Below the pieces are notes generated by a model that saw only the letters and a program-made list of their open reading frames with translations, searched no databases and had not been told where the DNA came from. Source: a virus. From it: a DNA stretch of 64,000 nt. The DNA lies in the IMG/VR virus record IMGVR_UViG_3300045988_173816, positions 32,001-96,000 of that record, one strand, 5' to 3'. Both the position numbers and the translations under genes were made by a program. Positions 1-64,000 of this stretch are shown piece after piece. How positions within the stretch are numbered: the first letter of the stretch is position 1; every line of letters begins with the position of its first letter.

Positions 1-13
1 TTTTATTCGTAAG

Positions 14-346
14 TTGAGTGTTTCAAACACTTATGTAGACAGAAGACCTAAAGATAAAATAGATGTTTGTAGTATTTTAGTTTACTTTTACACAAATGGT
101 ATTTCTAAGGGTGAGATTTTAGAATTAGGTCAACGTTATGGGTTCACTTTTGAATTAAATCCTTCTTGGTATTCCATAGATGCAATCGATAAAGGATTAT
201 ATTCTTTGAGAAATTTTAAACCTTCACCTTCTATCCCTCATTTATCAAATGATACTTGTTTGTTTTGGGTTCAAGCTTTATTATTGGGGTTGTTTAATTC
301 AAATATACCGGTTAGTGCAGTATTTAAAGAAGGAGTTTGGTATTAA
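14..346 (+). CDS. hypothetical protein (5' end uncertain)
   Basis: 110-codon ORF from TTG 14. The same frame has no stop back to nt 2, so the gene may begin upstream of the window. No motif recognised. Confidence 0.4.
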   Translation: MSVSNTYVDRRPKDKIDVCSILVYFYTNGISKGEILELGQRYGFTFELNPSWYSIDAIDKGLYSLRNFKPSPSIPHLSNDTCLFWVQALLLGLFNSNIPVSAVFKEGVWY

Positions 347-793
347 GTGGTGCCTGTATTTTTTGGAGTAGATGGTGGTGTTTTGACAGGGGTTAGTGCT
401 TGTGCAGAATATGGTTTGTGCGCAGGTTCTGATTTTTATACTGAATATAGAGTTCAAGGTTCTTCAAATTATTTAGCAGAAGGGTCTTATATTCATATTA
501 TTTCTTCATCTAAACCATTTGAAGTTGTGGAGATGGGGGGACAACCGTTAGTTAGCAAATACCAAGCTATAGTGGATGCTTGTTACTTTTATCATGATGA
601 TTCTGCTTTAGCTGAAATTTTTGAAGAACTAGAATATGAGGGTGAACTAGATGTTTGGGTATCTTATGCTAAATCAGTAAATATGGATTCATCTTTATTA
701 CAGTTTATTTTATCTATGTTTACAGACGCTTATAGAGACACTTACGATGGTGGTTTTCCTTTAGTTTTATCTAATCGATCATTGTTTACTTAG
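347..793 (+). CDS. hypothetical protein
   Basis: 148-codon ORF starting at GTG directly after the previous stop. Co-directional. No motif recognised. Confidence 0.5.
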   Translation: MVPVFFGVDGGVLTGVSACAEYGLCAGSDFYTEYRVQGSSNYLAEGSYIHIISSSKPFEVVEMGGQPLVSKYQAIVDACYFYHDDSALAEIFEELEYEGELDVWVSYAKSVNMDSSLLQFILSMFTDAYRDTYDGGFPLVLSNRSLFT

Positions 794-800
794 GTATAAA

Positions 801-832
801 GAGAAACAAGTTTAGAGCTTGTTTTCTTTTTT
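801..832 (+). terminator. rho-independent terminator
   Basis: Stem AAACAAG (804-810) / CTTGTTT (818-824) with a 7-nt loop, followed by a T-run. Confidence 0.6.
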
Positions 833-859
833 GACTTTTTTGTACTTTTGTGCTATAAT
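831..859 (+). promoter_or_regulatory. sigma-A-type promoter with extended -10
   Basis: TTGACT (831-836), 17-bp spacer, TGcTATAAT (TATAAT at 854-859), then AAAAGAAA. Confidence 0.6.
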
Positions 860-893
860 AAAAGAAATTTAAAGGAAAGGAAGAACTTAAAAT

Positions 894-1664
894 TTGAGAA
901 CCAAAGAAGAGGTCTTTGAGTTGGTTAAATCACATCTTATTGATTTAGATTCGGTATCAGAAGTCGCCACTCAGCGTAAGTATATTCATGATGAGATTAA
1001 GTCTTATTTAGTTGAGAATTATTTAGGTTTCGCAACAAGTCCTTCGGTCAATATTGAGTTGATGAACGCTTTAGATGAGGTTGGTTGGCTTGACAAAGGT
1101 ACATTTACCTTGGAGGGTAGAGTAGTTGTACCTATTCGCAACGCAGATGGTTCGATTGCTACCTTGGTAGGTTGGCGAAAAGGATTTCCAAAATACTACA
1201 CGATTGCAGATAAGGATTTTTCTAAAGAAAGTCATTGGTTTAATTTAGACAGAGCCTTGGATAAGTCCTTTAATGGAGATAAGCGGTATCGAGGTTCTAT
1301 TGTGGTGGTTGAGGGTATATTTGATGCTCTTCATTTGGATGCTTATGGTGTACCAGCTATTGCGACTGTGGGAGCGGACGTAAATGCTTATAAGGGAGCA
1401 GTTCTTAACTTGTTCGACAAAGTGATTTGTGTCCCGGATAATGATAGAGCAGGGCAGAGAGCTTTACTAGAGAAGAAATGGCAAGTACCGACTAGTGCAA
1501 CTTTCTTATATGTAGAAGAAAAGCGGTATCAATTTGGAGAAGGTCTTTCTTTTCAAGTAAAAGATATTGATAACTTTTTAAGTCTATTCGGTTCTCAAAT
1601 TCATGAGGTTCTAGTGCCTTTGGTGGAGAACAAAGCAGCAGTAGTGGAGAGGTTGAGTTTATGA
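894..1664 (+). CDS. Toprim-domain DNA primase-like protein
   Basis: VVVEGIFDALHL (Toprim Glu) and VICVPDNDRAGQRA (DxD). No N-terminal Zn ribbon seen. TTG start about 10 nt after AAAGGAAAGGAAG. Confidence 0.7.
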   Translation: MRTKEEVFELVKSHLIDLDSVSEVATQRKYIHDEIKSYLVENYLGFATSPSVNIELMNALDEVGWLDKGTFTLEGRVVVPIRNADGSIATLVGWRKGFPKYYTIADKDFSKESHWFNLDRALDKSFNGDKRYRGSIVVVEGIFDALHLDAYGVPAIATVGADVNAYKGAVLNLFDKVICVPDNDRAGQRALLEKKWQVPTSATFLYVEEKRYQFGEGLSFQVKDIDNFLSLFGSQIHEVLVPLVENKAAVVERLSL

Positions 1665-1927
1665 GTTTATTACAAGATTTAGAGAAAAGTTATGAAGAAA
1701 TACCAATAGGTTCCCTTTGGCGACACCTCAAGACAGACAACCTTTATACTGTCAAAGATATTGTAGTAGTTGAGTCTGATTTAACTCTCGCGGTATCTTA
1801 CAAGCGCCTTGGAGATACTAATCGTCTACATTGGCTTCGTCCATTAGATGAGTTTTTAGATGGTCGCTTTAAAAGAGAAGTTCTGTTCAAAGATGAGGTG
1901 GAAAATGGGAGTAACAGTGGAAGATAA
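1661..1927 (+). CDS. DUF1653-like small protein
   Basis: Pattern WRHLKTDNLYTV...AVSYKRL...WLRPLDEFLDGRF resembles the DUF1653 fold signature. ATGA overlap with the primase gene. Confidence 0.5.
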   Translation: MSLLQDLEKSYEEIPIGSLWRHLKTDNLYTVKDIVVVESDLTLAVSYKRLGDTNRLHWLRPLDEFLDGRFKREVLFKDEVENGSNSGR

Positions 1928-2141
1928 GGTAAATTATTGGAAGAACTGGATTGGCATAGGTTCTGAGTGGTTAACTGTCGATTTTGAGCCAATAGCAATA
2001 ATGGTTACAGACATTGTATATAATAGTGATACTGGCTCGATTGAGGTAGAGTATATCTCTGAGGATAATCCTCATTCGATTAACTTTAGTTCAGTAGATC
2101 AATTTGTAGATGGTCGTTTTATTCGCGATTATAGAAATTAA
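1905..2141 (+). CDS. small protein, distant paralog of the preceding ORF
   Basis: Ends in VDQFVDGRFIRDY, like LDEFLDGRFKRE of 1661-1927. ATG 1905 after GAGGTGG is preferred over the track start 1860. Confidence 0.45.
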   Translation: MGVTVEDKVNYWKNWIGIGSEWLTVDFEPIAIMVTDIVYNSDTGSIEVEYISEDNPHSINFSSVDQFVDGRFIRDYRN

Positions 2142-2160
2142 AAGTGAAAGCAGGAAACAC

Positions 2161-2499
2161 ATGAAAATTGTAAAACGTGATGGTGCAGTAGAAGACTTCG
2201 ATGCAAATAAGATTTATGGTGCTTTGATTAAAGCAGCGCAGTCTGTATTTGTAGTGAGTGATGATTTGAGACAGAATTTAGCTAGGATTGCACAGAGCGT
2301 AGCTAATCAACTTGAGGAGACGCACTCAGAGAATATTACTATTTCTATGATTCAAGCTTTGGTTGAGGAAAAACTCCTCTCCGCAGGGTATCTTCACATT
2401 GCTGAACACTATATTTCGTATCGTTTGCAACGAGACATTGATCGTACAGACTACAAGGATAATGTAGTTGTGCATTTGCATTTGGAACGCATTCGCTAA
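2161..2499 (+). CDS. stand-alone ATP-cone domain protein
   Basis: MKIVKRDGAVEDFDANKIYGALIKA ... IQALVEEKL...HYISYR matches the ATP-cone pattern of NrdR/NrdD N-termini. ATG 2161 is preferred over the track start 2110. Confidence 0.65.
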   Translation: MKIVKRDGAVEDFDANKIYGALIKAAQSVFVVSDDLRQNLARIAQSVANQLEETHSENITISMIQALVEEKLLSAGYLHIAEHYISYRLQRDIDRTDYKDNVVVHLHLERIR

Positions 2500-2535
2500 T
2501 AACTTCCTAATTGTTGAAAAGAAAGAAGAAATAAG

Positions 2536-3207
2536 ATGATTGATATGAGACTGTGGCACTTATACAAGCAGAAGTGGGTTTATGATTTTACACTTACGAG
2601 TGATGGATTGGTTTACTTAACTGAGTGGAACAAAAACTCCCTTTTAACTCCACAACCTTTTGAGAAAGCTGGAGTTGTACCTTGTCGAAAAACTCATTTG
2701 CTTTCCGATGAGGGTGAGCCGATTTATGAAGGTGATTATATTCACATTCGGTATCATTTACTTGGTTTGGACTTCAAACACTATGAGGGTTTTGTCACTT
2801 ATACTCCTTTAGGTTTCTACTTAACTAGTGTAGATGGTGCCGTTTTGCCTTTAACTGAGATTATAACTATGTCCTTAGAAGGTACTGTACATATTGACTT
2901 ATTAGGTACTCGTTTTGAAGATTATTATGAGCAATATAAAGAACTAAGTAAAATTGAATATGTAATTTCAGCAACCGGTGTTTCTTTAGGTATTCCAATA
3001 GGATTTCGTTATTACTATGCTGGTTTTAAGGATTTTGATGAAGAATTGAATTTTTTAGAGGATGAGAGTCCTCAAGCAGTTTGTCGTTATGATTCTTATT
3101 ATCTAGCAGTTCAAACTATGTTGAATTTAAGGTCTGAAGTTCCAGATGAGCGTTGGTACTTTAGAATTGAAATAGCGGGCACTAAGAAAGATGCACATTT
3201 GGAGTAA
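2536..3207 (+). CDS. hypothetical protein with YopX-like N-terminal region
   Basis: The DEGEPIYEGDYIHIRY...GFVTY stretch resembles the YopX family IYEGD motif. Weak evidence. Confidence 0.45.
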   Translation: MIDMRLWHLYKQKWVYDFTLTSDGLVYLTEWNKNSLLTPQPFEKAGVVPCRKTHLLSDEGEPIYEGDYIHIRYHLLGLDFKHYEGFVTYTPLGFYLTSVDGAVLPLTEIITMSLEGTVHIDLLGTRFEDYYEQYKELSKIEYVISATGVSLGIPIGFRYYYAGFKDFDEELNFLEDESPQAVCRYDSYYLAVQTMLNLRSEVPDERWYFRIEIAGTKKDAHLE

Positions 3208-3211
3208 AAAT

Positions 3212-3616
3212 ATGAGTGATTTCCACCAAGAATTAGTAAACGCATACCCTTTGGTAAGTCAATTAAACGAACTAGCTTACAATTTAGTTTATCAAGATAC
3301 TTCTTTTCTTGACTTTGTAGATTCCATTTGTCAACAAGCTAATGTTGAGTATATAGAGTTTCGAGATAAACCTAGCACTATTCCTAGTGGTATCTTTGTT
3401 TTGCGCTTCAAGTACAAAAATATAAACAGTGAAATTGAAGTACATATTTTTGAGTTGGTCAGTAATGCCTTGCCTTACACAGATTACGATTTAGTTGGTC
3501 GCATTTCAGAAAAGATTGATGCTAGAAAGCGTGAGTTAGACGTTGTTTTAGGTAATTTAGATTATCAAATCAACCAACATTTAGAAAAAGTAGCAAAAAT
3601 CACAGAAAACCATTGA
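3212..3616 (+). CDS. hypothetical protein
   Basis: ATG 3212 lies 7 nt after GGAG. The track start 3191 overlaps the previous gene. No motif recognised. Confidence 0.5.
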   Translation: MSDFHQELVNAYPLVSQLNELAYNLVYQDTSFLDFVDSICQQANVEYIEFRDKPSTIPSGIFVLRFKYKNINSEIEVHIFELVSNALPYTDYDLVGRISEKIDARKRELDVVLGNLDYQINQHLEKVAKITENH

Positions 3617-3641
3617 CATTTCACTTAGTTTGTGCTATACT
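3613..3641 (+). promoter_or_regulatory. near-consensus sigma-A promoter with extended -10
   Basis: TTGACA (3613-3618), 17-bp spacer, TGcTATACT (TATACT at 3636-3641). It reads into a 1.3-kb ORF-free region. Confidence 0.65.
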
Positions 3642-3647
3642 ATTTAT

Positions 3648-4602
3648 TGTTGGTTGGTAATCGTTTGTGAATCTAACTTTAGTGATCGGTTGGATGATTT
3701 GGATACTTCACAACGATAAGGCTTACAGTTTGTGAAAGGACTGTAAGTCGTAGGTGTCTTACGACACCGAAAGACGTTTCAAATGAACTTCTTTTCTTTT
3801 TCGGATTTAGGACTGTCGAAGGTTCTAGGTTCGTAGGTGAGTTATAGTTCACCTAACGATTAGGGTTCATGTTTGAACCTCTAGTTTTATTTTGCGTAGG
3901 TACTTGTGAAAGGGTATCTATGCATAAAGTTGCTTCATTTATAGGTTGTAACTTTAGTTAGACATAAAAGTAAAACATGATAAGACTGAAATAGTCTTGG
4001 ATTGTATAGAGGGTAGTTGCAGTCGCCTCAACTCCGACTCTTGTGCAGTACACTGCACAAGAGTAAGGTGAGAAACAACATTAGTTGGAAACTTTAATTT
4101 TGTTAAGCAATTAAAGAACTGTTTCGTCTAATTGGTTTTCTGGATAATTTGCGTGATTCAGAAATACTTCCTTTCTATTTATTTTTGGCTTGCAATCTGT
4201 GATAGGATTGTGAGTCTTAGAAACCTATAAAGTTTCTAACTTACGTTTAAAAACGTTAAGTTCACCTTATATTATTTTGCTAGGTTACAGATTATAAAAG
4301 GTCTGTAGCTTATAGAAACTTTTAGGTTTCTTAACGTTCCTACGTGGTAGGTTCTCCAAATATTATTCTAGGTTGCAAATTGTCAAAGGTTTGCAACTTA
4401 TAGAAGCCTTTTGGTTTCTAAAACAATGATTTGATTCGTTGTTCATCGTTCTTCTTTAATTTAAATGGGTTGTAGACTGTCAAAGGTTTATGACTCTTAG
4501 GTAACATTGTTACCCTACTGTACCGAACTATCGGTACCTTTTAGACTGTCGAGATGATAGGCGAAACCAATGAATAGAACACTTTTCTTAAAGTGCTTTT
4601 TC
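3648..4602 (+). ncRNA. candidate large structured non-coding RNA (or ssDNA hairpin array)
   Basis: No ORF of 60 aa or more on either strand between 3617 and 4911. At least 8 stem-loops share the loop TGTSAAAGG. The region is bounded by the promoter at 3613 and the terminator-like hairpin at 4580-4602. Confidence 0.4.
4187..4540 (+). repeat. four tandem 90-97-nt three-hairpin modules
   Basis: Modules start at about 4187, 4281, 4371 and 4468. Each is GGYTRCArA-loop(TGTxAAAGG)-complement, then TAGAAAC..GTTTCTA, then a third hairpin, separated by AT-rich linkers. Confidence 0.7.
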
Positions 4603-4612
4603 GTTGGTTTTT
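4562..4612 (+). terminator. nested hairpin terminator candidate
   Basis: Inner stem CACTTT-tctt-AAAGTG followed by CTTTTT. Outer stem AAACCAA / TTGGTTT followed by TT. Confidence 0.5.
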
Positions 4613-4843
4613 AAATACGGCTGAGAAGTCGCATAATTGGTTTTATAAGATTACCTCAAAAGGCTAGAATTGTTGTTAAACTAAGGTCTTAAGTAAATTT
4701 GTTGGTGGTTTGATTTTGGTTATCTTAGTAACTCTTCTTTAAAATTTGTTACACGCTAGTTTATCTAGCTTCTTTAAATACTAAATAAACTAAAACAGAA
4801 AGCTTTACAAAAGAAATAGACAGTTTGCAACAGTTCGGTTAAT

Positions 4844-4898
4844 TGCTAAGAAAATGCTTAAATAATGCTAAGAAAATTGCTAATTATTGCTAAGAAAA
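4844..4898 (+). repeat. five 11-nt direct repeats TGCTAAGAAAA in the leader of the 4912 gene
   Basis: Copies at 4844, 4855 (variant), 4866, 4878 (variant) and 4888, ending 4 nt before the GAGGT RBS. Confidence 0.75.
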
Positions 4899-4911
4899 AT
4901 TGAGGTAAAAC

Positions 4912-6288
4912 ATGGTAAAAATCGATCTAAATCAAATCTCTGCTGAACAAATGGCTCAAATGCAACAAGTGTTGGCTAAAGACACTGCGGGAGCTAAACG
5001 TTCACCACTTACTGAGCTTGGTGAAGAGCTTGGAATTCAAATTTTCAACCGTGCCAAAGACGGTTACACAAACCAAAAACTCTTGGTTTACATTCCTCGC
5101 ATGGGGTATCCTACTGTTGATGAAAAAGGTGACTTGATTCCGTTCCGTGTTCCTATGCGTAGCGTAACAATGAAAGCCTTCAACAACGGTGATTCTAAGA
5201 GCAACTGGAAAGGTTCTATGCCTTACTTTGAAGAAGCTAAAGAAGAGAACCGTATCTTTGCACCTTGGGGTCAATCAGGTAACAATGAGTACCTTCGTGA
5301 CTACATTAGTGCTGCATTTGACATGCGCCGTGCGAAAATTGAGCTTGAAGTAGCTCGTCAAGGGTATTCTTCTGTTGCTGAGTTGGTTGCAAACGAACCT
5401 CAGTACAAAGAAGAAAAAGACTTCACTAAAACGTTTATGGAATATGTGTTCTTGCAAGTTCAAAGTAACTCAGACATGTGGTTCCCAATCGTAGTGATTC
5501 CTACTAAAAAGGATGCTCATGGTAAGTTCACAACTACACCAGAAACAAAACCTTTGCTTGATGAAGATGGAAACCCAACTTCTGTGACGAAACCAATTCC
5601 ACGTATTGACAATTATGGGAAACCTATTTGTGATAACGATGGAAACCAATTGTTTGAGGAACGTGTCTTTGCTCACACGATTGAAGGCGAATTGAAGTGG
5701 CATAAACTCACTACAAAAGCTTTCACTGAAAAATTGGTGAAAGCCCTAGAGTTGCAAGCACAACAACCGGGTATCACTGAGCTTGGTGGGTTCTTCGTTC
5801 TCTTCAATTATGAAATTGACGAGAAAGCTCTTGAAAAAGCGAAGAACAACGGTGGTGCTGCTTACGAAAGTGAAGATTCTAAGTCAGGTGCTTCATTGAA
5901 TATTCAAGTTATGCAAAAAGTGGCTCCGTTCACAGACTTGTACGACTTGACTGAGTACCTTGGTCTTCAAGAGCAGTGGGATAAAGAAGCGCAAGCTCAC
6001 TACAACGCTCTTCATCTTGTACAGACTGTTCGTGCTTGTGAATTGCTTTCTGACGAAGAGGTAAATGACAAGCTGGATAAATTGTATGGTGGACTTGAGA
6101 AAGTGAAAGCTGAGATTGAAAACATTCAAGCGACTGCTGAAAACCTTAAAAAAGGTGTAGCAGCAGGTGGTTCGACTAACCATATCGCTAATTCTGCAGC
6201 TAACCGACTAGGTGCTAACGCTGGTCAACTTCCTCCAGGTGTGGATGTTGACCCAGCAAGTGCTTTGGATTTCGGTGCTGACGAATAA
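4912..6288 (+). CDS. hypothetical protein, possibly an ssDNA-binding-type replication protein
   Basis: 458-codon ORF with a good RBS (GAGGT). It has an acidic C-terminal tail ...DPASALDFGADE of the kind seen on SSB/gp32/gp2.5-type proteins. The function is speculative. Confidence 0.55.
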   Translation: MVKIDLNQISAEQMAQMQQVLAKDTAGAKRSPLTELGEELGIQIFNRAKDGYTNQKLLVYIPRMGYPTVDEKGDLIPFRVPMRSVTMKAFNNGDSKSNWKGSMPYFEEAKEENRIFAPWGQSGNNEYLRDYISAAFDMRRAKIELEVARQGYSSVAELVANEPQYKEEKDFTKTFMEYVFLQVQSNSDMWFPIVVIPTKKDAHGKFTTTPETKPLLDEDGNPTSVTKPIPRIDNYGKPICDNDGNQLFEERVFAHTIEGELKWHKLTTKAFTEKLVKALELQAQQPGITELGGFFVLFNYEIDEKALEKAKNNGGAAYESEDSKSGASLNIQVMQKVAPFTDLYDLTEYLGLQEQWDKEAQAHYNALHLVQTVRACELLSDEEVNDKLDKLYGGLEKVKAEIENIQATAENLKKGVAAGGSTNHIANSAANRLGANAGQLPPGVDVDPASALDFGADE

Positions 6289-6369
6289 AAACAAACACTC
6301 TATTTTAAGAGTCTTTAACCTTTAGACTCTCCTTAATTGGTAGAGAAGTGTATCTTATAAAACCGAGAA

Positions 6370-6396
6370 GGTCAAACCATTTGGGTTTGACTTTTA
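6370..6396 (+). terminator. rho-independent terminator
   Basis: Stem GTCAAACC / GGTTTGAC followed by TTTT. Confidence 0.6.
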
Positions 6397-6482
6397 ATAA
6401 AGAAAGAAATTTCTTTATTTTCTCTAAGTTCCTAGCATTTTCTAGGAATTTTGCGAAGATAAAGAAGAAAGGAAGAACAAAT

Positions 6483-7928
6483 TTGGCAACAGTAGATGAA
6501 CTATTTGCTGACTTACAGGTTAGTAAAGGTGAGAGTAAGAGTGAGTTGAAGCAAACTTCACTATTTGACTCAGAAGAACATCGTAATTACCTAGAGGGTA
6601 TTATTGCTAGGGGTCAAAAATCCAAGTTATTGGCTTGGGAAATTGAGAACTTTGCTCAATATGAGAAAGAACGCTTTGAGTTTGGTTCTCATTGGGTTTT
6701 GTTATTGAAAGCTTTCAACTCAACTGGAAAATCCAACGCTTTAAAGGCTTTGGAATATAACCTAACAACTAAGGGTATCGGCTTGCAACTAGCGAAAGGT
6801 TTTATTAAACATGGAGCGTTAGAATCGAAGATTACAACTTTTTGGTCGGATGGTTTGGAAGTTGAGTATTACTTAATCCGAACTAGTTTGGGTGCTCGTT
6901 CAGTATTTAAGAATGGTTATAGAGTTTACTTAAATGAGGACGGTAAGCGCACTGAGGTATATAATACTCTTGTAGATGGTCGCTTTGTAAAAATAACTGA
7001 GATTCCAAGTTTCTTGAAACGTTACTTCAACTTAGCAGAGGTTGGAGGTCGTTACTTGAACTTAATGAGGGGTGCAGAAGGTCTTCCAGTATTGGAACAG
7101 TCTCCAGCTTCTCTTAATCGAATGCTATCTCAAGCAGCAGATTTAGAAACTGCAGAGCAAGCGATTAAACAAATGACGGATGATAACAAGGAGACGTTCC
7201 AACAGTTAGAGGTTGTGGAAGGTCGGATTCGAGTCTATTCACAAGATATTGTAGAGCGTAGGCACTTAACCAAAGAGGTTATTCGACAATTAGAGGGTAA
7301 AACAACTCAATTTGAGCTATTAGAAAAAGGCTCAGAGGGTATCCTTGCAGTTGCAAGCGACTTAAAAGCTATGTCGGATTTAGAAGGTACGACTATGGTT
7401 GAGGGAGTTGACTTAAAGGCACTTAACCAAGTTTACGCTATTCAAACCAAGTTAAATGAATTTGGCTCAGAAGTTTCATTACCAACGGTAGAAGTTGCGA
7501 ATTTAAGTGATTTAGCTACTCTTGATAAGATTTCAAAAGGCTTAGTTGCTTTAAATGAGGTTGAAAGTTTTGGACAAGCGCCTAGTGTCTCTTCCACTCA
7601 AGTTTTGAAAGTTGTTTCAACTTTAAACTCAGCTTTAGAAGATTTAGATACTGCACCTAGTTTTGGTTTAGTTGAAGAAAGTAGAAGTGATGAAGTTCTA
7701 TCTCTCTTGGCTTTAGAGTCTCAGTTCTCAGAATTGAGTACCTTGGATAAGCAGTTAGAACTTGAGGGTTCAGAGAAAGAGTCTTGCTTTAAAGAGAGCG
7801 AAGAACTCTTACAAGAGTTAAAAACCCAAGGGTATCCAGTAGGGGTATGTTCACACTGTGGTCATCTTTCAATTACTGAACCTTTTGAGATTGGTTCAAC
7901 CGTAGTGAATCCACATGAGCATAGCTGA
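6483..7928 (+). CDS. Rad50/SbcC-like ATPase, N-terminal half with coiled coil and CxxC
   Basis: IENFAQY...AFNSTGKSNALKAL (P-loop-like) is followed by about 300 aa of heptad-rich sequence, with CSHCGH near the C-terminus. TTG 6483 after AAAGGAAG is preferred over the track start 6348, which lies in hairpin-rich spacer. Confidence 0.55.
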   Translation: MATVDELFADLQVSKGESKSELKQTSLFDSEEHRNYLEGIIARGQKSKLLAWEIENFAQYEKERFEFGSHWVLLLKAFNSTGKSNALKALEYNLTTKGIGLQLAKGFIKHGALESKITTFWSDGLEVEYYLIRTSLGARSVFKNGYRVYLNEDGKRTEVYNTLVDGRFVKITEIPSFLKRYFNLAEVGGRYLNLMRGAEGLPVLEQSPASLNRMLSQAADLETAEQAIKQMTDDNKETFQQLEVVEGRIRVYSQDIVERRHLTKEVIRQLEGKTTQFELLEKGSEGILAVASDLKAMSDLEGTTMVEGVDLKALNQVYAIQTKLNEFGSEVSLPTVEVANLSDLATLDKISKGLVALNEVESFGQAPSVSSTQVLKVVSTLNSALEDLDTAPSFGLVEESRSDEVLSLLALESQFSELSTLDKQLELEGSEKESCFKESEELLQELKTQGYPVGVCSHCGHLSITEPFEIGSTVVNPHEHS

Positions 7929-8040
7929 GGAGTCTCAGATTGGCTCAGAATTGATTTTAAATTATCTTAGGTCTATTTCTACCTCTGAGATTTAAAATCG
8001 AATAGAGAGTAAATGAGAGCATTTTGAGAGGTAAGTAAAT

Positions 8041-9078
8041 TTGAAAAAAGTAATCGGCAACACCTCAGTTACTTTTGGAGACCGCCACATTGAAAATGTG
8101 TATAGAGGTCAACACATCAACTACCAAGAGAACTGTTATTGGTGTATGGATCAAACTTTGGAGAGGGTTCAACTCCTTGAGCCAGAGTTATATAATGAAA
8201 CAGGCGACTTTATTGGAGTCAGAACAGGGGTATCATGGCTCTCTGGCGACCGCATTATGTTGAGTCGCACTATGAAATTCTTAGATTCAATTAAAGGTCA
8301 CAAGGTCATAAATCGTGGAAATCATGACTTGCATGGGTCTGAGGAGCGAAACGACTACTTGTTCTTGTCTTCTCTTGGGTACTTTGACTCCCCAGCTCAT
8401 TTAGCAGAAGAGGACAAGCAAGTAGGTCGAGTGATGTTAGAGTCACCTGACTTGATTGACCCAGACACAAATGAACCTATGAGAGTGGTTTTCCACTATG
8501 TTCCTTACGGTAAAGAGTTTGAGAAATTGGATATTGTAGAAGGTATCACTAATATTGCGATAACTCACTATGATTTCCGAGTTGGTTTAACAAACTTTAC
8601 AAACAATCCTGAAGCGATTGACTTAACAACTCATGAACCGTTTTATGGAGTGGATTTGGTTTTAAATGGTCACATCCACCAACCAAGTGAGTTGAAAGCC
8701 TTTAAGACTGAGGGTGGTACGAAGTGCGCCTTTATGAATTTAGGTTGTATGGCTCGTCCGAAACGCTCAGAAGATTATAGCTTTGTATGGTGTGCAGTAG
8801 TGAAGATGCGTAAGAATCCAATTACAGGTTTACCAGAGGTTCACTTTGACCCACAAGTATTTGAATTAAAACCACCTTTTGAGATTTTCTTGGAGGAGAC
8901 AGAAGGTTCAGTAGCAGAACAAGTCAAAGCAGAGGGAAAACAAGCTCAACTCTCAGAAGCCTTAGAAGGGTTGAGAGATTTCAACTGGGCAGGGGTATCT
9001 CTCGCAGAGCGCTTAAATCTTATGGTCTTAGAACCAGAGATTAAAGACTTGATTAAGCACTACTTGGCGCTTAATTAA
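8041..9078 (+). CDS. SbcD/Mre11-like metallophosphoesterase nuclease
   Basis: Calcineurin-like motifs FGDRH, GNHD and NGHIHQP. It is flanked by the Rad50-like halves. Confidence 0.7.
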   Translation: MKKVIGNTSVTFGDRHIENVYRGQHINYQENCYWCMDQTLERVQLLEPELYNETGDFIGVRTGVSWLSGDRIMLSRTMKFLDSIKGHKVINRGNHDLHGSEERNDYLFLSSLGYFDSPAHLAEEDKQVGRVMLESPDLIDPDTNEPMRVVFHYVPYGKEFEKLDIVEGITNIAITHYDFRVGLTNFTNNPEAIDLTTHEPFYGVDLVLNGHIHQPSELKAFKTEGGTKCAFMNLGCMARPKRSEDYSFVWCAVVKMRKNPITGLPEVHFDPQVFELKPPFEIFLEETEGSVAEQVKAEGKQAQLSEALEGLRDFNWAGVSLAERLNLMVLEPEIKDLIKHYLALN

Positions 9079-9091
9079 CAGTTATTTCATT

Positions 9092-9229
9092 ATGAAGATA
9101 ATGATAGCAGTAGGTTTGTTGATTGTTTTTCAACTTTCCTACTTAATTTTAGAAATTGTGAAGTTTTCGTTAGTGAACGATAATCGAAGAAAACAAGAAG
9201 AAAATAGGAAGGACGTAAGATGTCAGTAG
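9092..9229 (+). CDS. possible small membrane peptide (45 aa)
   Basis: ATG ORF MKIMIAVGLLIVFQLSYLILEIV... in the spacer, overlapping the next start by 10 nt. Below the ORF-track cutoff. Confidence 0.25.
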   Translation: MKIMIAVGLLIVFQLSYLILEIVKFSLVNDNRRKQEENRKDVRCQ

Positions 9230-9975
9230 AACAAACATTGGCTCGTTTGGAGTCATTAAATAAAAAAGCATTGGAACATAACCGTAAAGAGCAAGAAATT
9301 CGAGGGTCTAAAAAAGCACGTGTTCAAGCAATTTTGAAGGAAGTTGAAGTTCTTAACTCTCTTGGGTATCCGATTAAAATGGAGCTCGCTAGTGAAACTG
9401 AGTTCACAACAGAGTCGATTGAAGCTTACAAAGCACTTGCAAGTAAAATTTTGGCTGAGAAAGTTTCTGAAGCAGAGCGTTTAGAGAAGTTCTTTGAAGC
9501 TGTAGAGAAGAAAGACTATGACACCATTAAGGAAATTACAGGAGAAGATGTGTCTGCGGTTTCTTATGATGTTGAAGTAGCAGATAGTAAAGAAGTCAAA
9601 GCAGAAGCAAAAGAAATTACAAGTCAGATGCTCGACAATGATGCAGTCGTTGATATTGCAAATGGTGAGTCTCCTTTGATTCCAGAACCAACAAAAGAAG
9701 TTAAATTTGACGGGGTTTCAGCAACTGAACAAGTGGTATCTCCGACTTCTGTTGAGGTTCAAGTCGAAGAACAGACTCCAACTCAATCTACTGAGACTAA
9801 AACAGATACAAGTGCAGTAGACCTTCTGACAAATGCTTTCGGTAGTGCAACTACAACAGAAACAGTAGAGGTTGAAGTACCTAAAGCAGAAGAAACACCT
9901 AAACCAAGTGATACTTCAAATCCATTTGCAGATTTTAGTATGGGTTCTTGGGAAGATGGTTTCAAGTTAGATTAA
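9220..9975 (+). CDS. acidic coiled-coil protein
   Basis: 251-codon ORF with RBS AGGAAGGA. E/D/T-rich, low-complexity C-terminal half. Confidence 0.55.
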   Translation: MSVEQTLARLESLNKKALEHNRKEQEIRGSKKARVQAILKEVEVLNSLGYPIKMELASETEFTTESIEAYKALASKILAEKVSEAERLEKFFEAVEKKDYDTIKEITGEDVSAVSYDVEVADSKEVKAEAKEITSQMLDNDAVVDIANGESPLIPEPTKEVKFDGVSATEQVVSPTSVEVQVEEQTPTQSTETKTDTSAVDLLTNAFGSATTTETVEVEVPKAEETPKPSDTSNPFADFSMGSWEDGFKLD

Positions 9976-9991
9976 GGAGAGCGTTTGAAGT

Positions 9992-11218
9992 ATGTTTTTA
10001 AAGATTGAATTTAACACTTTGGCAGAAGAAAGTCGTTTGCTGATTGATACTGTAAAGCGTTCTATGATTGACCCTCGAAGTAAAAATGTCGTTATTAAGG
10101 TAGAACCTAATGGTTCGGTATCCTTCCTAGCTCTTACGGATATTGTAGTAGCTAAAACAGAAGTTACTGCTTCTGCGGTAGAGGTTACGGACTTTGAGGG
10201 AGAAGAACCTATTTACTTCCAAGTACCAGCTCTTACATTAGAGAAATTAGTTTCAACTTATGCTGCAAGTGAATTAACTACGCCACTGAGTGTAACTTTC
10301 CATCCTCTAACGGATATTGAGGTTGCCATCACGGTTCAAGAAAGCTTGAAGTTACCAGACAAAGATGAAGAGATTCGCAACTCTTCTCTCATTGCAACTA
10401 CTTCACCGTTTTATGTTTCGGACTTGTACCGTTTGGAGTATATTAGCATTGCAGATAATGAAGAGGTTCCGTTTGTGGAGTTGACAGAGCAACAACGTGA
10501 GGATATGATTCAAACTTTGAATGACTTAGCTCCTTACACTCCAACAACGAATGAAATCCACAACGATTTAATGTTCAACCCAAGTACAAAGGCTTTGGAG
10601 TTCTACAAAGACACTTATATGCCTAGTGTTCAGAACAATATGGACTTCTTCTTGGAAGAAGGTGGTCTTCGTCCAATGAGTTTGATTGCTTTGAAAGACT
10701 TGTTGGCTAAAGGCTTATTCTCATTCTACAAAGATGAAGAAAAACACTTCTTTGTCTTGAAACAAGGTGCTACTGTATTAGGTGTTCTTTATGATGTAGA
10801 TGTGGCTTACCCACCAAACTCTTTGGATCAACTAGGCGACTTACCTTGGGTATCCTTGTCTCGTCCCCTTGTCGAAATGTACTTGAAGCGTATTAACGCT
10901 TTAAGTGGTCTTATGTCTGCAGAGCGTATTCAAGTTATTATTTCTGAGGATTTGAAGAATGTGACTTTCAAGTATGGAGACTTGGACTTAACTGCTCCTA
11001 TTGAACAAGTACATAAGGTGACAGAAGGTAACCAAGCGAAGTTGGAGCTAGGTGGTTTCCAATTCGGACTTTCGCCAGTTTACTTCGATTACTTGTTGTA
11101 TGGTAGGGGTGAGTTTGCTGATGATATTCGCTTTGGTTTTGCTGGTGCGGGTAAATATGTCTTTATCAAGAGTTTTGACTCATCTAACATTTGGTCGGTT
11201 GCTATGAGTAGTAATTAA
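9992..11218 (+). CDS. hypothetical protein (sliding-clamp-sized; function unproven)
   Basis: 408-codon ORF in the replication block. The size and N-terminus are loosely DnaN-like, with no diagnostic motif. Confidence 0.5.
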   Translation: MFLKIEFNTLAEESRLLIDTVKRSMIDPRSKNVVIKVEPNGSVSFLALTDIVVAKTEVTASAVEVTDFEGEEPIYFQVPALTLEKLVSTYAASELTTPLSVTFHPLTDIEVAITVQESLKLPDKDEEIRNSSLIATTSPFYVSDLYRLEYISIADNEEVPFVELTEQQREDMIQTLNDLAPYTPTTNEIHNDLMFNPSTKALEFYKDTYMPSVQNNMDFFLEEGGLRPMSLIALKDLLAKGLFSFYKDEEKHFFVLKQGATVLGVLYDVDVAYPPNSLDQLGDLPWVSLSRPLVEMYLKRINALSGLMSAERIQVIISEDLKNVTFKYGDLDLTAPIEQVHKVTEGNQAKLELGGFQFGLSPVYFDYLLYGRGEFADDIRFGFAGAGKYVFIKSFDSSNIWSVAMSSN

Positions 11219-11251
11219 ACCAAAGTTAGTGAATAGAAAAAGGAGGTTTCC

Positions 11252-11914
11252 TTGGTTTCAGAAACATTCGCAAATCGTCTTGGTGCAATTAAACAAGATT
11301 ACTCCTTAAAAGAGGATAGACTTAGAAAGCGCCAAGATGATATTGCACAACTAGAAGATTTGCGTACTCTCTATTTGAATAGAGCGAAAGCCTTGCAATA
11401 CGTTGTTATGTTAAGTAATGATGGTACAAAAGGTTTGCGTGACTATATGGAGGGTATCATTAACCGAGCTTTGGCTTTGGTCTTTGGAGAAAATGTCTAT
11501 AAGTTCTCCTTGATTTCTGATTTGAAAGCTCAGAAAGTTCACTTGAACTTATTGGAGTTTAAGAACGGTCAGTGGAACGAACTAGTGATTGGTAAACAAA
11601 CTGGTGATGGTATGGGTCAAATCATTGCCTTTCTGTTCTCTGTAGTATTGACTGAGATTACAAATCACCGTATGTTGTTTGTAGTAGACGAGTTGATGGG
11701 TGGTCTTCACGAAAAGGCAGTAGAATTGGTACAACGTTGTATTGCTGAGTTTGAAGGTCATGGTGGTCAGTTTGCTATGATTGAGTACACCTTTGAGGGC
11801 TTTGGTAAAGAGTTGATGTTGGCTTTCGACAACAAGAAAGAGCGTACTAACATTGTGGATTCGAGAGAATATCCATTGTTACCGGAAGAAAAAGAAAGCA
11901 CAGTTGTTGCTTAG
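11252..11914 (+). CDS. Rad50/SbcC-like ATPase, C-terminal half
   Basis: Short N-terminal coiled coil, then QTGDGMGQIIAFLFSVVL (degenerate signature-motif position) and MLFVVDELMGGL (Walker B/D-loop). Confidence 0.5.
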   Translation: MVSETFANRLGAIKQDYSLKEDRLRKRQDDIAQLEDLRTLYLNRAKALQYVVMLSNDGTKGLRDYMEGIINRALALVFGENVYKFSLISDLKAQKVHLNLLEFKNGQWNELVIGKQTGDGMGQIIAFLFSVVLTEITNHRMLFVVDELMGGLHEKAVELVQRCIAEFEGHGGQFAMIEYTFEGFGKELMLAFDNKKERTNIVDSREYPLLPEEKESTVVA

Positions 11915-11924
11915 TTATTAAAAA

Positions 11925-11958
11925 GAGAGGATCATCTTTAAGAGGTATCCTCTTTTTT
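11925..11958 (+). terminator. rho-independent terminator containing GGTATC
   Basis: Stem AGAGGAT / ATCCTCT followed by TTTTTT. GGTATC (11944-11949) spans the loop and the 3' arm. Confidence 0.6.
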
Positions 11959-12009
11959 CTTGCTTTTTTAATGTGGTTTTGCTAAACTAGACGAATAAAG
12001 AAACGAAAG

Positions 12010-12222
12010 GTGGTTTGCGCTTTGAACTTAACGGAAAATAGACTTTATAAACACAGGCTGGATTCCAACAAAGTTGTTGTAGTTAAAGAAATAAAACAAG
12101 GTCAAGTCACGTTTCTTCACGCACCTCCAATGAATAGTGACATACAGTGGCTTGTACCTCCGAAACGTGACACTTTGTCTTTAAGTGACTTTAAGTCAAT
12201 TTACCAACTTTTTAAGCATTAA
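12010..12222 (+). CDS. hypothetical small protein
   Basis: 70-codon GTG ORF between a terminator and the next promoter-like region. Weak evidence. Confidence 0.35.
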   Translation: MVCALNLTENRLYKHRLDSNKVVVVKEIKQGQVTFLHAPPMNSDIQWLVPPKRDTLSLSDFKSIYQLFKH

Positions 12223-12343
12223 AACACTTGCGGTATCTACCTCTGCCAACCAAATCGAAAATGTAACAGAGTCGTAATAGAACTTACGACTTTTTCTGTT
12301 ATAATAGAGACTATCAATTGAATGAAAAGGATGAAATTCTCGT

Positions 12344-13603
12344 ATGAAAAAGAAAACCGTATCGACATTATTATTAAGTACAGTTCTATTGAGTCAATTT
12401 TTCACAGTAGTTCCATCAGTTCACGCTGGTGTTTTACAATCGGACACTAATTTAGAAAAACAAACTCAAAAAGTGGAACAGTTGACAGATAAACAATTAG
12501 AAGCTACTAAACAGTTAGATGAAGTTCAAGCTAAAGTAATGGTTTTAGAAACTGAGCAGTCTAATTTAGAGAGTGAAAATGAGCATTTAGAGTCGGTGTC
12601 TAAGACTTTGGAGCAAGATATTGATACTTTATCTAAGAATATTGTGTCAAGACAAAGTTCGTTAGAGGAACAAGCTAGAAGTGCTCAAACAAAAGGTACT
12701 GCGCTTGATTATGTGAATGCAGTTATCAATTCTAAATCTATTTCTGATGCTATTTCTAAAGTTTCTGCTATGAGTCAGATTGTAGAAGCTAGTAACAAGA
12801 TGTTAACTGAGCAGAAGAAGGATAAGGAAGCTATTTTAGCGAAGCAAGAAGAAAACAATAACGCTATTAACACAGTTATTGCAAATAAAGAGAAATTACA
12901 AGATGATGCACAGTCTTTAAATGCTCGCAAAGCAGAGTTAGAAGTAGCGAAGTTAAATTTGGAAGTTGAAAAGAATGAAGCAGAAGATAAGAAAGCTGAA
13001 CTATTAGCACAGAAAGAAGAGTTGGAGCGTAAAGCTACACAAGCTTTGGAAGAAGAAAAAGCATATTTAGCTCAAAAAGAGAGTGAAAAAGCAGTAGTTA
13101 CTAACTCTGCCAACACTTCTTTAGAAAAAGAGGTTTCAGCGGTATCAGCACCGTCTGCACCAATTACCTCAGAAGAAGAAGTAACTTCAAGCTCTGAACC
13201 TCAAGAAGAACTTTCAACACCAGCAGTAACTACAACTGTTACTACAACAAGTCATCCTAAGTACAATACAGACGCTTCAAGTTACCCAATGGGAGAGTGT
13301 ACTTGGGGAGCTAAGACATTAGCACCTTGGGCTGGAGACTATTGGGGTAATGGAGCGCAGTGGGCGACAAGTGCTACCGCCGCAGGATTTAGAACAGGTT
13401 CAACTCCACAAGTCGGTGCGATTGCTTGTTGGAACGATGGTGCTTATGGTCACGTGGCAGTTGTAACTGCGGTTGAGTCTAATACTCGTATTCAAGTTTC
13501 TGAGTCTAACGTTGGTGGAAAACGTTACATTGGCAACCACCGTGGCTGGTTTAACCCAACTACAACTTCAGAAGGATTCGTAACTTACATTTATCAAAAC
13601 TAA
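12344..13603 (+). CDS. secreted PcsB-like coiled-coil / CHAP-domain peptidoglycan hydrolase
   Basis: Signal peptide [28 protein letters not shown], a long coiled coil, and a C-terminal CHAP region CTWGAK...[17 protein letters not shown]...SESN (Cys/His catalytic pattern). Confidence 0.85.
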
Positions 13604-13619
13604 GAAAATAGTAAATTTT

Positions 13620-13651
13620 ATCCAGTATGTGAGGGCATGCTGGATTTTTTC
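13620..13651 (+). terminator. rho-independent terminator
   Basis: Stem ATCCAG (13620-13625) / CTGGAT (13640-13645) followed by TTTTTT. Confidence 0.6.
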
Positions 13652-13682
13652 GTGTTCTCGTTTGGATAGTAAGTAGAAAATC

Positions 13683-15941
13683 TTGAAAGTTGAGATAAAA
13701 CAAATGTTTGAACTACTAAAAGGTTCCCAACCTGTTTCAACTCAAAACCAACAAGGTCAAGGAGTTGTACAAGGTAAAGTAACCAATAAATACGTTGAAA
13801 ATTTTGAAAGGCTCTTGTGTGCAGGAGCATATAAACAGTTAAAAGAGAGAAAAGACAAGGGAATTACTGAGGGTATCATTTCCAAGTTCTCGCCTAACAA
13901 TGTGCGTAGAGTTGTTCTTGGGTTAGATGGTATTTACGTTCAGTTTTATGTTTCCCCGGTTAATTTTAAGGCAAAGGAGCAGTTCGTACCAATTACCTTT
14001 ACAGAGCAGTTAGGTACAGAATTATCAGCAGAAAGCAAGTCTACTCCAATTACTAAAGTGTTGAGAGGTGACAGTCGCTCTCTCTTTGGTTCACGTGTCT
14101 TCTCTAGTGTTGAAGAGATTATTATCTTGAGCAGTAGTCCAGAAGTTCAAGGGTATCTTTTAGACAACCACGGTCTCGATTGGTTCTTAGACCCAAGTAG
14201 AAAACAAACTGTGGAGTCTTCCTTTAAGCGATTGAGAGCAGTTGGTTTAGTGGAAGATAGTGTGACTTGTAAAGAGTTTGTCGAAAGTCATAGAGAACAA
14301 ATCAATGATCCGTATGGTTTAATTTTGAGAGACACCGAATTGAACTATGTTGGTGCTTTGTTCAATGATGATTTGTATTATACCCACACGGCTCTTCGTC
14401 CTCAATATTATGAGATGGATGAAGAAGGTGGCGCTCTGTGGAATTATTTCCAAGAGGTTAAGAAAGGTTCTCCAAGTAGAGCAAAGGCTTCAACTACGGA
14501 TAGTAAAGAGATTGGTAAAGGGTTCTTAAAAGAAACCGACTTAACCTTAGTAAACAATTTCTTAGGTTTAGTACATGTGCTAGAGGGGTATCAACAAGAT
14601 ATTTCGGCTGATTTTCCAACTTTAAAGGAGACTTTAGAAGTAGGAGAGCATAATAAAGCTCTAGCAAAAGAGTATGTAAACTCTATGGTTGCTTTTGTAA
14701 AAGAGCATCGAGATATTACTTCTTATCCAACTCCAAAAGTAGCTATTACAACTGATACAACTTATTTAAGAGCAGTTTCTGTCGCTAATTACCTCTTGAA
14801 GAACAAAGACAAGGTGGGGTTAAGTAAAGGTGTGGATTCAGTATTTGTAGGGTATCTCACTGCGCTCACCACTTGCTTGGAGTTGGCTTTAGAACATATC
14901 ACCTTTGACTTTATGAGTTCAGAGTTTGTTTCAAGTTATAAGAGTGGGTTAGAGTTGTATTTTAGCAACTTATCTGATGAAAGAGAAGAAACAGAAGAAC
15001 CTTTGGAAACAGAAGAAGAGGTCTCAGAAGAACCAACCGAAGAAGACAACATTATTGAGAAGTACCAAGGACTTTATGATAAATTAGATAGTTTCGGTTT
15101 TGATTTAGAGGGTGTAGACTTTAAACCTTTAGAGAGAGAAATTACTTTAGAGGGTGTAGATTTCTTACCAGAGAGTGTGTTAGACACAGTAGGAGAAGTT
15201 TCTCCTTTATTTGCAGTAATCAGTTGGTTGTCTATGAACTCGGTTTACTCTTTCGATACATTCTTTAACGAAAAAGATTTCTTCCAACTAGCTTGTTCTT
15301 TAAAAGACCTTGATTTATCAGATGAAGAAGCACTTAAACTAGCAAGTTTCGGTATCTTTGGTTTAGAGTCAGATTCTGTATTTGAGGGTTACAATGATTT
15401 TATTGATAAGAACTCTAAGTTAAAAGAGCAGTTCGGAGAGTTTGATAGTTACTTCGTAAATGAGGGTAAAGGCTCAGAGTTTAAACAAATTAGACCGTCC
15501 TTTAAAGAGTTTGCAGAGCGTTTTGCTAATGAAGTCTCAGTTGAATTACTGACTGCTCCTAACTATTTAGCAGTAGATGTCTTACGTTCTGCTTATGGTT
15601 TCAATGCTTGGGGTGTTCCATTACCTAAAGTTTCTCAACTACCTAAATTGAGTAAACTTCTGACTGATTTGGTAAACACCACACGGGTATCCTATCGTTT
15701 CCGTCGAGATTTTGAGAAGTTTGAAAAAGAGTTTGGAGCTGATGTTATTAGTCGTTTGAGTAGTAAACACTTAACAAAAGAGGGTGATTTCCTAAGTTGT
15801 ACTATTGACCCTAATACTTTTGTGAAGGTAGTAAGTAGCATTTTCAGTTATTATCCGCCTAGCGAAGTAAGAGACATTAGTGGAGTCTTCCAAAAAGCAT
15901 TAGAATTAGTAGAGAAGAAAGAAGGTGATGAGCGTGAGTAA
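13683..15941 (+). CDS. large hypothetical protein (752 aa)
   Basis: Long ORF with an acidic linker EETEEPLETEEEVSEEPTEED. The start is uncertain (TTG 13683 or ATG 13704). Confidence 0.6.
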   Translation: MKVEIKQMFELLKGSQPVSTQNQQGQGVVQGKVTNKYVENFERLLCAGAYKQLKERKDKGITEGIISKFSPNNVRRVVLGLDGIYVQFYVSPVNFKAKEQFVPITFTEQLGTELSAESKSTPITKVLRGDSRSLFGSRVFSSVEEIIILSSSPEVQGYLLDNHGLDWFLDPSRKQTVESSFKRLRAVGLVEDSVTCKEFVESHREQINDPYGLILRDTELNYVGALFNDDLYYTHTALRPQYYEMDEEGGALWNYFQEVKKGSPSRAKASTTDSKEIGKGFLKETDLTLVNNFLGLVHVLEGYQQDISADFPTLKETLEVGEHNKALAKEYVNSMVAFVKEHRDITSYPTPKVAITTDTTYLRAVSVANYLLKNKDKVGLSKGVDSVFVGYLTALTTCLELALEHITFDFMSSEFVSSYKSGLELYFSNLSDEREETEEPLETEEEVSEEPTEEDNIIEKYQGLYDKLDSFGFDLEGVDFKPLEREITLEGVDFLPESVLDTVGEVSPLFAVISWLSMNSVYSFDTFFNEKDFFQLACSLKDLDLSDEEALKLASFGIFGLESDSVFEGYNDFIDKNSKLKEQFGEFDSYFVNEGKGSEFKQIRPSFKEFAERFANEVSVELLTAPNYLAVDVLRSAYGFNAWGVPLPKVSQLPKLSKLLTDLVNTTRVSYRFRRDFEKFEKEFGADVISRLSSKHLTKEGDFLSCTIDPNTFVKVVSSIFSYYPPSEVRDISGVFQKALELVEKKEGDERE

Positions 15942-18900
15942 AGTACAAGATCAGATGGAGAAAATCTCAAATCAGCTTGGGCTTGGTTTGGATAATCAAC
16001 AGATTGTAGATGTAGTTTATAGTTCAGTTGAGGAACTAGTAGAGAATGGACTTGAAGGTTCAGATGAGGTCGTTTATTTCTATGCTACTTGTATGTTAGC
16101 TTGCGCCTTCGGTCAGCTTTCTTTAGATAGAAAAGAGAGTGGCTTTACTTTTGGGTTCAGTGATTTAAAACCAATTTACACTCAATTAGAGTCAGAATTG
16201 GCAGTCCATTCCGTTGAAAACCAACTAAAAAACCAACTAGCGGTATCCGACTTGCGTTCAACTTCTTTGAGAGAATTGAAAGCAGAGCAATTAGAATACT
16301 TCTTAATTGATGATATTGCAACTGTTTCAAAGGCTTTAGATTTAGAGTTTGACCCTACTTCGGTATCTACCGAGGTCAAAGATAGCTTGGTTTCTGTAGA
16401 AGATGAGACCTTTGCACGAAAGATTAAAGCTTTAAAATCTTCAAGTAAATTGAACGCTGATGTTGTGTCTTTAGTTGATTCTTTACTTGATATTTATGAT
16501 TTTGCCTTTGAAGCAGGTTATGAGCTAGATAAATACGAAGGGGTTGTAGTTGGTTTACCAGATTTGCCTATGGTTATTATCCAAGGAGAGCAAGCAGTTC
16601 AACCAAATTATACTGCATCTTATTATGCAGGGGAAGCGATGTTTTCTCCTCTTCGTTCTATTTCTGTAAATACTTCAAGACAAGTGGATTTAAAAGAAAT
16701 TGTAGAGTCAAGCAAACCGATTTATTACCCTTACAAGATGTTAGAGTTTGCATTAAGTCGTAAAGTAACTGTTCAAAAAGATGATTTGAACTTTCCTTCA
16801 GTTCCTATGAAGTGGAAAGGTTCAGACGGTCAACGTGAAGCGATTAAAGATTACTTAACAAAGAGAGCTTGGGAATATTTAGTTTTAGTTTGTGATACTT
16901 ACCAAGATGGGTATTTTTGGTCTGATAAGGTTGCTTATTTTGGGAAAGGCGCAACAAGACCGATTACTCCAACAGATAACCAAGTATTTAAAGAGTATTT
17001 AGCTAAATTTAAAGCGACTTTCTCAACATTTTCTATATTGAAAAACCACGTTGGCATGATGGAAGATGAGAAATGGGCTTCCGCCGAGTGGGTGGTATCA
17101 GCTCCAATTTCTGAACTTCAAAACAGCGAATTTAATCATAGTAGTGCTTTATACACTGATGTATTTGAATATGGTGGTGACTTTGAAGTTCCTTTGGTGA
17201 GAGATTTTAAAGATGTTCGTGTAAGTCACTACACCCACATTGCTAAACCAGAAATTGCCGAGAGCGAACCTTTGTTTGCATATAAGGCTTTAGAGTCCTT
17301 ACAACGTAAAGGTGAGAAACTAACTTATGGCTACCAGTTATTGGGTAAAGGTCTTGATGGTCGTATTCTAACTGCTTCAAACGATATGACTGCAGCAGTA
17401 AATGCTGGAGCTAAGTTAGTTCTCACTTATTGGGCTGGTTCTCGCTCGGGTAAAGGAGTCTCCATTTCAAACGGTCTAGCGGTATCGATTGCGAATGGTC
17501 GTCCAGTGTTTGGTGGTGATGGTAAACCAGACACAATGGTTCCTTACTATATTGCCTTTGGTGGAGCTGATGAAAACGGTATTCCTAAAGGTTATTTCAT
17601 TCAAGCGGGTGTTTTCAATAAATCTGCTATGCCAGTAGTCAATAACATTTCTGAGCAGTTGGATTGGGATAATAACTCTACTATCATGGGTTGGTTCGAT
17701 AAATCTATTCCTAAATGGTTTAGTGGTGTAAGTAGTTCTCAAAAGCGCTACACAGGTGCTTGGGGAGATATGGCTTTCTATCGCCACATGTTGCTTGTTA
17801 TGGGTATTGTTTCACTTCGTGCTACGGTTAAAGCTAGTGACGTTGCTCTTTACGAAAAACTTGGAGGTGATGAAGGTATCCTCGGAATTTTTGATGAGGT
17901 AACAAACTGGTCGAATTTGTTTGGGTCTAAGGCTCTCAGCTCGAATGGTGGTTGGTTCCAAAGCATCATGTCTGACCCAGAACTTGAAGAATTTGTGGAT
18001 TTAGGTCAAAATTACTTAGGTGGTTTACTGAAAGAACAAGCAACTCGCAAATTTGAACGTACTTTAGATGATAAAGCAGGTGAGCTGAGAAACAGAGCAT
18101 ACTTACGAGATTTGTACGATAAGCTTGATGAAAGCATGCAACTGTTGAACAAGCTGAAAAAAGCAGGTTTCCAAAACGAGGAGAGCTTGCGCTCAAGTAT
18201 TTACTTAGTAGGTCAAAGTTTCAACATGGGTGGTTTTGATAAACTTCCTAGAAACAAAGGGAATGATGCATCCTCATTTAAAGCAGCTTGTGATTATAAG
18301 AACGGTGTAGTAGATCCTTGGTTGTATACTCTTTTAAATTTGGACACTGGGTTTATGGTTGGGTACAAAGGTACTGAAAAATCTCAGTATTGGTCTAGCC
18401 AAAACGGGTCAGATTCCAAGCGGTATCTCACTTCAAGTTCTCGAAGGTTTGCTTATTTTGGTAGTGTGGATTTCCCAACCATTCGAGATGAAAACCCTCA
18501 AAATAAAGGGTTGGCTCGCTCTGTAAATTCTCAAATGGAAGGTGGAGCAGTCTACTTTAAACCTTATTTGATTTTAGGTGACTCCCAAGGTTCCTGTGTC
18601 ACTCAGTTGGAGAAGAACTTAGGAAGTAAAGCTGAGTCTATCAAGTCTCGTAATTCAAACCCTAACAATCCTAATGAGTGGGATGAAAGAATTGGTGTTC
18701 TAGGGTATCTGAAGGCTCTCGGTTCTAGTGATATTAGTAAGTCTTTTGTCCGAGCTAGAGAGATTGCTGATTTGGTTGTAGCTCAAATGGGTTATGAGGG
18801 TTCTTACTTGGAGTTTCTTTTAGACCTAAGACCTGAGTGGAATTTCTCTTGTGAAGATGTCGTTATGGCTTTCACAAACCAAGACGCTTATTTAGCTAAG

Positions 18901-20181
18901 AAAAAAGAGACTATTTACTACAAAGTGGATTCATTGTTAACTGAATTGGTTGAGTTTAAACAAAGTGGTGGAGCTACAGAAGGTAGTGATTTAACTACAT
19001 CAAACACAGTAGACCTCCGCCCAGAGTTTGCAACTAAAGAGATAAAAGCAGATGAAGTAGAAGAACCAACCTCTCTTTCTGAGGAAGAAGACACTTCCCA
19101 CTTCTCAAACCTCCATGAAGAAATTACCTCAGAACCTACCTCAGAGTTCCCAGTTTCGTCTGAGAGCGACTTAAATCAGTCAGTCGATAATTTAGAGGGT
19201 GAACCTCAAAAATGGACTAGAGAGCAATCTGAACCTTCTGAGAGCGTACAGGGGAAAATACCTAATGTAGCTGACTCTGTAAATGTTGCTTCTGCTTTAG
19301 CGAGTCAGCTAGGGGTATCCGAATCGACACTTATGTCCGTTTTGCAGTCTGCTTTTGGTTTACAAGGTTCTAGCATTCCTAAAGTAGACACGATTGTGTC
19401 TACTGAAGAATTAAACGATAGAACGACAATGAGTCGAGTTGCTGCAAATAAAGCAGATGAAAGCAAGTTGCTCATTCAAAACGACCAAGACTTGAGAGAA
19501 TACTTGTTAGAAGACATTTACACTTACTTTGGAGATTGGAGTCGCGTTCGTAAGATTGAAATTATTGGTCGTCAGTTGTACTTCAATGGTTTGCTTTATG
19601 AACCAGAGAAAGAGGGTATCCAATTTAGCCCAGAAGTTTCTCCATATTCTATTTCCTTGTGGGATAGTGATGGGTTTGGGGAATTGTTTGATTGGAAATT
19701 GATTAGACAGTATTTAAATCCAACTTCTTTGGTATTTGACTCTATGGATTATGCTTATAGAGAGTTTGACCTTATGGAGTCAAGTAGTTCTAAAGCAGTT
19801 GTAGAAACTGCGTTTAAGCGTTATTCTATGTTGCAAGACTTACAAGTAGGTACATATACTTTTACAAGAGCAGAAGTTGAGGAAATGATACTTGAAAGAC
19901 AACCATTCCTATCAAGTTATGACCGCAGACAACAAGTTTTCCGTAGAGGAAATAGCAAAGGTAAGTCTTTCCGTCAAAAACGTTGGCAGAAAGCAAGAGA
20001 ACACATGGCTGAGGGGCATACAGGTCGAGCAGTAGCTTCGGCTTTAGGTGCTGGTCTTGGGGTTGGTTTCCAAGGAGCAAGTCATGTAGGTGGTTTCTTC
20101 AATAAGGCAGCTAGGGTATTCCGCCAAGCAGGTTCTTCTGTTGCTGAGAATTGGAAGGAAGCCGATAAGTCGAAACACTAA
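15925..20181 (+). CDS. 1418-aa P-loop NTPase with VirD4/TraG-like Walker A
   Basis: YWAGSRSGKGVSISNGL...DGKPD resembles the coupling-protein motif PTRSGKGVG..DPKGE. GILGIFDEV sits at the Walker B position. No N-terminal TM segments. Gly-rich C-terminus. Confidence 0.55.
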   Translation: MMSVSKVQDQMEKISNQLGLGLDNQQIVDVVYSSVEELVENGLEGSDEVVYFYATCMLACAFGQLSLDRKESGFTFGFSDLKPIYTQLESELAVHSVENQLKNQLAVSDLRSTSLRELKAEQLEYFLIDDIATVSKALDLEFDPTSVSTEVKDSLVSVEDETFARKIKALKSSSKLNADVVSLVDSLLDIYDFAFEAGYELDKYEGVVVGLPDLPMVIIQGEQAVQPNYTASYYAGEAMFSPLRSISVNTSRQVDLKEIVESSKPIYYPYKMLEFALSRKVTVQKDDLNFPSVPMKWKGSDGQREAIKDYLTKRAWEYLVLVCDTYQDGYFWSDKVAYFGKGATRPITPTDNQVFKEYLAKFKATFSTFSILKNHVGMMEDEKWASAEWVVSAPISELQNSEFNHSSALYTDVFEYGGDFEVPLVRDFKDVRVSHYTHIAKPEIAESEPLFAYKALESLQRKGEKLTYGYQLLGKGLDGRILTASNDMTAAVNAGAKLVLTYWAGSRSGKGVSISNGLAVSIANGRPVFGGDGKPDTMVPYYIAFGGADENGIPKGYFIQAGVFNKSAMPVVNNISEQLDWDNNSTIMGWFDKSIPKWFSGVSSSQKRYTGAWGDMAFYRHMLLVMGIVSLRATVKASDVALYEKLGGDEGILGIFDEVTNWSNLFGSKALSSNGGWFQSIMSDPELEEFVDLGQNYLGGLLKEQATRKFERTLDDKAGELRNRAYLRDLYDKLDESMQLLNKLKKAGFQNEESLRSSIYLVGQSFNMGGFDKLPRNKGNDASSFKAACDYKNGVVDPWLYTLLNLDTGFMVGYKGTEKSQYWSSQNGSDSKRYLTSSSRRFAYFGSVDFPTIRDENPQNKGLARSVNSQMEGGAVYFKPYLILGDSQGSCVTQLEKNLGSKAESIKSRNSNPNNPNEWDERIGVLGYLKALGSSDISKSFVRAREIADLVVAQMGYEGSYLEFLLDLRPEWNFSCEDVVMAFTNQDAYLAKKKETIYYKVDSLLTELVEFKQSGGATEGSDLTTSNTVDLRPEFATKEIKADEVEEPTSLSEEEDTSHFSNLHEEITSEPTSEFPVSSESDLNQSVDNLEGEPQKWTREQSEPSESVQGKIPNVADSVNVASALASQLGVSESTLMSVLQSAFGLQGSSIPKVDTIVSTEELNDRTTMSRVAANKADESKLLIQNDQDLREYLLEDIYTYFGDWSRVRKIEIIGRQLYFNGLLYEPEKEGIQFSPEVSPYSISLWDSDGFGELFDWKLIRQYLNPTSLVFDSMDYAYREFDLMESSSSKAVVETAFKRYSMLQDLQVGTYTFTRAEVEEMILERQPFLSSYDRRQQVFRRGNSKGKSFRQKRWQKAREHMAEGHTGRAVASALGAGLGVGFQGASHVGGFFNKAARVFRQAGSSVAENWKEADKSKH

Positions 20182-20187
20182 GAGATG

Positions 20188-20216
20188 AAAGAGAACTTAG
20201 GTTCTCTTTTGTTTTT
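20188..20216 (+). terminator. rho-independent terminator
   Basis: Stem AAAGAGAAC-ttag-GTTCTCTTT followed by a T-rich tail. Confidence 0.65.
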
Positions 20217-20218
20217 CC

Positions 20219-20247
20219 TTGACAATAGCATAGAATTTTGATATAAT
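20219..20247 (+). promoter_or_regulatory. sigma-A promoter with extended -10
   Basis: TTGACA, 17-bp spacer, TGaTATAAT (TATAAT at 20242-20247), then AAAAGAAA. Confidence 0.7.
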
Positions 20248-20278
20248 AAAAGAAAATAAAAGCAAAAGGATTAAAAAG

Positions 20279-20344
20279 ATGAAAGAACTAAGAGAGCGAG
20301 TTGAACTTAACACTGAAACACTTCCTATGTTGTTAAGTAAGTAG
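20279..20344 (+). CDS. possible 21-aa leader peptide
   Basis: ATG after AAAGGA, ending at TAG 20342-20344. The same frame stays open for a further 56 codons (see findings). Confidence 0.25.
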   Translation: MKELRERVELNTETLPMLLSK

Positions 20345-20398
20345 TATCGATTTCAAAATCAAGTCCTTGTAAAACTTGAAGGGGGAGTTATTTTAGAG

Positions 20399-20515
20399 AT
20401 GCTTGAGCTTGTTGACTTAAATGACTTTTTAGTTACCAAAGGGTATCCTTATGTAACTGTGGTTTCCAAAAGCTACGGTTATGAGTTAGAAGTTCCAACT
20501 TCGATAGAAAGATAG
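20399..20515 (+). CDS. possible 38-aa protein
   Basis: ATG 12 nt after GGGGGAG. Same frame as the 20279 ORF. Below the track cutoff. Confidence 0.3.
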   Translation: MLELVDLNDFLVTKGYPYVTVVSKSYGYELEVPTSIER

Positions 20516-20522
20516 GCTTGTT

Positions 20523-20978
20523 ATGTTAATTTTAAAATCAGGCATTACAAAAGCTCCCAAACTAAAAGGGGTATCCTTAGTTTCTGCTTGCGGTTTGTCT
20601 TTGCGTTTCTCGTCTAAAGAGAATTTAACTAGAGTGGACTCTTTTATTGAATATAGAGCTTCTGATATTTCTAAGGTTTGTTTGAATAAACCAGAGGCTT
20701 ATTTCCATAATTATGATTTATATGACTTTGCGAAACATCTTGCAATTCTACTAAACAAAGGGGTTCACATTGAGATTTCTGTTCATACTGATGAACTGGT
20801 AAATATAGTTGGTAGAATGATTGGAGATGGGCTTATTTCAGAGGATTTGGTTGAGTTGCAGTTAGAAGTCTCACCTATGGCTTTGGAGGGTCGAGGTGAA
20901 ATTGACCTTATCCACTATGATTCTGAGGGGTATTTGAAAGAGCCTTACGGAGTTGGTTACTTTACGCCTAGATGTTAG
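20523..20978 (+). CDS. hypothetical protein
   Basis: 151-codon ORF, co-directional. No motif recognised. Confidence 0.5.
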   Translation: MLILKSGITKAPKLKGVSLVSACGLSLRFSSKENLTRVDSFIEYRASDISKVCLNKPEAYFHNYDLYDFAKHLAILLNKGVHIEISVHTDELVNIVGRMIGDGLISEDLVELQLEVSPMALEGRGEIDLIHYDSEGYLKEPYGVGYFTPRC

Positions 20979-21265
20979 AAAGTGGTGCTATTATGGTTAC
21001 TGTAGAAGAAATTGAACAGTTCGTAGTTGGACAGTTGTACTACACGGATATTCAGAGAGTTCAAAACACTTTGGAAGTAGTTTTCAAGCGAGAAAACGGT
21101 GAGTATGTTGTACTCATAACAGTAGTTGACGGTATTGCCAAGGTAGTTGAGACTTATTTCTCAAGAGAACTTGCTGGGGATATTTCCAAGGTTCGCAGAT
21201 ATAAGTCTTTTAAGCGATTGCAGTCGTTTTTGCGATTGTTTAGTGAAGGTTGCATAACAAAATAA
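20972..21265 (+). CDS. hypothetical protein
   Basis: 97-codon ORF overlapping the previous stop. An alternative ATG lies at 20993. Confidence 0.5.
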   Translation: MLESGAIMVTVEEIEQFVVGQLYYTDIQRVQNTLEVVFKRENGEYVVLITVVDGIAKVVETYFSRELAGDISKVRRYKSFKRLQSFLRLFSEGCITK

Positions 21266-21286
21266 TTAGTAAGGTAGGTAAAAGAA

Positions 21287-21565
21287 ATGACTGTAGCAGA
21301 ACTAGTCCAAAAGATTTTTGACGAACCTGACTTTGAAAACGATGGTAATTGTTCTGATTTCAGATTGGAGCGTATATCTGACACACTTAGTGTGCGTCTT
21401 GTTGAACGAGACTCTGACTTTATAGTACTTGAAGTCTTAAATAGAGTTAATAGAATTGGTAAAATTAAGCGTACTCACGAATTAAAAACGATTGAAGAAT
21501 TGGAATTGCATTTACGAAACATTCGAAAAGAGTATCCTAGTTTTAGGTTCCATTCTCGGTTTTGA
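21287..21565 (+). CDS. hypothetical protein
   Basis: 92-codon ORF with RBS AGGTAGG upstream. Confidence 0.5.
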   Translation: MTVAELVQKIFDEPDFENDGNCSDFRLERISDTLSVRLVERDSDFIVLEVLNRVNRIGKIKRTHELKTIEELELHLRNIRKEYPSFRFHSRF

Positions 21566-21583
21566 GTTTAGTTAGGAGACTTC

Positions 21584-23014
21584 ATGTTCGACAAATTAAG
21601 AAACTTAATCAAAGGACAACCTTCCTTTGATTTGTCTCTTTCTCGGAACTACACGGAAAAGGAATTACAAAATATTGCGTTACTCCTTAAAGATAACCCA
21701 GATCGACAAAGAGAATTTGAAAACCTTTATACTCAGTTTGGGATTGATACAGAGAACTTGAATTTGTTTCAACAAAATGCTGCAAAAGTGATTGATAAAT
21801 TAGATAAGTTTGTTTCTTTGTCTAAGAGTGCAGAGAATTTAGTTGAGCAATTAGTTGAAGAATTAGTTTCTCAAACAGTTATTTGGGACTCTACAAAAGG
21901 AGAGGTTTTACCTTCTCCTAAACCAGTGCGATATCTAGCAGATGCGAAAACTCTCGTTTCCTTGCAAGAGCAAGGTGTTCAGTTTAGTGGGTATATGTGT
22001 AAGACAGATATACCAGAGTCAAGCTCTAAAGTTCTTCTAAGTCAATACAACTCGTATGTAAAGACTGGGAACAAACTTTTCTATGACTTATTTAGACAAG
22101 GGTTGGACATTTTAGATTTAGACCCTTTTGTATATGAGTTATTAAACCACGACCCAAACACAATGTCAAATTGGCTCTTTGCGATTAAAGAGGTTGTAGA
22201 TAAAACTCAGTTCTTCAAAATTCCAAAGACTCGTATCATAAAAGTACCTTTAGCTTTATTACAAAGTACACGTGTATACGAGTTTCAAGATTTAAACCCT
22301 TTAAGTTTGGAGATTATTAACCGTTTTGCTATGAAGGTTTTTGATTTAGACTTGGAAAAAGATTACTTTATCAAAACAGGTACGTTCTCGTCTAAGTTTG
22401 ACTTTAGAAACGCCAAAGTTACCAAAGGTCAAGAAGTTTCAGAGCTAGGTTCGTACTTGTGGTTTATTCAACACCAAGCAAGTCAGTTCGCTTCTCCATT
22501 AAATAATAAAGTGGTTTATGGTGTTTCTTCAAACAATGAATGGGTGGTTCGTGAATTTATTGAGGATAAAGAAGACAATCCTACAATTTACAATGGTTTA
22601 CCTTTGCACACCGAATACCGAGTGTTTGTAGACTTTGATACAAAAGAGATTATCGGTATCTCCCCGTACTGGGAACCCTCAGTTATGAAAGAACACTTCT
22701 TAGACTTAGGTAGTTTAAATGATGTTCAAAAACAACACGATTACATCAACTACATCAACCATGAAGAAACTTTAATGAAACGCTACGAAGATAACAAAGA
22801 CCTAGTGGTATCCGAAGTTACCAAGTTGCTCAAAGATTGTAAATTGAATGGTCAATGGTCTATAGATATCATGCAAAATGGGTCTGATTTTTGGTTAATT
22901 GATATGGCCAGAGCTTCTGAGTCTGCTTTGTCAGAGTGCGTACCAAAGGAAAAATTAAAACAAGCACCGTTGCCTTTTATGATTGAAGATAGGTTGCTTG
23001 AACTAGGAGATTAA
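21584..23014 (+). CDS. ATP-grasp-like enzyme
   Basis: C-terminal half has ATP-grasp-type strands: YFIKTGTFSSKF, EWVVREFI, HTEYRVFVDFDTKEIIG, WSIDIMQNGSDFWLIDMA. Confidence 0.5.
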   Translation: MFDKLRNLIKGQPSFDLSLSRNYTEKELQNIALLLKDNPDRQREFENLYTQFGIDTENLNLFQQNAAKVIDKLDKFVSLSKSAENLVEQLVEELVSQTVIWDSTKGEVLPSPKPVRYLADAKTLVSLQEQGVQFSGYMCKTDIPESSSKVLLSQYNSYVKTGNKLFYDLFRQGLDILDLDPFVYELLNHDPNTMSNWLFAIKEVVDKTQFFKIPKTRIIKVPLALLQSTRVYEFQDLNPLSLEIINRFAMKVFDLDLEKDYFIKTGTFSSKFDFRNAKVTKGQEVSELGSYLWFIQHQASQFASPLNNKVVYGVSSNNEWVVREFIEDKEDNPTIYNGLPLHTEYRVFVDFDTKEIIGISPYWEPSVMKEHFLDLGSLNDVQKQHDYINYINHEETLMKRYEDNKDLVVSEVTKLLKDCKLNGQWSIDIMQNGSDFWLIDMARASESALSECVPKEKLKQAPLPFMIEDRLLELGD

Positions 23015-23016
23015 AC

Positions 23017-23397
23017 ATGTTACATCGAATTGAAATTTTTAAGGAGCCATACTCCCTCGCAAAAGATAACAACTCAGATTTCAAATTAAAGTTGCTACAA
23101 ACTATTGAAAGTGAACACTTATCTACAGTTGTTGATTTCGGTATCGACTTCATGCGCTCAGAGTTTGAGTTTGCTGATTTGAGTGCTGATGATATAACTG
23201 TAGGTAGTTTTATATGTTCTGATCCAAGTGGCTCGGATAATTCTGTAAAAGAAGATGCTTTAAGGCTACTATATCAATACTTAGTAGGAGATTTGTACTC
23301 TTTCATTCTCATTACTTTTTATGATAAGAGGGTTTGGTCTAAGGTTTCTTATATTGTCAAATATGAAGAACTGATTTCTGAGGAAGTAGGTGACTAA
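23017..23397 (+). CDS. hypothetical protein
   Basis: 126-codon ORF starting 2 nt after the previous stop. Confidence 0.5.
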   Translation: MLHRIEIFKEPYSLAKDNNSDFKLKLLQTIESEHLSTVVDFGIDFMRSEFEFADLSADDITVGSFICSDPSGSDNSVKEDALRLLYQYLVGDLYSFILITFYDKRVWSKVSYIVKYEELISEEVGD

Positions 23398-23399
23398 CT

Positions 23400-23630
23400 G
23401 TGGTTTCCAAAGAAAGAAAATTTCTAAAGACGGTTGACTTATATTCTAGGGTAGTTGATGCAGGTTTAACTTGGGGTTTTACAGATTATGAAGAAGTTGC
23501 TGAACACAAGCGGTTAACGGGGTTGTTTGCAACTCAAATTAGTCGCCAAAATCTTTGTACAAAGAGAAACCAAAAGAGTACACTCGGTATCTCTCGCAGA
23601 TTTTTGCTTATGTTTTTGGTTATTTGTTAG
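23400..23630 (+). CDS. hypothetical protein (3' end doubtful)
   Basis: GTG ORF. Its last 25 or so codons overlap the next ORF in another frame and look non-protein-like. Confidence 0.35.
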   Translation: MVSKERKFLKTVDLYSRVVDAGLTWGFTDYEEVAEHKRLTGLFATQISRQNLCTKRNQKSTLGISRRFLLMFLVIC

Positions 23631-23890
23631 CTTTTTTGCTTGCTTTTGTTACTGCTTTTAGTATTGTTTACCTTTTTCTGATACACTCTGAATATTGTGT
23701 AGACAGTAGATTAGTTCAAATGCCTATTATATTTTCAGTTGCATATATTCTATTTTTGTCTTTTATTTTAGAGATGACTTACACTGATATTTATATGTGG
23801 TGGTTTAGGAAAACTTCTTTAAGCAAGAGAATTAGTGATGTTTTACATTTTGGTTATTTAGATTCCATTGACAAACCTAAGGTTTTATGA
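23555..23890 (+). CDS. small membrane protein
   Basis: Two to three hydrophobic segments (FAYVFGYLLAFLLAFVTAFSIVYLFLI; IIFSVAYILFLSFILE). TTG start without a clear RBS. Confidence 0.45.
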   Translation: MYKEKPKEYTRYLSQIFAYVFGYLLAFLLAFVTAFSIVYLFLIHSEYCVDSRLVQMPIIFSVAYILFLSFILEMTYTDIYMWWFRKTSLSKRISDVLHFGYLDSIDKPKVL

Positions 23891-23934
23891 TATAATTTTT
23901 AATTATAATAGAAAGATTTTGAAAGGTAATTTTT

Positions 23935-24576
23935 ATGAAATTGTTTAAAGATAGGTCTTACTCTGAGTTACTTGTAAAATATCAAGCGTTGCTAACTGAT
24001 AATAGTGCTTTGAATGCAGAGCGTAAAAAACTTGAACAGTTAACGGAGTTGATTAAACCAGAGGTTGAAAAAGCCAAAGAACTTGATATGATTGAGTTTA
24101 CAGTTGATGTAACTGATGTAAAAACTATGGAGTATGATTACTTGGGTATCATTATGGGGAAACTAGAAAGTCCTTATATTTACTGTAAGTATTTCAAGGT
24201 AAAGGATCGATTGTACTTGACTTGTGCTAAAGAGAAGTTTAAAGCTTATAAGCGATTAAGTCACTTGGAAAATTGGATGCTTCTATTCTCTGCTTTAATT
24301 GCATTGACAATTAGTCCTTTAGTTCATTGGATTATTGTTTGGTTGTTTAGAGGGTACTATGACACTTCTATACCTTATCCATTTACCGACTGGAATGCTA
24401 CTGTTACAGGTGAGCAAATAGGTACTTACATCAGTACTCATGGGTTTGTACCAGCTTTTACTTTCTTAGTAAGTGTAATAATCGGCATGCTTTCCGTATT
24501 GATTTTTACTCGTTACAGTAAGTTTAGTCCTTACAATAAGGATTTAATTTACTGGTCAAATGTTAAGAAAAACTAA
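23935..24576 (+). CDS. membrane protein with N-terminal coiled coil
   Basis: 213-codon ORF with two C-terminal TM-like segments. Confidence 0.55.
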   Translation: MKLFKDRSYSELLVKYQALLTDNSALNAERKKLEQLTELIKPEVEKAKELDMIEFTVDVTDVKTMEYDYLGIIMGKLESPYIYCKYFKVKDRLYLTCAKEKFKAYKRLSHLENWMLLFSALIALTISPLVHWIIVWLFRGYYDTSIPYPFTDWNATVTGEQIGTYISTHGFVPAFTFLVSVIIGMLSVLIFTRYSKFSPYNKDLIYWSNVKKN

Positions 24577-24579
24577 TAA

Positions 24580-24602
24580 AAAGAGCAGTTTTGCTCTTTT
24601 TA
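24580..24602 (+). terminator. rho-independent terminator
   Basis: Stem AAGAGCA-gttt-TGCTCTT followed by TTTT. Confidence 0.65.
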
Positions 24603-24604
24603 TG

Positions 24605-24633
24605 TTGACTTTTTCTTTTTATTTTGATATAAT
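24605..24633 (+). promoter_or_regulatory. sigma-A promoter with extended -10
   Basis: TTGACT, 17-bp spacer, TGaTATAAT (TATAAT at 24628-24633), then AAAGGAAA. Confidence 0.7.
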
Positions 24634-24654
24634 AAAGGAAATAGAAAAGAGGTT

Positions 24655-25005
24655 TTGGGTATGGTCGTTTTAAGTACAAATCATATAAACAAACTGACTA
24701 CTTTGATTGAAGATAATCCTTTAGTTAAAACGTTTTCTGATGTAGAGCTGGTACTTACGCATTTATATGGTTCCAGTTACTTTTCTGAAGTTTCTAGTGA
24801 GATAGTGTCTCCAAAAGTTCAACTTGTGGGTATAGATACGGAGCCAACACCAGAGGTTTTGGTTGTTAAAACTTATAAGATTGACTTTGAGTCACAAACG
24901 TTTAGTATTAAAGTTGAGCAATTTGTTAGTGGTGGTGTCGGTAGGTTTTTATTGAACTTTATCTATGAAGAGGGTTCTGGAACTTACGTAACCACCTTGT
25001 TGTAA
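24655..25005 (+). CDS. hypothetical protein
   Basis: 116-codon ORF downstream of the promoter cassette. Confidence 0.5.
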   Translation: MGMVVLSTNHINKLTTLIEDNPLVKTFSDVELVLTHLYGSSYFSEVSSEIVSPKVQLVGIDTEPTPEVLVVKTYKIDFESQTFSIKVEQFVSGGVGRFLLNFIYEEGSGTYVTTLL

Positions 25006-25036
25006 GGGTATCAACGTTATTTAGGGGGTTAAAGGT

Positions 25037-25366
25037 GTGAAACTATATGCAATTTACTTAAATTTTGTGGATAACTTAGTTGGTACTTATAGCGCGAGAC
25101 ATTGTGTTTGTTTATCTACGGATAGAACGGTAATGGAGTATTTAGGTAGAAAGTACTTAAAGCGCACAAATAAAGATTGTTTTCCACAACAAATTTATAC
25201 TTTTGAGACTCTTGATTGGGATGAATTACAGGAGAAATTTGATTTAACACCACAACAAGTTCAATATTTTCTAAATCGTATGGATGATAAGATGATTGTA
25301 AGCGAGTTTGAGATGAACAACTACGATTTTAGTCTTGCTAAGCTTATAGCTCATTATGTTGATTGA
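25037..25366 (+). CDS. hypothetical protein
   Basis: 109-codon GTG ORF after GGGGG/AAAGG. Confidence 0.5.
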   Translation: MKLYAIYLNFVDNLVGTYSARHCVCLSTDRTVMEYLGRKYLKRTNKDCFPQQIYTFETLDWDELQEKFDLTPQQVQYFLNRMDDKMIVSEFEMNNYDFSLAKLIAHYVD

Positions 25367-25379
25367 GAGGGTTTAGCTT

Positions 25380-25790
25380 ATGTGTAAGAAACGTTTGATT
25401 TTAGCTAGTTATTCATTGATTTACCTTAGTGTATTTAGTTTTACTTATTGGCTCACGTGGTTACAGGTTAGTCAAACAGAGGTAACTAATTTAGGTAAAC
25501 TCTTACTTATATTAGGTGTATTAACTAATTTTATTGTAATACCGTTTATGCTTGATGATTCTTATTTTGAGGGGTTGCTTGGCTCTTTTTCTCAAGAAGT
25601 ACAAAGTAAGTATAGGATTTACACTAATTATTTAGATAAAGTTTCATTGATTTTGTTTATTGGGTTGGGGGCATCTCTCTTCTTTGGAGAGTTTATTTAT
25701 GTACTCTTAACTAAGATTTTATTTTATGTTGCTTTAGGTTTTTATTTAAGTTCAAGCGCAGTAATTCTGCTAGTTTTAAGTCGAAAATAA
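25380..25790 (+). CDS. polytopic membrane protein
   Basis: Four hydrophobic segments across 136 aa. Confidence 0.55.
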   Translation: MCKKRLILASYSLIYLSVFSFTYWLTWLQVSQTEVTNLGKLLLILGVLTNFIVIPFMLDDSYFEGLLGSFSQEVQSKYRIYTNYLDKVSLILFIGLGASLFFGEFIYVLLTKILFYVALGFYLSSSAVILLVLSRK

Positions 25791-25814
25791 TTTGAAAGAT
25801 AGGGGTTAACATAA

Positions 25815-25946
25815 ATGAATGAAGGTTATGTTGTAGTTGAGTGCCTTGTTTGTGGTAAAACAGAACAGGTTCCTATGTTTACGGGTGATACAGTAGAAGA
25901 TTTATACTGTTCAAGGTGTGAGTCTAAGGATATTGAGGTTTGGTAA
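25815..25946 (+). CDS. 43-aa zinc-ribbon protein
   Basis: MNEGYVVVECLVCGK...YCSRCES has two CxxC pairs. Fills the gap between ORFs. Below the track cutoff. Confidence 0.4.
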   Translation: MNEGYVVVECLVCGKTEQVPMFTGDTVEDLYCSRCESKDIEVW

Positions 25947-25958
25947 AAGGAGTGGAGA

Positions 25959-26186
25959 GTGAATTTAGCAGTAAGTTTTTATAAATCTTTGAACTTCGGT
26001 AGGCGGGTTCAAATTATTCGGACTTTAGTACTGATTCAAGTACTTGGGTTTCAATTGATTTGGTATTTTGCAGCTACTCAATCAGTTCGTTTCTATTTAG
26101 AAACTTGGGTAGGTGCTTCATGGTTTGTAGTAATCGCTTTGTTGCTAGTAGAGATTGCTTATGAGGTAAAAACCTATGACGATTAA
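25959..26186 (+). CDS. small membrane protein
   Basis: 75-codon GTG ORF with two hydrophobic segments. Confidence 0.45.
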   Translation: MNLAVSFYKSLNFGRRVQIIRTLVLIQVLGFQLIWYFAATQSVRFYLETWVGASWFVVIALLLVEIAYEVKTYDD

Positions 26187-26325
26187 AGAGCTACATGAAC
26201 TTGCGGTATCTTTGAAAATTGAGGATTTTGAGATTTACGCTAGGGGTAATGATGGCGACTTTTCTTGTTTTTATGACTTAGATTATGATAAGTCTGGAAC
26301 AAATAAAGAAGTCTATTTATATTAA
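26176..26325 (+). CDS. possible 49-aa protein
   Basis: ATG ORF MTIKELHELAVSLKIEDFEIY... overlaps the previous stop by 11 nt. Below the track cutoff. Confidence 0.3.
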   Translation: MTIKELHELAVSLKIEDFEIYARGNDGDFSCFYDLDYDKSGTNKEVYLY

Positions 26326-26338
26326 GAAAGGAATAAAA

Positions 26339-26584
26339 ATGAAATTTAACCAAACACCTACCGTTATCGGTATTATAGACTTTGACTTTCCTACGCAAGA
26401 TAGCGTAGAGAATACTGTTACTGCATTTTATCATAGTAAAGTAGGTGTTATTTTACCTAATGGTAAGATTTTAACAAGTACGGTTGAAAGTTTGTACGTT
26501 CAAACGGAAACAGGTTTAACGTTCTTTTGGACAGCTCACAAAGACAAGCGTTACATCAGACGTAGTTTCAAGTCTTATCGTTAA
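26339..26584 (+). CDS. hypothetical protein
   Basis: ATG 26339 after AAGAAAGGAA is preferred over the track start 26285. Confidence 0.45.
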   Translation: MKFNQTPTVIGIIDFDFPTQDSVENTVTAFYHSKVGVILPNGKILTSTVESLYVQTETGLTFFWTAHKDKRYIRRSFKSYR

Positions 26585-26616
26585 AACACCTAGCGGTATC
26601 TTATAAAATCAATAAA

Positions 26617-26646
26617 AGTCAAGGTTAAACCTTGACTTTTTATTTT
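26617..26646 (+). terminator. rho-independent terminator
   Basis: Stem AGTCAAGG-ttaaa-CCTTGACT followed by TTTT. The 3' arm doubles as the -35 of the next promoter. Confidence 0.65.
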
Positions 26647-26660
26647 ATTTTTGATATAAT
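26632..26660 (+). promoter_or_regulatory. sigma-A promoter with extended -10
   Basis: TTGACT, 17-bp spacer, TGaTATAAT (TATAAT at 26655-26660). Confidence 0.65.
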
Positions 26661-26691
26661 AAAGATAAGAAAATGAAAGAGGTTATTCTTT

Positions 26692-27486
26692 ATGAAACAG
26701 TCATCACAGTTGGATCAAGAGATTAAAGAGCTAGAAGACAAATTAGGTTCTTTGAGAGCAGAACAACAACTATTAAAAGCACAAGAGAGTTTGGCAAGAG
26801 AGAAAGCTTCTAGTTTGCTTGAAGACGAAACTTTGAGCAATTTAATTCAAAAACTTCAGAATGAGCTAGTGAAATGTGACTTAGGTTTGGCTTTAGGTAT
26901 TGACTACAAGCGTAATTGGGTATTTATCGTTAGTGATCGAGAGTCTAAAGACGGTCTTTCTAGCTTTAAAATCTTAGACCCTAAAGATAAACGTGTATTC
27001 TTTGGTTTAGTAGAATCTTTTAACCAAACAATTACTTTTGAAGGTATCCAAACTTGGTTGCAAAGCTCCTTGAAATTGGTGGTTAGTTTATTGAAAATTA
27101 AAAACTTGATTTGTTTGAGTGGTGCAAGTTTAACTTTTAGGTCTTATGATAATGTTTTGGATAACCTACACTTTACTCTAAATGGTTTAGATTTAGTAGC
27201 TTATGAGTGTGTACTAACAGTAAAAAGACCATATACATTAGTTATGACTCGGTTGTTGAACTATGACTCTGAATTTTCAGATATTTATTTCTTAGGTGAT
27301 GGGGTATCGCTCCAAACACGGGCTAACTTCTACAATATTCATGATGACGGTTACCTCGGAAATTTTGAACAAAGATTATCTGTACATCAGTCGTTTACAA
27401 AGTTCAGCGAACTTACTAAAGTAGCAAAAGAGTTGGAAGACAAACTTATTGCATTTTATGAAGCCATAGAGATTCGATTTGAGTAG
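26692..27486 (+). CDS. hypothetical protein with N-terminal coiled coil
   Basis: 264-codon ORF with a good RBS (AAAGAGG). Confidence 0.55.
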   Translation: MKQSSQLDQEIKELEDKLGSLRAEQQLLKAQESLAREKASSLLEDETLSNLIQKLQNELVKCDLGLALGIDYKRNWVFIVSDRESKDGLSSFKILDPKDKRVFFGLVESFNQTITFEGIQTWLQSSLKLVVSLLKIKNLICLSGASLTFRSYDNVLDNLHFTLNGLDLVAYECVLTVKRPYTLVMTRLLNYDSEFSDIYFLGDGVSLQTRANFYNIHDDGYLGNFEQRLSVHQSFTKFSELTKVAKELEDKLIAFYEAIEIRFE

Positions 27487-27511
27487 AATTAACTAACAGA
27501 AAGGACTTGTA

Positions 27512-28126
27512 ATGATTACAGAAGAATTGGACTACACAGATTTGAAGAGAGTTTTCTATGATGAAAATTCTCAAACTCCTAGTACACAAAGGTTTAATGA
27601 ATTACTTAAAGAAAATGATATTGACTTTGAGGTTTGTATTAGTAGAGAAGATAACCACTTATACATGTACACGGAGTTTCTAAAAAGACCATTATTTAAG
27701 TCTCGATATACCTGTGATGACAACTCTTGGGCATCCAACCAAACCAAACTCATTCCATTGTATAAAGTTTTAAAAACTTTTAGTTCTGATATTAAACATG
27801 GAAAGTTTGAATTTTCAACAAAATCTGAACTTGCCTTTGTTTATGCTAAAGAATTTGAAGTAAATTTGGAGCTTTTAGATAACGATGAGGTAAAAATTAC
27901 TCTTACTTATTACTACAAAAGAGGGAAGTTTTCTTCTTTCGATTTTAATGTAGGAGAAGGTTTTTTGACTGTTTATTCTACTGAGTGGAGTGGTTCTAAT
28001 CAATTTTGTTTTGGTTTAACTGAGATAGTGCCTTTGAGTGATTTTACAAGTTCTACACTTTATCATTTGAAAGTTAAACTCAAGACTAACTTAAAAGCTT
28101 TAGGGTATAATCTTTGGGAGGATTAA
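27512..28126 (+). CDS. hypothetical protein
   Basis: 204-codon ORF with RBS AAAGGA. Confidence 0.55.
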   Translation: MITEELDYTDLKRVFYDENSQTPSTQRFNELLKENDIDFEVCISREDNHLYMYTEFLKRPLFKSRYTCDDNSWASNQTKLIPLYKVLKTFSSDIKHGKFEFSTKSELAFVYAKEFEVNLELLDNDEVKITLTYYYKRGKFSSFDFNVGEGFLTVYSTEWSGSNQFCFGLTEIVPLSDFTSSTLYHLKVKLKTNLKALGYNLWED

Positions 28127-28129
28127 ATT

Positions 28130-28939
28130 ATGAAAACAACAGAAGAATTGAGAAAAGAAGTAGAAAAGTTGAGACGAGAAGAGTTTGATGCTTGTTTAGA
28201 CTTTTCTCATGAAATTAAACCTTTAGAGGAGCAATTAAAGGCAGCAAAACAAGGCGATTTGCTTTTTGAAGATGTTCAATTACAAAGTAAACTTGCGTAT
28301 GTAAATGATTTACTCAGCAATAGCGGTATCCCACTTGTGGTTGCTCGCAAGTCTGATGTGTTGGGAATTACTTCAAAAGAACAAACCTTAAATGTTTATA
28401 AACAACTTGGTTTGTTTTTTAGAAATAATTATGATGTAGGACTTCAGCTCTTAGATTCTTTTGAGGTTGCAGAGTCGGTTGGAGAATTATTAGCTCAACT
28501 GAACTTAGTGGAACAACAACTAGATTTTCTAGGTTTCTTGTGTTCTTTAAATCCAAATTGGGAATTTCCACCTTACTTCATAGGTACGCTTGGTGAAGAA
28601 GTTTCCCTTTTATATTATGAATTGGGAGGTTTTCCAGTCATTGATACAAAGTTGCTTGTGTCTTATGACAAAGAAACTGACCGCTATACAGTTAAGCTCA
28701 AAAACCTGATAGAGTGGTTCTGTGAAGAAGATGTTGAAGTGCCTTCTGATACATTTAAAGATGTCAAAACAACTGTAGGTTTTAAGGACGTAGAGAGTTT
28801 GACTTTAACTGTTAGTAAAGAAGGTGTTCGCTCTACCGATTTAAAGAGCGCCTTAGAAGAACTGAAAGCTCGCTTGTTAGAACTCAATGAAAAAGGTAAA
28901 GACAAAGTACCTGTGCAGATTACCTTAGTTACAGAATAG
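28130..28939 (+). CDS. hypothetical protein with N-terminal coiled coil
   Basis: 269-codon ORF. Same size and architecture as 26692-27486 and 36239-36976, though similarity was not verified. Confidence 0.55.
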   Translation: MKTTEELRKEVEKLRREEFDACLDFSHEIKPLEEQLKAAKQGDLLFEDVQLQSKLAYVNDLLSNSGIPLVVARKSDVLGITSKEQTLNVYKQLGLFFRNNYDVGLQLLDSFEVAESVGELLAQLNLVEQQLDFLGFLCSLNPNWEFPPYFIGTLGEEVSLLYYELGGFPVIDTKLLVSYDKETDRYTVKLKNLIEWFCEEDVEVPSDTFKDVKTTVGFKDVESLTLTVSKEGVRSTDLKSALEELKARLLELNEKGKDKVPVQITLVTE

Positions 28940-28953
28940 AGAAGGAGATTTAC

Positions 28954-29634
28954 ATGATTGATTTACTAAAAACAAAACCGAACTTGATTTGCGAGTCTGA
29001 GACTGTCTTTGATTGGTTAGAGGGTAAGCTACTCGTTACTGGTTCGCTACTGTCTTTTTTGGATGCATTAGAAGTTCATGATATACCTTACTTTGTAGTT
29101 CTAAATTTAGAGGGTATCGTCAGTCCTCCGACTTTTTTAACTGTCACTTTACAAAACCCTTTAGCTTGTTCTAAACGGACAAACCTTAACCTAGCGACTT
29201 ATTACCGTAGTCTCGAATCCCAAGAGGAAAGCTTGGACTTATTTAACACTTTAAGATCTTATGTGCCTTTGATGGAAGTTCTCTATACTTATAACAAAAG
29301 AAAACCAAATTTGGTTATAAATTACACTGAGATACTTCAAGGTGTAGTTACCATGAGTTACTATGACTTCTCAGTTCGTTTGACTCATGATTCTAAATTT
29401 GGACTAACAGATGTATTTGTAAGTACCTATTCAGACACGGCTAACTACTTTGAATTGAAAACTCAAGGTGCACAAGGTTCTCCATTAGTTGTTCAACTTT
29501 CTGTAGATGAACAAACTGAGTTAACGCTTACAAGTAAGAATAACTATGTACGTTTGAGTCTTTTAACTGAGACTTTGGACTCTATGTTCTCAGACCTTGC
29601 GCAGTACAAAGAAACGGGTCTTAAAATTGATTAA
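28954..29634 (+). CDS. hypothetical protein
   Basis: 226-codon ORF with RBS GAAGGAG. Confidence 0.55.
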   Translation: MIDLLKTKPNLICESETVFDWLEGKLLVTGSLLSFLDALEVHDIPYFVVLNLEGIVSPPTFLTVTLQNPLACSKRTNLNLATYYRSLESQEESLDLFNTLRSYVPLMEVLYTYNKRKPNLVINYTEILQGVVTMSYYDFSVRLTHDSKFGLTDVFVSTYSDTANYFELKTQGAQGSPLVVQLSVDEQTELTLTSKNNYVRLSLLTETLDSMFSDLAQYKETGLKID

Positions 29635-29651
29635 AAGAAAAGGAAGTAAAC

Positions 29652-30353
29652 ATGAAACAAAAACTAAAACAGTTCGCCACTTCTCAGTGGTTCGATTTAC
29701 TAGGTGTAGTGATGGTTCTCACCATAGCAATTTCTGCAGGGTATCATACTAAATGGCTCAACCAGTTAGTTGATTGGGGTGCTTGGACTGTCTTCATTCC
29801 TTTTGGTTGGATTTCCGTAGTAAATGTAGTGATTTCTATGATGTCCACTCGATTTACGGGAAAATTGAGTAAGTTAGGAAATTATCTTGGAATTATCAAT
29901 GCAGTTTTGTCTGGTTTGATTGACTACATTTTGGGTAACAAAGCTGCGATTATCACTTACCCAGTAACTTTCTTGATTTATCTAGGGGCTATTTATTGGT
30001 GGGGTAAATCACAAGAGGGGAAAGCGAATACGTTGTCTAAAGCTCAACTTAATTGGATTGTACCAGTTATGATTGTGGGTTCTTTTGCCTTTTCTTATTG
30101 GACTAACTACTTGGGGTATCAGGGAAATATGAACCCTCTCGCTTATGTAACAACTGTAGCATTTGCTTTGTCTTTGGTGGCTAATGGTTTGAATGTACTT
30201 AAACTCACAACTCAATGGAGTTTTTGGTTGTTTTATAACTTCGTACAATTAGCAAAAGCACTTATTCAAGGGAACTTTGCTAATGTTGGTAAATATATTT
30301 TCTATATTCTGAATAGTCTTGGTGCTTTGTTTATTTGGAAGGACAGTGAATAA
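29652..30353 (+). CDS. pnuC: PnuC-like nicotinamide riboside transporter
   Basis: About 7 TM segments in 233 aa. Trp-rich signatures IYWWGKSQ and TQWSFWLFYNFVQL are typical of PnuC. Confidence 0.6.
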   Translation: MKQKLKQFATSQWFDLLGVVMVLTIAISAGYHTKWLNQLVDWGAWTVFIPFGWISVVNVVISMMSTRFTGKLSKLGNYLGIINAVLSGLIDYILGNKAAIITYPVTFLIYLGAIYWWGKSQEGKANTLSKAQLNWIVPVMIVGSFAFSYWTNYLGYQGNMNPLAYVTTVAFALSLVANGLNVLKLTTQWSFWLFYNFVQLAKALIQGNFANVGKYIFYILNSLGALFIWKDSE

Positions 30354-30354
30354 A

Positions 30355-30615
30355 ATGGGTGTTGAATTAGGTAAACAATTAGAAGATAAAGTAGTTATTT
30401 TAGGTAGGACTTCTGATGACTACTTTAAAGATACTCGTAAGTTAGATTTCTTGCTGGGACGTCTTTCTTCCCAACTTTCTTCTGAAGTTATTGATTTAAC
30501 TACTAGAAAGAGTGGGTTAGATTGTCTAATTGAATATAATGATATGATTCGAAAACTACATAGTAAAAACTTTGATTGGCTCAAGAATAACAGAAGTTGG
30601 ATTCGTAAATTTTAG
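30355..30615 (+). CDS. hypothetical protein
   Basis: ATG 30355 (MGVELGKQ...) overlaps the pnuC stop. The track start 30319 is less likely. Confidence 0.45.
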   Translation: MGVELGKQLEDKVVILGRTSDDYFKDTRKLDFLLGRLSSQLSSEVIDLTTRKSGLDCLIEYNDMIRKLHSKNFDWLKNNRSWIRKF

Positions 30616-30635
30616 AAAGGTAAAGGTGTTAGTTG

Positions 30636-31097
30636 ATGGTAGTAGAAGATAACTTTGCAGGTCAGCAAGACTTACTGTCTCAAAACTCTTTTTATATGAA
30701 CTTAGGTAAGGATAAGGTTGAGTACCTTTTTAGTTCTATGGAGAGAGCTAAGCAAGTTTCAAATCTTGTGGGAATAGCAGAAAGTTTAGGTTTAAAACAT
30801 TCTCAAAATTTTGTAGATACTCTTGCTATTCGAGTCAATTCTAGCTTTTATATCTCGCAAGATTTGGATGGAAATATTTATATGGTTGGGAAGTATTCAG
30901 ACTTCACCTATATTTCATCTGATACTATAAAAGAGCTAGTCTCAGAGGGGTATGACTTGGAGTTGGATGGTCTTCTAATTTTGATAACTACAAACAAAAG
31001 TGAAACTGAACGAGAACAAATAGAGTCTCTAAAGGCTTTAGGGGATAAGTATCCTCTTGGTTTTTCTAGGTTTAACTCTAATGTCACAAGTCAGTAA
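30636..31097 (+). CDS. hypothetical protein
   Basis: ATG 8 nt after AAAGGTG. Confidence 0.5.
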   Translation: MVVEDNFAGQQDLLSQNSFYMNLGKDKVEYLFSSMERAKQVSNLVGIAESLGLKHSQNFVDTLAIRVNSSFYISQDLDGNIYMVGKYSDFTYISSDTIKELVSEGYDLELDGLLILITTNKSETEREQIESLKALGDKYPLGFSRFNSNVTSQ

Positions 31098-31508
31098 ATG
31101 GGTAAGGATATAGATATGACAATAATTTTCACAAAAGCAGACATAGAGTCAATGTATATGACTCTTGAAAAATTAGGTTCAACCTTTGATGAAAAGCAAT
31201 TGCAGTTTAAATTAGATGTCTTAAAAGCACGTGGTTTTTACATTGTAGATATTTCTTTGGTATCTTCTCATGTAGGTTCAACTTTCAATACAAATACTTA
31301 TCTTATTCGAGTTGTAAAACCTAAGTACGAAGTTAAAATTGAAAACCAGAACTATGATTCTGATACTAATAATTGGACTTCAACAGGTTCTAAATCGGTA
31401 GGTCTTTATTCTTCGCAGGAGGTTGCTCAAAGGGTTGTTGACAATAAAAAGAAAGATGGTTTCAAAGCAACTATGGTAGTTCATAGTCCTTTAGATTTGC
31501 CTTTATAA
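31098..31508 (+). CDS. hypothetical protein
   Basis: 136-codon ORF abutting the previous stop. Confidence 0.5.
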   Translation: MGKDIDMTIIFTKADIESMYMTLEKLGSTFDEKQLQFKLDVLKARGFYIVDISLVSSHVGSTFNTNTYLIRVVKPKYEVKIENQNYDSDTNNWTSTGSKSVGLYSSQEVAQRVVDNKKKDGFKATMVVHSPLDLPL

Positions 31509-31524
31509 GACAAAAGGGGTTTTT

Positions 31525-32025
31525 ATGGTGTTTTACACTGACTTAAATCATCATCAACGTAGTTTAGTAGATTTAGGGTTGATTTTACATGTTGTTTATA
31601 CTTTAAGCAACTTACCCTCTCTAAGTGAAGTTTCTTCTTGTATCAATGTAACTACTGAAGGCTTACATAAACATATTATTTACACAGATGAATACGGAAA
31701 CTGTTTAGAATTTGAGCTTTCAACGAAGATTTGTTCTTCTAAAGCTAATCAAGTTATACGGTTTATGGCTTTTCACTTTTATCATGTTTGCTTTCCAGAT
31801 AATAAATTAACTGTTGATTTAGGAGGACAAATATTGAGAAGTTCTGATATTTCTTTTAAATTAACAGAGTTTATTTGGTATAAAATCTTTGGGGAGTCTT
31901 CTCTTCTCATGAAGAGATTGTTGTTTAGCAGAGATGATTTTCTTGCTTGTTTAAACAAGGATGATACCGAATTAGAGGTACTGATTCAAACTTATGTAGA
32001 TAAAATTGTTCGTGAGGTTAAGTAA
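31525..32025 (+). CDS. hypothetical protein
   Basis: 166-codon ORF with RBS AAAGGGG. Confidence 0.5.
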   Translation: MVFYTDLNHHQRSLVDLGLILHVVYTLSNLPSLSEVSSCINVTTEGLHKHIIYTDEYGNCLEFELSTKICSSKANQVIRFMAFHFYHVCFPDNKLTVDLGGQILRSSDISFKLTEFIWYKIFGESSLLMKRLLFSRDDFLACLNKDDTELEVLIQTYVDKIVREVK

Positions 32026-32026
32026 A

Positions 32027-32065
32027 GAGAGGATTTCCTCAGCGGTATCCTCTCATTTCTTTTTG
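32027..32065 (+). terminator. terminator cassette containing GGTATC
   Basis: Stem GAGAGGAT (32027-32034) / ATCCTCTC (32047-32054) with a T-rich tail. GGTATC at 32044-32049. Confidence 0.6.
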
Positions 32066-32090
32066 CCATTAAAATTCTTTATGTTTTCTC

Positions 32091-32119
32091 TTGCTTTTTG
32101 TAACGTTATGTTGTACAAT
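32091..32119 (+). promoter_or_regulatory. sigma-A-type promoter
   Basis: TTGCTT, 17-bp spacer, TACAAT (32114-32119). Confidence 0.5.
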
Positions 32120-32172
32120 AATTTAAACAATTATGTTTGTACACAAATATAAAAATAGTAAAGAGGTATTAT

Positions 32173-35100
32173 ATGTACAATAAAGTTCAACATGAAGTAA
32201 AAGGCAGAGGTTTCATGCGTAAGACCAACTTAGGTTTGTTGTGTGGTATTGCACTTGCAGGAGCTGTGGTTTTCGGAAGTCAGTCTGTTTCTGCTGATGA
32301 AGTTCCGACTCAACCTAGCACAGAGACAGCGGTATCGCCAGAAACTTCGGTAAATAAACCAAATACCCCAGTTGAAACTAAACCCACAACTGAGGTTAAA
32401 CCAAATTCAGAGGTTAAACCTGTAATTGAAGGTAAGAAAGTTGTAGTCGATAATGGGTTAACAAAAGTTGCTTCTGAGTTAGAAGCGTTAGGGGCACCTG
32501 TAACTAAAGAAGAAACTAAAGATTTGGGTGTTGCGAAAACAGATGCTGAGCTTTCTTCTTTAAAAACTAAAGCAGAATCCGAAGTAGCAACTCAGTTGAA
32601 AGATTTAACAGAGTTGAAAACTAAACTTCAAGAAAATGAGAAATTAACCTCTGCTAATTTAGAAAAGTTACGTACGCAATTAGGAGATAAGGCTCTTTAT
32701 AAAAATGTTGCAACGCAACTAAACTATTTACAAGATGTGGATTATCTAGACAAGAAAACGGAATTGACCAATATAACATCGTCTAAAGGTTCAGTTACAT
32801 ATGCAAATAATTCTAAAGATGAGGTTAACCTTAACGTTGATGATGTTAAAGTTAATTACTTTGCTACTGAAGGTTTTGTAGAAAGTGATAAACCTAAGTC
32901 TATTAAATATTCTTTATTTAATAAGTATAAGGAGTCTTTAGTTTCAGCTGCGAGTCCAATACAAGATAAAAATCACGCTAATGGTATTCCAGTATTTCTA
33001 AAAGAAGGTGAATCTGTAACTTACGATGTTAAGTTTGCAAAAGATTCCAAATTGTCTCAATTAGGTATTTCGTATAAGAGAGTTACTGTTACCTTAAAAA
33101 GTCGAGGTGCTACAGAAACTTCTGTACCTCATACTTTAACATTCTTAACTTCACACGGTTCAAGTGAGGAAGCAGGTGGTATTTCCCACAATTGGAATTT
33201 TAAAGATGCTATATCTGGGAAACCTTTTGAGACAGAAGTTATTTATGATTATTTCAACGACAAAGGGGTTAAACTATCTAACGGTGAGTTAGGTGCTGCG
33301 GTATATAATAAGATTGTATTTAAGGATAACATTGTAGATAAAACTTTCTTCTCTAAAGATAGTTTTGTTTTAGAACAGGCAAGAAAAGAATCTAAGACAT
33401 ACCACAACTATACATATAGAAATGAGCTTGGTGGGGAACACTTTTTAAAAATCACCGACCGGTTTTTCTCAAAACAAGGGGATGAAGAGGCTTTAGCGAA
33501 TTTCACAGTTTTTACAGGTGAGCCACTGCAACCTATAGATGCTTCTCTTTTCCGTAAACCTGAAATTTCTAAAGTATCTTATCATTTAGTCTCATATACT
33601 GACAACCGCAACGCAGACGCTACTCCAAACAACCCAGCAACACCTACAGTTAAAGGTTCAGTAGTTCAGAAGTTTGTAAGTGATAAAGGTATCGAGCTTG
33701 CGAAGTCAACTTCAACTGGAGAAAAACCAGAGGGTGAAGCTCTTACTTTGAGTCACCCTAATGAGATTTCTAATGGCGGTAAGATTTATGTATTTGTAAG
33801 TCAAGACAAACCAGATCCTAAGAAAATCACTAAGGGTGAGACAGTTGTTACTTATGTCTACAAAGAGAAAGAAGCGGTTAAAGGCTCAGTAACTCAGAAA
33901 TTTGTAGACGATAAAGGTAAAGAAATTGCTAATGTTGTGAAAACAGGTGATAAACCAGAAGGTTCTGATTTAAACCTTACACATCCTAAAGAGATTACAT
34001 TCCAAGGTAAAACTTATATTTTTGTGAGTCAAGATAAACCAGATCCTAAGAAAGTCACTAAAGGTGAAACAGTTGTTACTTACACTTATAAAGAAAAGGA
34101 ACAACCAAAACCAGAAGCAAAAGGTTCAGTAGTTCAGAAATTTGTAAGTGATAAAGGTCTTGAGATTAAAGAGCGTACTAATACAGGTGAGCAAAAGGAA
34201 GGCTCTTCGGTATCCCTTTCTCACCCTAATGAAGTTACATTCCAAGGTAAGACTTATGTATTTGTAAGTCAAGACAAACCTGACCCTAAAATGATTGCTA
34301 AAGGTGAAACTGTAGTTACTTATGTTTATAAAGAAAAACCTGCACCTGTTTCTAACGGTTCAGTAACTCAAAAATTTGTGGATGAGACTGGTAAAGAGAT
34401 TTCTAACTCAGTTAAAACCGGAGACAAACCTGAAGGTTCTGACTTGAACTTAACACATCCGAAGGAAATTACATTCCAAGGTAAAACGTATGTGTTTGTA
34501 AAACAGGATAAAGAAACACCTAAGAAGGTTGTTAAAGGTGAAGTAGTTGTAACATATACTTATAAAGAAAAAGAACAACCAAAACCTACACCTACGGTAG
34601 AGATTACTACAATTTTTGTAGATGAAAATGGAAAAGAAATTTCTCCTAAAGAGAAAGGTACTCAACCTCCTAAACCAATTGAGGGGTATGTTTACAATCC
34701 ACAACATCCTAAGAACAAGGAAGACAAGAACGGTGAGACTGTCCGAGTTTATAAGAAAGTTCAAAAGGGTGGAGTCGTTCAACACTTTGTAAACGAAGAA
34801 GGTTCTAAGATTGCAGAGTCTATTTCAAACTTAAACTTAGAGGTTGGTTCTAAACTAGATTTGAAACGCCCAACTGAGATTACATCTGAGGGTAAAACGT
34901 ATGTATTTGTAAAACAAGACAAAGCTACTCCGACTGAGGTTTCAAACGGTATCGTTGAAGTGACTTACACTTACAAACTTAAAGAAACTCCAACCCCAAC
35001 TGTTGAATCTACTACAATCTTTGTAGATGAAGAAGGTAAAGAAATTTCTCCTAAAGAGAAAGGTACTCAACCTCCTAAAGCTATTGAGGGGTATGAATAT

Positions 35101-35619
35101 GACTCTACAAATCCTAAAAATAAAGAGGATAAAGATGGGGAAACAGTTCGAGTTTACAAGAAGGTTAAATATGGAACTGTTGTTCAACGTTTCGTAGATG
35201 AACAAGGTAAAGAGCTTCAATCTTCTGTACGTACAGGTCGTTTGAAACTAGGTTCTAAGTTAGAGTTGACTTTCCCTAAAGAGTTAACGGTTGATAAAAC
35301 TAAGTATACATTCAAGAGTCAAGACAAAGAAACACCAAAAGAAGTAACTTCTGAGGGTGAGCTTGTCGTTACTTATGTGTATGCTAAAGAAGCAACACCT
35401 GTTGTTCCAACAGAAACTCCAAGTAAACCGTCTACGATTGTACCAGAAACTAAACCTTCGGTATCTGATTCGAATGGTGCGGTTACTACACCAACTACAA
35501 ATGTGAATAAAGCTGAGCTTCCAAACACAGGTAGCAGTGATTCTGTATCTGCTGCTATTGCAGGAGTTGGGTTATTGACTTTAGTTGCTTTGAGTGGTCG
35601 TAGAAGCAAAGAAGATTAA
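32173..35619 (+). CDS. LPXTG-anchored surface protein with MucBP-like repeats
   Basis: Signal peptide ...LLCGIALAGAVVFGSQSVSA. C-terminal LPNTG plus a hydrophobic segment plus RRSKED. Nine or so repeats of about 55-80 aa, type GSVxQKFVxxxGKEI...GKTYVFV...VVTYxYKEK. ATG 32173 after AAGAGG is preferred over the track TTG 32137. Confidence 0.85.
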   Translation: MYNKVQHEVKGRGFMRKTNLGLLCGIALAGAVVFGSQSVSADEVPTQPSTETAVSPETSVNKPNTPVETKPTTEVKPNSEVKPVIEGKKVVVDNGLTKVASELEALGAPVTKEETKDLGVAKTDAELSSLKTKAESEVATQLKDLTELKTKLQENEKLTSANLEKLRTQLGDKALYKNVATQLNYLQDVDYLDKKTELTNITSSKGSVTYANNSKDEVNLNVDDVKVNYFATEGFVESDKPKSIKYSLFNKYKESLVSAASPIQDKNHANGIPVFLKEGESVTYDVKFAKDSKLSQLGISYKRVTVTLKSRGATETSVPHTLTFLTSHGSSEEAGGISHNWNFKDAISGKPFETEVIYDYFNDKGVKLSNGELGAAVYNKIVFKDNIVDKTFFSKDSFVLEQARKESKTYHNYTYRNELGGEHFLKITDRFFSKQGDEEALANFTVFTGEPLQPIDASLFRKPEISKVSYHLVSYTDNRNADATPNNPATPTVKGSVVQKFVSDKGIELAKSTSTGEKPEGEALTLSHPNEISNGGKIYVFVSQDKPDPKKITKGETVVTYVYKEKEAVKGSVTQKFVDDKGKEIANVVKTGDKPEGSDLNLTHPKEITFQGKTYIFVSQDKPDPKKVTKGETVVTYTYKEKEQPKPEAKGSVVQKFVSDKGLEIKERTNTGEQKEGSSVSLSHPNEVTFQGKTYVFVSQDKPDPKMIAKGETVVTYVYKEKPAPVSNGSVTQKFVDETGKEISNSVKTGDKPEGSDLNLTHPKEITFQGKTYVFVKQDKETPKKVVKGEVVVTYTYKEKEQPKPTPTVEITTIFVDENGKEISPKEKGTQPPKPIEGYVYNPQHPKNKEDKNGETVRVYKKVQKGGVVQHFVNEEGSKIAESISNLNLEVGSKLDLKRPTEITSEGKTYVFVKQDKATPTEVSNGIVEVTYTYKLKETPTPTVESTTIFVDEEGKEISPKEKGTQPPKAIEGYEYDSTNPKNKEDKDGETVRVYKKVKYGTVVQRFVDEQGKELQSSVRTGRLKLGSKLELTFPKELTVDKTKYTFKSQDKETPKEVTSEGELVVTYVYAKEATPVVPTETPSKPSTIVPETKPSVSDSNGAVTTPTTNVNKAELPNTGSSDSVSAAIAGVGLLTLVALSGRRSKED
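33650..35390 (+). repeat. in-frame tandem coding repeats (MucBP-like modules)
   Basis: About seven long and two short (TTIFVDExGKEISPKEKGTQPPK) modules are visible in the translation and as recurring DNA blocks. Confidence 0.8.
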
Positions 35620-35653
35620 AATTTAGATTTATTTCTGAATTAGAATGTTAGTA

Positions 35654-35690
35654 AAAGAGAAGTTTACCTAGTGGTATCTTCTCTTTTTGT
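35654..35690 (+). terminator. terminator cassette containing GGTATC
   Basis: Stem AAAGAGAAG..TACC-tagt-GGTA..CTTCTCTTT followed by TT. Near-identical cassette at 36144. Confidence 0.65.
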
Positions 35691-35719
35691 TTAACAAAAT
35701 AACTTAATTTTGATATAAT
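35691..35719 (+). promoter_or_regulatory. sigma-A promoter with extended -10
   Basis: TTAACA, 17-bp spacer, TGaTATAAT (TATAAT at 35714-35719). Confidence 0.55.
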
Positions 35720-35749
35720 TTAATTAGTAAAATAAGAAAAGGAAATAAT

Positions 35750-36133
35750 ATGGTTAAACAAAGTACAAAATATGTAACAGAGACTATTTATGGTACGCAC
35801 TCTTTCACAAGTGAATCAGTAGCTCTTGCATTTGAAACTTTAGCAGATAAAATTATGTTCGAGTTTACTTTAAAGATAAAACAAGCAGGTGATGATTGTT
35901 TCAGGTTTAAAGTTAATAATCGTTACGATTTAGTATTTTCTGAGGATTTTGGACTTCGTTTAGTTGAAGAATATGACCCAGAACCTTATGTTTCAACTAG
36001 AAAGTTGTTAGACCTTTATGAGAAAGGTTTGATCTATGAACTTGACCGAGGGGTTGTTAGTTTGAAACTTGCAGAAAGCTTTGATTTAGAAAAAGCTTTT
36101 GAGCGGTATCTTCAGCTTGCGAAAGATATTTAA
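35750..36133 (+). CDS. hypothetical protein
   Basis: 127-codon ORF bracketed by promoter and terminator cassettes (monocistronic unit). Confidence 0.5.
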   Translation: MVKQSTKYVTETIYGTHSFTSESVALAFETLADKIMFEFTLKIKQAGDDCFRFKVNNRYDLVFSEDFGLRLVEEYDPEPYVSTRKLLDLYEKGLIYELDRGVVSLKLAESFDLEKAFERYLQLAKDI

Positions 36134-36143
36134 AGAATGTAAA

Positions 36144-36179
36144 AAGGGAGATTTACTTAGTGGTATCTTCTCTTTTTCT
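36144..36179 (+). terminator. terminator cassette containing GGTATC
   Basis: AAGGGAGAT...GGTATCTTCTCTTTTT. GGTATC at 36162-36167. Confidence 0.55.
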
Positions 36180-36208
36180 TTGACAAATTTCGTCTTTTTT
36201 GATATAAT
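36180..36208 (+). promoter_or_regulatory. sigma-A promoter with extended -10
   Basis: TTGACA (36180-36185), 17-bp spacer, TGaTATAAT (TATAAT at 36203-36208), then AAAGAAA. Confidence 0.7.
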
Positions 36209-36238
36209 AAAGAAAATTAGAAAAGGAAGTAAACTAAC

Positions 36239-36976
36239 ATGGATTTAATTGACGTTATAGACACTCGCTTACTAGACTTACAGAGTGAAATGTCTAAATT
36301 GCAAACCTTAAAAGAGCTTGAACAAAGAAAACAAGTTCAGAAAGTTGAGATTCCCTTACTAACTTTAAGTGAAAAGTTACAACAAGAGCTTGATAGTTTG
36401 AACTCTACATTACGTTCTAAATTACAGATGGAGATTGTAGTAAACCACATTTTAGGTACACTACAACTGGTTCAACATTGTTCTGATATTTCGTACACTC
36501 TTGCAATTTATTCTGAGAAAGAAGTGCGCGCTAAAATGGAAAGAATGTTAGGTACTGCAACTACTAGGAGTCCTATCAAATATTGGTTCAATTATATTTC
36601 TGGATTGATTAACGCTTTTCAAGTATTAGTTGAATTAACGGGTGGTAACTTCTATAAATTTGATATGCAGTGTGACTTTACAAACTCTTTAATTACCTTT
36701 ACTTTCAATCAATTTCAAGTGGTTGTGACTACTATTTCTAGTGTCAGTATTGAACGTGTTGAAGTTTCTAAGAAGGTCACAGGTTCACAAGCTCAAAGGT
36801 TTAATTTAGGTTCAGCGGGTTTGGTGCTTGATTTTTCAAATTTCGCTAATGATCCACTCACTGCGAAAATTACTGTTCCTTGTAAAATTTACTCTAACTC
36901 AGCAGTTCTAACAAAGGTAAATGAAGCTATGGAGAAGATTGAAAGCTTTTTACATAGTGCAAGAATACCAGTGTAA
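36239..36976 (+). CDS. hypothetical protein with N-terminal coiled coil
   Basis: 245-codon ORF with RBS AAAGGAAG. Confidence 0.55.
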   Translation: MDLIDVIDTRLLDLQSEMSKLQTLKELEQRKQVQKVEIPLLTLSEKLQQELDSLNSTLRSKLQMEIVVNHILGTLQLVQHCSDISYTLAIYSEKEVRAKMERMLGTATTRSPIKYWFNYISGLINAFQVLVELTGGNFYKFDMQCDFTNSLITFTFNQFQVVVTTISSVSIERVEVSKKVTGSQAQRFNLGSAGLVLDFSNFANDPLTAKITVPCKIYSNSAVLTKVNEAMEKIESFLHSARIPV

Positions 36977-37041
36977 ACCCTCTAGGGTATCCCAAATTTC
37001 TTTGGGTTTTCCTATATTTTAGAAAGGAAATTATAAATAAA

Positions 37042-37476
37042 ATGAAGTTAGATAATTTTGTCAACTTAAACAGCGGTGTTAAATCAAAGAAACAAGTAGT
37101 TGCTTATGATACTGAAACTTCTTATGATAACTCACTTATACCTACAATTACGGTTTCTTTCAACAATATAACTTTAGACTCTAATGATTCGAAGAAGTCT
37201 ACTGAGGTTATAAAGCTACCTTCTTCACTAACTAAAACAACAGCTCCTTGTGATAGATGTCATCGTAAAGCTAAACGATTGTTTTTTGTAGATCAACACG
37301 GTTTGATTTACTTTGTTTGTCACACTTGCTACAAAGATTTGTATACAAGTCCGAGTAAAGTTACAAAAAGGGTTGTAGACCTAAGTAAGTTAACTATTAA
37401 CTCACAACTGAAATCTGAGGGAAGACAGTTGAAAAGCCAATTAAACAAAAGAAAACGAAATAGAAAGAACAAATAG
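37042..37476 (+). CDS. zinc-ribbon protein with basic tail
   Basis: CDRCHRK...VCHTCYK (two CxxC pairs) and a C-terminal KRKRNRKNK tail. Confidence 0.5.
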   Translation: MKLDNFVNLNSGVKSKKQVVAYDTETSYDNSLIPTITVSFNNITLDSNDSKKSTEVIKLPSSLTKTTAPCDRCHRKAKRLFFVDQHGLIYFVCHTCYKDLYTSPSKVTKRVVDLSKLTINSQLKSEGRQLKSQLNKRKRNRKNK

Positions 37477-37486
37477 GTTTAAATAG

Positions 37487-38752
37487 ATGCAGTTTAAAGA
37501 AGATTTTTTAAATGAATTTCGCAAAGTGATTAAAGATATATTATTGGAAGGCGATTTGGAACGCCTAAAACTCGCTAAAGAGTTTCTAGGTTTTGACAAT
37601 CAAGCATTTGGGGAATTTTTAGTTCCTTTATTTAAAGAAGAGCAAGAACTAGTGTTACATCACGTGTTAGCTCGTCCAAGTTACCCAACAAATCTCACCG
37701 CGGTATCCTCAGAAGACCATAACCATTTGTCCGAGGGGAAAGCACCACTTCAAAGTATAAATGTTCAATCGATGATGATTGAAGTTGATGAACCTTTAAC
37801 TGAGGAAGACAAGCAAGAACCTACCTACAAGTGGTGTCCTCGTAAGATTTCTGAAACTTCAAGTGGGAACCTTTGTGGTGTCGTACTTTTGACAGAGCGC
37901 GGTTTTGAGATTGAAGATGTTGAGACTGGTGAAGTTCTTTATGAAGGTAATTTTAGTATATACAAACAATTAGACCTAAGTAATGGTTTGGTTATTTCTT
38001 TTAGTTTGACGGGTTCTCACATTTACAATGTCGCTTATGAATCAGAAATTAACCCTAAGAATAATATGGTTTACATTCAAAATTGTCCATTACAGAAAGA
38101 TGAGCAAGGTTATTATGTTCCTACAGATTTTGAGGGTAATTCCCTTAAAGTACATGGGTCACGTTGTGGGGTTTATAATGTAAGTGATTTTGTGGTTAAA
38201 CGTTATGGTTTAGCAGATGCTACTTCGGTAGATTTGGTTTTAACTGTAGGAGAGGTTCCTCGTATTGCTTGGGTGCATCACAATACTCCAATGAAACCAA
38301 CTTCTAAGGTGACTGAGGTGGAGTTATCAACACCTTCGGTGTCCTCGCAAAAGGTGAAGTCTCCTAGAACCTTTGCAAAATATGACTTTGATTTGGTGGG
38401 TAAGAAAGTTGCTATTTTAGGTTTACCTAAGTCTCTAATTGAGCGCTTCAAGACTTTGGTGCTGAAGGAGAAAGGAGCAGAAGAACTTGAATTTATTGAT
38501 TCTAGTTCACATGAAGAGACTGTAAATATACCAAATAGGTTGAAAGACTTTGATATTATTGTTATTGTAAAACGGTTCGTTGGTCATAGTACAATTTACC
38601 GTCTAAAAACTGTTCTAACGGCTTCTAGTGCGCAAATGGTAAATACTACCTCTCATGGGTTAGACGCATTGGAGAGAGCCTTATATCGAGCCTCAGAAGG
38701 TCTTTCCGCAGAAGAAGGAACAACTACAGTAAACTATCCTTTGTTACCTTAA
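37487..38752 (+). CDS. hypothetical protein (C-terminal DUF2325-like pattern, weak)
   Basis: 421-codon ORF. The C-terminus KKVAILGLP...DFDIIVIVKRFVGHST is reminiscent of DUF2325, unverified. Confidence 0.5.
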   Translation: MQFKEDFLNEFRKVIKDILLEGDLERLKLAKEFLGFDNQAFGEFLVPLFKEEQELVLHHVLARPSYPTNLTAVSSEDHNHLSEGKAPLQSINVQSMMIEVDEPLTEEDKQEPTYKWCPRKISETSSGNLCGVVLLTERGFEIEDVETGEVLYEGNFSIYKQLDLSNGLVISFSLTGSHIYNVAYESEINPKNNMVYIQNCPLQKDEQGYYVPTDFEGNSLKVHGSRCGVYNVSDFVVKRYGLADATSVDLVLTVGEVPRIAWVHHNTPMKPTSKVTEVELSTPSVSSQKVKSPRTFAKYDFDLVGKKVAILGLPKSLIERFKTLVLKEKGAEELEFIDSSSHEETVNIPNRLKDFDIIVIVKRFVGHSTIYRLKTVLTASSAQMVNTTSHGLDALERALYRASEGLSAEEGTTTVNYPLLP

Positions 38753-38758
38753 TTTAAA

Positions 38759-38785
38759 AGAAAACCTAAGTGGTTTTCTTTTTGT
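38759..38785 (+). terminator. rho-independent terminator
   Basis: Stem AGAAAACC-taagt-GGTTTTCT followed by TTTTT. Confidence 0.65.
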
Positions 38786-38821
38786 TTTCTTGCCAATTTT
38801 TGTTTCAGCTTTTTCTTTTCC

Positions 38822-38850
38822 TTGACTTTTAGTAAACTTTGTGTTATAAT
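38822..38850 (+). promoter_or_regulatory. sigma-A promoter with extended -10
   Basis: TTGACT, 17-bp spacer, TGtTATAAT (TATAAT at 38845-38850). Confidence 0.7.
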
Positions 38851-38886
38851 ATTAGAGAAAAATAAAAGTATGTAGAGGTTACATTT

Positions 38887-39708
38887 ATGAGTGAAAAAGG
38901 TTTGAGTCGTAGTGCTTACCGCTCTCGGTATCAGATTCAAGAGTCAACATTTAATTACTTGCTACAGAGTGGTAAGATTGGTTTGGCTTATGTACCAGAA
39001 TTAAAAATGGATGAGAAAGTTGAGAGTACAGGTAAGAAACGCACTCGTATTCGAGGTCTTCGTTATGTAGACCAAGCTCCTTTATCTGATGAGGAAGTGA
39101 TTAAATCAGATAAGTATGTAGAAGGTAGCTCAGAGAACCAAGGGGACTCTATTGTTTCTTTGCAGGAGTTGTCAACAGAGCTTGGAGTTGGAAGACTTTC
39201 GAAGATGTCTGTTCTAGTTCATGATTTTGCAAGAGAACTGGGAATTGAACTTGTTCGTTATAGTTGTTTTTATCCTATTTATTCGCAGTCGGTCTTACTA
39301 GTAGGATTGAGTCGAGACTTGAAAGAGACTTTCTTGATTTGGTGGGATAAAAAGCAAGCACCAAAATCAAATTTGTCTCGTAAGAAGCGCTCAAGAGAAC
39401 TTGTTCCCTTTGAAGAAGTAACAGTTGAGGTCTTGTCTCGTTTGTACCCCTATAATGCTTTGGTTGAAGCTTTAGATTTGGATTCTGAGGAACTATTTAG
39501 GGTATCCCCTAAAAAATTCAAAGAGTATTTAAATAGACATTGTACTTCTGAATTATGTGATGATATTAAAGCTATCTATTTAGATGGTCTTCCAATTCTA
39601 AAATGGGCTGAGAAACAAGGTATTACAAAAGCAGCTATGTATTTGAGACTTGAGCGTTACGCAGAGCGTTTCGCAAAAGACAAAGACAAGTTCTTGTTTG
39701 GGGAGTAG
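38887..39708 (+). CDS. hypothetical protein, possible HTH DNA-binding
   Basis: 273-codon ORF with HTH-like stretches near both ends (STFNYLLQSGKIG; GITKAAMYLRLERY). Weak evidence. Confidence 0.5.
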   Translation: MSEKGLSRSAYRSRYQIQESTFNYLLQSGKIGLAYVPELKMDEKVESTGKKRTRIRGLRYVDQAPLSDEEVIKSDKYVEGSSENQGDSIVSLQELSTELGVGRLSKMSVLVHDFARELGIELVRYSCFYPIYSQSVLLVGLSRDLKETFLIWWDKKQAPKSNLSRKKRSRELVPFEEVTVEVLSRLYPYNALVEALDLDSEELFRVSPKKFKEYLNRHCTSELCDDIKAIYLDGLPILKWAEKQGITKAAMYLRLERYAERFAKDKDKFLFGE

Positions 39709-39724
39709 AAAGAGAGGGATTTAT

Positions 39725-40405
39725 TTGAAGAAAAAAGCAGCAAATTTAGACTTAACAAAACTTCCTTCTACACCGTTTGTAAAATCAACCCAAGCTCTTA
39801 AGCAGTTTTGGGAGAAAAAGGTTTTAAATCATGCTCTTCGTCAACTTTATCCAAACAAGAAGTTTAGTTTAAATACGAGACTTTGGAACGATTTAGTTTT
39901 TGTGCAGGAAGGTGACAGATTAGAGATTAAAGTTAATCGAGTAGTAACTTTGAAACCTGACCAAATTGAAGTTTCAGTGCAGTTGCATGTGCAGTTGCGA
40001 GATAATGTAGACCCCTTGCTGAAGCCTTATTGGTTAAAAGGTAAACCTTTTATGTCATTAGGTACTGAGTTTGTCTTAACGGAGCGTGGTTATAGGATTC
40101 CTTTAGGTTACACTACAAAAGAAGAGATGGCTTTAACTCGTCCTCTTTACACGATATATAGAGCATTATTGAAGATTCGTAAGGAGCACCAATTAGTTGG
40201 TGAGGTTCGAATTACTCGCACTGCTTTAAATCAAACTGTTGAGGGGTATCTCCCAACTGGTGAACCTATTCGCTTGGTGTATTCACAATCTGGAGTTTTA
40301 CGTGAGAAGTCTGTAAACGGTGAGGTAGTTGATGTTTACAAGAAGTTTGGTGAAGTTGAGCGACCAAAAGTTGTTCGAACTCGGTCTTCTAAGAAAGTAG
40401 GTTGA
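39725..40405 (+). CDS. hypothetical basic protein
   Basis: TTG 39725 after AGAAAGAGAGGGA is preferred over the track start 39650. Confidence 0.5.
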   Translation: MKKKAANLDLTKLPSTPFVKSTQALKQFWEKKVLNHALRQLYPNKKFSLNTRLWNDLVFVQEGDRLEIKVNRVVTLKPDQIEVSVQLHVQLRDNVDPLLKPYWLKGKPFMSLGTEFVLTERGYRIPLGYTTKEEMALTRPLYTIYRALLKIRKEHQLVGEVRITRTALNQTVEGYLPTGEPIRLVYSQSGVLREKSVNGEVVDVYKKFGEVERPKVVRTRSSKKVG

Positions 40406-40412
40406 GAGTTGG

Positions 40413-40547
40413 ATGGATAAAGGTTTAGAAAATTCTTCTTCTCAAGGTTATAGACTCCAAGAGACTCGCTACAACCATAAATGTCGAGACACTTCTTGTA
40501 AAGAGTTTGACTTAGCACAAGAGAAGAAGGTGCAATCAGATGAGTGA
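40413..40547 (+). CDS. possible 44-aa protein
   Basis: ATG ORF filling the gap and overlapping the next start by 8 nt. Below the track cutoff. Confidence 0.25.
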   Translation: MDKGLENSSSQGYRLQETRYNHKCRDTSCKEFDLAQEKKVQSDE

Positions 40548-40737
40548 AAAGCGTTTAGTTGTAACTGTTTATGAGCGCACTAAACTGTTGCAAGCCTTAA
40601 AGGAGCTTGGGTTCACTTGGGTTGAAGGTGAAGGAATTTTAGATAGGATTTTAATTACTATGGCTCCAAATTCTTTGGTTCCGACACAACAAGAAGTTAC
40701 ATTAAATATTCAATCGTCTAATCATTTCTCGAATTGA
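40540..40737 (+). CDS. hypothetical protein (in-frame continuation beyond TGA, see findings)
   Basis: 65-codon ORF. The 77 codons after its TGA stay open in the same frame up to 40968. Confidence 0.45.
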   Translation: MSEKRLVVTVYERTKLLQALKELGFTWVEGEGILDRILITMAPNSLVPTQQEVTLNIQSSNHFSN

Positions 40738-40967
40738 TTATATAATTTAGGTTTAGAGAGCGAAATTTACTACTTAGGTAAATCTCATTTAGGTCGAAGA
40801 TTTGACACGGAGTTGTTTCAAACCATTTACTCTCAGTTTAACTTAGATTATTATATCGAGAATAGCGAACTATATGTAAGTCGTTTTGTGTTGAAAGATG
40901 TATTACGTTTCTTTTCTCAGTTTACATGGAAGCAGTTAGTTTTTATTAAAGAAGTTGAGGTGTTTAG

Positions 40968-41498
40968 TTGAGGGTTTATGTAGATTTAGATAACACGTTA
41001 TTAGATTCTGCGAGTCGTTTGGTTGATTTTGAACCAAGTTATGATCCAGAAAAGCAGTTATCTTACGATTTGGGAAGAGGTTTGTTGAAATACTTTTCAG
41101 ACCCAACGTTTTATGTATTTGGTGATATTAAAGTCAATGTAGAAGTGGTTCGGTATCTGGAAAGTCTCGTAGGTTCTAGTTTAGAGGACATTTGTTTTAT
41201 TAGCTTGAGTCCTACTGAGGAGATAGCTAAAAAGAAGCGAGATTTGCTGAATAAGTTAGGGTTTGGTTCTTCTGCTTTTATGTCTTTTTATAGTCATGAA
41301 CAAGAAGCTCAGACTTTGGAGAGACTGTTGAAGTCGGCTAAAGAGAGTTCAGACTCGGTGGTTTTTATTGAAGATAACCCTTACCGTATCCTCAAGTTTC
41401 AAGACAACCAAGCCAATTATAAAGTTGTTCGTCATCCTTATACTGTGGGTCGCTACCCCGGTCATGTTTACGTGGCGAGTGCTAATTACTACAAGTAA
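40968..41498 (+). CDS. HAD-superfamily phosphatase, 5'(3')-deoxyribonucleotidase-like
   Basis: N-terminal VYVDLDNTLLD (DxDxT motif I) and a distal VVFIEDNP acidic motif. Confidence 0.6.
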   Translation: MRVYVDLDNTLLDSASRLVDFEPSYDPEKQLSYDLGRGLLKYFSDPTFYVFGDIKVNVEVVRYLESLVGSSLEDICFISLSPTEEIAKKKRDLLNKLGFGSSAFMSFYSHEQEAQTLERLLKSAKESSDSVVFIEDNPYRILKFQDNQANYKVVRHPYTVGRYPGHVYVASANYYK

Positions 41499-41525
41499 AG
41501 AAACTCTTGCACGTTTGGATAGATT

Positions 41526-41822
41526 ATGATAGAATTAAAGAAAATTAAGAAAGCTCTACAAGTTCTCGGTTTTGAAGGTGTTGTAAAGGTAGACCAAGCG
41601 AGTTTAAAACAAGCTTACAAAAAGCGCTCTAAAGAGGTTCACCCAGATATTGGAGGTGGTTCTCACGAAGCGTTTAAAGAGCTACAAGAAGCTTATGACT
41701 TGGTTTTAGCACACGGTTTAGGTAAGACTATTGATTTAGTAACTAGAGAGGTTCTAGTTACACAAGGTTCAGATTTACTGCGGTATCATCTCGCGGGGCG
41801 AGAATATAATTGTAGAGTATAA
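41526..41822 (+). CDS. stand-alone J-domain protein
   Basis: LKQAYKKRSKEVHPDIGG...FKELQEAYDLV carries the HPD tripeptide in J-domain helix II/III context. Only 98 aa. Confidence 0.7.
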   Translation: MIELKKIKKALQVLGFEGVVKVDQASLKQAYKKRSKEVHPDIGGGSHEAFKELQEAYDLVLAHGLGKTIDLVTREVLVTQGSDLLRYHLAGREYNCRV

Positions 41823-41837
41823 GAGAGGTTTTAGATT

Positions 41838-42116
41838 ATGAAATTTGTAAATAAGTGGAACTTACCACTTTTGGTATTATCAGTTACTATGGGGCTTACT
41901 GCTATTGCAGTTCTAGTAACCTTTGTTTTACGTCTAGTAGGGGTTACTACTATTGATATTATCACAGTGACTATTCCTTTAGGTGTTGTCGTAGTTCTCG
42001 TTATTGCTTGGGCTTTTGTTTTGTTTATCTATTCTAAAGTTAGCCACAAAGGTTTCTTAGACGACAACGGTTCAACTTATGAAAGTGACTTTGAGTCAGA
42101 TGATGGGTGGGAATAA
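41838..42116 (+). CDS. small membrane protein
   Basis: Two TM segments and an acidic C-terminus. Confidence 0.5.
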   Translation: MKFVNKWNLPLLVLSVTMGLTAIAVLVTFVLRLVGVTTIDIITVTIPLGVVVVLVIAWAFVLFIYSKVSHKGFLDDNGSTYESDFESDDGWE

Positions 42117-42256
42117 TGGTCTTTATATTTTTATTTTTATTTTTATTGGTTGGTTGTTCGATGCTCGCGTATGATTTATATACTGCGCCAAATGTAGATA
42201 CTTACTTTTCGAGAGAGTTTGTAGACTTTGAATTTAAAATTTTTACGCATAAATAA
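42116..42256 (+). CDS. possible 46-aa lipoprotein
   Basis: MVFIFLFLFLLVGCS has the lipobox LVGC. TAATG overlap with the previous gene, followed by a terminator. Below the track cutoff. Confidence 0.4.
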   Translation: MVFIFLFLFLLVGCSMLAYDLYTAPNVDTYFSREFVDFEFKIFTHK

Positions 42257-42264
42257 TTGGTTTT

Positions 42265-42295
42265 GAGGTTGTAGAAAGCTACAACCTCTTTTCTA
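42265..42295 (+). terminator. rho-independent terminator
   Basis: Stem GAGGTTGTAG-aaag-CTACAACCTC followed by TTTTC. Confidence 0.7.
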
Positions 42296-42560
42296 TTTTC
42301 TAAAACGCACCAGATTGCCCTAGATTTAATTTTAACCTCGTTTGGTACAATAAGTCTAACTTTAATTTTAAATGCGACACGGAGCAAATGAGAGCTTTTA
42401 AATTTGATTTTAGGGAAAATATCTTCAGTTCGGTTTTGAGACTTAAGTTCATCCATCAGTCCTCCTAACGGTATCTTCATTTTCTTGACTTTTGTTTAGT
42501 TTATCTATTTTTCTCCCTTAATTCTTTTATTTAGGTTTACGAAAAGTAGTAGTTATGATG

Positions 42561-42978
42561 TGTCATAACTATTTTTATTTTTGTCATAGCTTTTAGAAAT
42601 TGTGTCCTAAAAATAAGTTGTTTTGTCATGAGCTTGTCCTAATTGTCTTAAAATTTGTCATAAGGTTATTTATTTTTGTCATAAATCTATTCAAATTTGT
42701 CATAATTCTATTTAGAATTGTCATAAAAACAGTTTTATTTGTCCTAACTTTAGTTAAAAGTGTCATAGAGTGATTACATTTTGTCCTAAATCTTTGCTTG
42801 TTTGTCATAAAATACTTAGATTTTGTCCTAAATTTACTCAAAGGTGTCATAGAATAGTTTATTTTTGTCTTAACTTTAGTTATACTTGTCTTAATTTGAG
42901 GGTTGTTTGTCATACCTCTCTTAAATTCTGTCCTAATTTAGTAACTAATTGTCTTAAAAGACTTTAAATTGTGTCATA
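42561..42978 (+). repeat. array of 22 direct iterons, core TGTCMTA, 21-bp phasing
   Basis: Cores at 42561, 582, 603, 624, 635, 644, 656, 677, 698, 719, 740, 761, 782, 803, 824, 845, 866, 887, 908, 929, 950, 972. All are in the same orientation. Spacing is 21 bp, with 9-12-bp steps (a half-period register shift) between 42624 and 42656 and a final 22-bp step. Confidence 0.9.
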
Positions 42979-43274
42979 CCTTTTTCAAGGTTGTGCATGA
43001 TGTTTTTGGTTTGCGATGTTGGAACGCCCTAATTCCGTAAGGATTTGGTGGCTTTCTATTTGGGTTTGTGTTGATTTGATTTAGTTGCATTGGTTTGATG
43101 CTTGAGGTTTGGTTTTAAGTAAGTAGTTTGAACTTCAGTACGATTAAGTAGAAGCGTATGATTGATTCAACTCTCGACAAAATCAAAACGGACACCAAGC
43201 CTTTGCGGTATCTTAAGTCTACGTGCGTTTCTAACTCAGTTCTCATTTCTGATTAGCTTTTGGAGTAATTAAAT

Positions 43275-43330
43275 AGCAGAAAGCAGAAAGCAGAAAGCAG
43301 AAAGCAGAAAGCAGAAAGCGGAAAGCAGAA
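43275..43330 (+). repeat. heptanucleotide tandem repeat (AGCAGAA) x8
   Basis: Eight contiguous units, the seventh reading AGCGGAA. Located in the non-coding ori-like region. Confidence 0.9.
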
Positions 43331-43505
43331 CCTCATTTTTAAACTTCTGTTTTCTACTATTAAAAGCACTCCCCAACCTCCCCATTCGGTATCTAAGATT
43401 TTACTTTTTCTTTATAGTAAATCCAACTTCAGCTAAAATTATTTAATTTAGTCTAAAAATGATGAACTTATCGTAGTATAGTTTAGATTTTGTACATTTT
43501 ATTAC

Positions 43506-43534
43506 TTGATTTTTAATTTAAAATAATGTATAAT
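43506..43534 (+). promoter_or_regulatory. sigma-A-type promoter
   Basis: TTGATT, 17-bp spacer, TATAAT (43529-43534) preceded by TG. AT-rich surroundings. Confidence 0.5.
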
Positions 43535-43676
43535 AAACCTTAAGAAATTCAGCAAGGAAAAATTCTAGTTATAGGACTAGGTTTCAGACTGAAAATTTTA
43601 TAGAAAGGATAAAGTACAGAAAAGTTGAATGATTTATTTTGTACTTATACATTAAATCATAGAATAGTAGTTTTTT

Positions 43677-44438
43677 GTGTGGTTTTTAACTTTTATGGGT
43701 AAAAAGAAACCGATATTTAATACTTTAAATCAGATTTATTCTGATATTACTTTGTTTCAAACTCGACTGGAAAATAATAAACATATTCCTTCTAGTTCGG
43801 TCTTACAAACAGTAGAGGACTTGCAATTTGCAAAAACCCTTGTCGATTTTTTGAAGAGTGGTTCTTATTTAAACTTGAGTAAATCAAATGAAGAAAGCAC
43901 TCGTAGTCTTTTGAAATTATATCGATCAGGACTCAATCGCAAACAACTTGCAGACCTTTCAGGTTTGACTCCTCGTCAAATTTATTATGCAAATTTGAAG
44001 GTTGAAGAAAGTCTTGAATCGAGGTTTCCGACAGGCTTATTGAGTCTTTGGAAGAACCGCCAATTTCAAGTGATTGAGGAGTATTTACAGGTCAATTCTG
44101 ATGACCTTTCTTCTATTATAGAAGAAATTTTAGAGTTTCCTTTAGTACAATTTGCTCCAAGATTGTTAGGTCAGCGTACAAGTGAGCTTTACCGAGTAGA
44201 TTTGATTAAAGAGAAGTCAAAAGAAGAGATTATAGAAGCTCTTGAAAAAGTCTTAGAGATGGAGAAACGGGTTACGCAAACTTTACTTGAAAATCTTGAA
44301 GATATTAAGGTTTGGGGTTCACTCACTCGGTATCTGACCTTGAATAAAACCTTTCCTGCAGACTTGGTTTTGGAACTTCAAAAGAAGAACTTTCCAAACC
44401 TAAATACAGTTGAGTTTGAAAGGGTCGAGGGTGTTTGA
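43677..44438 (+). CDS. hypothetical protein with HTH-like segment (candidate initiator/regulator)
   Basis: First gene after the iteron region. LNRKQLADLSGLTPRQIYYA looks like an HTH. The start is uncertain (GTG 43677 or ATG 43695, neither with a clear RBS). Confidence 0.5.
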   Translation: MWFLTFMGKKKPIFNTLNQIYSDITLFQTRLENNKHIPSSSVLQTVEDLQFAKTLVDFLKSGSYLNLSKSNEESTRSLLKLYRSGLNRKQLADLSGLTPRQIYYANLKVEESLESRFPTGLLSLWKNRQFQVIEEYLQVNSDDLSSIIEEILEFPLVQFAPRLLGQRTSELYRVDLIKEKSKEEIIEALEKVLEMEKRVTQTLLENLEDIKVWGSLTRYLTLNKTFPADLVLELQKKNFPNLNTVEFERVEGV

Positions 44439-45682
44439 TTATGGTTGATAAATACACGATAGACTCTCCATATAAAGCTCTCTATTGGTCTTTCTACAAC
44501 ATTGCTTATAGTGAGATTTACAAAACTACCCCAGAGTTCATACCAACAGTTCCTTTTGAGCCAAGCGCTCTCAGTAAACTAGATGGGTATCCCTATGTGA
44601 GCACGGCTTCCGCTCGTAAACTTATAGTTTTAAAAGAGACAGTTGCAGCAGTTCCTCCAAGTTATGATTACCGTAGATTGTTAGCGCATTTTGAAACAGT
44701 AGTTGAGCAGTTTAGGGTGTCTAGTTCATCCTTTGTGATAACCGAAGAGAATTACACTTATTTGAAACCTAGCAACTACCCCTACCAACTCTCGTATAGC
44801 TTGGTGGTCTTGTGGTTTGCAATTTACCTTGATGTGATTGTAGGGGACTTTCATCTAAGTGTGAAAGGTTTGTCATCAGAGTTAGCAGAGTCTAGTATTC
44901 TTTACTATTTCAAGCTCTTTGAGTATTTACCGATTGAATACGATTTGAGTGCGAAAGATATAGACACGATTAACAGTCAGTTATATGTTGAGATGGCTCG
45001 TTTTCATGGCTACATGAACAAAGAGGTTTTACCTATTTCTGAGAAGCAACGACTCTTTAAAGAGCAAGGGTATCAGGAAGGTTCGATCGTTTTTCTCTAT
45101 GAGAAAGGTTATGTAGCAAACGAAGAGGTTCGCAGTAGCAAAGGTACTAATAAGTTCATTAGTAAGGTACATTTAGCTAAGATTACTAAGGTTACAGACA
45201 CTGAGGTTCAGTTTCATACTTACAATGTGTATAAGACGCGAGAAGGTTTGTTAGAAGATTTTGAAAGTCTACCAGAGTCTATTCAAGAATTATACGGTAG
45301 CTACGTTGAGTTTTTAGAACCTTCTTTAACTGTTAGTCGAGTAGAAGTAGGTTGGGATACGTTAGGCGTGAACTACGCTCAAACAAACAATTCGGTCTAC
45401 GCAGAACATTATTTCATTACTAAAGTTGAGTCGGTTTATTCTGTACCAATTACAGTTTTAAATGAGAACTTGTACTTTGAAACAACTGTTTTACCAGTAG
45501 AGGTTGCTACTCTATTTTTATTGCTGTCTTATCATATTCCATTTGATGAAGATTTGTACCAAAAGCAGTATTCCGTAGAGGTTTCTGAGATTCAGGAGAG
45601 AGTATCCTTTTATACCTCGCTACTGGAAGAAAAGCTAGGTTATGAACTTCAAGACTTTTGTAAAGTTAAAGAACTTTACTAG
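44435..45682 (+). CDS. hypothetical protein
   Basis: 415-codon ORF with a 4-nt overlap with the previous gene. Confidence 0.55.
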   Translation: MIMVDKYTIDSPYKALYWSFYNIAYSEIYKTTPEFIPTVPFEPSALSKLDGYPYVSTASARKLIVLKETVAAVPPSYDYRRLLAHFETVVEQFRVSSSSFVITEENYTYLKPSNYPYQLSYSLVVLWFAIYLDVIVGDFHLSVKGLSSELAESSILYYFKLFEYLPIEYDLSAKDIDTINSQLYVEMARFHGYMNKEVLPISEKQRLFKEQGYQEGSIVFLYEKGYVANEEVRSSKGTNKFISKVHLAKITKVTDTEVQFHTYNVYKTREGLLEDFESLPESIQELYGSYVEFLEPSLTVSRVEVGWDTLGVNYAQTNNSVYAEHYFITKVESVYSVPITVLNENLYFETTVLPVEVATLFLLLSYHIPFDEDLYQKQYSVEVSEIQERVSFYTSLLEEKLGYELQDFCKVKELY

Positions 45683-45699
45683 AAAAAGAAGGTACTTAG

Positions 45700-46140
45700 A
45701 TGATAGATAGGTACAAATATGAGGTTGAAATTATGGATGATGGGGTGGAGCGTACTGTTTCATGCGTAAACCTTTTTAAACACAGGCTTTATAGAGGGTT
45801 GGTTCAGACAAGAGGTAAAGGTCAGTACACGTGTTTATTTGAGATTTTGGCTTACCCTTTGTCTTATAAGAAAACTAAACTGGCAACATACTCTAATCGC
45901 TTGTTATATAAGAGTTTGTTTGAACTTACAGAACTTTCGCAAGAGGGTATCTCTTCACTGCGTGAAACTTTTCCTTTAGAGTTACTTCACCAAGCTTTTA
46001 AACGAGCGGTTCCAGAGCTTTACCTTTATAATAAGAGGGTTACTTCAGACAAGTACAAGCTCTTAGTTTCTAACTATTCTGAGCTTGAGTCAAATTATAT
46101 AAGGAGATTAGACAAATGTGGCAAAAAGTTTCAAAAATAG
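45700..46140 (+). CDS. hypothetical protein
   Basis: 146-codon ORF with RBS GAAGG. Confidence 0.5.
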   Translation: MIDRYKYEVEIMDDGVERTVSCVNLFKHRLYRGLVQTRGKGQYTCLFEILAYPLSYKKTKLATYSNRLLYKSLFELTELSQEGISSLRETFPLELLHQAFKRAVPELYLYNKRVTSDKYKLLVSNYSELESNYIRRLDKCGKKFQK

Positions 46141-46730
46141 CCTTATTGGGTGTGTTAGCACTCTCAGTATCCTCCCCAACCTTGGCATTTGCTAAAGGGG
46201 GTCACGGAGGTGGTCATGGTGGCTCTCATGGAGGTTCTCATGGAGGTTCTCATGGTGGTTCAAAAGGTGGCTCACACGGTGGGTCGAAAGGTTCAACTGG
46301 TGGATCGAAGGGTTCAACTGGCTCACACAACACAAGCAACCACGGAGGTTCAACTGGTTCTAAAAGCAGTTCTCACTCTGTCTCTAGTCACGGTCGGTCT
46401 TACCGACCTAGTGCGATAGGAATGCCGATTTCGTCTTGGCGCTCCCTAAGTTCCCAAGCAGAGTTTAAGAGTGGACACACTGCGGTTCCGTCTTTCACCT
46501 CGTCTGAAAATACGGTGAAGACCTTTTATTCTGCAGACACTCCTTTAAATATGCTTTTGTACCGCCCGTTATATGGTTATAACCACTCGTCTGCACACTA
46601 TTTACCTGTTCAGACTGAGGAAGAAGAGCAAGAGGATAAACCAAAGATAAATATTACTATACTGTGGATTTTAGCTGCTATCTTAGTTCCACTCCTAGCT
46701 TTTATTGGTTATATTGCACTCTCAAATTAA
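46116..46730 (+). CDS. secreted, C-terminally anchored Gly/His/Ser-rich repeat protein
   Basis: Signal peptide ending TLAFA, then GGHGGGHGGSHGGSHGGSHGGSKGGSHGGSKGSTGGSKGSTGSH (DNA repeat at about 46197-46328), and a C-terminal TM ILWILAAILVPLLAFIGYIAL. Confidence 0.6.
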   Translation: MWQKVSKIALLGVLALSVSSPTLAFAKGGHGGGHGGSHGGSHGGSHGGSKGGSHGGSKGSTGGSKGSTGSHNTSNHGGSTGSKSSSHSVSSHGRSYRPSAIGMPISSWRSLSSQAEFKSGHTAVPSFTSSENTVKTFYSADTPLNMLLYRPLYGYNHSSAHYLPVQTEEEEQEDKPKINITILWILAAILVPLLAFIGYIALSN

Positions 46731-46785
46731 GTTTTCTTAGGAAGTTTATAGAGAAAGTTGTTTTAAAAGGATTTGGCAAGTTAAT

Positions 46786-47470
46786 GGAGGGTATCGCATC
46801 ATACTTCGAAATTTTCTCCAATTCGGCAAATTTAAACGTGGAGTTTTTACTCCACATGTGACTGAGTTCTTAGAAACTCAGCAGTAGCAACTATTTAGCT
46901 AACTGAAAACATAATTTCCTTGATTTAAAAGGGTTTTGAGGGTATCGCATCATGGTTTGGGATTTTCTCTCAACTAAAATGGCGCTTTCCCCTTATTTAC
47001 ATTAGTTGGATCGATTGGTAAGTTCTAAATTGCTTGGTACGGCTGGGTTTAGTTAGTTTGGTCAAAATTACAAGAGGGTATCTAATCCCTTCTTTCGATT
47101 TTTCAATTTCTCAAATTGGAATTGAGAGGTTTAAAAAGAGAAAAAGAAGGTTAAATCCCTTGGTACGTTTAGGTTTAACTTAGTTTTCCTAACCTACCGA
47201 AGAAGGTATCTAAACATACTTCTCAAATTTTATTTTCTTAAAAGAAGTGAAGAGTTGAAAATTTGTGCCAACAAAGTTGAAACTCATTGGTACATAAGGT
47301 TTTACACTCGCTTTTTCAACTTATTGGAGAGGGTATCCTTCAGCACCTCCAAAATTTTCTCCAGAGCTTACCAATTAAAAGTCAAAATTTATTGGTAACA
47401 ACTTTGAAAGTCCTTGGAACACAAGGAATTAAACCATATTTCTCAACCTCACTCAGAGGGTATCTAACAT
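46786..47470 (+). repeat. six degenerate 127-151-bp tandem units, each headed by RAGGGTATC
   Basis: GGTATC at 46790, 46941, 47077, 47205, 47332 and 47459. Shared boxes are AAATTTTCTC/CTCAAATTT and YTTGGTAC. Lies in a 975-bp spacer. Confidence 0.7.
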
Positions 47471-47705
47471 AAGACCTCAAATTTGATTTTTACGTGTCTA
47501 TTTGGAGTGAGTTTTTTCAAAATAAGTAGGTGCTTTCTCTAAGAAAATACCCAATTCCCTTACCACACAAGCAGTTTCGCTAGTTTTCTCTATAAAAACA
47601 AGCAAAACCCTTGATTTAATTTCAGCATAAACATAAAAATTAGATTTTAAATATATAAAAAGAAAAATGGACTAATTTCAGTCTCATTATTTAAATAGTA
47701 GAAAG

Positions 47706-49922
47706 TTGGTAAAAATGTATCAATCAGCACTCGACAACCTCAGTAACGACAAGGGTTTTGCTAGTGTAAAACCTAGTGCAAATTCAAAGCAACAACCTAC
47801 TGAGGAACAAATTTACGAAGAAAATATGAAGAAGTATTTGGACTTGGTTGCTTCTAAAGGTTATAATTTAGAAGAACTAGAACCAATTATTCGCTCTGAG
47901 GGTCGCACAGAGTTGTTTGCGACTGCGGGTTCAGGTAAGTCCACTTCGATTTCTTTGATTTTAGCAAAGGATAAAACCATTGGTCGCTTGTCTCCAGCTA
48001 ACCGAGGTAAGAAAGTTGCTTGGGTGACTACCTTCTTAAGTAAAGGCGCAGAAGAGATTAAACAGAACGTAGAGCGCACTTTCGCTAAACTAGGTCTTAC
48101 TGGAGTATCCACTTCCGATATTACATTCAGCACATTACAATCAGAGTTCTTTGAGCTTTTACGACTTCGTGGGTTTAACCTCACAGATAAGTCAAAGTCA
48201 GACTATGTTCAAATGTTAGACGCAGGTGGTGGTGATACTGAGGGTTCTCGTAATTTCAATGCTATTATGGGTAGACTTTTCCGTAAACATGACTTAGGTG
48301 ATGAAGGTAGTAACTATGTTTCTCTTCAAGATAAAAGAGATTTGGCTGCTATTATTTCAAACTACCGTAACTGTTCTATTTCTGAGTACCAATTTGGAGA
48401 AGCAGCAGACACGGCTAAACGCTTGAATCTCCCAAGAAACTTACTTCCAGTTGTAGTTGAAGATTACCAAGCACTCAAAGAGTCCTTGAACGTTATTGAC
48501 TTTGATGATTTGATGACTTACGTTTACGATTATATGGTCGTAGAAAAGGAAGATGATCCAGTTCAGATGGCTTGGGTCAACTTCTACAAAAACCGTTACG
48601 AATACTTCATGTTGGACGAAGCTCAAGATATGTCTGAGTTGCAGTACCAAGTATTGAAACCAATTTTTGAGAACTGTCCGCGTGTTGTTATTGTAGGGGA
48701 CCCAGACCAGTCGATTTATGGTTTCCGTGGTTCAAACCCAGAAGTCATGGAGTGGTTCGACAAGGAGTATAAGCCTACTAAATACCCACTCTCGGTATCT
48801 TACCGTTGCCCGTCAAATATTTTGAAGCCAATTACCAAATCAATTGAGAAGAACTCAAATCGTTATGAACATTCTCTTCGCTCATTTAAAGAAGGTGGAG
48901 TCCTTGAAGCTTACCATTTCGACTCTGTAAAAGATATGGCTGAAGCTTCTTTGCAATTGATTGATAAATATTTAGCTGAAGGAAAAACCATTGCAGTTCA
49001 ATCTCGAGTAAATTTCACTTATTCTCCAGCTTCTATTCTTTACGCAGTGAAGCGCCAAGGTGACTTCAACTTACTAGGAGACGTAAGGGATTTTAGAACC
49101 ACTCGTTATAAAAAGGTTTGGAATCTTATTGAAATGGTGCGTGGTCGAGGTTTGGTGGATATTAAGAATAACTTAAAAGTTTTAGCTCCAGAGTTGAAAC
49201 CTTGGGACGCTAAAAACCTCGCAGAGCGCCTAATGAATGCTATTCCAGAAAATAAAAATGTGTTGTTCTCCGATAACTACGCTTATTTGGACTTCATTGC
49301 GCAAGAATATGGTCTCAAGTCTATGGCTACTTTGGTAGACAAGTTACGAAAGACTTATGGTCAAGAATTTCCCGGAGAAATGGTTCTATTTAAAGAGCTT
49401 TTGGCTCATGTCCTTTATTGGGGGGAGCCCGCTAATGCAGAGGTAGTCGGCACTATTTCAACATTGGCAGAGGAAAGTGAAACTGTTACAGACTTCTTTA
49501 GCAACATGGACTTTATCAATAACAAAATTGGTGAAGCTAAGAGGGGTGGGACTTCACTCTTAACTTTTGCTACTCCATTTAGCTTTAAAGGACGTGAAGC
49601 CAATGTCAACATTATTTTTGATGCTTCTGACGGTGTCTTCCCTTACACATTAAGTGGTGAGTTGAGTTATGAAGAAGAGCGTCGAGTTCACTTTGTAGCA
49701 GGAACACGTGGTGATGAGGTCACTATTTACCTTACTCGCAGAGGAAAGGCTTCACCATTCTTGAAAGAGATGGGTATCCCTATAAAAGCGTGGACTCCAC
49801 TTGACGGAGTGGTACTAAATGGTGTAAAATTAAAGGAGGAGTTGAGATTGAAAGAACGCATGCAAAAAGCCAAGGTCGAAGAACAACTTGGCGCGTTCAC
49901 AGACTTCGATTTTAAACTTTAA
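47706..49922 (+). CDS. UvrD/Rep/PcrA-family superfamily-1 DNA helicase
   Basis: Motifs ATAGSGKST (I), TTFLSKGA (Ia), MLDEAQDMS (II), VIVGDPDQSIYGFRGS (III), SYRCPSNI (IV), TPFSFKGREANVNIIF (V), VHFVAGTRGDE (VI). The start may be ATG 47715. Confidence 0.85.
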   Translation: MVKMYQSALDNLSNDKGFASVKPSANSKQQPTEEQIYEENMKKYLDLVASKGYNLEELEPIIRSEGRTELFATAGSGKSTSISLILAKDKTIGRLSPANRGKKVAWVTTFLSKGAEEIKQNVERTFAKLGLTGVSTSDITFSTLQSEFFELLRLRGFNLTDKSKSDYVQMLDAGGGDTEGSRNFNAIMGRLFRKHDLGDEGSNYVSLQDKRDLAAIISNYRNCSISEYQFGEAADTAKRLNLPRNLLPVVVEDYQALKESLNVIDFDDLMTYVYDYMVVEKEDDPVQMAWVNFYKNRYEYFMLDEAQDMSELQYQVLKPIFENCPRVVIVGDPDQSIYGFRGSNPEVMEWFDKEYKPTKYPLSVSYRCPSNILKPITKSIEKNSNRYEHSLRSFKEGGVLEAYHFDSVKDMAEASLQLIDKYLAEGKTIAVQSRVNFTYSPASILYAVKRQGDFNLLGDVRDFRTTRYKKVWNLIEMVRGRGLVDIKNNLKVLAPELKPWDAKNLAERLMNAIPENKNVLFSDNYAYLDFIAQEYGLKSMATLVDKLRKTYGQEFPGEMVLFKELLAHVLYWGEPANAEVVGTISTLAEESETVTDFFSNMDFINNKIGEAKRGGTSLLTFATPFSFKGREANVNIIFDASDGVFPYTLSGELSYEEERRVHFVAGTRGDEVTIYLTRRGKASPFLKEMGIPIKAWTPLDGVVLNGVKLKEELRLKERMQKAKVEEQLGAFTDFDFKL

Positions 49923-49934
49923 TTTTAAGATTGT

Positions 49935-50882
49935 GTGGTAGAGAATTTGAATAATAAAACCTCTTTAGGACTTTCCTTTTTCGATTTGCAGAAGATGGAT
50001 ATAAACCAAAACGTGAAGGATGAGTTAACCCTCGGTATCCTTCACGGCTTGGATTTAACTTCTTATGTGACGAGTGATAATATTGACTTTGAGTTATTAC
50101 GAGCTATTCGATTGTGTTTGGAACATGATGTTCCTTTACATTTAGTTAATGCAAATTTAGATAAAGATATTTTGATTCCTTTATATCGCTTGTACAGTGC
50201 ACATCGAACTGTTGACTCATGCGGATTAAGTAAATATTTCAACTCAACTACAAATGAGTTGATGCTAGAGTCTCGCACATTAGGGGTTTTGGTAGATTTG
50301 GCTTTAGAAAACGTAGATTTTTCTCAGATTGATTTTACCTTTATTCCTTTAGCTACAGTTGATGTTTTTGCTTCTGCTTTAGCACAAGGTGTTGAGATTT
50401 CTGACTTGCAAAAGAGCCGAGCGGTATCCGATAAAGATTACTTAGATTTTTTGATTTCCTTGCGTTTAGCAGGTGTTGATATTTCACCATTTTTGGAAGG
50501 TTCTTGGTCTGAGGAACAAGTCCTTGCAATTTTGAGAGGTCGATTAAAAGTTTCGGTTGTAGAGTTTATTACACATTATATCAATGAGAACTTTACTGCA
50601 GGTCAGATTGAACAGTGTTGGAGAGCTTCGGACTTTGGTTGCTTGAGTTTGGTGTGTAGTGTCGATCGAGACGGTTTTCCGATTTATAATGAGTACCAAA
50701 TGTATCAAATTGTTGAAGGTGCTCGCTTTAACTTAGATTATCGTTTATATGCAGACCCTTCGTTGAATGATTCAGAGATGGCTTTAGAGCGAACTGAGTT
50801 ATTTAAGAAAGCTGATGAGAACAAAAGGGGTGCTTTGTCGAGTAAGATTAAGTCTTATAAACCTAAAGGTGCTTTTTGGTGA
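49935..50882 (+). CDS. hypothetical protein
   Basis: 315-codon GTG ORF. Confidence 0.55.
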   Translation: MVENLNNKTSLGLSFFDLQKMDINQNVKDELTLGILHGLDLTSYVTSDNIDFELLRAIRLCLEHDVPLHLVNANLDKDILIPLYRLYSAHRTVDSCGLSKYFNSTTNELMLESRTLGVLVDLALENVDFSQIDFTFIPLATVDVFASALAQGVEISDLQKSRAVSDKDYLDFLISLRLAGVDISPFLEGSWSEEQVLAILRGRLKVSVVEFITHYINENFTAGQIEQCWRASDFGCLSLVCSVDRDGFPIYNEYQMYQIVEGARFNLDYRLYADPSLNDSEMALERTELFKKADENKRGALSSKIKSYKPKGAFW

Positions 50883-50886
50883 TTTC

Positions 50887-51102
50887 ATGGGTGCAGAGGT
50901 TTACCTTTATGGTTTATATGTTTTTCTTTGGTACTTTTTACTTCGTTTAGGGGTATCCTTTGGTTTGAAGGAACTTGGTTTATTTGAGAAGGTTGTTAAT
51001 AAGTACCTTATGAGAAATGCTCATTTAATAGGCGCTTGCGTAGGTTTGATAAGCTTGTCTGCCTTATGGTTGATTGCTTTGGTTCAATATTTTCTAACAT
51101 GA
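50887..51102 (+). CDS. small membrane protein
   Basis: ATG 50887 (MGAEVYLYGLYVFLWYFLL...) with two TM segments. The track start 50815 overlaps the previous gene. Confidence 0.45.
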   Translation: MGAEVYLYGLYVFLWYFLLRLGVSFGLKELGLFEKVVNKYLMRNAHLIGACVGLISLSALWLIALVQYFLT

Positions 51103-51127
51103 AGAGAGGTTTTAAAACCTCTCTTTC
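51103..51127 (+). terminator. rho-independent terminator
   Basis: Stem AGAGAGGTT-ttaaa-AACCTCTCT followed by TTCT. Confidence 0.6.
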
Positions 51128-51130
51128 TAT

Positions 51131-51159
51131 TTGACGAAATTACTTATTTTTGGTATAAT
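51131..51159 (+). promoter_or_regulatory. sigma-A promoter with extended -10
   Basis: TTGACG, 17-bp spacer, TGgTATAAT (TATAAT at 51154-51159), then AAAAGAAA. Confidence 0.65.
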
Positions 51160-51200
51160 AAAAGAAATGATAAAATTAAATGAGAAGTAGGAGACTTACT

Positions 51201-51431
51201 ATGATTGAACTAATTGAAGATTTGAAACAAAAGTATAAATTAAGCTTTAGTGGTGACTTTGAAGTTTTAACGGAGGGTGAGAATAAGGTTATTCGGTATC
51301 ATTCTAAACTTTCTGAAATTGGAACTGTTTCATCTAAATTACTAAATCCTAAAGTTTGCGTAGCAGATTTGTTAAGTTTTTTAGAGTGTCTTTCTTTTAT
51401 GGAAGAAACTTTTATAAAAATGGCTAGTTAG
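51201..51431 (+). CDS. hypothetical protein
   Basis: ATG 51201 after GTAGGAG is preferred over the track start 51180. Confidence 0.45.
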   Translation: MIELIEDLKQKYKLSFSGDFEVLTEGENKVIRYHSKLSEIGTVSSKLLNPKVCVADLLSFLECLSFMEETFIKMAS

Positions 51432-51477
51432 TAATAGTTTTAACTAGATTAAACAAAAATAATCAAGATAAGGTTAA

Positions 51478-52368
51478 ATGGTAATATTGATGCCAGCATT
51501 AGATAAGGATATTTATAGAGAAATTAAAGCTGAAGCAGATCGTGTGTCTGCTATTATGGATGATTTAATTGAAGGTCGAATTAGTGCTAGTCAAGCTGAA
51601 GTACGTTTAGGTGCTAAATATAAAGGGTTAGCAACTCGAAAAAGCAAAACAAAAGAGAACTGGGTATCCGAGCAATTGGTTGCACCTTTAAAGAGTACGC
51701 AGGTTTTAAACAGTAATTTACTGAAAGGTTTGCAGACAACTGCCTTTGGTTCTTTATGCTCTATGCTTTTCGGTAATGAACCAATTAAACGCTTAAATGA
51801 ACTATTTTTCACAGGATTTTTACCTTCTATTCGTAAGTCATTAGAGGAAGTTTCTGAGGAGGAACGTACATGGTTTGAGTTTTACTTTAAAGGGAGTACG
51901 TGGTTGCATTGTACTACTTCTGGCGACTTTTTAGAGACGGTATCTCAGTTGAAACCTGTTCCTCCAACTCGCTTTGATTTTGCTCGAAGTTCTATTTCAA
52001 CCTTGTTGGGTCTTTTAACTGCTAAGTGGTATGTCCATAGAGGTGTTGTTTGTACTTATTCTAATAGTGATGTTTTGAAAGCTCGTTTGAAGTTTGAGCG
52101 CTATGTTTTGAGTGCTGATTACAAATTGTATTATACAAAAGTGCGTACTGATAAAGGTTTTGAACCTAAACTAACAGTTGATGTACTACCTAATAAGGTT
52201 TGTAACTTGTTAAAGGAAAATGGAATTTATTTGTTGGATGATGTCCGTGGTCGGTCTCCTAAAGAAATAAGAAAACTGAATGGTTTAGGTTTTGGTTCTT
52301 TTGTTAAGTTAGGTGCAGTCATGGATTTGTTAGGGTATCCATTTGAAAACTGGGAGAGAGTTCGATAA
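51478..52368 (+). CDS. hypothetical protein with C-terminal helix-hairpin-helix-like motif
   Basis: IRKLNGLGFGSFVKLGAVMDLLG resembles an HhH / RNAP alpha-CTD-type motif. Confidence 0.5.
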   Translation: MVILMPALDKDIYREIKAEADRVSAIMDDLIEGRISASQAEVRLGAKYKGLATRKSKTKENWVSEQLVAPLKSTQVLNSNLLKGLQTTAFGSLCSMLFGNEPIKRLNELFFTGFLPSIRKSLEEVSEEERTWFEFYFKGSTWLHCTTSGDFLETVSQLKPVPPTRFDFARSSISTLLGLLTAKWYVHRGVVCTYSNSDVLKARLKFERYVLSADYKLYYTKVRTDKGFEPKLTVDVLPNKVCNLLKENGIYLLDDVRGRSPKEIRKLNGLGFGSFVKLGAVMDLLGYPFENWERVR

Positions 52369-52682
52369 TGTTTAAGTTACGAAAAAGACCTAGAAATAAA
52401 ACTCTTCTGTTCAAAGAATTGTTGGCTTCTAGTTTAGTGGAAGATAGAGATGGTTTTCTTCACGGTGAGACCTTGATTTGGAAGATTCGAGAGTGCCCTA
52501 GTGGTTTAATGATTCAGTTTTCGGATGGTGTAATAAATGTTTTGAAATTGGAAGAACGTGGTGCATATTGGTTTCCTAATGAGAAACAAACCACTGTGGT
52601 ATCTGATTCAAATGCTTTGAAACATCGCATTAAGAAGAAAGTTCTTATGAGTTACTATAAAAAAGTGGGGAAACTTAAATGA
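52368..52682 (+). CDS. small protein, paralog family member 1
   Basis: LMIQFSDGVINVLKLEERGAYWFP aligns with the two following ORFs. Confidence 0.5.
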   Translation: MFKLRKRPRNKTLLFKELLASSLVEDRDGFLHGETLIWKIRECPSGLMIQFSDGVINVLKLEERGAYWFPNEKQTTVVSDSNALKHRIKKKVLMSYYKKVGKLK

Positions 52683-53020
52683 AATTGAAATATGAAGACT
52701 ACACAGAAAAAACAACTTTGGTAATTGAACTAAGTGAAGTTTTAGCAGGTTACACTGTTTTTACTACAGGTAGTGAGTTTAGTTTTCAACATCGACTTAA
52801 TTTAGTTCAGTCAGTACATTTATCTAAACTCTGTATACAAATTGTTTTCACGGATGGTACAACAAAGGTTTTAATTTTAGGGGATGATAAACCTTATTGG
52901 TCTGAAACTGAGATTAAACCCGATTTTGGGTCTAACTATCCTAGCGCAACTCAGTTATTGGAGAAGATGAAACAAGTTGTTGTAGATTACCTTTATGAAG
53001 AGTTAGATAGTGAGATTTAA
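52679..53020 (+). CDS. small protein, paralog family member 2
   Basis: MKLKYEDY... IQIVFTDGTTKVLILGDDKPYWSE. Confidence 0.55.
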   Translation: MKLKYEDYTEKTTLVIELSEVLAGYTVFTTGSEFSFQHRLNLVQSVHLSKLCIQIVFTDGTTKVLILGDDKPYWSETEIKPDFGSNYPSATQLLEKMKQVVVDYLYEELDSEI

Positions 53021-53353
53021 TTGATGAAACTGAAATATGACAATTATCTGTTGGATAAAACAGTGCCAGAGTATTTATCTGCAACCTTGGTTTCCCTTGT
53101 GTTGCATAGTGTAGGTGTGAATAGTATGTTATGGGAGGCTCGTACATTTGTTAGTTCTGTGAGATTAACTCAGTTTGAGATTTCAATTACTTTTATCGAT
53201 GGTTCCACTAAGACTTTGTTGTTAAAAGAACCAACTCCTTACTGGTATAAAGATGGTATTGTACCTAATTTTGGGTATCCTCACATTAAACCTAAACACT
53301 ATTTGAATCGCTTACGTCAAGAGGTGATTGACGTTTTGTACGTTGAAGATTAA
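53021..53353 (+). CDS. small protein, paralog family member 3
   Basis: MKLKYDNY... ISITFIDGSTKTLLLKEPTPYWYK. Confidence 0.55.
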   Translation: MMKLKYDNYLLDKTVPEYLSATLVSLVLHSVGVNSMLWEARTFVSSVRLTQFEISITFIDGSTKTLLLKEPTPYWYKDGIVPNFGYPHIKPKHYLNRLRQEVIDVLYVED

Positions 53354-53364
53354 GGGGTTCCTCT

Positions 53365-54007
53365 ATGGTAGATTTTAGTAAGGATAGTCAAGATACTAGA
53401 TTTAACTTAGATAAGCTAAACGTTGTCTTGTTTGTCTCAAGAAATAAGGATAACAAGCACCTTGAAACTTTTAAAGAAAGAAAAGTATCCTTTGTTACAA
53501 CTAAGGATTTTGAAGAAATTAAGTCTCAGTTTCAAGTTTTTATTAATGAAGGTCAAGTTGGTGAATTTTCAAGAATGTACATTTCTGTTAATCCAAGGTC
53601 TAACTCAAAAAACCTTCAAGGCTTTGCAACACTTGATGTTGGATCAAGAGTTTGCTTTATCTACATTACCTCAAAAGGTAGCTTCTCTTGCAGTTAAGGT
53701 AGAAAATGCTTATGGAGATAAACATAATTGGTTGTTTGACTTTGATCCGATTAAAGGTCAAGATGTTGAGGTTTTGTTAACTAAGTTTGTTGAAGACTTA
53801 CATATTGCACATGAGACCACGCAGACAAAGAAAGGTCAAAAGCGACCTCCAAATTCTGTAACTTTGCACAAAACTCCTAATGGTTATGCAGTTATTGTAA
53901 ATCAACGTTTTGACACACGACAGTTGTTACAAAAGTACCCTAATGTTGAGTTAAAACGTGATGCTATGTTGTGTTATGATTGGGGTTACTATACAGATGC
54001 TGAGTAA
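53365..54007 (+). pseudogene. single gene split by a +1 frame change at an A6 run (pseudogene, sequencing indel or programmed slippage)
   Basis: Frame-1 ORF 53365-53697 and frame-2 ORF 53423-54007 both look protein-like only on opposite sides of TCAAAAAACC (about 53605-53612). The joined product (about 214 aa) carries YISVNPR, WLFDFD and TPNGYAVIV. Confidence 0.45.
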
Positions 54008-54062
54008 GAAGGGAAGTAGTGCAAACAAACTACTTTGATTAAACAGTGAGACTAGAAGGAGA

Positions 54063-55301
54063 GTGTACTATTTGAATGTATTGGAATTATTTGCAGGAGT
54101 AGGTGGTTTCCGAGTAGGTCTTGAGAAAGCAAGTCCTACTTTTAAAACTTTGTGGTCGAACCAGTTTGAACCGTCGAGAAAGTCACAAGATGCTTTTGAG
54201 GTTTACAATTATCATTTCCCAGACAGTGAAAACTGGAATGAAGATATTTCTTTGATTTCCGACGAGCGTTTTTCTGCTTTAAAAGGTAAGGTAGATTTGA
54301 TTGTAGGCGGGTTTCCCTGCCAAGACTATTCTGTAGCAAGAACTAAGAAAGATGAAAAGGGTATCGAAGGAAAGAAAGGGGTATTATTTTGGGAAATCAT
54401 TAGAGCCACTAAACTAAGTAATCCTAAGTATTTACTCCTCGAAAATGTAGATCGCTTGTTAAAAGCCCCCTCTAAGCAAAGAGGGAGAGACTTTGCTATT
54501 ATGCTGAGAGCTTTTGCAGATTTAGGTTATGGTGTTGATTGGAGAGTTATTAACCCTGCTGATTATGGATGGTGTCAGCGAAGAAAGAGAGTCTTTCTCT
54601 TTGTTTATCGGAAAGATACCGACTATTTCAAGCAACAACAGAGTTTAGAAGATTTCGGAGTAGGTATTAGTGGTATCTTTGAGGAAGCTTACCCAACTAA
54701 AGATGAGGTTGTAAAAGACAGATTTCATTCGTTTATCTTACCCGAAGACATCGTAGAGGTCTCAGATTCGTTCTCTATGAACTTTTGGTACGCTGGTAGC
54801 ATGATAGAAGGTCAAGTCGTTACAAAGGAGCTAAAGCCTTATTATGATGGTGCTTACTTATTCTTAAAAGATGTTTTAGAAAACCCTTCTGATTTACCAA
54901 AGGAACTTTATTTGTCTGAGGACAAAGTAGATAAGTTCCGGTATCTAAGAGGCGCTAAGAAGTTTGAGCGCACTAATTCAGAGGGGTATACTTACACTTA
55001 CTCTGAAGGCGCTATGGCTTTAGTAGATAGCACAGATTTACCGTCTCGTACTTTGTTGACTTCTGATGGTTCTATTAGTCGCACCACTCACTTAGTTGAA
55101 GATGAGAAAGGGTATCGTCTCTTAACTGCACTTGAAACTGAGCGCCTACAAGGTTTCCCCGATAATTGGACTGAGATTAAACGCAGTAAAGGTAAGGATG
55201 TAGTGGTATCCGATACAAGAAGAAAATTCTTTATGGGAAATGCTCTAGTTGTTGAGGTTGTTGAGAGTTTAGGTAAATACATTGCTTATAGATTAAATTA
55301 G
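54063..55301 (+). CDS. DNA (cytosine-5)-methyltransferase
   Basis: Motifs LELFAGVGGF (I), GGFPCQDYS (IV), LLENV (VI), QRRKRVF (VIII), ERLQGFPDNW and GNALVV (X). The likely true start is TTG 54072, 10 nt after AAGGAG. Confidence 0.85.
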   Translation: MYYLNVLELFAGVGGFRVGLEKASPTFKTLWSNQFEPSRKSQDAFEVYNYHFPDSENWNEDISLISDERFSALKGKVDLIVGGFPCQDYSVARTKKDEKGIEGKKGVLFWEIIRATKLSNPKYLLLENVDRLLKAPSKQRGRDFAIMLRAFADLGYGVDWRVINPADYGWCQRRKRVFLFVYRKDTDYFKQQQSLEDFGVGISGIFEEAYPTKDEVVKDRFHSFILPEDIVEVSDSFSMNFWYAGSMIEGQVVTKELKPYYDGAYLFLKDVLENPSDLPKELYLSEDKVDKFRYLRGAKKFERTNSEGYTYTYSEGAMALVDSTDLPSRTLLTSDGSISRTTHLVEDEKGYRLLTALETERLQGFPDNWTEIKRSKGKDVVVSDTRRKFFMGNALVVEVVESLGKYIAYRLN

Positions 55302-55313
55302 TGAGGTAAAATT

Positions 55314-55565
55314 ATGGCAAAGCGAGTTTATGAGAGAAGAAAAGAAGTATATCTCGTTGAGTTCTACGGTGATTATCACTACTTAGCGACTGCAAAGCGC
55401 TTGCAAAATCTTTTGAAGTCAGGTGAGTTATTAGGTGAGAGAGTTGAGATTGAATTAGAGAAACTTGGTAAGAATTGGGTTGTTCCCACCTCTACTTTAG
55501 ATAATTTACACTCTCGATTTGAAGAAGGAGGTCTCGGTATCTCTCCTTTGCAGTTAGAGTTTTAA
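55314..55565 (+). CDS. hypothetical protein
   Basis: 83-codon ORF with RBS GAGG. Confidence 0.5.
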   Translation: MAKRVYERRKEVYLVEFYGDYHYLATAKRLQNLLKSGELLGERVEIELEKLGKNWVVPTSTLDNLHSRFEEGGLGISPLQLEF

Positions 55566-55581
55566 TGGATTAGGTATTGTT

Positions 55582-56181
55582 ATGTTCAGTAATTTTGTTA
55601 GTAGGAAGTTCAAGTTAGCTTACTTCTTTTCTTCTTTTACATTGTTGTATATACCAAGCTTGTTAATGATTACTCTAACTCAATTTGGCATTGTAAATAT
55701 TACTAATTCTGTGGGTGTATCTTTAGTTTTTATCTTGTTATTTGTACTTTCTACTTTATCATTGATTTATGTTAAACTTAAAATTTCAGAAGATCGAAAA
55801 CATGTACGAATAAATTCAACTGTTTTCAATTTACAAAAGCCGAAGTACGTCTGTTGGTGGAATAGTAGAATTTTTTATTTATCGCTTCTCTTAGGGTTTT
55901 CAACATTATTATTCTTACCAAACTTGTGGGTAAGTTTAGGTTGGATATTATCTATTCAGTTGGCGCTAGGTTATTACTTATATACCAAGTCTAAATTTCT
56001 ACTTAACGTTCCCTTATTGTTATTAGGTGAAGCGTTGCTTGTAGATGAAGGTGAAACTCCTAAATTGTTGATGTTTATATCCCAGAAGGATTTAAAGAAC
56101 GTTTATAAGGAAGAACTTACTTATATTCAATTAGGTGAAACGGAAGAGTTTAAGTTTGGTTTTTTCGCTACAGAGAGATGA
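55582..56181 (+). CDS. polytopic membrane protein
   Basis: Four to five hydrophobic segments in 199 aa. Confidence 0.55.
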   Translation: MFSNFVSRKFKLAYFFSSFTLLYIPSLLMITLTQFGIVNITNSVGVSLVFILLFVLSTLSLIYVKLKISEDRKHVRINSTVFNLQKPKYVCWWNSRIFYLSLLLGFSTLLFLPNLWVSLGWILSIQLALGYYLYTKSKFLLNVPLLLLGEALLVDEGETPKLLMFISQKDLKNVYKEELTYIQLGETEEFKFGFFATER

Positions 56182-56197
56182 AAGAGAGGTCTATAAT

Positions 56198-56575
56198 TTG
56201 GAAACGAAAGAACATTTTAACAAACGCATGGTTGCTAGAGTTCGTAGGATTTTGAAAGAAACTGAGCAGTACAAAAGGGAGTTGCTACATTACTTATGTG
56301 AGCAGAACGGTTTCGTTATTCAGGGAAATAACGATAGGCTTGTAAATCAAGATTATATGCTTAATCAAGTAGAGCTAGAAGACGTGCCTTTTACGTTTAT
56401 GTACCACGGAAGTAAAACTTACATTTTTGGGGGTTTGTTAGTTCGCTTGAATGATTCTCGCGGAGATAAGTATTTCACGGTATCCCTTAAACCTCCGATT
56501 TTCGATTTAGAAGATTATGACCCAAATCATTTAGATATGGAGACTTTTCTAAGTTTGTTGGAAGAAAAATCGTAG
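56198..56575 (+). CDS. hypothetical protein
   Basis: TTG 56198, 8 nt after AGAGAGG, is preferred over the track start 56135, which overlaps the previous gene by 47 nt. Confidence 0.5.
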   Translation: METKEHFNKRMVARVRRILKETEQYKRELLHYLCEQNGFVIQGNNDRLVNQDYMLNQVELEDVPFTFMYHGSKTYIFGGLLVRLNDSRGDKYFTVSLKPPIFDLEDYDPNHLDMETFLSLLEEKS

Positions 56576-56594
56576 AGAATTAGAGGTATTAGTT

Positions 56595-56879
56595 ATGGAT
56601 AACTTTAATTATATGGTTTTTGCAGCAGAGCGTTCAAGATTCAATTCTAGTCATTGGTTTCGCTACTTAAGGAAAGTTATTTTTGAAGATTACACTTATT
56701 TAACTGATGATGATGTTCAAAAACTTTGGGAGTCTGATAAATTGACTCAATTTCAAAAAATTAGTTTAAAGTGCGCAGTTCAATTTGGCTCCCCAACTCA
56801 CAAGTTTGTGGTATCATTAGGTAAACCGGCACAATTAAGTCAGGTACAAAGATTGTTGAAGGAGTATAGACATGGATAG
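56595..56879 (+). CDS. hypothetical protein with an Rx4H motif (HEPN-like?)
   Basis: ERSRFNSSHWF contains R-x4-H. 8-nt overlap with the following nucleotidyltransferase-like ORF. Confidence 0.4.
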   Translation: MDNFNYMVFAAERSRFNSSHWFRYLRKVIFEDYTYLTDDDVQKLWESDKLTQFQKISLKCAVQFGSPTHKFVVSLGKPAQLSQVQRLLKEYRHG

Positions 56880-57432
56880 ACGATTACAAGCATTTGAACT
56901 ATTAAATCAAGAGTTAGCTAAAGAGGGTTTGTATTTAACTCTCTTATGTGTCGGTGGTTATGTTTTGGAATATCACGGTTTACGTGCTACTCATGATGTG
57001 GATGCTTTTTATACTTCCGATAGAAAAATACATGAGATTATTTTTCGAGTTGGTCAAGTTTTTGATTTAAACTATCAAGGGGAGCTTTGGCTTAATAATG
57101 ATGTAGCAACCTTAAATCCAGAACCTCCACTTGATGTTTGTGAAACTTTGTATTCTTTTAGTAACTTAACGGTTTTGTTAGCACCTATAGAGTATGTATT
57201 AGGTATGAAAATGGTTAGTTTGAGGGAATATGATTTTAAGGACATTGCAAGTATTATACAGTATAAAAAGCTTCGTTCTCCGATTAACACTTATAAGAAG
57301 TTGAAGAAATTAGGTTTTACCCACTTAGACTTTTCCGTTCTTTTGGAAGGTTTCGGTTCAGCTTATGGTTTTGATTGGTTAAGTGCTTATTTTGAGGAGC
57401 ATCAAGAAGAGCTAAAAGATTATTTTTGGTAA
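56872..57432 (+). CDS. nucleotidyltransferase-fold protein (MNT/AbiEii/DUF6036-like)
   Basis: LLCVGGYVLEYHGLRATHDVDAFY fits the GG...R.T.D.D pattern of minimal nucleotidyltransferases. Confidence 0.45.
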   Translation: MDRRLQAFELLNQELAKEGLYLTLLCVGGYVLEYHGLRATHDVDAFYTSDRKIHEIIFRVGQVFDLNYQGELWLNNDVATLNPEPPLDVCETLYSFSNLTVLLAPIEYVLGMKMVSLREYDFKDIASIIQYKKLRSPINTYKKLKKLGFTHLDFSVLLEGFGSAYGFDWLSAYFEEHQEELKDYFW

Positions 57433-57479
57433 CGACTATTAAAACTAAAGTTTATTAGAAAGATAAAAGGTAAAACAAC

Positions 57480-57779
57480 ATGAATAACAGTACACAATTC
57501 TTAGTAGATATTACAAACTTCATTGTGGGAAACTTTAAAAACCACCGAATTTGGAACGTAGAAATTACTTCCCCAGAGTCAGTTGATGAGAGCGCAGACG
57601 GATTTGCTAAACACGGTGTGGTAGAAGTAAGCGCAACTGATGCTCAAGGAAACTGGAACAGTCACACCTTCGTTTTCAACTCTCCAGAAAACGTAGACGA
57701 AGAAACAAAGAGTTACTTTACAAATCATACCTTCCCTTTGTTTGTAAAGACTTCAAACACTCTTTTGTGGGAAGAGTAA
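57480..57779 (+). CDS. hypothetical protein
   Basis: 99-codon ORF with RBS AAAGG. Confidence 0.5.
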   Translation: MNNSTQFLVDITNFIVGNFKNHRIWNVEITSPESVDESADGFAKHGVVEVSATDAQGNWNSHTFVFNSPENVDEETKSYFTNHTFPLFVKTSNTLLWEE

Positions 57780-57819
57780 CCCACTTAGCGGTATCCTCAT
57801 TTTGAGGGTGCTTTTTATT

Positions 57820-57983
57820 TGTCTCAAATTCTCTATCTTCTGTCTTAACTTTCTTCCGATTTGACTTACCATTTAGTCTTTCTGTCTTATTTTTAGTTAA
57901 ATATGTGTTAAATCCTTCACTACTTGTCCTACTTCTAAACTTATTTGTCCTATATTCATTTTTCTTGTCATACAGTTGTCATA
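57820..57983 (+). repeat. second iteron array (9 copies, core TGTCMTA and variants, 21-bp phasing)
   Basis: Cores at 57820, 57841, 57862 (TGACTTA), 57883, 57904 (TGTGTTA), 57925, 57946, 57966, 57977. Same orientation as the 42.6-kb array. Ends 5 nt before a -35 box. Confidence 0.85.
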
Positions 57984-57987
57984 AGAT

Positions 57988-58016
57988 TTGCAAAATCCTT
58001 TAAAATCTGCTATACT
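57988..58016 (+). promoter_or_regulatory. sigma-A promoter with extended -10, abutting the iterons
   Basis: TTGCAA (57988-57993), 17-bp spacer, TGcTATACT (TATACT at 58011-58016). Confidence 0.65.
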
Positions 58017-58052
58017 AGTCTTATTAAACTTGGAAAGGAGCAGATTAGACGA

Positions 58053-59612
58053 TTGGACTTACAAAACTATACACTAAAGGGTGTTGACTTAGCTAAACAA
58101 GTGTTAGCAAATGGCTTAGCAAGAGGATATCCTATAGTTCTCAAAGGCGACCCGGATGTTGACGGTTTGTGTGCTTGGTACGTAGGAGCTAAGATATTGC
58201 AGAAAGCAGGTTATTCTTTCCACTCTTGTGTCAACACAGATAGAAGACACGGTATGATCGAAGAAGAACTCGTCAAGAAAGGGCGTAGTTGGGGGCAGTT
58301 TGATTATTACATCCCTACAGAGTACCACCAAAATGAGATTATTATTAACGTAGACTCTTCTATTTCGGCAGAGGAGATGTTACAGTTGACTCAACAAGGG
58401 AATTTTGTCATTAGCTTAGATCACCATGAAGTTGAAAGCAATCCTATGTTCCCAAACCAACAGTATTGGTCTACCACAGAGGAAACAGGAGAAGGGGTAT
58501 CCCTCATTGGTGAAGCGGTTTTAATCAATAACCAATATGATTTTGAACCTGAGGAGCTTAGATTTTGGTCAGGAACGGGAGTTGTTTTAAATGCTTTATC
58601 AAAGATTTTAGAGGTAGAGATTGAAACTGAGTGGGTCGCAATGCACGGTGTCACTTTGCTTTCTGATGTACGAGCTATTGAAAATCCTTTAGCAAGAGAG
58701 ATTTTAAAGGTAACTTTTGAAACTCCTTTAGTTCAAATGCCAGTATTGAGGAAATTAGTCAATGTGTGTCAAGCCGAAGTTCCTACTGCTTTTCAGAGGT
58801 TCCCTGAGAAGTTGGATAGAACTTTCGTGGACTTTAGCTTGTCTCCTTACATTAACGCTTCGTATCAGTTGAATTTGAGTGAGTATTTGTTCAGATTGTG
58901 TATTCAAACAGATTTCTTTTATTCACTTCCAGCTAAGACTATACGAACTCGTATTTTGAACCACATGAAAGATTATCTGAAGGTCACAGAGCTTGAAAAC
59001 TTGGTTATTTTAGCGATTGATGTAGCAGAGATACCAGAGACTTCTGACTCGAAAGAGTATAACTTTAAGTATACTTCTTTCCTTGGTCTGATTGCGAACC
59101 AATATTTGAGAGATTTAGGGAAAACTGTTTTGATTGCAGCAGTTGAAAAGGGTAAGTGGCTCAGAGGTTCTGTTCGTGGTTTTCATTCGGATGTAGAGTA
59201 CAGAGAGTTTTTTGAACATCACAACTTTGATGCACAAGGTCATAAAGGTGCGTTTGGTTTGGTTTCTGTTAAAGGTGCTATAAACTTCCCTCAGTTAGAT
59301 AAAGACCTCGGTATCCTCGAAAGTGGTGCAACTCAGCAAGCTTCGAACATTCATGTAATGTCGAATTTGTTGGCGAACTTTGATAAATTGAAAGAATTAG
59401 CTTATGAAAATGAGTTTTTATTGAGTTCTCATTTTCATTCTATCTCATATAGTGGTTTAGCTTATTCTACGTTTACAGAATCGGCTAAAAAGAGAGGTTA
59501 TGAAGTGGATGGAATGTTTGTTGATTCGTTCGACAAAGAGTTGAACCCTAAAAACGCTTTGATTGTTCCTTATTTATATGGCGATGAATTGAAGTTGATA
59601 TTGAGAAAGTAG
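58053..59612 (+). CDS. RecJ-like DHH/DHHA1 phosphoesterase
   Basis: IVLKGDPDVDGLCAW (DxDG), VISLDHHEV (DHH), GHKGAFG (DHHA1 GGGH-like). The track start 57945 lies inside the iterons and promoter. TTG 58053 downstream of GGAAAGGAG is preferred, but the exact start is uncertain. Confidence 0.7.
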   Translation: MDLQNYTLKGVDLAKQVLANGLARGYPIVLKGDPDVDGLCAWYVGAKILQKAGYSFHSCVNTDRRHGMIEEELVKKGRSWGQFDYYIPTEYHQNEIIINVDSSISAEEMLQLTQQGNFVISLDHHEVESNPMFPNQQYWSTTEETGEGVSLIGEAVLINNQYDFEPEELRFWSGTGVVLNALSKILEVEIETEWVAMHGVTLLSDVRAIENPLAREILKVTFETPLVQMPVLRKLVNVCQAEVPTAFQRFPEKLDRTFVDFSLSPYINASYQLNLSEYLFRLCIQTDFFYSLPAKTIRTRILNHMKDYLKVTELENLVILAIDVAEIPETSDSKEYNFKYTSFLGLIANQYLRDLGKTVLIAAVEKGKWLRGSVRGFHSDVEYREFFEHHNFDAQGHKGAFGLVSVKGAINFPQLDKDLGILESGATQQASNIHVMSNLLANFDKLKELAYENEFLLSSHFHSISYSGLAYSTFTESAKKRGYEVDGMFVDSFDKELNPKNALIVPYLYGDELKLILRK

Positions 59613-59701
59613 AACTTAGGTTATTTTCAAAAATTTGAAAATTCCCTTTGAATTTAAGATTTATTTTCAAGAAACAAGAAATAGAAAGAAATGGTGTAGA
59701 A

Positions 59702-60922
59702 ATGACACAAGTAAAATTGATGGTTGATTTAGGAAACTCAGAAACACGCGCAGTAGCACAAATTGTGGAAGAGGGTATCGTCAAGCACACAAGAGGTTAT
59801 TTGCTTGATAACCACTTTGTAGTAGAGAATTTAGCAACTAAAGAGATGTATTCTCCTTATATCCAGTCTGAGGAATTCAGTAAGTTAGACTCTAATATTT
59901 TTGAAGTTTCTCTACAAGTAGGGGAGAAAAAATTTGATAAATTGGTCATGTGGGGTGATTTAGCGACTGCCAACTTACCTAAGAAATTGAGAACGCCAGT
60001 AAGTCATCTAGCAAAAGCTAATAATTTGTTGAATTATGTAGTTCTCATTAACTTGATGGATAAAGTATTAGATTGGGTGAACATGGTTTACCCAACTAGT
60101 TCAAAACAAACTTTATCAAAAGAAGTTCAATTTGATTTAGCGGTATTGACTCCACCAGCTCAAGTTAGTTCTGCTCGTACTATTTTTGAGTCTAATTTAG
60201 TTCGTACATTTAAGTATAAGAATTTGTATGACGGTGTTGAATTAGACTTGAAAGTGAACTCAGTTAAGGTTCTACCAGAAGGATATTCTTCATTTTATTC
60301 AGTCTTTTTGAATTATGCAGATTTGAACCTTCGTCCTCATTATGCAGACTTAGCTTCTCGAAATGTGTTGATTATTGACTTTGGTGAGGGTACTACGGAT
60401 TTAATTGGGGTATCTAGTCAACGATTCCTTGAAAGTTTGAACCATACCATTAAAATTGGTGGTTCTACTATCCTGAGTAAAGTACGTGCATCTGTGAATA
60501 AACGTTTAGGTTTAGATATTCCGATTGCAAGTTTCAAAGATGTGTTGAAAACATGTGAGGTTCAGTATGGTTCAACAATCTATAAGGTTCGAGAAGATGT
60601 AGAACAGGCGATTTATTCGGTTGCTTCGGATATTGCACAAGAGGTTTTCACTTATTTGCGAGGAGCAGAAGTAGAGGTTTCATCCTTTGACCGTTTGTTG
60701 CTTGTAGGTGGTGGGGTTGTACCTAATGGTTCTACAGTTACAATTTCTGATGCTTTGTTGTCTGAGTTGCAAGTAGAACTACCTACCTTAGACTTGGTAG
60801 ATTTGCAATACTTAGAGGAACCAGAGATTGAGGGTATCCCCTTTGACCTTACAAGTCCTCGTTACTTGAATATTCTAGGGTTAATGATTGGTGTAGCTCT
60901 TGCACAGAAAACACAAGGTTGA
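59702..60922 (+). CDS. actin-like segregation ATPase (ParM/Alp family)
   Basis: Phosphate-1 MVDLGNSETR, phosphate-2 LIIDFGEGTTDLIGV, adenosine motif RLLLVGGGV. ATG 59702 or 59720. Confidence 0.75.
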   Translation: MTQVKLMVDLGNSETRAVAQIVEEGIVKHTRGYLLDNHFVVENLATKEMYSPYIQSEEFSKLDSNIFEVSLQVGEKKFDKLVMWGDLATANLPKKLRTPVSHLAKANNLLNYVVLINLMDKVLDWVNMVYPTSSKQTLSKEVQFDLAVLTPPAQVSSARTIFESNLVRTFKYKNLYDGVELDLKVNSVKVLPEGYSSFYSVFLNYADLNLRPHYADLASRNVLIIDFGEGTTDLIGVSSQRFLESLNHTIKIGGSTILSKVRASVNKRLGLDIPIASFKDVLKTCEVQYGSTIYKVREDVEQAIYSVASDIAQEVFTYLRGAEVEVSSFDRLLLVGGGVVPNGSTVTISDALLSELQVELPTLDLVDLQYLEEPEIEGIPFDLTSPRYLNILGLMIGVALAQKTQG

Positions 60923-60931
60923 GGTGGATAG

Positions 60932-62245
60932 ATGGCTGATTTCGAGTATTTGTACTACGAATTAAGTAGGTCAATCATAGCAGATGTGGAGTCTGTTCTC
61001 TTAAAAGCTAGGAGAACGGATATTCGCTTGGTACAAGGTGGATCGAAGTTTCAACCTTTGTCTGTAAAAAGTCATGCTAGAAAGCCTAGTACAGCAGGGT
61101 TCTTACTAACAGTAGACGAAAAAGCTAAGTTAGATAAGAACAGTAAGCTTAAAGAAGCAGTAGGTGAAGATAGAGCACATATTATTACAACTTCTGATGA
61201 GTTAATTGACTTGTTAGAAAAAGAACTTGGTTCTTCTTTACGTTCTACTTCTAAACTTACTGAGGAAGTGGTTTCAGTTGAACCTTCGGTATCCTCTTTC
61301 GTTAGCCCTTCTCCTATGGTTGAGGGAGTTGAGCCTTCAGTAGTTGAGCCTAAAGAAGAGGTAAAGGTGGAAGATTCTTTACCAGCGGAACAAGATGTTG
61401 TTTTACCAGTTGATGATGGCTTTGGTTTAACGATTGAAGAGGAAGTTCAAGTTTTAAGAGCTGAGAATAACTCTTTAAAACGAGATTTAAAACAGGCACA
61501 ACAAAACTCAGCAGGGGTATCCACAGAAGAGGTCGATTCTCTAAAGAAAGACTTAGAAACTAAAACTTTTGATTTAAACGCTGAGAGAGAAGCACATAGT
61601 AATACTAAAGACACTTTAACATTGGTAGAGCAAGATTTTGAGAAGAAGAAATTTGAATACGCTAAGTTAGAAGTTGAATTAGATGAGGTAAAGGCTAAGT
61701 TGAAAGAAGGTGCAACTGTACCAGTAACTCCTCTAAGTGTTCCAAAAAATGTTGAAATTTATGTAACTGCTTCAAGCTTAGATTTGGTTCAGTCGTATCA
61801 TTATTTGCTCTTGAACATGAAAAATACTTTAGTAATTGATTTATCCCCAGAAAGTGTGATGGACACGCTCGTTCGATTAACGAAGCGTAACAGAGTAGGG
61901 AAGTGGTTGTTAGGAGAGCAAAATATTAGAGCTTTGTACTCTCCTTATGATGAGATTAAAACGAAGGTTGCTGATGGTTTAGAGTTGTTGACTTCACCTA
62001 ATGCTTTGCTTCCAGTAAACTTTTTATCAGAAGTAGAATGGGAACGAAAATTGGAAGACTTATCTCGCTTGAATTGTAAAGTAGTTTTGTACTTAGGTTT
62101 AGAAACAAACCGAGGTGTTTTTGAGTTTCTAAGTCGATTAGATAAACAAGCAAAAGTCTTGCGTTCAAGTAGTCCATTGAGTGAACGTGCTTGGAAGCGC
62201 GTAGTTCGTCAATATGAAGGTTCAGTAGAAGAGGTGGCGATTTGA
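60932..62245 (+). CDS. coiled-coil protein
   Basis: 437-codon ORF. The central region LRAENNSLKRDLKQAQQ...KLEVELDEVKAKLKE is heptad-rich. Confidence 0.55.
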   Translation: MADFEYLYYELSRSIIADVESVLLKARRTDIRLVQGGSKFQPLSVKSHARKPSTAGFLLTVDEKAKLDKNSKLKEAVGEDRAHIITTSDELIDLLEKELGSSLRSTSKLTEEVVSVEPSVSSFVSPSPMVEGVEPSVVEPKEEVKVEDSLPAEQDVVLPVDDGFGLTIEEEVQVLRAENNSLKRDLKQAQQNSAGVSTEEVDSLKKDLETKTFDLNAEREAHSNTKDTLTLVEQDFEKKKFEYAKLEVELDEVKAKLKEGATVPVTPLSVPKNVEIYVTASSLDLVQSYHYLLLNMKNTLVIDLSPESVMDTLVRLTKRNRVGKWLLGEQNIRALYSPYDEIKTKVADGLELLTSPNALLPVNFLSEVEWERKLEDLSRLNCKVVLYLGLETNRGVFEFLSRLDKQAKVLRSSSPLSERAWKRVVRQYEGSVEEVAI

Positions 62246-63072
62246 GTTTGAGAAAAACATTATCTGTACGTTTAACAGAGGAGCAGTCAAACTTGATTGA
62301 AGTCCTTCGTACAGAGAAGAAATTAAGTAGTTATATTTCCTTGTTGCTAGGTGCTTTACTTCAAGATAGGGTGTCGACTACTCAGTTCTTGCTTGGTTTG
62401 TCTGATCAGTCAGTAGCTTATAATGACTTACAAAAGTCTACTATTCAAGCGAACTTGTATGAGAAGTGGTTGTCTTTGAAAATTGAAGAACCTTTTGCAG
62501 ATTGGGTAGCAACTTTACGAAGTGCTGAGATTAAGCATTTTGGTGGACTTGACATGCCTTTGGTTGATGTGAAATCTACGTTATTGGATTTGTTAGATGA
62601 TTTAGGTTTGGAGTTGGTAGAAAAAGGTTCTACAACTTTAGATGAGGTGGAGAAAAGCTCACAAGGGGTATCTTCTACGGAGCAAAGTTCTTTAGTAGTT
62701 GGTTCAACTGAAGTAAATTCGCTTGAATTAAAAGATTTAGTAGCAAGTATGGTTCAAGAAATTCTCTCTACTAAGTCTACAGAGATAGGTGTCGCACAAC
62801 TCCTCCCAGAAGCCCCCACAGAGCCACTGAACCCGTCAGAAGACGATGAGGGTGTAATTGTACCTAAAGAAGTAGAAACTGTATCAGAGAGCGCGACAGA
62901 GCCTCAAAATGAAGTTAAAGAGTCTGTGGTAGATGTAAGTGCAGACCAAGAAAACAATTCTTCTGCTGAGAGTCAACACGAAGTATCTTCTTCACAAGAG
63001 CAACCTACCTCATCTTCTAAGACAGACCCTCTTGTAGATACAACTGCTCTTATGAGTGCCTTTAATTTTTAG
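62242..63072 (+). CDS. ribbon-helix-helix-like DNA-binding protein with acidic tail (ParR/AlpR-type adaptor candidate)
   Basis: The N-terminus LSVRLTEEQSNLIEVLRTEKKLSSYISLLLGALL fits the RHH beta-alpha-alpha pattern. 4-nt overlap with the upstream gene. Last gene of the ParM-like operon. Confidence 0.5.
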   Translation: MSLRKTLSVRLTEEQSNLIEVLRTEKKLSSYISLLLGALLQDRVSTTQFLLGLSDQSVAYNDLQKSTIQANLYEKWLSLKIEEPFADWVATLRSAEIKHFGGLDMPLVDVKSTLLDLLDDLGLELVEKGSTTLDEVEKSSQGVSSTEQSSLVVGSTEVNSLELKDLVASMVQEILSTKSTEIGVAQLLPEAPTEPLNPSEDDEGVIVPKEVETVSESATEPQNEVKESVVDVSADQENNSSAESQHEVSSSQEQPTSSSKTDPLVDTTALMSAFNF

Positions 63073-63090
63073 AAAGTGAGGTAATGAGTC

Positions 63091-64000
63091 GTGGATAAAC
63101 AACCAGATTTATTTGGACAAAGTTCAAGTGGTTCTTTTGGTAATAAACCAAGACCAAACAACAGTTTTGGAAATAGTGCTAACTCGCAAGGTGGTTTTCA
63201 AGGTGGGGGTTTCAACTCTAACTTTAATCCCGGAGGTGGAGTTCCTTTCAAAAGTCCACAACAAGAGCCACCTAAAAGGTCGTATAAAAAGTTGTGGATA
63301 ACTTTAGGTGTATTAGCAAGTCTCGGTATCGTTGGTGCAGGTTCAACTTTGGTGTATAAGCACAATCAAAAAGTTGCGATTGAAAAGAAAGCGAAAGAAG
63401 ATGCTTTGAAAGAGTTGCAAGAGAAGATTTCAAGTGGTGTGTCACAGTTTTCACTAGCTGAGATTTCAGATACTTCTGAAACTAACGGTATTTCCTTGTG
63501 GGATTTGAACCTTACTTATGTTAGTACCAACACTTCAAGAACTGATTTTGTAGGTGCAGTCTCAAAAGCAGTAACAGTTGAATTAAATGGTTCTGACGCT
63601 ACGATTAAGTCTCCTAACTGGGACTACATTGGTTGGGTTATAAAACATGTAGACCATGATAAAATCAAGGCTTTAACCAAAGATTTGAATAAGGATTCTT
63701 ATACTTATAAGGATGATTTAGTAGACGCTTACGCTAAGTACATTGCACAGAACTTAGCTGATATGTTAGAGTACAAAAACTCTTACGTGGCTTCTTATAT
63801 GCAAGGTTCTGATATTCCAAAACCTTACATTACTACTGAGATTTCAAATGCGGTATCCTCAGATAACAAACTAACTTATGAGTTTAATGAAACTTTGGAT
63901 AAGGTTGTGTTTAGTTCAGATAAACTTCATACATCAGAAGACTTTTTTGTAGGTGTTGTAGAAGATAGTTTTGGTGAGAAGAGTGAGAGTCAGGTTCACA
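63091..64000 (+). CDS. membrane-anchored protein, 3'-truncated by window end
   Basis: Absent from the ORF track because no stop is reached. GTG 63091 lies 8 nt after GTGAGGT. My manual translation gives 303 codons without a stop: a G/N/F-rich N-terminus, TM segment LWITLGVLASLGIVGAGSTLVY, then an extracytoplasmic domain. Confidence 0.6.
   Translation, partial: MDKQPDLFGQSSSGSFGNKPRPNNSFGNSANSQGGFQGGGFNSNFNPGGGVPFKSPQQEPPKRSYKKLWITLGVLASLGIVGAGSTLVYKHNQKVAIEKKAKEDALKELQEKISSGVSQFSLAEISDTSETNGISLWDLNLTYVSTNTSRTDFVGAVSKAVTVELNGSDATIKSPNWDYIGWVIKHVDHDKIKALTKDLNKDSYTYKDDLVDAYAKYIAQNLADMLEYKNSYVASYMQGSDIPKPYITTEISNAVSSDNKLTYEFNETLDKVVFSSDKLHTSEDFFVGVVEDSFGEKSESQVH

Follow-up and report, generated by a model that had tools for sequence, protein, structure and literature searches.

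What could read a hexamer that recurs along one strand of a DNA element and is almost missing from the other? The question is raised by GGTATC in the 64,000-nt stretch of DNA analyzed here (hereafter, the window), for which the original prediction reported about 110 copies on the + strand against three on the − strand. The full count gave 116 and 3. The latter appear as GATACC on the + strand at exactly the three predicted positions (31963, 54615, and 59030), and all eight GGTATC examples given (1285, 1525, 5105, 16242, 26595, 32044, 47077, and 47459) are among the sites found.

Enrichment and placement of GGTATC

The Markov, codon-shuffle, and hexamer-ranking checks suggested with the original prediction all set GGTATC apart. 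The expected number of copies was 14.2 at order 0 and 7.2, 12.3, and 18.1 at Markov orders 1–3, corresponding to an enrichment of about 6–16-fold. Ranking the hexamers by the difference between + and − strand counts, GGTATC was first (113), followed by AGATTT (78); by abundance, it tied for second in this window with 36% GC. Synonymous-codon shuffling returned 50.1 ± 3.5 copies (z = 19) and codon-order shuffling 46 ± 3, both values being inflated because non-coding copies were held fixed and codon usage already carries GGTATC. The GC skew ranges from +0.07 to +0.24 throughout the window, and the GGTATC-bearing strand is the G-rich one.

1..64000, + strand: GGTATC array, 116 copies, consensus D-S-GGTATC-Y, on the sense, G-rich strand
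11926..11960, + strand: terminator-like hairpin AGAGGAT-loop-(GGT)ATCCTCT followed by a T run, with GGTATC at the loop/3′-arm junction (from sequence context)
about 32026-32060, 35656-35690, and 36146-36180 (approximate coordinates): further hairpins of the same design

The spacing between copies averages 550 bp, close to the 0.6 kb previously estimated, with a coefficient of variation of 0.60 vs 0.985 under random placement; none of 5,000 simulated placements was as regular. Only 15 gaps are shorter than 250 bp (about 42 expected), and the longest is 2,085 bp (20570 to 22655). Coding copies fall in all three reading frames (28/29/36) and are uniformly distributed along genes, with no bunching in 5′ leaders, while density is higher in intergenic than in coding DNA (2.95 vs 1.65 per kb). 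In the flanks, for which the original prediction gave mostly SGGTATCY, S is at −1 in 99/116 copies (85%) and Y at +1 in 81/116. The CTAG(N)GGTATC context, described as frequent, was overstated: it surrounds 9/116 copies, and the looser CY(N)AG(N) 17/116. The copies placed in terminator hairpins (11944, 32044, 35673, and 36162) do lie, in their sequence contexts, at the loop/3′-arm junction.

At 83% DNA identity, 29/39 sites are retained, against a background hexamer identity of 0.40; at 75% identity, 14/25 are retained (background 0.26). Being conserved at about twice the background rate, individual sites are under purifying selection, with turnover. The use of all frames, the non-coding enrichment, the excess over the synonymous shuffle, and the site conservation together argue for selection on the nucleic acid and not on the protein, as had been proposed. 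No description of the word was found in the literature searched, in agreement with the original prediction; the GGTATC-type word is thus a conserved, apparently undescribed directional signal.

The element carrying the word

The window is colinear with kb 162–246 of pXO16, a 350-kb conjugative plasmid of Bacillus thuringiensis, and its close relatives are contigs of about 230–280 kb filed as viral in IMG/VR. The replicon is a pXO16-like giant conjugative-plasmid-type element and not a T5-type phage.

11252..20181, + strand: counterpart of the pXO16 transfer (tip) locus, by tblastn to pXO16
11252-11914, + strand: small ATPase homologue, tip locus
12344-13603, + strand: CHAP/PcsB cell-wall hydrolase, tip locus
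13683-15941, + strand: 752-aa protein, tip locus
15925-20181, + strand: 1418-aa ATPase, tip locus, with Walker A (AGSRSGKGV) and a downstream DRKPD motif
42651..42894, no strand assigned: iteron-like 21/42/84-bp repeats within a ~1.5-kb non-coding stretch (42.1-43.7 kb)
46750..47480, + strand: six degenerate non-coding units of about 127-150 bp, directly upstream of the helicase gene
47706..49922, + strand: UvrD/PcrA-type helicase (Pfam UvrD-helicase, E 2e-31), with orthologues in L006, L007, and pXO16
57945-59612, + strand: DHH (RecJ-like) phosphoesterase, colinear with pXO16
59648-60922, + strand: actin-like ParM partition protein, colinear with pXO16

The motifs of the 1418-aa ATPase are, we presume, VirD4/TraG-like, and by this resemblance the protein is a putative coupling protein; a profile search of the PDB with it returned no matches. 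The iteron-like region is a candidate origin. Similar stretches without genes precede the corresponding genes in L006, L007, and pXO16 (219.7–221.4 kb in the latter). The orientation of genes and word is unchanged across it. In the six-unit array, the sole fully conserved block is (G)AGGGTATC, present in 5/6 units and replaced by AAGGTATC in the remaining one; a TTGGTAC block precedes it by about 35 nt.

The tip locus of pXO16 has been described as its transfer locus; the plasmid has no known relaxase or oriT, and it also moves word-free plasmids and chromosomal DNA (PMC9673590). The DNA is transferred single-stranded, and plasmids mobilised by pXO16 require a single-strand origin that is intact and in the correct orientation (PMC6199540).

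A drifting one-strand word across the family

Among the relatives examined, nearly all have a one-strand word of their own with GGTA at its core, at one copy per 0.35–0.58 kb. In pXO16 (349.6 kb), the word is GGGGTA (657:5; extended form WGGGGTAK), uniform around the whole circle; the orientation check suggested earlier thus found a single polarity. As in the window, spacing is under-dispersed and the largest gap is about 2.1 kb. GGGGTA is also the word of elements from Lachnospiraceae and Clostridia genome bins (54:0 and 66:3), intermediate clades use AGGGTA, GGGTAT, GGGTATC, and GGTATCGC, and the pooled window clade carries GGTATC at 439:14 in 242 kb. Density is kept despite the different words and a GC content of 33–46%, and the drift of the word parallels that of a conserved giant P-loop ATPase, the family marker. 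The inverted word is not under-represented in the window (3 observed vs 6–9 predicted from composition), nor is it below expectation in pXO16 (5 vs 5–12). Thus, the asymmetry reflects enrichment on one strand and not avoidance on the other.

The host-side control for the word was one co-resident B. thuringiensis plasmid (50 kb), where GGGGTA shows no enrichment (6:7). Since the word tracks the element and is absent from the co-resident plasmid, its reader should be either element-encoded or universal, which argues against a host Chi. From these sequence comparisons, the one-strand word is a slowly drifting, family-wide trait. This aspect was missed by the original prediction, which offered a list of candidate roles and not a choice among them; the list did include priming sites, the role that we rank first.

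Primase and replication genes

894..1664, + strand: DnaG-type primase RNA-polymerase (Toprim) domain, 256 aa, without a zinc-binding or helicase-binding domain

The Toprim primase that had been predicted turned out to be a genuine DnaG-type core. The product matches Pfam Toprim_2 (E 1.6e-7) and, by phmmer, the E. coli and Aquifex DnaG cores (E 2e-4). The best 37 PDB fold matches of its AlphaFold model (pLDDT 91.5) are all DnaG, T7 gp4, T4 gp61, or Twinkle primase domains, with TMq of 0.60–0.65 for DnaG. The EGxxD, DxD, and KY motifs are invariant, and identity with the pXO16 Toprim protein is 37%. This primase is the candidate enzyme using GGTATC.

All clades encode a DnaG-type catalytic domain without zinc finger. 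Further pXO16 products are a stand-alone Zn_ribbon_DnaG protein, a DnaB-like helicase, and a family A polymerase that includes a proofreading exonuclease; the set amounts to a T7-like replisome split into parts. Besides pXO16, one intermediate relative has a separate primase zinc finger; in the L042/L143 contig it stands alone, 78 kb from the ATPase gene, with the same strand and word polarity. Neither the window nor, using exact peptide patterns, the window-clade contigs yielded a zinc-finger reader.

Primase start sites as the preferred reading

We tentatively favor, well short of confidence, a reading in which the words are primase start sites, placed at even intervals on the strand left single-stranded by replication or transfer. 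The word-bearing strand would be the lagging-strand template in unidirectional replication, and probably also the strand displaced and transferred in conjugation. The element's own split primase, made up of the DnaG-type catalytic domain (894-1664) and a zinc-finger reader with a gene of its own, would read the template core 5′-GG(G)TA-3′ and start opposite the T, giving a primer beginning with pppACC, so that the complementary strand would be made in pieces of about 0.5–2 kb. Because the recognition word is long (6–8 informative positions), chance sites would be too few; selection would then write it every 0.35–0.58 kb where coding permits, with non-coding DNA preferred.

In Bacillota, the leading strand has an excess of G and genes are co-oriented with replication. 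The word strand is G-rich and sense, so it should be the leading-strand sequence and hence the lagging-strand template, in line with the original expectation of a lagging-strand template or displaced strand. We infer which way replication runs, which strand is transferred and which becomes single-stranded, the reading of the word by the primase, and the start of priming there. That the word belongs to the whole family and follows the element rather than its host counts for priming. So do the purifying selection on individual sites, the encoded primase and T7-like replication proteins, the conserved density, and the even spacing with its largest gap of about 2.1 kb, which is on the scale of Okazaki fragments. 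The S at −1 fits a pairing-strength degeneracy, matching a need for primer–template stability. For the T7 primase, GGGTC, TGGTC, and GTGTC are the strong sites; the family core GGGTA thus differs from the first of these at the silent 3′ base. The template trinucleotide is determined by the zinc finger of a primase, which can act in trans on another catalytic domain, and the T7 site d(GTC) is replaced by d(GTA) and d(GTG) in the His33Ala mutant (PMC2978363). Moreover, the single-stranded transfer of pXO16 and its single-strand origin requirement indicate that complementary-strand priming is limiting in this transfer system.

Some observations stand against priming. We know of no DnaG-type primase that requires 6–8 bases. 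The T7 genome shows no strand enrichment of its own sites (GGGTC 39:55, TGGTC 79:62, GTGTC 43:42), leaving the priming reading without genomic precedent. In the window clade, information runs 3′ of the supposedly silent base (TC of GGTATC, GC of GGTATCGC), which the T7 model does not predict, and the zinc-finger search described above gave no reader there. Because all genes run in the direction of the word, orientation does not separate priming from a role in transcription or RNA. Finally, the six-unit non-coding array and the terminator-loop copies could instead reflect a different type of binding protein.

Alternative readings

Among the alternatives, we consider it unlikely that the word is a guide or loading signal keeping a conjugative DNA pump one-way. 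The candidate pumps are the 15925-20181 ATPase and the FtsK_SpoIIIE-domain protein of pXO16, and the word could be a distributed substitute for the oriT never found in that plasmid, which likewise has no known relaxase. The single polarity around the pXO16 circle and the drift of the word in step with the giant P-loop ATPase agree with such a guide, as does the fact that KOPS and SRS are also G-rich leading-strand words (PMC3384302). On the other hand, the KOPS-reading gamma domain is undetectable in the pXO16 FtsK-like protein, a wrong-way guide should be harmful and yet the inverted word is not avoided, and pXO16 mobilises DNA devoid of the word. KOPS and SRS occur about once per 4–13 kb, roughly ten times less densely. 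To our knowledge, no coupling protein reads sequence along the transferred strand. Taken as canonical KOPS, the polar guide listed in the original prediction fails on the gamma domain, the density, and the missing polarity flip.

Equally low is the probability of a Chi-like self-marker that switches a helicase-nuclease from degradation to repair. The reader could be the host AddAB/RexAB or the element's UvrD-like helicase with its SbcCD-like and RecJ-like proteins, and the role would be to protect broken or rolling-circle forms of the element.

6348-7928, + strand: SbcC-like gene, with a weak RecF/SMC-type N-terminus, AAA_23 on orthologues, and tblastn match to pXO16
8041-9078, + strand: SbcD/Mre11-like metallophosphoesterase (Pfam Metallophos; tblastn match to pXO16), paired with the SbcC-like gene

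The helicase, this pair, and the DHH phosphoesterase are family core genes, and a short, G-rich word over-represented on the leading-strand sequence, with no avoidance of its inverse, resembles Chi; the 5-mer Chi of Bacillus subtilis has a similar density. Nevertheless, Bacillota Chi words differ between genera, whereas GGGGTA is shared by elements from B. thuringiensis and from one Lachnospiraceae and one Clostridia bin, and the co-resident plasmid lacks it. The word matches none of the Bacillota Chi words AGCGG, GCGCGTG, and GAAGCGG, and the pXO16 annotation includes no AddB/RecC-type reader. Strongly regular spacing is not known for Chi. The host Chi originally proposed is therefore disfavored.

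A signal read in transcription or as RNA (GGUAUC) is rather improbable. In one version, it would be a non-template-strand element reloading an anti-termination factor, as ops does for RfaH, on long co-oriented gene arrays; in another, an RNA processing or RNA-binding site. All genes being sense, each transcript contains the word, as does the non-template strand of each transcription bubble; elements of 240–350 kb with one transcription direction may require processivity factors, and several copies sit within terminator hairpins. GCGGTATC and AGGGGTAG share GGTA with the E. coli ops, GGCGGTAGCGTG. Conversely, the word is uniform along genes and not in 5′ leaders, and the ops 8-mer itself counts 0:1 in the window (4:1 in pXO16). 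A scan of about 45 ORFs of the window and the annotation of pXO16 gave no NusG/KOW protein; a weak NusG match of a 458-aa ORF (E 0.14) was gone in a profile search. We know of no RNA signal occurring every 550 nt in all frames.

54063-55301: C5 cytosine methylase encoded in the window

Lastly, T5-type strand-specific nicking or base modification by an element enzyme is very unlikely: the word is confined to one strand, and the methylase above and the DNA ligase, HNH nuclease, and GIY-YIG nuclease of pXO16 would suit it, but over 400 nicks along a single strand would break up the transferred strand, the Toprim fold is that of a primase and not a nuclease, the nick sites known from phages are sparse and show no enrichment, and modification targets have no cause for enrichment or even spacing. 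Overall, the earlier interpretation is supported in part: it stands for nucleic-acid selection and the primase, whereas a T5-type replicon, host Chi, and canonical KOPS are not supported.

Comparison with known systems

Sog of ColIb-P9 and TraC of RP4 are plasmid primases acting on the transferred strand. As there, a primase is encoded beside transfer genes, and incoming single-stranded DNA needs complementary-strand priming; those primases belong to other sequence families, and we know of no genome-wide enriched recognition word for ColIb-P9 or RP4.

The DUS/USS uptake words of Neisseria and Haemophilus, self-marks for DNA entering the cell, are similar in occurring about once per kb, in all frames, and often in terminator hairpins. 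Uptake sequences are found in either orientation, frequently as inverted pairs, and their role lies in the natural transformation of chromosomes, whereas the word described here has a single orientation on a conjugative-type element.

Chi (RecBCD/AddAB) is likewise over-represented on the leading-strand sequence without avoidance of the inverse. Unlike Chi, which belongs to the host, the word follows the element across bacterial classes, is missing from the co-resident plasmid, and is dissimilar to the Bacillota Chi words given above.

With KOPS/SRS, the polar guides of FtsK and SpoIIIE, and with other architecture-imparting sequences, it shares shortness, G-richness, and an extreme polarity relative to replication; words of this type co-evolve with their reader (PMC3384302). 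KOPS and SRS, however, are chromosomal and flip at origin and terminus, while this word is plasmid-borne, of one polarity, about ten times denser, and lacks a detectable gamma-domain reader in the pXO16 FtsK-like protein.

Compared with the T7 gp4 sites (5′-GTC-3′ core), which are 5-mers frequent by chance and without strand bias, the word has 6–8 informative positions, is enriched 5–16-fold and evenly spaced, and its primase is split over separate genes. The two are alike in density (strong T7 sites about one per 250 bp vs 350–580 bp here) and in the T7-like replication protein set that the family encodes. In T7, and in the reading proposed here, a G-rich template word ending in G-T-N lies on a lagging-strand template read by a DnaG-type catalytic domain with a zinc finger able to act in trans, and the GTA of the family core is a trinucleotide that T7 His33Ala reads (PMC2978363).

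The word GGTATC in the window

The original prediction held that GGTATC is strongly enriched and almost confined to one strand. Indeed, a scripted count gave 116 copies on the + strand and three of the reverse complement GATACC, exactly the three that had been located by hand, and all eight GGTATC examples quoted at that time were among the hits. The expected number was 14 from base composition and 7–18 from Markov models of orders 1–3. When all hexamers of the window (36% GC) were ranked, GGTATC was the most strand-skewed by a wide margin and tied for second place in abundance. Shuffling synonymous codons among genes gave 50 ± 3.5 copies (z = 19), and this null is a generous one, because it leaves the non-coding copies unmoved and the codon usage already carries the word.

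As had been proposed, the word occurs in all reading frames (28, 29, and 36 copies in frames 0, 1, and 2) and outside genes, where it is denser than in coding sequence (2.95/kb vs 1.65/kb); along genes the copies are distributed uniformly. The flanks follow the pattern D-S-GGTATC-Y (85% of the copies have S at −1 and 70% have Y at +1), while the CTAG(N) prefix, which had been described as frequent, is real but minor (9/116). The spacing is far more even than expected by chance (CV 0.60 vs 0.985, with 0 of 5,000 simulations as low): gaps shorter than 250 bp are 15 against 42 expected, and the largest is 2,085 bp.

The inverse word is not below its composition expectation, either in the window (3 vs 6–9) or in pXO16, the 350-kb conjugative plasmid of B. 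thuringiensis (5 vs 5–12), and avoidance of the inverse word is absent from both. The asymmetry is purely an enrichment on one strand. The Markov and shuffle nulls rule out a codon or composition artefact, as do the spread over frames and the strong polarity kept at three loci of relatives where GC skew is only 0.06–0.09 (L007, L041, and L047). A promoter reading was also rejected, because the copies are uniform within genes and their distance to strong sigma-70-like promoters is not fixed.

Identity of the replicon

No nucleotide match to the window was found in phage and plasmid collections. Its proteins are plasmid-like and pXO16-like, thus phage identity and the T5-type frame were dropped. 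The domains found include a CHAP/PcsB wall hydrolase, an LPXTG adhesin with MucBP and SSSPR-51, a UvrD helicase, a C5 methylase, a DHH phosphoesterase, an actin-like partition protein, and the Toprim protein; this content suggests a host among the Lactobacillales.

The link to pXO16 was first seen through a weak protein match to 350-kb B. thuringiensis israelensis plasmids. Between kb 162 and 246, pXO16 has ORFs that match fourteen of the window, in unchanged order and at 21–37% identity, with the Toprim primase, an SbcCD-like pair, a small ATPase, the wall hydrolase, the giant ATPase, the UvrD helicase, DHH, and ParM as colinear markers. The colinear region takes in the counterpart of the pXO16 “tip” transfer locus (PMC9673590). 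The window and pXO16 (all CDS viewed) have a one-strand gene layout and a uniform positive GC skew, and in relatives this layout extends 10 kb past each window end. Judged by gene content and order, the window replicon is a member of the pXO16-like giant conjugative elements, among which conjugative transfer has been experimentally shown for pXO16 alone (PMC9673590). That plasmid has all its CDS on one strand, transfers single-stranded DNA very fast through cell aggregation, and mobilises almost any DNA, while its relaxase and oriT have not been identified (PMC6199540, PMC9673590).

Homologues of the giant ATPase lie on metagenome contigs of 220–300 kb and on many IMG/VR “viral” contigs. On two of these, 3300007654_000008 (244,669 bp) and 7000000147_000028 (234,131 bp), the positions of the primase gene and of the 276-aa gene at 62242–63072 of the window show a gene order that continues across the contig ends, so that both may be complete circular genomes of about 234–245 kb. 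These plasmid-like elements are catalogued in IMG/VR as viral genomes. Some family members come from metagenome samples whose identifiers resemble those of the Human Microbiome Project. A profile search of genome contigs with the marker alignment returned two genome bins; a single-protein query returned none.

Inocles are giant elements of oral Streptococcus with the marker InoC (about 454 aa, PF13814) and with ORF orientation switching at origin and terminus (PMC12340149). PF13814 did not match the 458-aa window ORF even at E 10, and no such switch occurred in the 84 kb read of a roughly 240-kb element.

Features of the window (coordinates, strand where assigned, description)
894–1664 (+): Toprim protein, candidate primase
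2110–2499: stand-alone ATP-cone protein near the primase gene (E 2e-21)
3976–4122 (+): IS605-orfB-II RNA (Rfam; 146 bits vs gathering score 88)
15925–20181 (+): giant ATPase, 1418 aa, marker protein of the family
42651–42894: iteron-like 21/42/84-bp repeats within some 1.5 kb of non-coding DNA
43275–43330: AGCAGAA ×8, in the same non-coding stretch
46116–46730: ORF with tandem 12/24-nt repeats (46202–46321), Gly/His/Ser-rich SHGG-type low-complexity protein
46750–47480: six degenerate units of about 127–150 bp, non-coding, upstream of the UvrD-type helicase
54063–55301: C5 cytosine DNA methylase (E 2e-62)

The iteron-like stretch is a candidate origin. An equivalent gene-free gap lies upstream of the same genes in two relatives (L006 and L007) and in pXO16 (219.7–221.4 kb), and gene orientation, GC skew, and word polarity are unchanged across it. 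In the six-unit array, the best-kept block is GAGGGTATC, and a block TTGGTAC lies about 35 nt upstream of it. A known RNA family or a tRNA array was rejected here (no Rfam family at gathering score and no tRNA at 46.75–47.5 kb), and the array could be a cluster of strand-initiation signals. The IS605-type RNA, inside a stretch without any ORF of at least 80 aa (3616–4912), looks like a remnant or a stand-alone copy of the RNA found 3′ of IS605 orfB/TnpB genes. The corresponding region of pXO16 (162.9–167.3 kb; 5200–9636 of the stretch L001) is 4.4 kb without annotated CDS, between the primase gene and the transfer locus.

The word across the family

Then, we ranked strand-skewed words in each relative. 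In nearly every one, the top-ranked word has a GGTA core and always lies on the gene strand; the distant relatives L044, L049, and L058 showed no obvious one-strand word.

Strand-polar words in the family (relatives; word; copies as +:−)
Window clade (66–98% marker identity); SGGTATC; 35–50 : 0–3 per 24 kb, 439:14 pooled
L004, L005, L041 (32–38% marker identity); GGGTATC(T); GGTATC 55:0 and 47:1, GGGTATC 36:0
L042/L143 (loci of a single contig, 78 kb from each other and on the same strand); GGGTAT; 38:0 and 36:1
L006, L045; AGGGTA(T); 61:1, 56:1
L007, L047; GGGTAT and GGGGTA; 63:2, 53:1
L043, L046, L048; GGGGTA(T); 43–59 : 0–1
L050; GGTATCGC; GGTATCG 34:0
Lachnospiraceae bin, Clostridia bin; GGGGTA; 54:0, 66:3

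On the whole pXO16 sequence, put together from nine stretches, WGGGGTAK counts 657:5, with 12–27 copies per 10-kb bin, a mean spacing of 531 bp, and a largest gap of 2,071 bp. No polarity flip occurs on the entire 349.6-kb circle, nor, in the window clade, within 10 kb beyond either window end. A scan of this clade for the terminator module gave only the same conserved site. Over the family, there is one copy per 0.35–0.58 kb across 33–46% GC. Word sites are retained in 29/39 cases at 83% DNA identity (background 0.40) and in 14/25 at 75% (background 0.26), which is about double the conservation of other hexamers, yet the sites do turn over. The word is a family trait with slow drift, and the number and the spacing of its sites are both under selection. 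On pAM65-52-1-360K, a B. thuringiensis plasmid co-resident with pXO16, GGGGTA counts 6:7 in 50 kb, a plasmid rather than a chromosomal control. As the word tracks the element family and is not enriched on the co-resident plasmid, its reader travels with the element or is universal.

A more distant group of IMG/VR contigs of 214–295 kb (L051–L057), whose similarity to the family is limited to the P-loop region of the giant ATPase, carries a different polar word at similar density, GTTTAT(C) or AGTTTA (GTTTAT about 50–58 : 4–8, GGTTTA 30:0, AGTTTA 48:5; GC skew 0.33–0.34). This hints that many giant elements may have polar words of their own. GAAGAAG, the KOPS word of Lactococcus (PMC3384302), shows a skew as well (27:4 in the window, 282:18 in pXO16). 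Purine-rich codons may account for part of it; it could also mean that host-type segregation words coexist with the private one.

Candidate readers

The Toprim protein, which the original prediction had called a primase, proved to contain a complete DnaG-type RNA-polymerase domain. Indeed, phmmer matched it to the DnaG cores of E. coli and Aquifex, 14 homologues share its catalytic motifs without change, and the best 37 PDB matches of its AlphaFold model (pLDDT 91.5) were all primase domains of DnaG, T7 gp4, T4 gp61, or Twinkle. Neither a zinc finger nor a helicase-binding domain was detected in the protein, and no primase zinc finger was found elsewhere in the window. The Toprim protein of pXO16 is WP_000389279.1. 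Apart from it, this plasmid has genes for a CHC2 primase zinc finger that stands alone (WP_000365721.1, 190 aa), a DnaB-like helicase (WP_001162832.1), a ligase, a gyrase, and a family A polymerase that includes a proofreading exonuclease. A stand-alone CHC2 zinc finger also occurs on the L042/L143 contig, the only one found by two IMG/VR scans with exact peptide patterns, which returned none in the window clade.

Among possible DNA pumps, the FtsK/SpoIIIE-domain protein of pXO16 has a Pfam match to the motor domain only, with no gamma winged-helix domain detectable by Pfam. The giant ATPase carries the Walker A motif AGSRSGKGV and a downstream DRKPD, which we take to be VirD4/TraG-like motifs, and we infer the same label for the protein. 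PDB profile searches with this protein and the 458-aa ORF gave nothing usable, and single-sequence searches with these two and the 752-aa window protein gave nothing.

A possible role in priming

The best explanation, which we put forward tentatively, is that the word marks primase start sites on the strand that becomes single-stranded in replication or transfer. In both the window and pXO16, the G-rich sense strand is the one that bears the word. In Bacillota, the G-rich sense strand generally has the leading-strand sequence, thus, by this rule rather than by a mapped origin or direction, it would be the lagging-strand template. If replication and transfer were unidirectional or of rolling-circle type, as the flip-free pXO16 circle and the conserved UvrD/PcrA-type helicase beside conserved non-coding repeats suggest, the word strand would also be the displaced one, a very long single strand that would need priming many times. 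The family core 5′-GGGTA-3′ would template a primer beginning pppACC(C), and for a primase requiring 6–8 bases the word would have to be written in, as is observed, at a resulting density similar to that of T7.

It is the zinc finger of a primase that specifies the template trinucleotide, whose 3′ base is silent, and it can do so in trans for a catalytic domain that is separate from it; the trinucleotide is d(GTC) for T7 primase and d(GTA) for the His33Ala mutant of this enzyme (PMC2978363). The invariant core GGTA contains 5′-GTA-3′, with a central pyrimidine, so the primer would start with a purine; this amounts to compatibility with the trinucleotide rule only. GGGTC is a strong T7 primase site, and the family GGGTA is the same site with the silent base changed. 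The S degeneracy at −1 in the window is of the kind expected of a pairing-strength requirement. T7 is ruled out as a precedent for strand-enriched primase sites: in its genome (L019) the 5-mer sites occur by chance, about one per 250 bp, with no strand bias. As a separate observation, the T7 sense strand carries GCTGGTG (21:0), GCTGGT (44:2), and TGGTGG (37:1), up to seven of the eight E. coli Chi bases.

Several points count against priming. We know of no precedent for a primase word this long, the window clade carries information 3′ of the supposed silent base, and the zinc finger is so far missing from that clade in the exact-peptide search. Furthermore, because the word is co-oriented with every gene, roles at the level of transcription keep their place.

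A fuller version of the priming explanation, which is somewhat doubtful, is that this family of Bacillota giant elements, to which pXO16 and abundant metagenomic elements of 230–280 kb belong, has a private “priming code”, a word of 6–8 bases every ~0.5 kb read only by its own split primase. The code would sit on the strand entering the new cell or displaced at the fork, and word and reader would co-evolve from GGGGTA through GGGTAT and GGTATC to GGTATCGC. If true, a single strand of 240–350 kb could quickly become duplex in any host with the element's machinery alone. No earlier case would then exist of primase start sites selected as an array over a whole genome, or of a replicon-architecture word belonging to a plasmid and not to a host chromosome.

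Alternative explanations

A guide for the conjugative DNA pump would fit the single polarity and the missing oriT, but it has no reader domain and the inverse word is not avoided; we consider it unlikely. It is likewise improbable that the word is a Chi-like mark of self, for which an element-encoded helicase-nuclease could be the reader. The form originally proposed, an attenuator of the host AddAB/RexAB, is disfavoured, as the same word GGGGTA is found in elements of Bacilli and Clostridia and is unskewed on the co-resident plasmid.

A transcription or RNA signal would agree with the co-orientation of word and genes, but the copies show no leader bias and are uniform along genes, which makes it quite improbable. 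For a signal of the ops/RfaH type, in which ops is a 12-nt word in the 5′ leaders of long operons, GGCGGTAG counts 0:1 in the window, and no NusG/KOW paralogue was found among about 45 of the 77 window ORFs scanned. Nick or modification sites are very unlikely, and the remaining probability lies with something that we have not thought of.

Significance and comparison with known polar words

Full-text literature searches with GGTATC, GGGGTA, AGGGGTA, GGGTATC, and AGGGGTAG returned nothing relevant, within a scope that did not include the primary pXO16 sequence papers (PubMed 25770691, 29488309), and those on polar words nothing relevant to plasmids. The pXO16 reviews mention the common gene orientation and not a repeated word (PMC6199540, PMC9673590).

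The family described here owns a polar word, spans at least two bacterial classes, and its word changes with the element and not with the host. More than 90% of pXO16 genes have no assigned function. The word is a direct experimental handle on this plasmid, whose transfer is fast and near-universal and whose oriT and relaxase are not known. Should the word prove to be a primase code, the conversion of a very long single strand to duplex within minutes would be accounted for, and biotechnology would gain a sequence-specific priming system. Whatever its function, the word with its polarity is a simple computational marker to find, orient, and bin such elements in metagenomes.

Strand-polar words, Chi and KOPS among them, have a central part in the replication, repair, and segregation of chromosomes, and to our knowledge they have until now been seen as belonging to the host, to its chromosomes and its enzymes. 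The word belongs with Chi and KOPS/SRS to the class of strand-polar “architecture” words, but it fails the defining tests of each. A translocase guide of the canonical KOPS/SRS type, a form of one of the roles first proposed, is contradicted by the lack of a detectable gamma domain and by the circle of pXO16: the polarity of KOPS/SRS converges on the terminus and flips there and at the origin, whereas pXO16 shows no flip. KOPS are also about ten times less dense. DNA uptake sequences occur in both orientations, commonly as inverted pairs, whereas the window word counts 116:3. Unlike Chi, KOPS, and SRS, the word is owned by a mobile element family, evenly spaced, and of a single polarity around the circle.

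Follow-up and report, generated by a model that had tools for sequence, protein, structure and literature searches.

A helically phased repeat array common to giant one-strand plasmids of oral streptococci and to Bacillus pXO16, a candidate centromere and operator

An array of 22 short direct sites phased at 21 bp, about 420 bp long and located between genes of a 284-kb oral replicon, is a conserved protein-docking site of the giant one-strand plasmids of mouth streptococci and of the Bacillus plasmid pXO16. It most likely serves as the handle of an actin-like segregation machine, a replication origin being less likely. Our preferred reading, held tentatively and at close to an even chance, is that of a parC-type centromere, plus operator, bound by a ParR-like adaptor. 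Phased iteron and centromere arrays are a known kind of feature; here one is seen in a new form, in giant one-strand plasmids that as a family are poorly understood. Elements of the pXO16 type span 240-350 kb with nearly all genes on one strand, and with this array a concrete and conserved cis-acting element can for the first time be proposed for their maintenance. Its period, not its sequence, was common to uncultured giant plasmids of oral streptococci and to a cultivable Bacillus plasmid. Neither centromeres nor origins usually have such a geometry (a short site at every second helical turn, 14-24 of them per array, and a sister array at the promoter of an expanded actin-like operon), and three uncharacterised protein families accompany the array.

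The window, i.e., the whole 64-kb stretch of DNA analysed, corresponds to bases 32001-96000 of a 284,026-bp contig (G+C 35.8%), a circular element whose contig ends share a 56-bp overlap. The main array (Table 1) consisted of 21 exact TGTC[A/C/T]TA cores and one TGTCATG (at 42624), all on the + strand. Exact search for TGTCHTA within 42561-42978 returned 21 matches on the + strand and none on the - strand, with about 0.1 expected by chance for a stretch of this size; over the 64 kb, both strands together gave 44 matches, compared with 32 +/- 5 in shuffles. Steps between cores were 21, 21, 21, 11, 9 and 12 bp, then 14 times 21 bp, then 22 bp. The register shift at 42624-42656 added up to 32 bp (11+9+12, equal to 21+11), which is one extra helical turn, so that all sites stay on one DNA face. 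Base-identity autocorrelation reached 0.50-0.56 at lags of 21, 42 and 63 bp (mean 0.32), and the main array was the top-scoring non-coding tandem repeat of the replicon (TRF). The array is real, far beyond chance, and the number, orientation and phasing of its iterons, with the register shift and the last 22-bp step, agreed with what the earlier note had read from the sequence. Information in the units, estimated from 157 distinct units pooled from close (clade A) relatives, was limited to (T)TGTC-H-TA(A), the remaining 13 bp being merely A/T-rich.

Clusters of TGTCHTA occurred at two places only in the whole 284-kb replicon: the main array and a nine-unit sister array at the promoter of a ParM-like (par) operon, in line with the recurrence 15 kb away that had been noticed before. 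The sister-array cores read TGTCTCA, TGTCTTA, TGACTTA, TGTCTTA, TGTGTTA, TGTCCTA, TGTCCTA, TGTCATA and TGTCATA; two of the nine units were degenerate, and the last steps were 20 and 11 bp. The sister array began directly after a terminator hairpin and ended 5 nt before the -35 box; phased direct repeats that abut the par promoter in this way are the hallmark of parC and occupy the very position of a type II centromere/operator. Sites 11 bp apart were present in both arrays (42624/42635 and 57966/57977), implying that the reader tolerates one-turn spacing. The main array lay 14.8 kb upstream of the par-operon promoter, not adjacent to the par genes, with about 25 genes in between. No alternative repeat able to serve as centromere of the par operon was found near it.

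Table 1. Features at and around the two arrays, in window coordinates
Feature	Position	Strand	Remarks
J-domain (DnaJ) protein, stand-alone, 98 aa	41526..41822	+	two genes upstream of main array
Terminator-like hairpin	42265..42288	+	intrinsic type; closes upstream gene block
Conserved non-coding stretch	42296..42470	+	ends at a GGTATC copy; contains extended -10-like box
Main array	42561..42978	+	22 direct (T)TGTCHTA(A) sites, 21-bp steps; direct motif search
HTH-gene promoter TTGATT-17-TATAAT	43506..43534	+	inside 80% A+T block 43400-43720
HTH protein P0001, 247 aa	43695..44438	+	probable start ATG 43695; candidate array binder
P0002, 415-aa partner	44435..45682	+	stop/start overlap with HTH gene; uncharacterised family
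Sister array	57820..57983	+	9 units, same core, 21-bp phase; motif search, kept in relatives
par-operon promoter TTGCAA-17-TGcTATACT	57988..58016	+	5 nt past last sister-array site
RecJ-like DHH phosphoesterase	58053..59612	+	operon gene 1; probable start TTG 58053 after AGGAG
Actin-like ParM-type ATPase	59648..60922	+	Pfam, PHROGs, PDB, tblastn
Coiled-coil protein, 437 aa	60932..62245	+	between ATPase and adaptor genes
ParR-like adaptor candidate, 276 aa	62242..63072	+	operon's last gene; sequence pattern

The first gene of the operon matched PF01368 and phrog_2484, with TIGR00644 below threshold. Judged by its matches, the actin-like gene encodes a bona fide ParM-type ATPase: PF21522 was recovered above cut-off (E 1.3e-9), phrog_691 ('partition protein') at E 1.4e-21, and ParM chains of the PDB at E 7.7e-8 (7x3h) and E ~1e-7 (7x54), along with pSK41 ParM (3js6). 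The NCBIfam ParM match was sub-threshold only, and tblastn matched the protein to the ParM/StbA of pXO16. The last gene encodes the candidate adaptor, with a strand-helix-helix N terminus, about 130 conserved N-terminal residues, a variable acidic linker, and a conserved end of 14 residues with the C-terminal peptide PLVDTxALMxAF. Its 60 N-terminal residues were about 93-100% identical between clades, identity over the whole protein going down to 59%. The protein had no Pfam, NCBIfam or PDB match, and its putative RHH did not align with CopG; what stood of the RHH fold proposed in the earlier note was therefore the strand-helix-helix pattern, not any database support.

Protein-guided scans recovered three IMG/VR contigs and 47 metagenome loci, 27 of the latter having enough upstream DNA for array analysis. 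The main array was found at the same place in all 27 (oral elements of three clades) and in two of the three IMG/VR contigs, the third (L002) having too little upstream DNA to show one. The BNJ* contigs, long-read assemblies with much noise (steps of 22-24 bp, broken ORFs), were set aside. In clade A, whose 415-aa protein was about 92% identical to that of the window, arrays had 18-24 units, with an 11-bp half-step after unit 3 or 4 and a single step of 22 bp towards the end, in many cases the final one. Clade B (415-aa protein about 73% identical) had 13-15 units and clade C (about 61%) 14-17. Across clades A-C neither the TGTC[A/C/T]TA core nor the 21-bp step ever changed, whereas the inter-core DNA had diverged, a pattern diagnostic of selection for helical phase and for a word contacted by protein. 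Sister array and promoter were kept in all relatives checked (clade B, L079-L081, and two clade A relatives), and its two promoter-proximal sites, CTTGTCATACAGTTGTCATAAGATTTGCAAAA, were almost invariant across them.

According to the preferred reading, the N-terminal domain of the ParR-like adaptor would contact a (T)TGTCHTA(A) site at every second helical turn, always from the same side of the DNA. On the 9-site array the adaptor would cover the -35 region of the par promoter and set the levels of all four proteins of the operon; along the 22 sites of the main array it would build a long one-sided nucleoprotein filament or ring, whose conserved C-terminal peptides would capture the ends of ParM-like filaments, and the sister 284-kb plasmids would be pushed apart. 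The centromere reading draws on the restriction of the same core, orientation and 21-bp phase to two loci, one of them 5 nt from the par -35 box, on the retention of sister array and promoter in clade B and two relatives of clade A, and on a par operon lacking any other candidate repeat. Variability in unit number (14-24 among close relatives) also favours it, since centromeres commonly vary in this way and copy-control iterons seldom do. Any protein binding the nine sites must bind the 22 identical, identically spaced ones as well, and the near-invariant adaptor N terminus parallels the invariant core across clades A, B and C. From this we infer that the ParR-like protein is the reader, through a putative RHH N terminus, and that the large array acts in partition. 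The earlier note had proposed a replication origin or a type II or III partition centromere; the type II reading, with an operator, gained support from the sister array kept at the par promoter and from the ParM-type ATPase.

A close likeness was seen to the type II parC/ParR/ParM systems of R1 and pSK41, where direct repeats are likewise phased by whole helical turns and abut or overlap the promoter of the actin-like ATPase operon, with a downstream gene for a small adaptor that ends in a conserved peptide (here the ParR-like candidate). ParR tolerates one-turn spacing at R1 parC, where sites lie 11 bp apart (PMC2241845), as in the 11-bp pairs found here. Compared with R1 and pSK41, whose units of 11 or 20 bp are contiguous, the present arrays have a single 8-bp site in each 21 bp, and their 22 and 9 sites are distributed over two loci 15 kb apart. 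The operon has two extra genes (RecJ-like and the 437-aa coiled coil), and the adaptor candidate, of about 275 aa, has a conserved N-terminal domain of 130 aa with a putative RHH fold. In pSM19035, the RHH protein Omega, which recognises a 7-bp core, is a single protein acting as global repressor at several promoters and as centromere binder. The heptads of pSM19035 are contiguous, in mixed orientation and 7-10 per site, whereas the cores described here share one orientation and a 21-bp spacing. The RHH centromere binders known so far occupy DNA at intervals of 7-11 bp, not of 21 bp, which counts against the centromere reading, as does the fact that the RHH call has no database or structural support.

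The limits of the non-coding region that holds the main array, earlier placed at 42296-43676, were corrected to about 42257-43694; the next gene probably starts at ATG 43695 and not at GTG 43677. Three GGTATC copies were counted in it (42470, 43208 and 43389) instead of the two mentioned before. Upstream of the array, about 120 nt of conserved non-coding DNA carried an extended -10-like box, TGGTACAAT, at 42338-42346, directed into the array; within 42296-42470, blocks were 88-94% identical to clades B and C, compared with about 68% in the flanks. A minus-strand small ORF with AGGAGG (42300-42452) and a plus-strand 26-codon ORF were rejected as genes, both being unconserved in relatives, and Rfam gave nothing significant over 41800-43800. 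Both arrays were preceded by a (A/G)CGGTATC(T/C)TCATTTT context with GGTATC (42470 and 57790), the context at 57790 being the 5' arm of the terminator hairpin. Downstream, the G/T-rich spacer at 42980-43480, with (AGCAGAA)x8 at 43275-43330, was variable: clades B and C largely lack it, and certain clade A relatives have 9-14 copies of a TGAGGT/AGGTTT-type repeat in its place.

This setting, with the main array between a terminator and the next promoter and a conserved promoter-like element directed into it, would also suit a regulatory or architectural site of the HTH protein that is neither origin nor centromere. The array could, e.g., be a titration sink or silencer setting the free level of a par-operon repressor, or carry a one-sided protein filament that acts as insulator between the transfer/adhesin block upstream and the replication block downstream. 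The presence of two arrays with one core, one of them at a promoter, is in keeping with such a site. However, 14-24 phased sites maintained over the distance from Streptococcus to Bacillus would be a heavy investment for a sink, a design for which we know of no precedent, and exact helical phasing suggests a cooperative higher-order complex; we consider this role quite improbable.

The gene following the array encodes the HTH protein P0001, whose recognition-helix-like segment reads TPRQIYYANLK. The HTH ORF announced 3' of the array in the earlier note did match HTH_7, its single family match, although below threshold (E 0.0019; 18.7 bits against a cut-off of 23.8). The segment L..LSGLT.RQ[IV]YYAS.K was kept in clades A-C, while the pXO16 protein reads ELGISRSFYYKQRK; profile comparison of P0001 with that protein was not significant (E 0.16). 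The AlphaFold model of P0001 was all-helical and poor (pLDDT 52), too poor for a fold search. That of P0002 reached moderate confidence (pLDDT 74) and had no fold match in the PDB or BFVD at E <= 0.001. Neither protein matched a Rep family in Pfam, PHROGs or NCBIfam, or any PDB sequence, and P0002 gave no match of any kind in Pfam, PHROGs or NCBIfam. Exhaustive profile search showed the P0002 family to comprise at least 174 clusters at 50% identity, with members typically of 400-450 aa and the most conserved domain at residues 165-380; none of 46 sampled members carried a Pfam or PHROG domain, and a genome-contig scan with the P0002 profile returned no relatives. A UvrD-like helicase, a RecJ-like protein and a Toprim protein were encoded in the same region as the main array. 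The stand-alone J-domain protein likewise adjoins the array in L078, of clade B, and in L077, of the third lineage described below; in pXO16 it lies 9 kb upstream.

A search of PLSDB with the ParM-like and 415-aa proteins had pXO16 of B. thuringiensis (350 kb) as its sole match, and the same search of phage collections gave none. In pXO16 (B. thuringiensis sv. israelensis; NZ_CP013277.1), an array of 17-18 units with an exact 21-bp period was present at record positions 220198-220640, in a 1.7-kb gap; its core/consensus, GTAACnAnTCTGAAAGTTA, differs from the oral TGTCHTA. It was followed by an HTH-like 205-aa gene, a 407-aa P0002 homologue (WP_001235238.1; 26% identity to the 415-aa protein of the window, E 2e-17) and a helicase and, 20 kb further on, by genes for a RecJ-like protein, ParM, a 583-aa protein and a 269-aa ParR-like protein. 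The third lineage, a Logan contig from SRR31646624, has a degenerate array with a 21-bp period and some 17 units; behind it come a 202-aa gene, a 407-aa P0002 homologue, a UvrD-like helicase, a DHH protein and a ParM operon. The order of array, HTH gene and P0002 was thus kept in three deeply diverged lineages in which P0002 is only 20-28% identical. The period of the array, its place and its neighbours are therefore old, and the word itself is lineage-specific. In the open literature searched, which included reviews of pXO16, neither a description of the pXO16 array nor an experimentally defined origin or centromere for pXO16-type elements was found. For pXO16 replication, these reviews mention hypothetical regions only (PMC6199540).

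At the ParM promoters of pXO16 and the third lineage, no sister array of the main-array type was clearly recognisable, matches in phase there being weak. Matches in phase to each lineage's own array profile also occurred inside the gene after the ParR-like gene (pXO16 record 247722-247990, i.e., L004 24848-25116; L085 19086-19233). They were not counted as sister arrays, since they fall in acidic/Ser-rich coding repeats and a D/E-rich gene scores alike; they may be embedded arrays or a codon-composition artefact of Ser/Asp/Glu-rich repeats. The lack of a clear unit copy at these two ParM promoters weighs against the centromere reading. So do the 15 kb between main array and par operon, together with the tie of the array to the HTH and P0002 pair in three lineages, and the fact that the element has no recognisable replication initiator while the main array is its sole iteron-like non-coding array.

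These same points bear on an iteron-type replication origin, a possible but rather unlikely role in which the HTH protein, with its 415-aa partner, would bind the 22 sites. In such an origin the J-domain protein would perhaps recruit host DnaK, the DNA would be wrapped and the neighbouring A+T-rich stretch opened; replication would run unidirectionally along the gene direction, and the 9-site array would couple par expression or handcuffing-type copy control to the initiator. Spacing and common orientation of the repeats fit well, as 21 bp is the classic iteron period of Rep_3-type plasmids, but only 8 of 21 bp are conserved per unit, unlike in iterons of two-domain Rep proteins, and unit number is highly variable. 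The order of array, HTH gene and P0002 in the oral clades, pXO16 and the third lineage speaks for an origin, although adjacency of the HTH gene is weaker evidence than it appears, since the whole backbone is syntenic. The A+T block, likewise in favour, lies 430 bp from the array and coincides with a promoter, and the spacer leading to it is variable and partly missing in clades B and C. The helicase, RecJ-like and Toprim proteins of the region, the neighbouring J-domain protein and the want of any other origin candidate or Rep gene on the element add to the case for an origin; the absence of DnaA boxes and the failure of P0001 and P0002 to match a Rep family or PDB sequence, and of the P0002 model to match a solved or viral fold, detract from it. 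For the HTH protein as reader, TxRQ[IV]YYAS was kept in the oral clades, which share the core, and is replaced by SRSFYYKQ in pXO16, whose core differs; the missing clear sister arrays at the pXO16 and third-lineage ParM promoters point the same way. Against it, the HTH gene's own promoter, 530 bp away, overlaps no site, whereas the par promoter does adjoin sites. Covariation of core and reader failed as a test, as all oral clades have one core and both candidate readers differ in pXO16. On balance, the origin reading was neither supported nor excluded.

Rep_3/RepA iteron origins (pSC101, F, P1, R6K, pPS10) resemble the main array in having repeats of one orientation, a period of 19-22 bp, an adjoining gene for a DNA-binding protein and A+T-rich DNA nearby. 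Secondary iteron clusters such as P1 incA and F incC can act in control, and DnaJ/DnaK are known activators of Rep_3/RepA-type initiators. The present system differs by having no Rep-family protein, no DnaA box and 3-5 times more repeats, with 8 bp conserved per unit and a second cluster at a partition-operon promoter 15 kb away. Centromere and origin readings are not mutually exclusive. The array with the HTH, 415-aa and J-domain proteins could represent the origin and initiator of a new class of giant plasmids, the pXO16 type, that would replicate unidirectionally and, through the identical sites at the par promoter, would have actin-driven segregation coupled directly to initiation. We regard this combination as unlikely; if true, one DNA word would be origin iteron and centromere/operator together.

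The type III locus of pBtoxis (tubC/TubR/TubZ) shares with the present locus the order of repeat array, small HTH protein gene and larger partner. That module was first described as a minireplicon with iterons, and the literature wavered between replication and partition (PMC6199540; PMC6009700). Its repeats are 12 bp long and seven in number, and P0002 has no tubulin/FtsZ signature or fold; with no tubulin-like protein present, the type III (TubZRC) alternative in the earlier note was not supported.

Composition and gene orientation were uniform around the circle: ORFs of at least 100 aa numbered 259 on the + strand (239 kb) and 22, all short, on the - strand of the whole replicon, and GC skew was positive in every 1-kb bin sampled. 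Neither feature can therefore locate an origin, and the skew analysis of the complete replicon suggested earlier proved uninformative in this respect. No DnaA-box cluster was found in the array region or elsewhere on the replicon, no Rep gene or other origin candidate was found on it, and apart from the main array it had no iteron-like non-coding arrays. Similarity search of 42000-44500 against phage and plasmid DNA collections returned no match; the replicon was co-linear with pXO16 in the region examined. Identity with the Inocles was rejected: in these, the skew switches at origin and terminus and ORF orientation switches too (PMC12340149), and the present replicon has neither switch.

A single site orientation in a replicon of uniform GC skew and gene orientation could also reflect a polar fork barrier or terminus of a unidirectionally replicating circle, which would likewise be a maintenance element. 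In EBV oriP, EBNA1 binds a family of repeats, and the FR/DS layout of a large and a smaller, distant array resembles the two arrays here. The comparison is one of analogy only and no Tus/RTP-like protein was found, which makes a barrier or terminus highly improbable.

Some further observations were made along these elements. In pXO16, the gap before the small genes leading to the ParM operon contained two similar hairpins with CCACCAACCAACCGGTAATCC-type sequence (L004 16504-16816). In clade B relatives (L080 11970-14410, L079/L084), an IS605-family TnpB element and a structured RNA region were located just after the start of the RecJ-like gene, an insertion that separates the par promoter from the rest of the operon. 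L079 was rejected as a natural relative without the par operon, which was found elsewhere on the same contig beside a second TnpB copy. On one 285-kb clade B contig, two TnpB copies flanked TerD/cation-ATPase cargo, unless this is a mis-join. Two array modules per contig were seen on BNJT01000212.1 (477 kb; L028/L054) and BNJV01000389.1 (311 kb; L052/L055), both with many indels, and are probably noisy concatemeric or dimeric assemblies and not real duplications. Finally, a hairpin-rich non-coding region of 1.3 kb at window positions 3617-4911 ended in a 22-bp repeat (ATTGCTAAGAAAA.., 2.6 copies) before the gene at 4912, and is possibly a structured RNA or a regulatory leader.

What the first reader, a model, noticed from the sequence alone, without database searches (positions are those of the whole stretch)
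46731..47705. Six tandem units of about 130 bp, each headed by RAGGGTATC, in a 975-bp spacer upstream of the UvrD-like helicase
GGTATC occurs at 46790, 46941, 47077, 47205, 47332 and 47459, with spacings of 151, 136, 128, 127 and 127 bp. The units are degenerate but share three elements: an AGAGGGTATCTAA-type head, an AAATTTTCTC/CTCAAATTT box about 20-35 nt later, and a YTTGGTAC box about 85 nt later. The first unit holds two clean hairpins (GTGGAGT-tttt-ACTCCAC at 46838-46855 and CTGAGTT..AACTCAG at 46862-46881). This is the densest concentration of the window-wide polar motif. It sits in one of only three large non-coding regions, directly before an SF1 helicase gene. It could be the loading, origin or transfer site for whatever reads GGTATC, or an array of small RNAs or decayed terminator cassettes.
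Basis: seen in the sequence. Interest (0 to 1): 0.68.

Follow-up and report, generated by a model that had tools for sequence, protein, structure and literature searches.

The report
Lineage-specific tandem array of GGTATC sites
The spacer before the helicase gene is a real but old and degenerate tandem repeat, found in only one sub-lineage of a giant human-oral plasmid-like element; only the element-wide one-strand signal GGTATC at the head of each unit is clearly kept by selection, so it is a local pile-up of ordinary GGTATC sites and not an origin or transfer site.

Summary
Six GGTATC sit at the stated positions, and units 2-5 are clearly homologous beyond the hexamer; units 1 and 6 are only weakly so. 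The spacing is far from chance (P about 5e-6).

The window comes from a 284-kb human oral metagenome contig of an Inocle-like giant element. All 19 distinct close relatives (helicase 92-95% identical) carry the same ordered array, with 4-8 units. Seven more distant relatives keep the gene order and the polar motif but have no spacer at all.

Within the array:
- The hexamer is conserved: 0.94 per base, and about 95% of heads are intact.
- Unit bodies drift at close to the synonymous rate (0.70-0.75 against 0.67).
- I found no Rfam match, convincing covariation, protein remnant, dispersed copy or DnaA box.

The array heads are average members of the genome-wide site class: S-GGTATC, A at -11/-10, T-tract at +24 to +29, 116:3 strand bias, all reading frames, spacing more even than random.

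Best reading: an accessory tandem duplication that quadruples the local density of generic sites for an unknown, element-encoded, strand-specific reader. An origin or transfer role is contradicted. A dedicated loading platform is not excluded.

The parts
46731..46783 (+). Pre-array leader between the stop codon of the 204-aa ORF and unit 1
   Evidence: Conserved at 0.80 between the window and L129/L132, above the 4-fold-site identity of 0.67.
46784..46934 (+). Unit 1 (type A, 151 bp), head GAGGGTATC at 46787-46795. It carries two perfect 7-bp hairpins, at 46838-46855 and 46862-46881.
   Evidence: Orthologous unit present in relatives.
46935..47070 (+). Unit 2 (type B, 136 bp), head GAGGGTATC at 46938-46946
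   Evidence: families D1, D3; U2-U3 z=7.4.
47071..47198 (+). Unit 3 (type C, 128 bp; about 10 bp shorter than in relatives), head AGAGGGTATCTAA
   Evidence: (family D9).
47199..47325 (+). Unit 4 (type D, 127 bp), head AGAAGGTATCTAA. This is the one head that does not match RAGGGTATC.
   Evidence: (U4-U5 z=13.6).
47326..47452 (+). Unit 5 (type E, 127 bp), head GAGGGTATCCTTCAGCACCTC
   Evidence: (19-nt head shared with L008).
47453..47620 (+). Unit 6 (type F, about 168 bp), head AGAGGGTATCTAA. In relatives a further unit (type Z) follows here; it is deleted in the window between 47620 and 47621.
47621..47714 (+). Post-array leader and probable promoter/ribosome-binding region of the helicase gene
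   Evidence: Conserved at 0.82. Aligns with L008 together with the gene at 82%.
47715..49922 (+). UvrD/PcrA/Rep-like SF1 helicase gene (735 aa), directly downstream of the array
   Evidence: Pfam UvrD-helicase 2e-31. Best PDB sequence matches are UvrD1, UvrD, PcrA and Rep. The exact 735-aa product is on record.

Best explanation
The spacer is an old, accessory tandem duplication of a non-coding segment of about 127-150 bp. That segment carried one ordinary copy of the element's strand-specific signal.

The signal is S-GGTATC with a weak A-tract about 10 nt upstream and a TTTNTT-like tract about 24 nt downstream. It occurs about every 550 bp on the + strand. The + strand is both the coding strand and, if forks move in the direction of the genes, the lagging-strand template.

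The duplication happened in the ancestor of one sub-lineage, the one whose helicases are 92-95% identical. Since then:
- The seven unit types (A-F and Z) have diverged from each other.
- Whole units have been lost or fused by unequal recombination.
- The unit bodies have drifted at close to the neutral rate.
- The hexamer in nearly every head has been kept.

So the array works, as far as it works at all, as a four-fold local densification of generic GGTATC sites. Each head is used by the same reader that uses the roughly 110 other sites in the window. It is not a unique origin, transfer or loading site.

Shown: the array, its phylogenetic distribution, which parts are conserved, and that the heads are typical sites.

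Inferred:
- My preferred guess, held at low confidence, is a priming or loading signal for the element's own replication proteins. These include a DnaG-type primase core without a zinc finger at 894-1664 and the UvrD-like helicase next to the array.
For: Distribution. The array is present, in the same unit order, in all 19 distinct elements whose helicase is 92-95% identical, with 4-8 units and a canonical spacing of 150, 137, 138, 127, 127, 173 bp. It is absent from seven syntenic loci at 79, 71, 51 and 35% helicase identity, where the gap before the helicase is 19-66 bp. Six of these keep a dense polar GGTATC (16:3 to 42:3 per roughly 14 kb for L003-L006); L007 instead carries the related GGGTAT (25:0).

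Conservation, window against L129/L132:
- hexamer 0.94
- 8 nt upstream 0.73
- +6 to +30: 0.75
- unit bodies 0.70-0.71
- 4-fold sites of the helicase gene 0.67
Across 11 arrays the mean identity is 0.796 against 0.735 at 4-fold sites.

Heads. About 115 of 121 are intact. Genic sites in the helicase gene have an occupancy of 0.78.

Whole-unit changes. The window lacks unit Z. Six-unit arrays carry a D/E fusion.

Site class. A flank-only weight matrix built from non-array sites separates real sites from random positions (p=1e-40). It places the six array heads at the 30th-74th percentile.

Genome-wide properties of the motif:
- 116:3 strand bias, against about 14 expected on both strands together.
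- Equal use of the three reading frames, 28/29/36.
- Spacing CV 0.60 against 0.99 for random placement; none of 10,000 simulations reached it.
- No single-mismatch variant comes close.

No unit-like sequence occurs elsewhere in the window or in L003-L007.
Against: - A full kilobase of non-coding DNA has been kept in every sampled member of the sub-lineage, across a divergence of 0.3-0.4 differences per neutral site. Heads are kept at least as well as genic sites. This hints at selection for the array as such, and so favours the platform rival.
- The spacer as a whole is a little more conserved than 4-fold sites. Several units keep small inverted repeats that pair better on the + strand.
- I could not see transcription data, so an RNA role is not formally excluded.
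No protein in the window was shown to bind GGTATC.
- Replication direction and transcription direction coincide throughout the window, so they cannot be told apart here.
Confidence: 0.55

Rival explanations
1. Dedicated platform. The array is a selected, high-density landing or loading zone, or a centromere-like or titration site, for the factor that reads GGTATC. It sits next to the helicase gene, and what matters is the number and spacing of heads, not the sequence between them. F plasmid sopC works this way with its 43-bp repeats.
For: - Retained in all 19 distinct close relatives, never with fewer than four intact heads.
- Heads about 95% intact, while bodies drift.
- Four-fold higher site density than anywhere else in the window.
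- Immediately upstream of an SF1 helicase.
Against: - Sister lineages with the same gene order and the same polar motif have no spacer at all.
- Copy number varies from 4 to 8, and the best-conserved unit (Z) is missing from the window itself.
- The heads are average sites, not exceptionally good ones.
- Spacings of 103-177 bp show no helical phasing.
- The conserved iteron cluster 4 kb upstream is the better centromere or origin candidate.
Confidence: 0.25
2. RNA element. The units are small RNAs, or repeated structural modules of a long 5' leader of the helicase mRNA.
For: - Units 1, 3, 4 and 5 fold somewhat better than shuffles (z -3.0, -2.5, -2.1, -1.8).
- Small inverted repeats are kept in orthologous units. 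They have many G:C to G:U changes and pair better on the + strand (alifold z -4.7 and -8.0 for units D and E).
Against: - No Rfam match at E<=1.
- RNAalifold on whole orthologous spacers gives a positive covariation term of +3.75.
- Consensus energies are weak (-5 to -17 kcal/mol per unit), and almost all changes are one-sided transitions.
- The hairpins are not in register between unit types.
- No excess of promoter-like or terminator-like sites.
- Bodies evolve near the neutral rate.
Confidence: 0.08
3. Remnant. The spacer is a decayed protein-coding gene, or the relic of a mobile element such as a MITE, BOX/RUP-like repeat or IS end.
For: - IS607-type elements (serine recombinase plus TnpB) insert close to the helicase in relatives.
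- The spacer is an insertion or deletion relative to sister lineages.
Against: - tblastn of 585 ORFs from the window and relatives against six spacers gives nothing better than E=0.006.
- The 127-128 bp period is not a multiple of three, and orthologues differ by 1-nt indels.
- The unit profile finds no copy outside the array in 64 kb plus five relatives.
- No terminal inverted repeats flank the units.
Confidence: 0.05
4. Replication origin or origin of transfer.
For: - A large, repeat-rich non-coding region next to a helicase gene.
- Contains the densest cluster of the polar motif.
Against: - Absent from seven syntenic relatives.
- Cumulative GC skew rises monotonically through it.
- No DnaA box, even with one mismatch allowed.
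- GC content is not lowered; it is 0.378 for 46-48 kb, against 0.303 at the iteron region.
- No relaxase or type IV secretion genes were detected among the proteins scanned.
Confidence: 0.03

Closest known systems
Skewed 'architecture-imparting' chromosome motifs: Chi (RecBCD/AddAB) and KOPS/SRS (FtsK/SpoIIIE), including the Lactococcus heptamer KOPS GAAGAAG
   Same: A short motif that is over-represented and strongly biased to the leading-strand sequence. It is independent of reading frame and varies in sequence between lineages (PMC3384302 read).
   Different: - Known examples occur once per 2-20 kb with skews of 0.8-0.9. GGTATC occurs once per 0.55 kb with a skew of 0.975, and it is evenly spaced.
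- No local tandem array of Chi or KOPS is known (my own knowledge).
- No RecBCD/AddAB or FtsK homologue was identified in the window.
Plasmid centromere or iteron arrays, such as F sopC (twelve 43-bp direct repeats, each holding one short binding site) (my own knowledge)
   Same: Tandem direct repeats in non-coding DNA. A short core is conserved, the rest is not, and copy number varies.
   Different: - The units are three times longer.
- The core motif is not confined to the array; it is spread over the whole element on one strand.
- The array is dispensable in sister lineages.
- The element has a separate, conventional iteron cluster with a 21-bp phase.
Primase recognition sites of T7-type and DnaG-type primases (for example 5'-GGGTC/TGGTC/GTGTC for T7 gp4) (my own knowledge)
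   Same: A signal read on the lagging-strand template and needed at regular intervals. The element encodes a DnaG-type catalytic core.
   Different: - Known sites are 3-5 nt and are not strongly over-represented or strand-exclusive.
- No binding or priming data exist here.
- The primase core lacks the zinc-binding domain that reads the template in known primases.
RfaH ops element (GGCGGTAGCGTG), read on the non-template strand (my own knowledge)
   Same: Strand-specific and co-oriented with transcription. The frequent variant GCGGTATC shares GCGGTA with ops.
   Different: - ops occurs once per operon leader, not every 550 bp inside genes.
- No NusG or RfaH paralogue was found among the window proteins scanned.
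Streptococcal intergenic repeats (BOX, RUP, SPRITE) (my own knowledge)
   Same: Non-coding repeats of about 100-150 bp in Streptococcus-associated DNA, with hairpin potential.
   Different: Those are dispersed, MITE-like families. This unit is found only in this one tandem array.

Membership tests
Tandem direct repeat (degenerate satellite or VNTR-like array) | Head-to-tail units with significant mutual similarity beyond a shared short motif | tested here: met
   With the hexamer removed, U2-U3, U3-U4 and U4-U5 score z=7.3-13.6. U1 and U6 are weaker. A profile of 36 units recovers every unit in register in 20 loci.
Iteron-type replication origin | Positional conservation among related replicons, AT-rich unwinding region, DnaA boxes or short phased iterons, GC-skew switch | tested here: not met
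   Absent in seven syntenic relatives. No DnaA box. GC content is not lowered and the skew is monotonic. The units are 127-173 bp, not 17-22 bp.
Plasmid centromere (sopC/parC/parS type) | Array of binding sites adjacent to, and co-inherited with, a partition operon; the binding motif is specific to that locus | tested here: not met
   The actin-like partition gene lies 12 kb away, and its upstream region carries the TTGTCMTA iterons, not GGTATC units. GGTATC is dispersed over the whole window.
Known RNA families (Rfam 15) | Covariance-model match | tested here: not met
   No match in 46.7-47.7 kb at E<=1.
Structured non-coding RNA in general | Conserved secondary structure supported by compensatory changes | tested here: inconclusive
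   Whole-spacer RNAalifold covariation term is +3.75. Per-unit consensus folds are weak, with z -2 to -8 on the + strand and mostly one-sided G:C to G:U changes.
Intrinsic terminators | GC-rich stem-loop directly followed by a T-run | tested here: not met
   Two terminator-like sites were found in 46.0-48.2 kb, against 1.8 expected. The unit-1 hairpins lack a T-run on the + strand.
Dispersed MITE-like repeats (BOX/RUP type) | Multiple dispersed copies and terminal inverted repeats | tested here: not met
   No copy outside the array in the window or in L003-L007. Only 64 kb of the 284-kb contig, plus about 14 kb per relative, could be searched.
Pseudogene | Translated similarity to a protein family | tested here: not met
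   tblastn of 585 local ORFs gives nothing significant. Global protein databases were not searched with the translated spacer.
Chi/KOPS-type skewed motif (applies to the hexamer, not the array) | Over-representation, strong leading-strand skew, and a cognate translocase or nuclease that reads it | tested here: inconclusive
   Over-representation and skew are met and exceeded. No cognate reader was identified. Density and evenness lie outside the known range.
Inocle (giant Streptococcus extrachromosomal elements; PMC12340149), applied to the host element | InoC marker gene; circular 245-368 kb; human oral; GC 24-32%; mostly unknown genes, LPXTG proteins, plasmid-like partition genes | not tested
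   Consistent features:
- 284-kb human oral contig.
- Relatives of 200-286 kb.
- An LPXTG adhesin and an actin-like partition protein.
- Most proteins have no family match.

Less consistent: GC is about 36%, against 32% reported. InoC was not available for comparison. IMG/VR lists relatives as viral genomes.

The most novel reading that the evidence does not exclude
The giant oral elements carry a previously undescribed, element-encoded system that reads an evenly spaced, almost strand-exclusive hexamer. The hexamer is GGTATC, and it changes to GGGTAT(T) in a distant lineage. In one sub-lineage, the array upstream of the helicase has been recruited as that system's high-density entry or assembly platform. 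This would be a new kind of genome-wide polar guide signal with its own loading zone.
Probability: 0.2. Interest if true: 0.72.

Novelty: new variant of a known kind. Interest (0 to 1): 0.45.

Why it matters
On present evidence the array itself is an accessory repeat. Its value is as a natural experiment on the polar motif. In about 1 kb of DNA free of coding constraint, only GGTATC and a little of its context survive 0.3-0.4 substitutions per neutral site. This shows that the hexamer is selected at the DNA level.

The genome-wide signal is about 5-20 times denser and more skewed than the Chi or KOPS examples I compared. It is evenly spaced and shared by a whole family of 200-290 kb human-oral elements. 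The paper describing Inocles, the closest described elements, does not mention it. Finding its reader would reveal how these giant replicons organise replication, transcription or segregation.

Tried and rejected
- Tandem Repeats Finder does not see the array because the units are too divergent.
- blastn of the locus against the phage and plasmid collections found no match.
- A GTDB genome scan with the helicase found no relative.
- A 19-mer head pattern found nothing in IMG/VR.
It returned only chance hits; for example, L077 is a ribosomal-protein operon.
- Hairpin hypothesis for the genome-wide sites: genic sites fold no better than their own shuffled flanks, -5.11 against -5.13 kcal/mol.
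- 'Super-site' hypothesis: the array heads score as average sites.
- Helical phasing: the unit lengths (103-177 bp) are not multiples of one period.
- Sigma-70 promoter reading of GGTATC-N17-T-tract: the position that should hold the invariant A of the -10 box is depleted in A, 18 of 91.
- CodY box and DnaA box resemblances were checked by eye and by search. There is only a half-site or no match.
- The conserved 415-aa neighbour has no match in Pfam, PHROGs, NCBIfam or PDB. AlphaFold gave mean pLDDT 57.6, and Foldseek found no match at E<=0.001. Nothing was learned about a possible reader.
- The 315-aa protein downstream of the helicase also has no informative match.

Full report
OBSERVATION

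Five heads match RAGGGTATC and unit 4 is GAAGGTATC.

The spacer runs from the stop codon of a 204-aa ORF at 46730 to the helicase start. That start is most likely ATG 47715, not TTG 47706, because the 735-aa product from 47715 is the one recorded on public contigs.

Tandem Repeats Finder does not report the array. The repeat finder recovers the head, the AAATTTTC box and the YTTGGTAC box as three-copy families at 126-128 bp spacing.

I removed the first 12 nt of each unit, so the hexamer cannot contribute, and scored local alignments against 400 shuffles:
- U2-U3 z=7.4, U3-U4 z=7.3, U4-U5 z=13.6.
- U1-U2 z=3.2, U1-U6 z=4.6, U2-U6 z=4.4.
- U5-U6 shows no similarity.

So there are four clear units and two degenerate flanking ones. 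Both unit-1 hairpins are real.

This is the densest cluster in the window. Six sites in 675 bp would not be surprising under Poisson placement (P about 0.46). However, the sites elsewhere are much more evenly spaced than random: CV 0.60 against 0.99, reached by none of 10,000 simulations. Resampling the window's own gaps gives P about 5e-6 for five consecutive gaps of 151 bp or less.

WHAT THE WINDOW IS

The exact helicase protein places the window on a 284,100-bp contig from a human oral metagenome.
- All ORFs of at least 100 aa, bar three overlapping ones, are on the + strand. GC is about 36% and GC skew is positive throughout.
- Most proteins match no family.
- The recognisable ones are an LPXTG/MucBP adhesin, a PcsB-CHAP hydrolase, a C5 methylase, a RecJ-like DHH protein, an actin-like partition ATPase, the UvrD-like helicase and a DnaG-type TOPRIM primase core.
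- Homologues of the helicase sit on contigs of 200-286 kb. IMG/VR lists such contigs as viral genomes.

This profile fits the 'Inocle' giant extrachromosomal elements of oral Streptococcus, which are 245-368 kb, plasmid-like and rich in LPXTG proteins (PMC12340149). I could not test the InoC marker, and the reported GC of 32% is lower. That paper does not mention a GGTATC motif.

THE GENOME-WIDE SIGNAL

- GGTATC occurs 116 times on the + strand and 3 times on the - strand, against about 14 expected on both strands together.
- It uses the three reading frames equally (28, 29, 36) and also occurs in non-coding DNA. It is therefore selected at the nucleic-acid level.
- No single-mismatch variant approaches it. 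The best are GGTTTC 42:16 and GGTATT 32:9.
- Even the 91 purely genic sites show a wider context: G or C at -1, almost no C at -2, A at -11/-10 (about 50%), and T at +24 to +26 and +28 to +29 (up to 54%).
- A weight matrix of the flanks alone separates real sites from random positions (p=1e-40).
- The sites are not in hairpins: their minimum free energy equals that of shuffled flanks.
- The motif is shared by relatives down to 51% helicase identity (L003 16:3, L004 21:1, L005 32:0, L006 42:3). In L006 it is GGGTATC (31:0). In the 35% relative L007 it is GGGTAT (25:0, often GGGTATT). A motif that changes with the element lineage argues for an element-encoded reader.
- Known Chi and KOPS motifs occur once per 2-20 kb with skews of 0.8-0.9 (PMC3384302). 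This signal occurs once per 0.55 kb with a skew of 0.975.

COMPARATIVE ANATOMY OF THE ARRAY

Nineteen distinct elements whose helicase is 92-95% identical to the window's all have the array at the same place, in the same orientation and with the same order of unit types.
- The canonical form has seven heads spaced 150, 137, 138, 127, 127 and 173 bp (types A-F and Z).
- The window has A-F. It has lost Z by a clean deletion between 47620 and 47621, and its unit C is about 10 bp shorter.
- Six-unit arrays carry a D/E fusion.
- Other arrays have four or five heads.
- L008 lacks the 204-aa gene but has a longer array, including two decayed GGATATC heads.

Seven loci from more distant lineages (79, 71, 71, 71, 71, 51 and 35% helicase identity) keep the same gene order, which is: DnaJ-like gene, 92-aa gene, 1.1-1.8 kb non-coding iteron region, 253-aa HTH protein, 413-aa, 146-aa, helicase. 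In these the helicase follows the preceding gene after only 19-66 bp.

A profile of 36 units finds no further copy in the 64-kb window or in those relatives.

WHAT IS CONSERVED

These elements are far apart at neutral sites. Identity at 4-fold degenerate sites of the helicase gene is 0.59-0.71.

Identity of the window against L129/L132, by zone:
- hexamer 0.94
- 8 nt upstream 0.73
- +6 to +30: 0.75
- unit bodies 0.70 and 0.71
- pre-array leader 0.80
- post-array leader 0.82

Over 11 arrays the mean pairwise identity is 0.796, against 0.735 at 4-fold sites. About 115 of 121 heads are intact. The four GGTATC positions inside the helicase gene are occupied in 11-17 of 19 elements (see also for turnover). 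The array heads score as average sites on the flank matrix, at the 30th-74th percentile.

So the array is old, because its units had diverged before the sampled elements split. It is stably inherited, with occasional unequal crossing-over. It is constrained essentially only at the polar hexamer.

ALTERNATIVES TESTED

RNA:
- No Rfam match at E<=1.
- RNAalifold on three orthologous spacers gives a positive covariation term.
- Per-unit consensus folds are weak. They retain small inverted repeats: the head AGAGGGT/ACACCTCT, TGTGCCAA/TTGGCACA and TTGCCA/TGGCAA. These have mostly one-sided G:C to G:U changes and somewhat better scores on the + strand.
- This is suggestive, not convincing.

Promoters and terminators: no excess.

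Coding remnant: nothing by tblastn, and the period is not a multiple of three.

Origin:
- Absent from relatives, with monotonic GC skew, unexceptional GC content and no DnaA box.
- The positionally conserved cis region is the one 4 kb upstream. It has eleven TTGTCMTA iterons, ten of them on a strict 21-bp grid, at 42581-42914. A second cluster of four lies at 57924-57983, in front of the RecJ-like and actin-like genes.

Transfer origin: none of the Pfam, PHROGs or NCBIfam hits for the window proteins I scanned is a relaxase or type IV secretion family.

MECHANISM

Shown: each head is a bona fide, selected copy of the generic site; the rest of the unit is close to neutral; and the array is dispensable in sister lineages.

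Inferred: the array is an accessory tandem duplication that multiplies generic sites. It is tolerated or mildly favoured, and it is not a unique control site.

The + strand is both the non-template strand of every gene here and, if forks move with the genes, the lagging-strand template. Several features suggest a replication signal needed at regular intervals, such as priming or loading on the lagging-strand template:
- the even spacing of about 0.5 kb;
- independence from reading frame;
- the extreme strand exclusivity;
- a DnaG-type primase core that lacks its own zinc finger.

An ops-like signal read on the non-template strand during transcription is the main alternative; GCGGTATC shares GCGGTA with ops. 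Neither could be tested here.

I give that rival about 0.25.

VERDICT

The feature is real. The origin, transfer, small-RNA and terminator-cassette readings are not supported. The array is of moderate interest in itself. The family-wide polar signal that it highlights is the more remarkable object.

Noticed in passing
window 42581-42914 and 57924-57983: Iteron TTGTCMTA. There are eleven + strand copies at 42581-42914, ten of them on a strict 21-bp grid, inside the AT-rich non-coding gap (GC 0.30). That gap is kept at the same place in all relatives. A second cluster of four copies lies directly in front of the RecJ-like gene and the actin-like partition gene. This is probably the real origin, centromere or operator system of the element. 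Many short-read contigs of relatives break in this region.
   Followed up: partly
whole window (116 + strand sites); relatives L003-L007: The GGTATC signal is evenly spaced (CV 0.60) and has an extended context: S at -1, A at -11/-10, TTTNTT at +24 to +29. Its sequence shifts with lineage, to GGGTATC in L006 and GGGTAT(T) in L007.
   Followed up: partly
window 894-1664 (+): A 256-aa protein with a DnaG-type primase catalytic core and a TOPRIM domain (Pfam Toprim_2 1.6e-7; E. coli DnaG core 2e-4). It has no cysteine-containing zinc-binding domain. It is a candidate element-encoded primase whose template reader, if any, must be a separate protein.
   Followed up: partly
whole window: The hexamer AGATTA occurs 61 times on the + strand and once on the - strand, so TAATCT is almost absent from the + strand. 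AGATT is 222:40. This may reflect codon usage plus the TAA stop codon, or it may be a second polar signal.
   Followed up: no
whole window: GATC is four-fold depleted: 38 sites against 151 +/- 12 expected. This fits avoidance of DpnII-type restriction in streptococcal hosts. An orphan-looking C5 cytosine methylase gene lies at 54063-55301.
   Followed up: no
L003 8298-10203; L004 12307-13548; L132 1-1808: IS607-type insertions (MerR-like serine recombinase plus TnpB, or TnpB alone) sit next to the helicase module in several relatives. They are always co-oriented with the genes.
   Followed up: no
window 46116-46730 (+), repeats at 46202-46321: The 204-aa ORF before the array contains 12- and 24-bp in-frame repeats coding for Gly-Gly-Ser-His-like runs, and it has a hydrophobic C-terminus. 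It is accessory: present in most array-bearing relatives and in L005, but absent from L008 and from the other lineages.
   Followed up: no
window 43275-43330: Eight perfect-to-near-perfect copies of the heptamer AGCAGAA, in the conserved non-coding region just upstream of the 253-aa HTH protein gene.
   Followed up: no
L133-L151 (IMG/VR): Relatives of this element, at 200-278 kb, are filed as viral genomes in IMG/VR. Yet no capsid, portal or terminase family was matched in the 64-kb window. The classification of the family as phage or plasmid-like looks unsettled.
   Followed up: no
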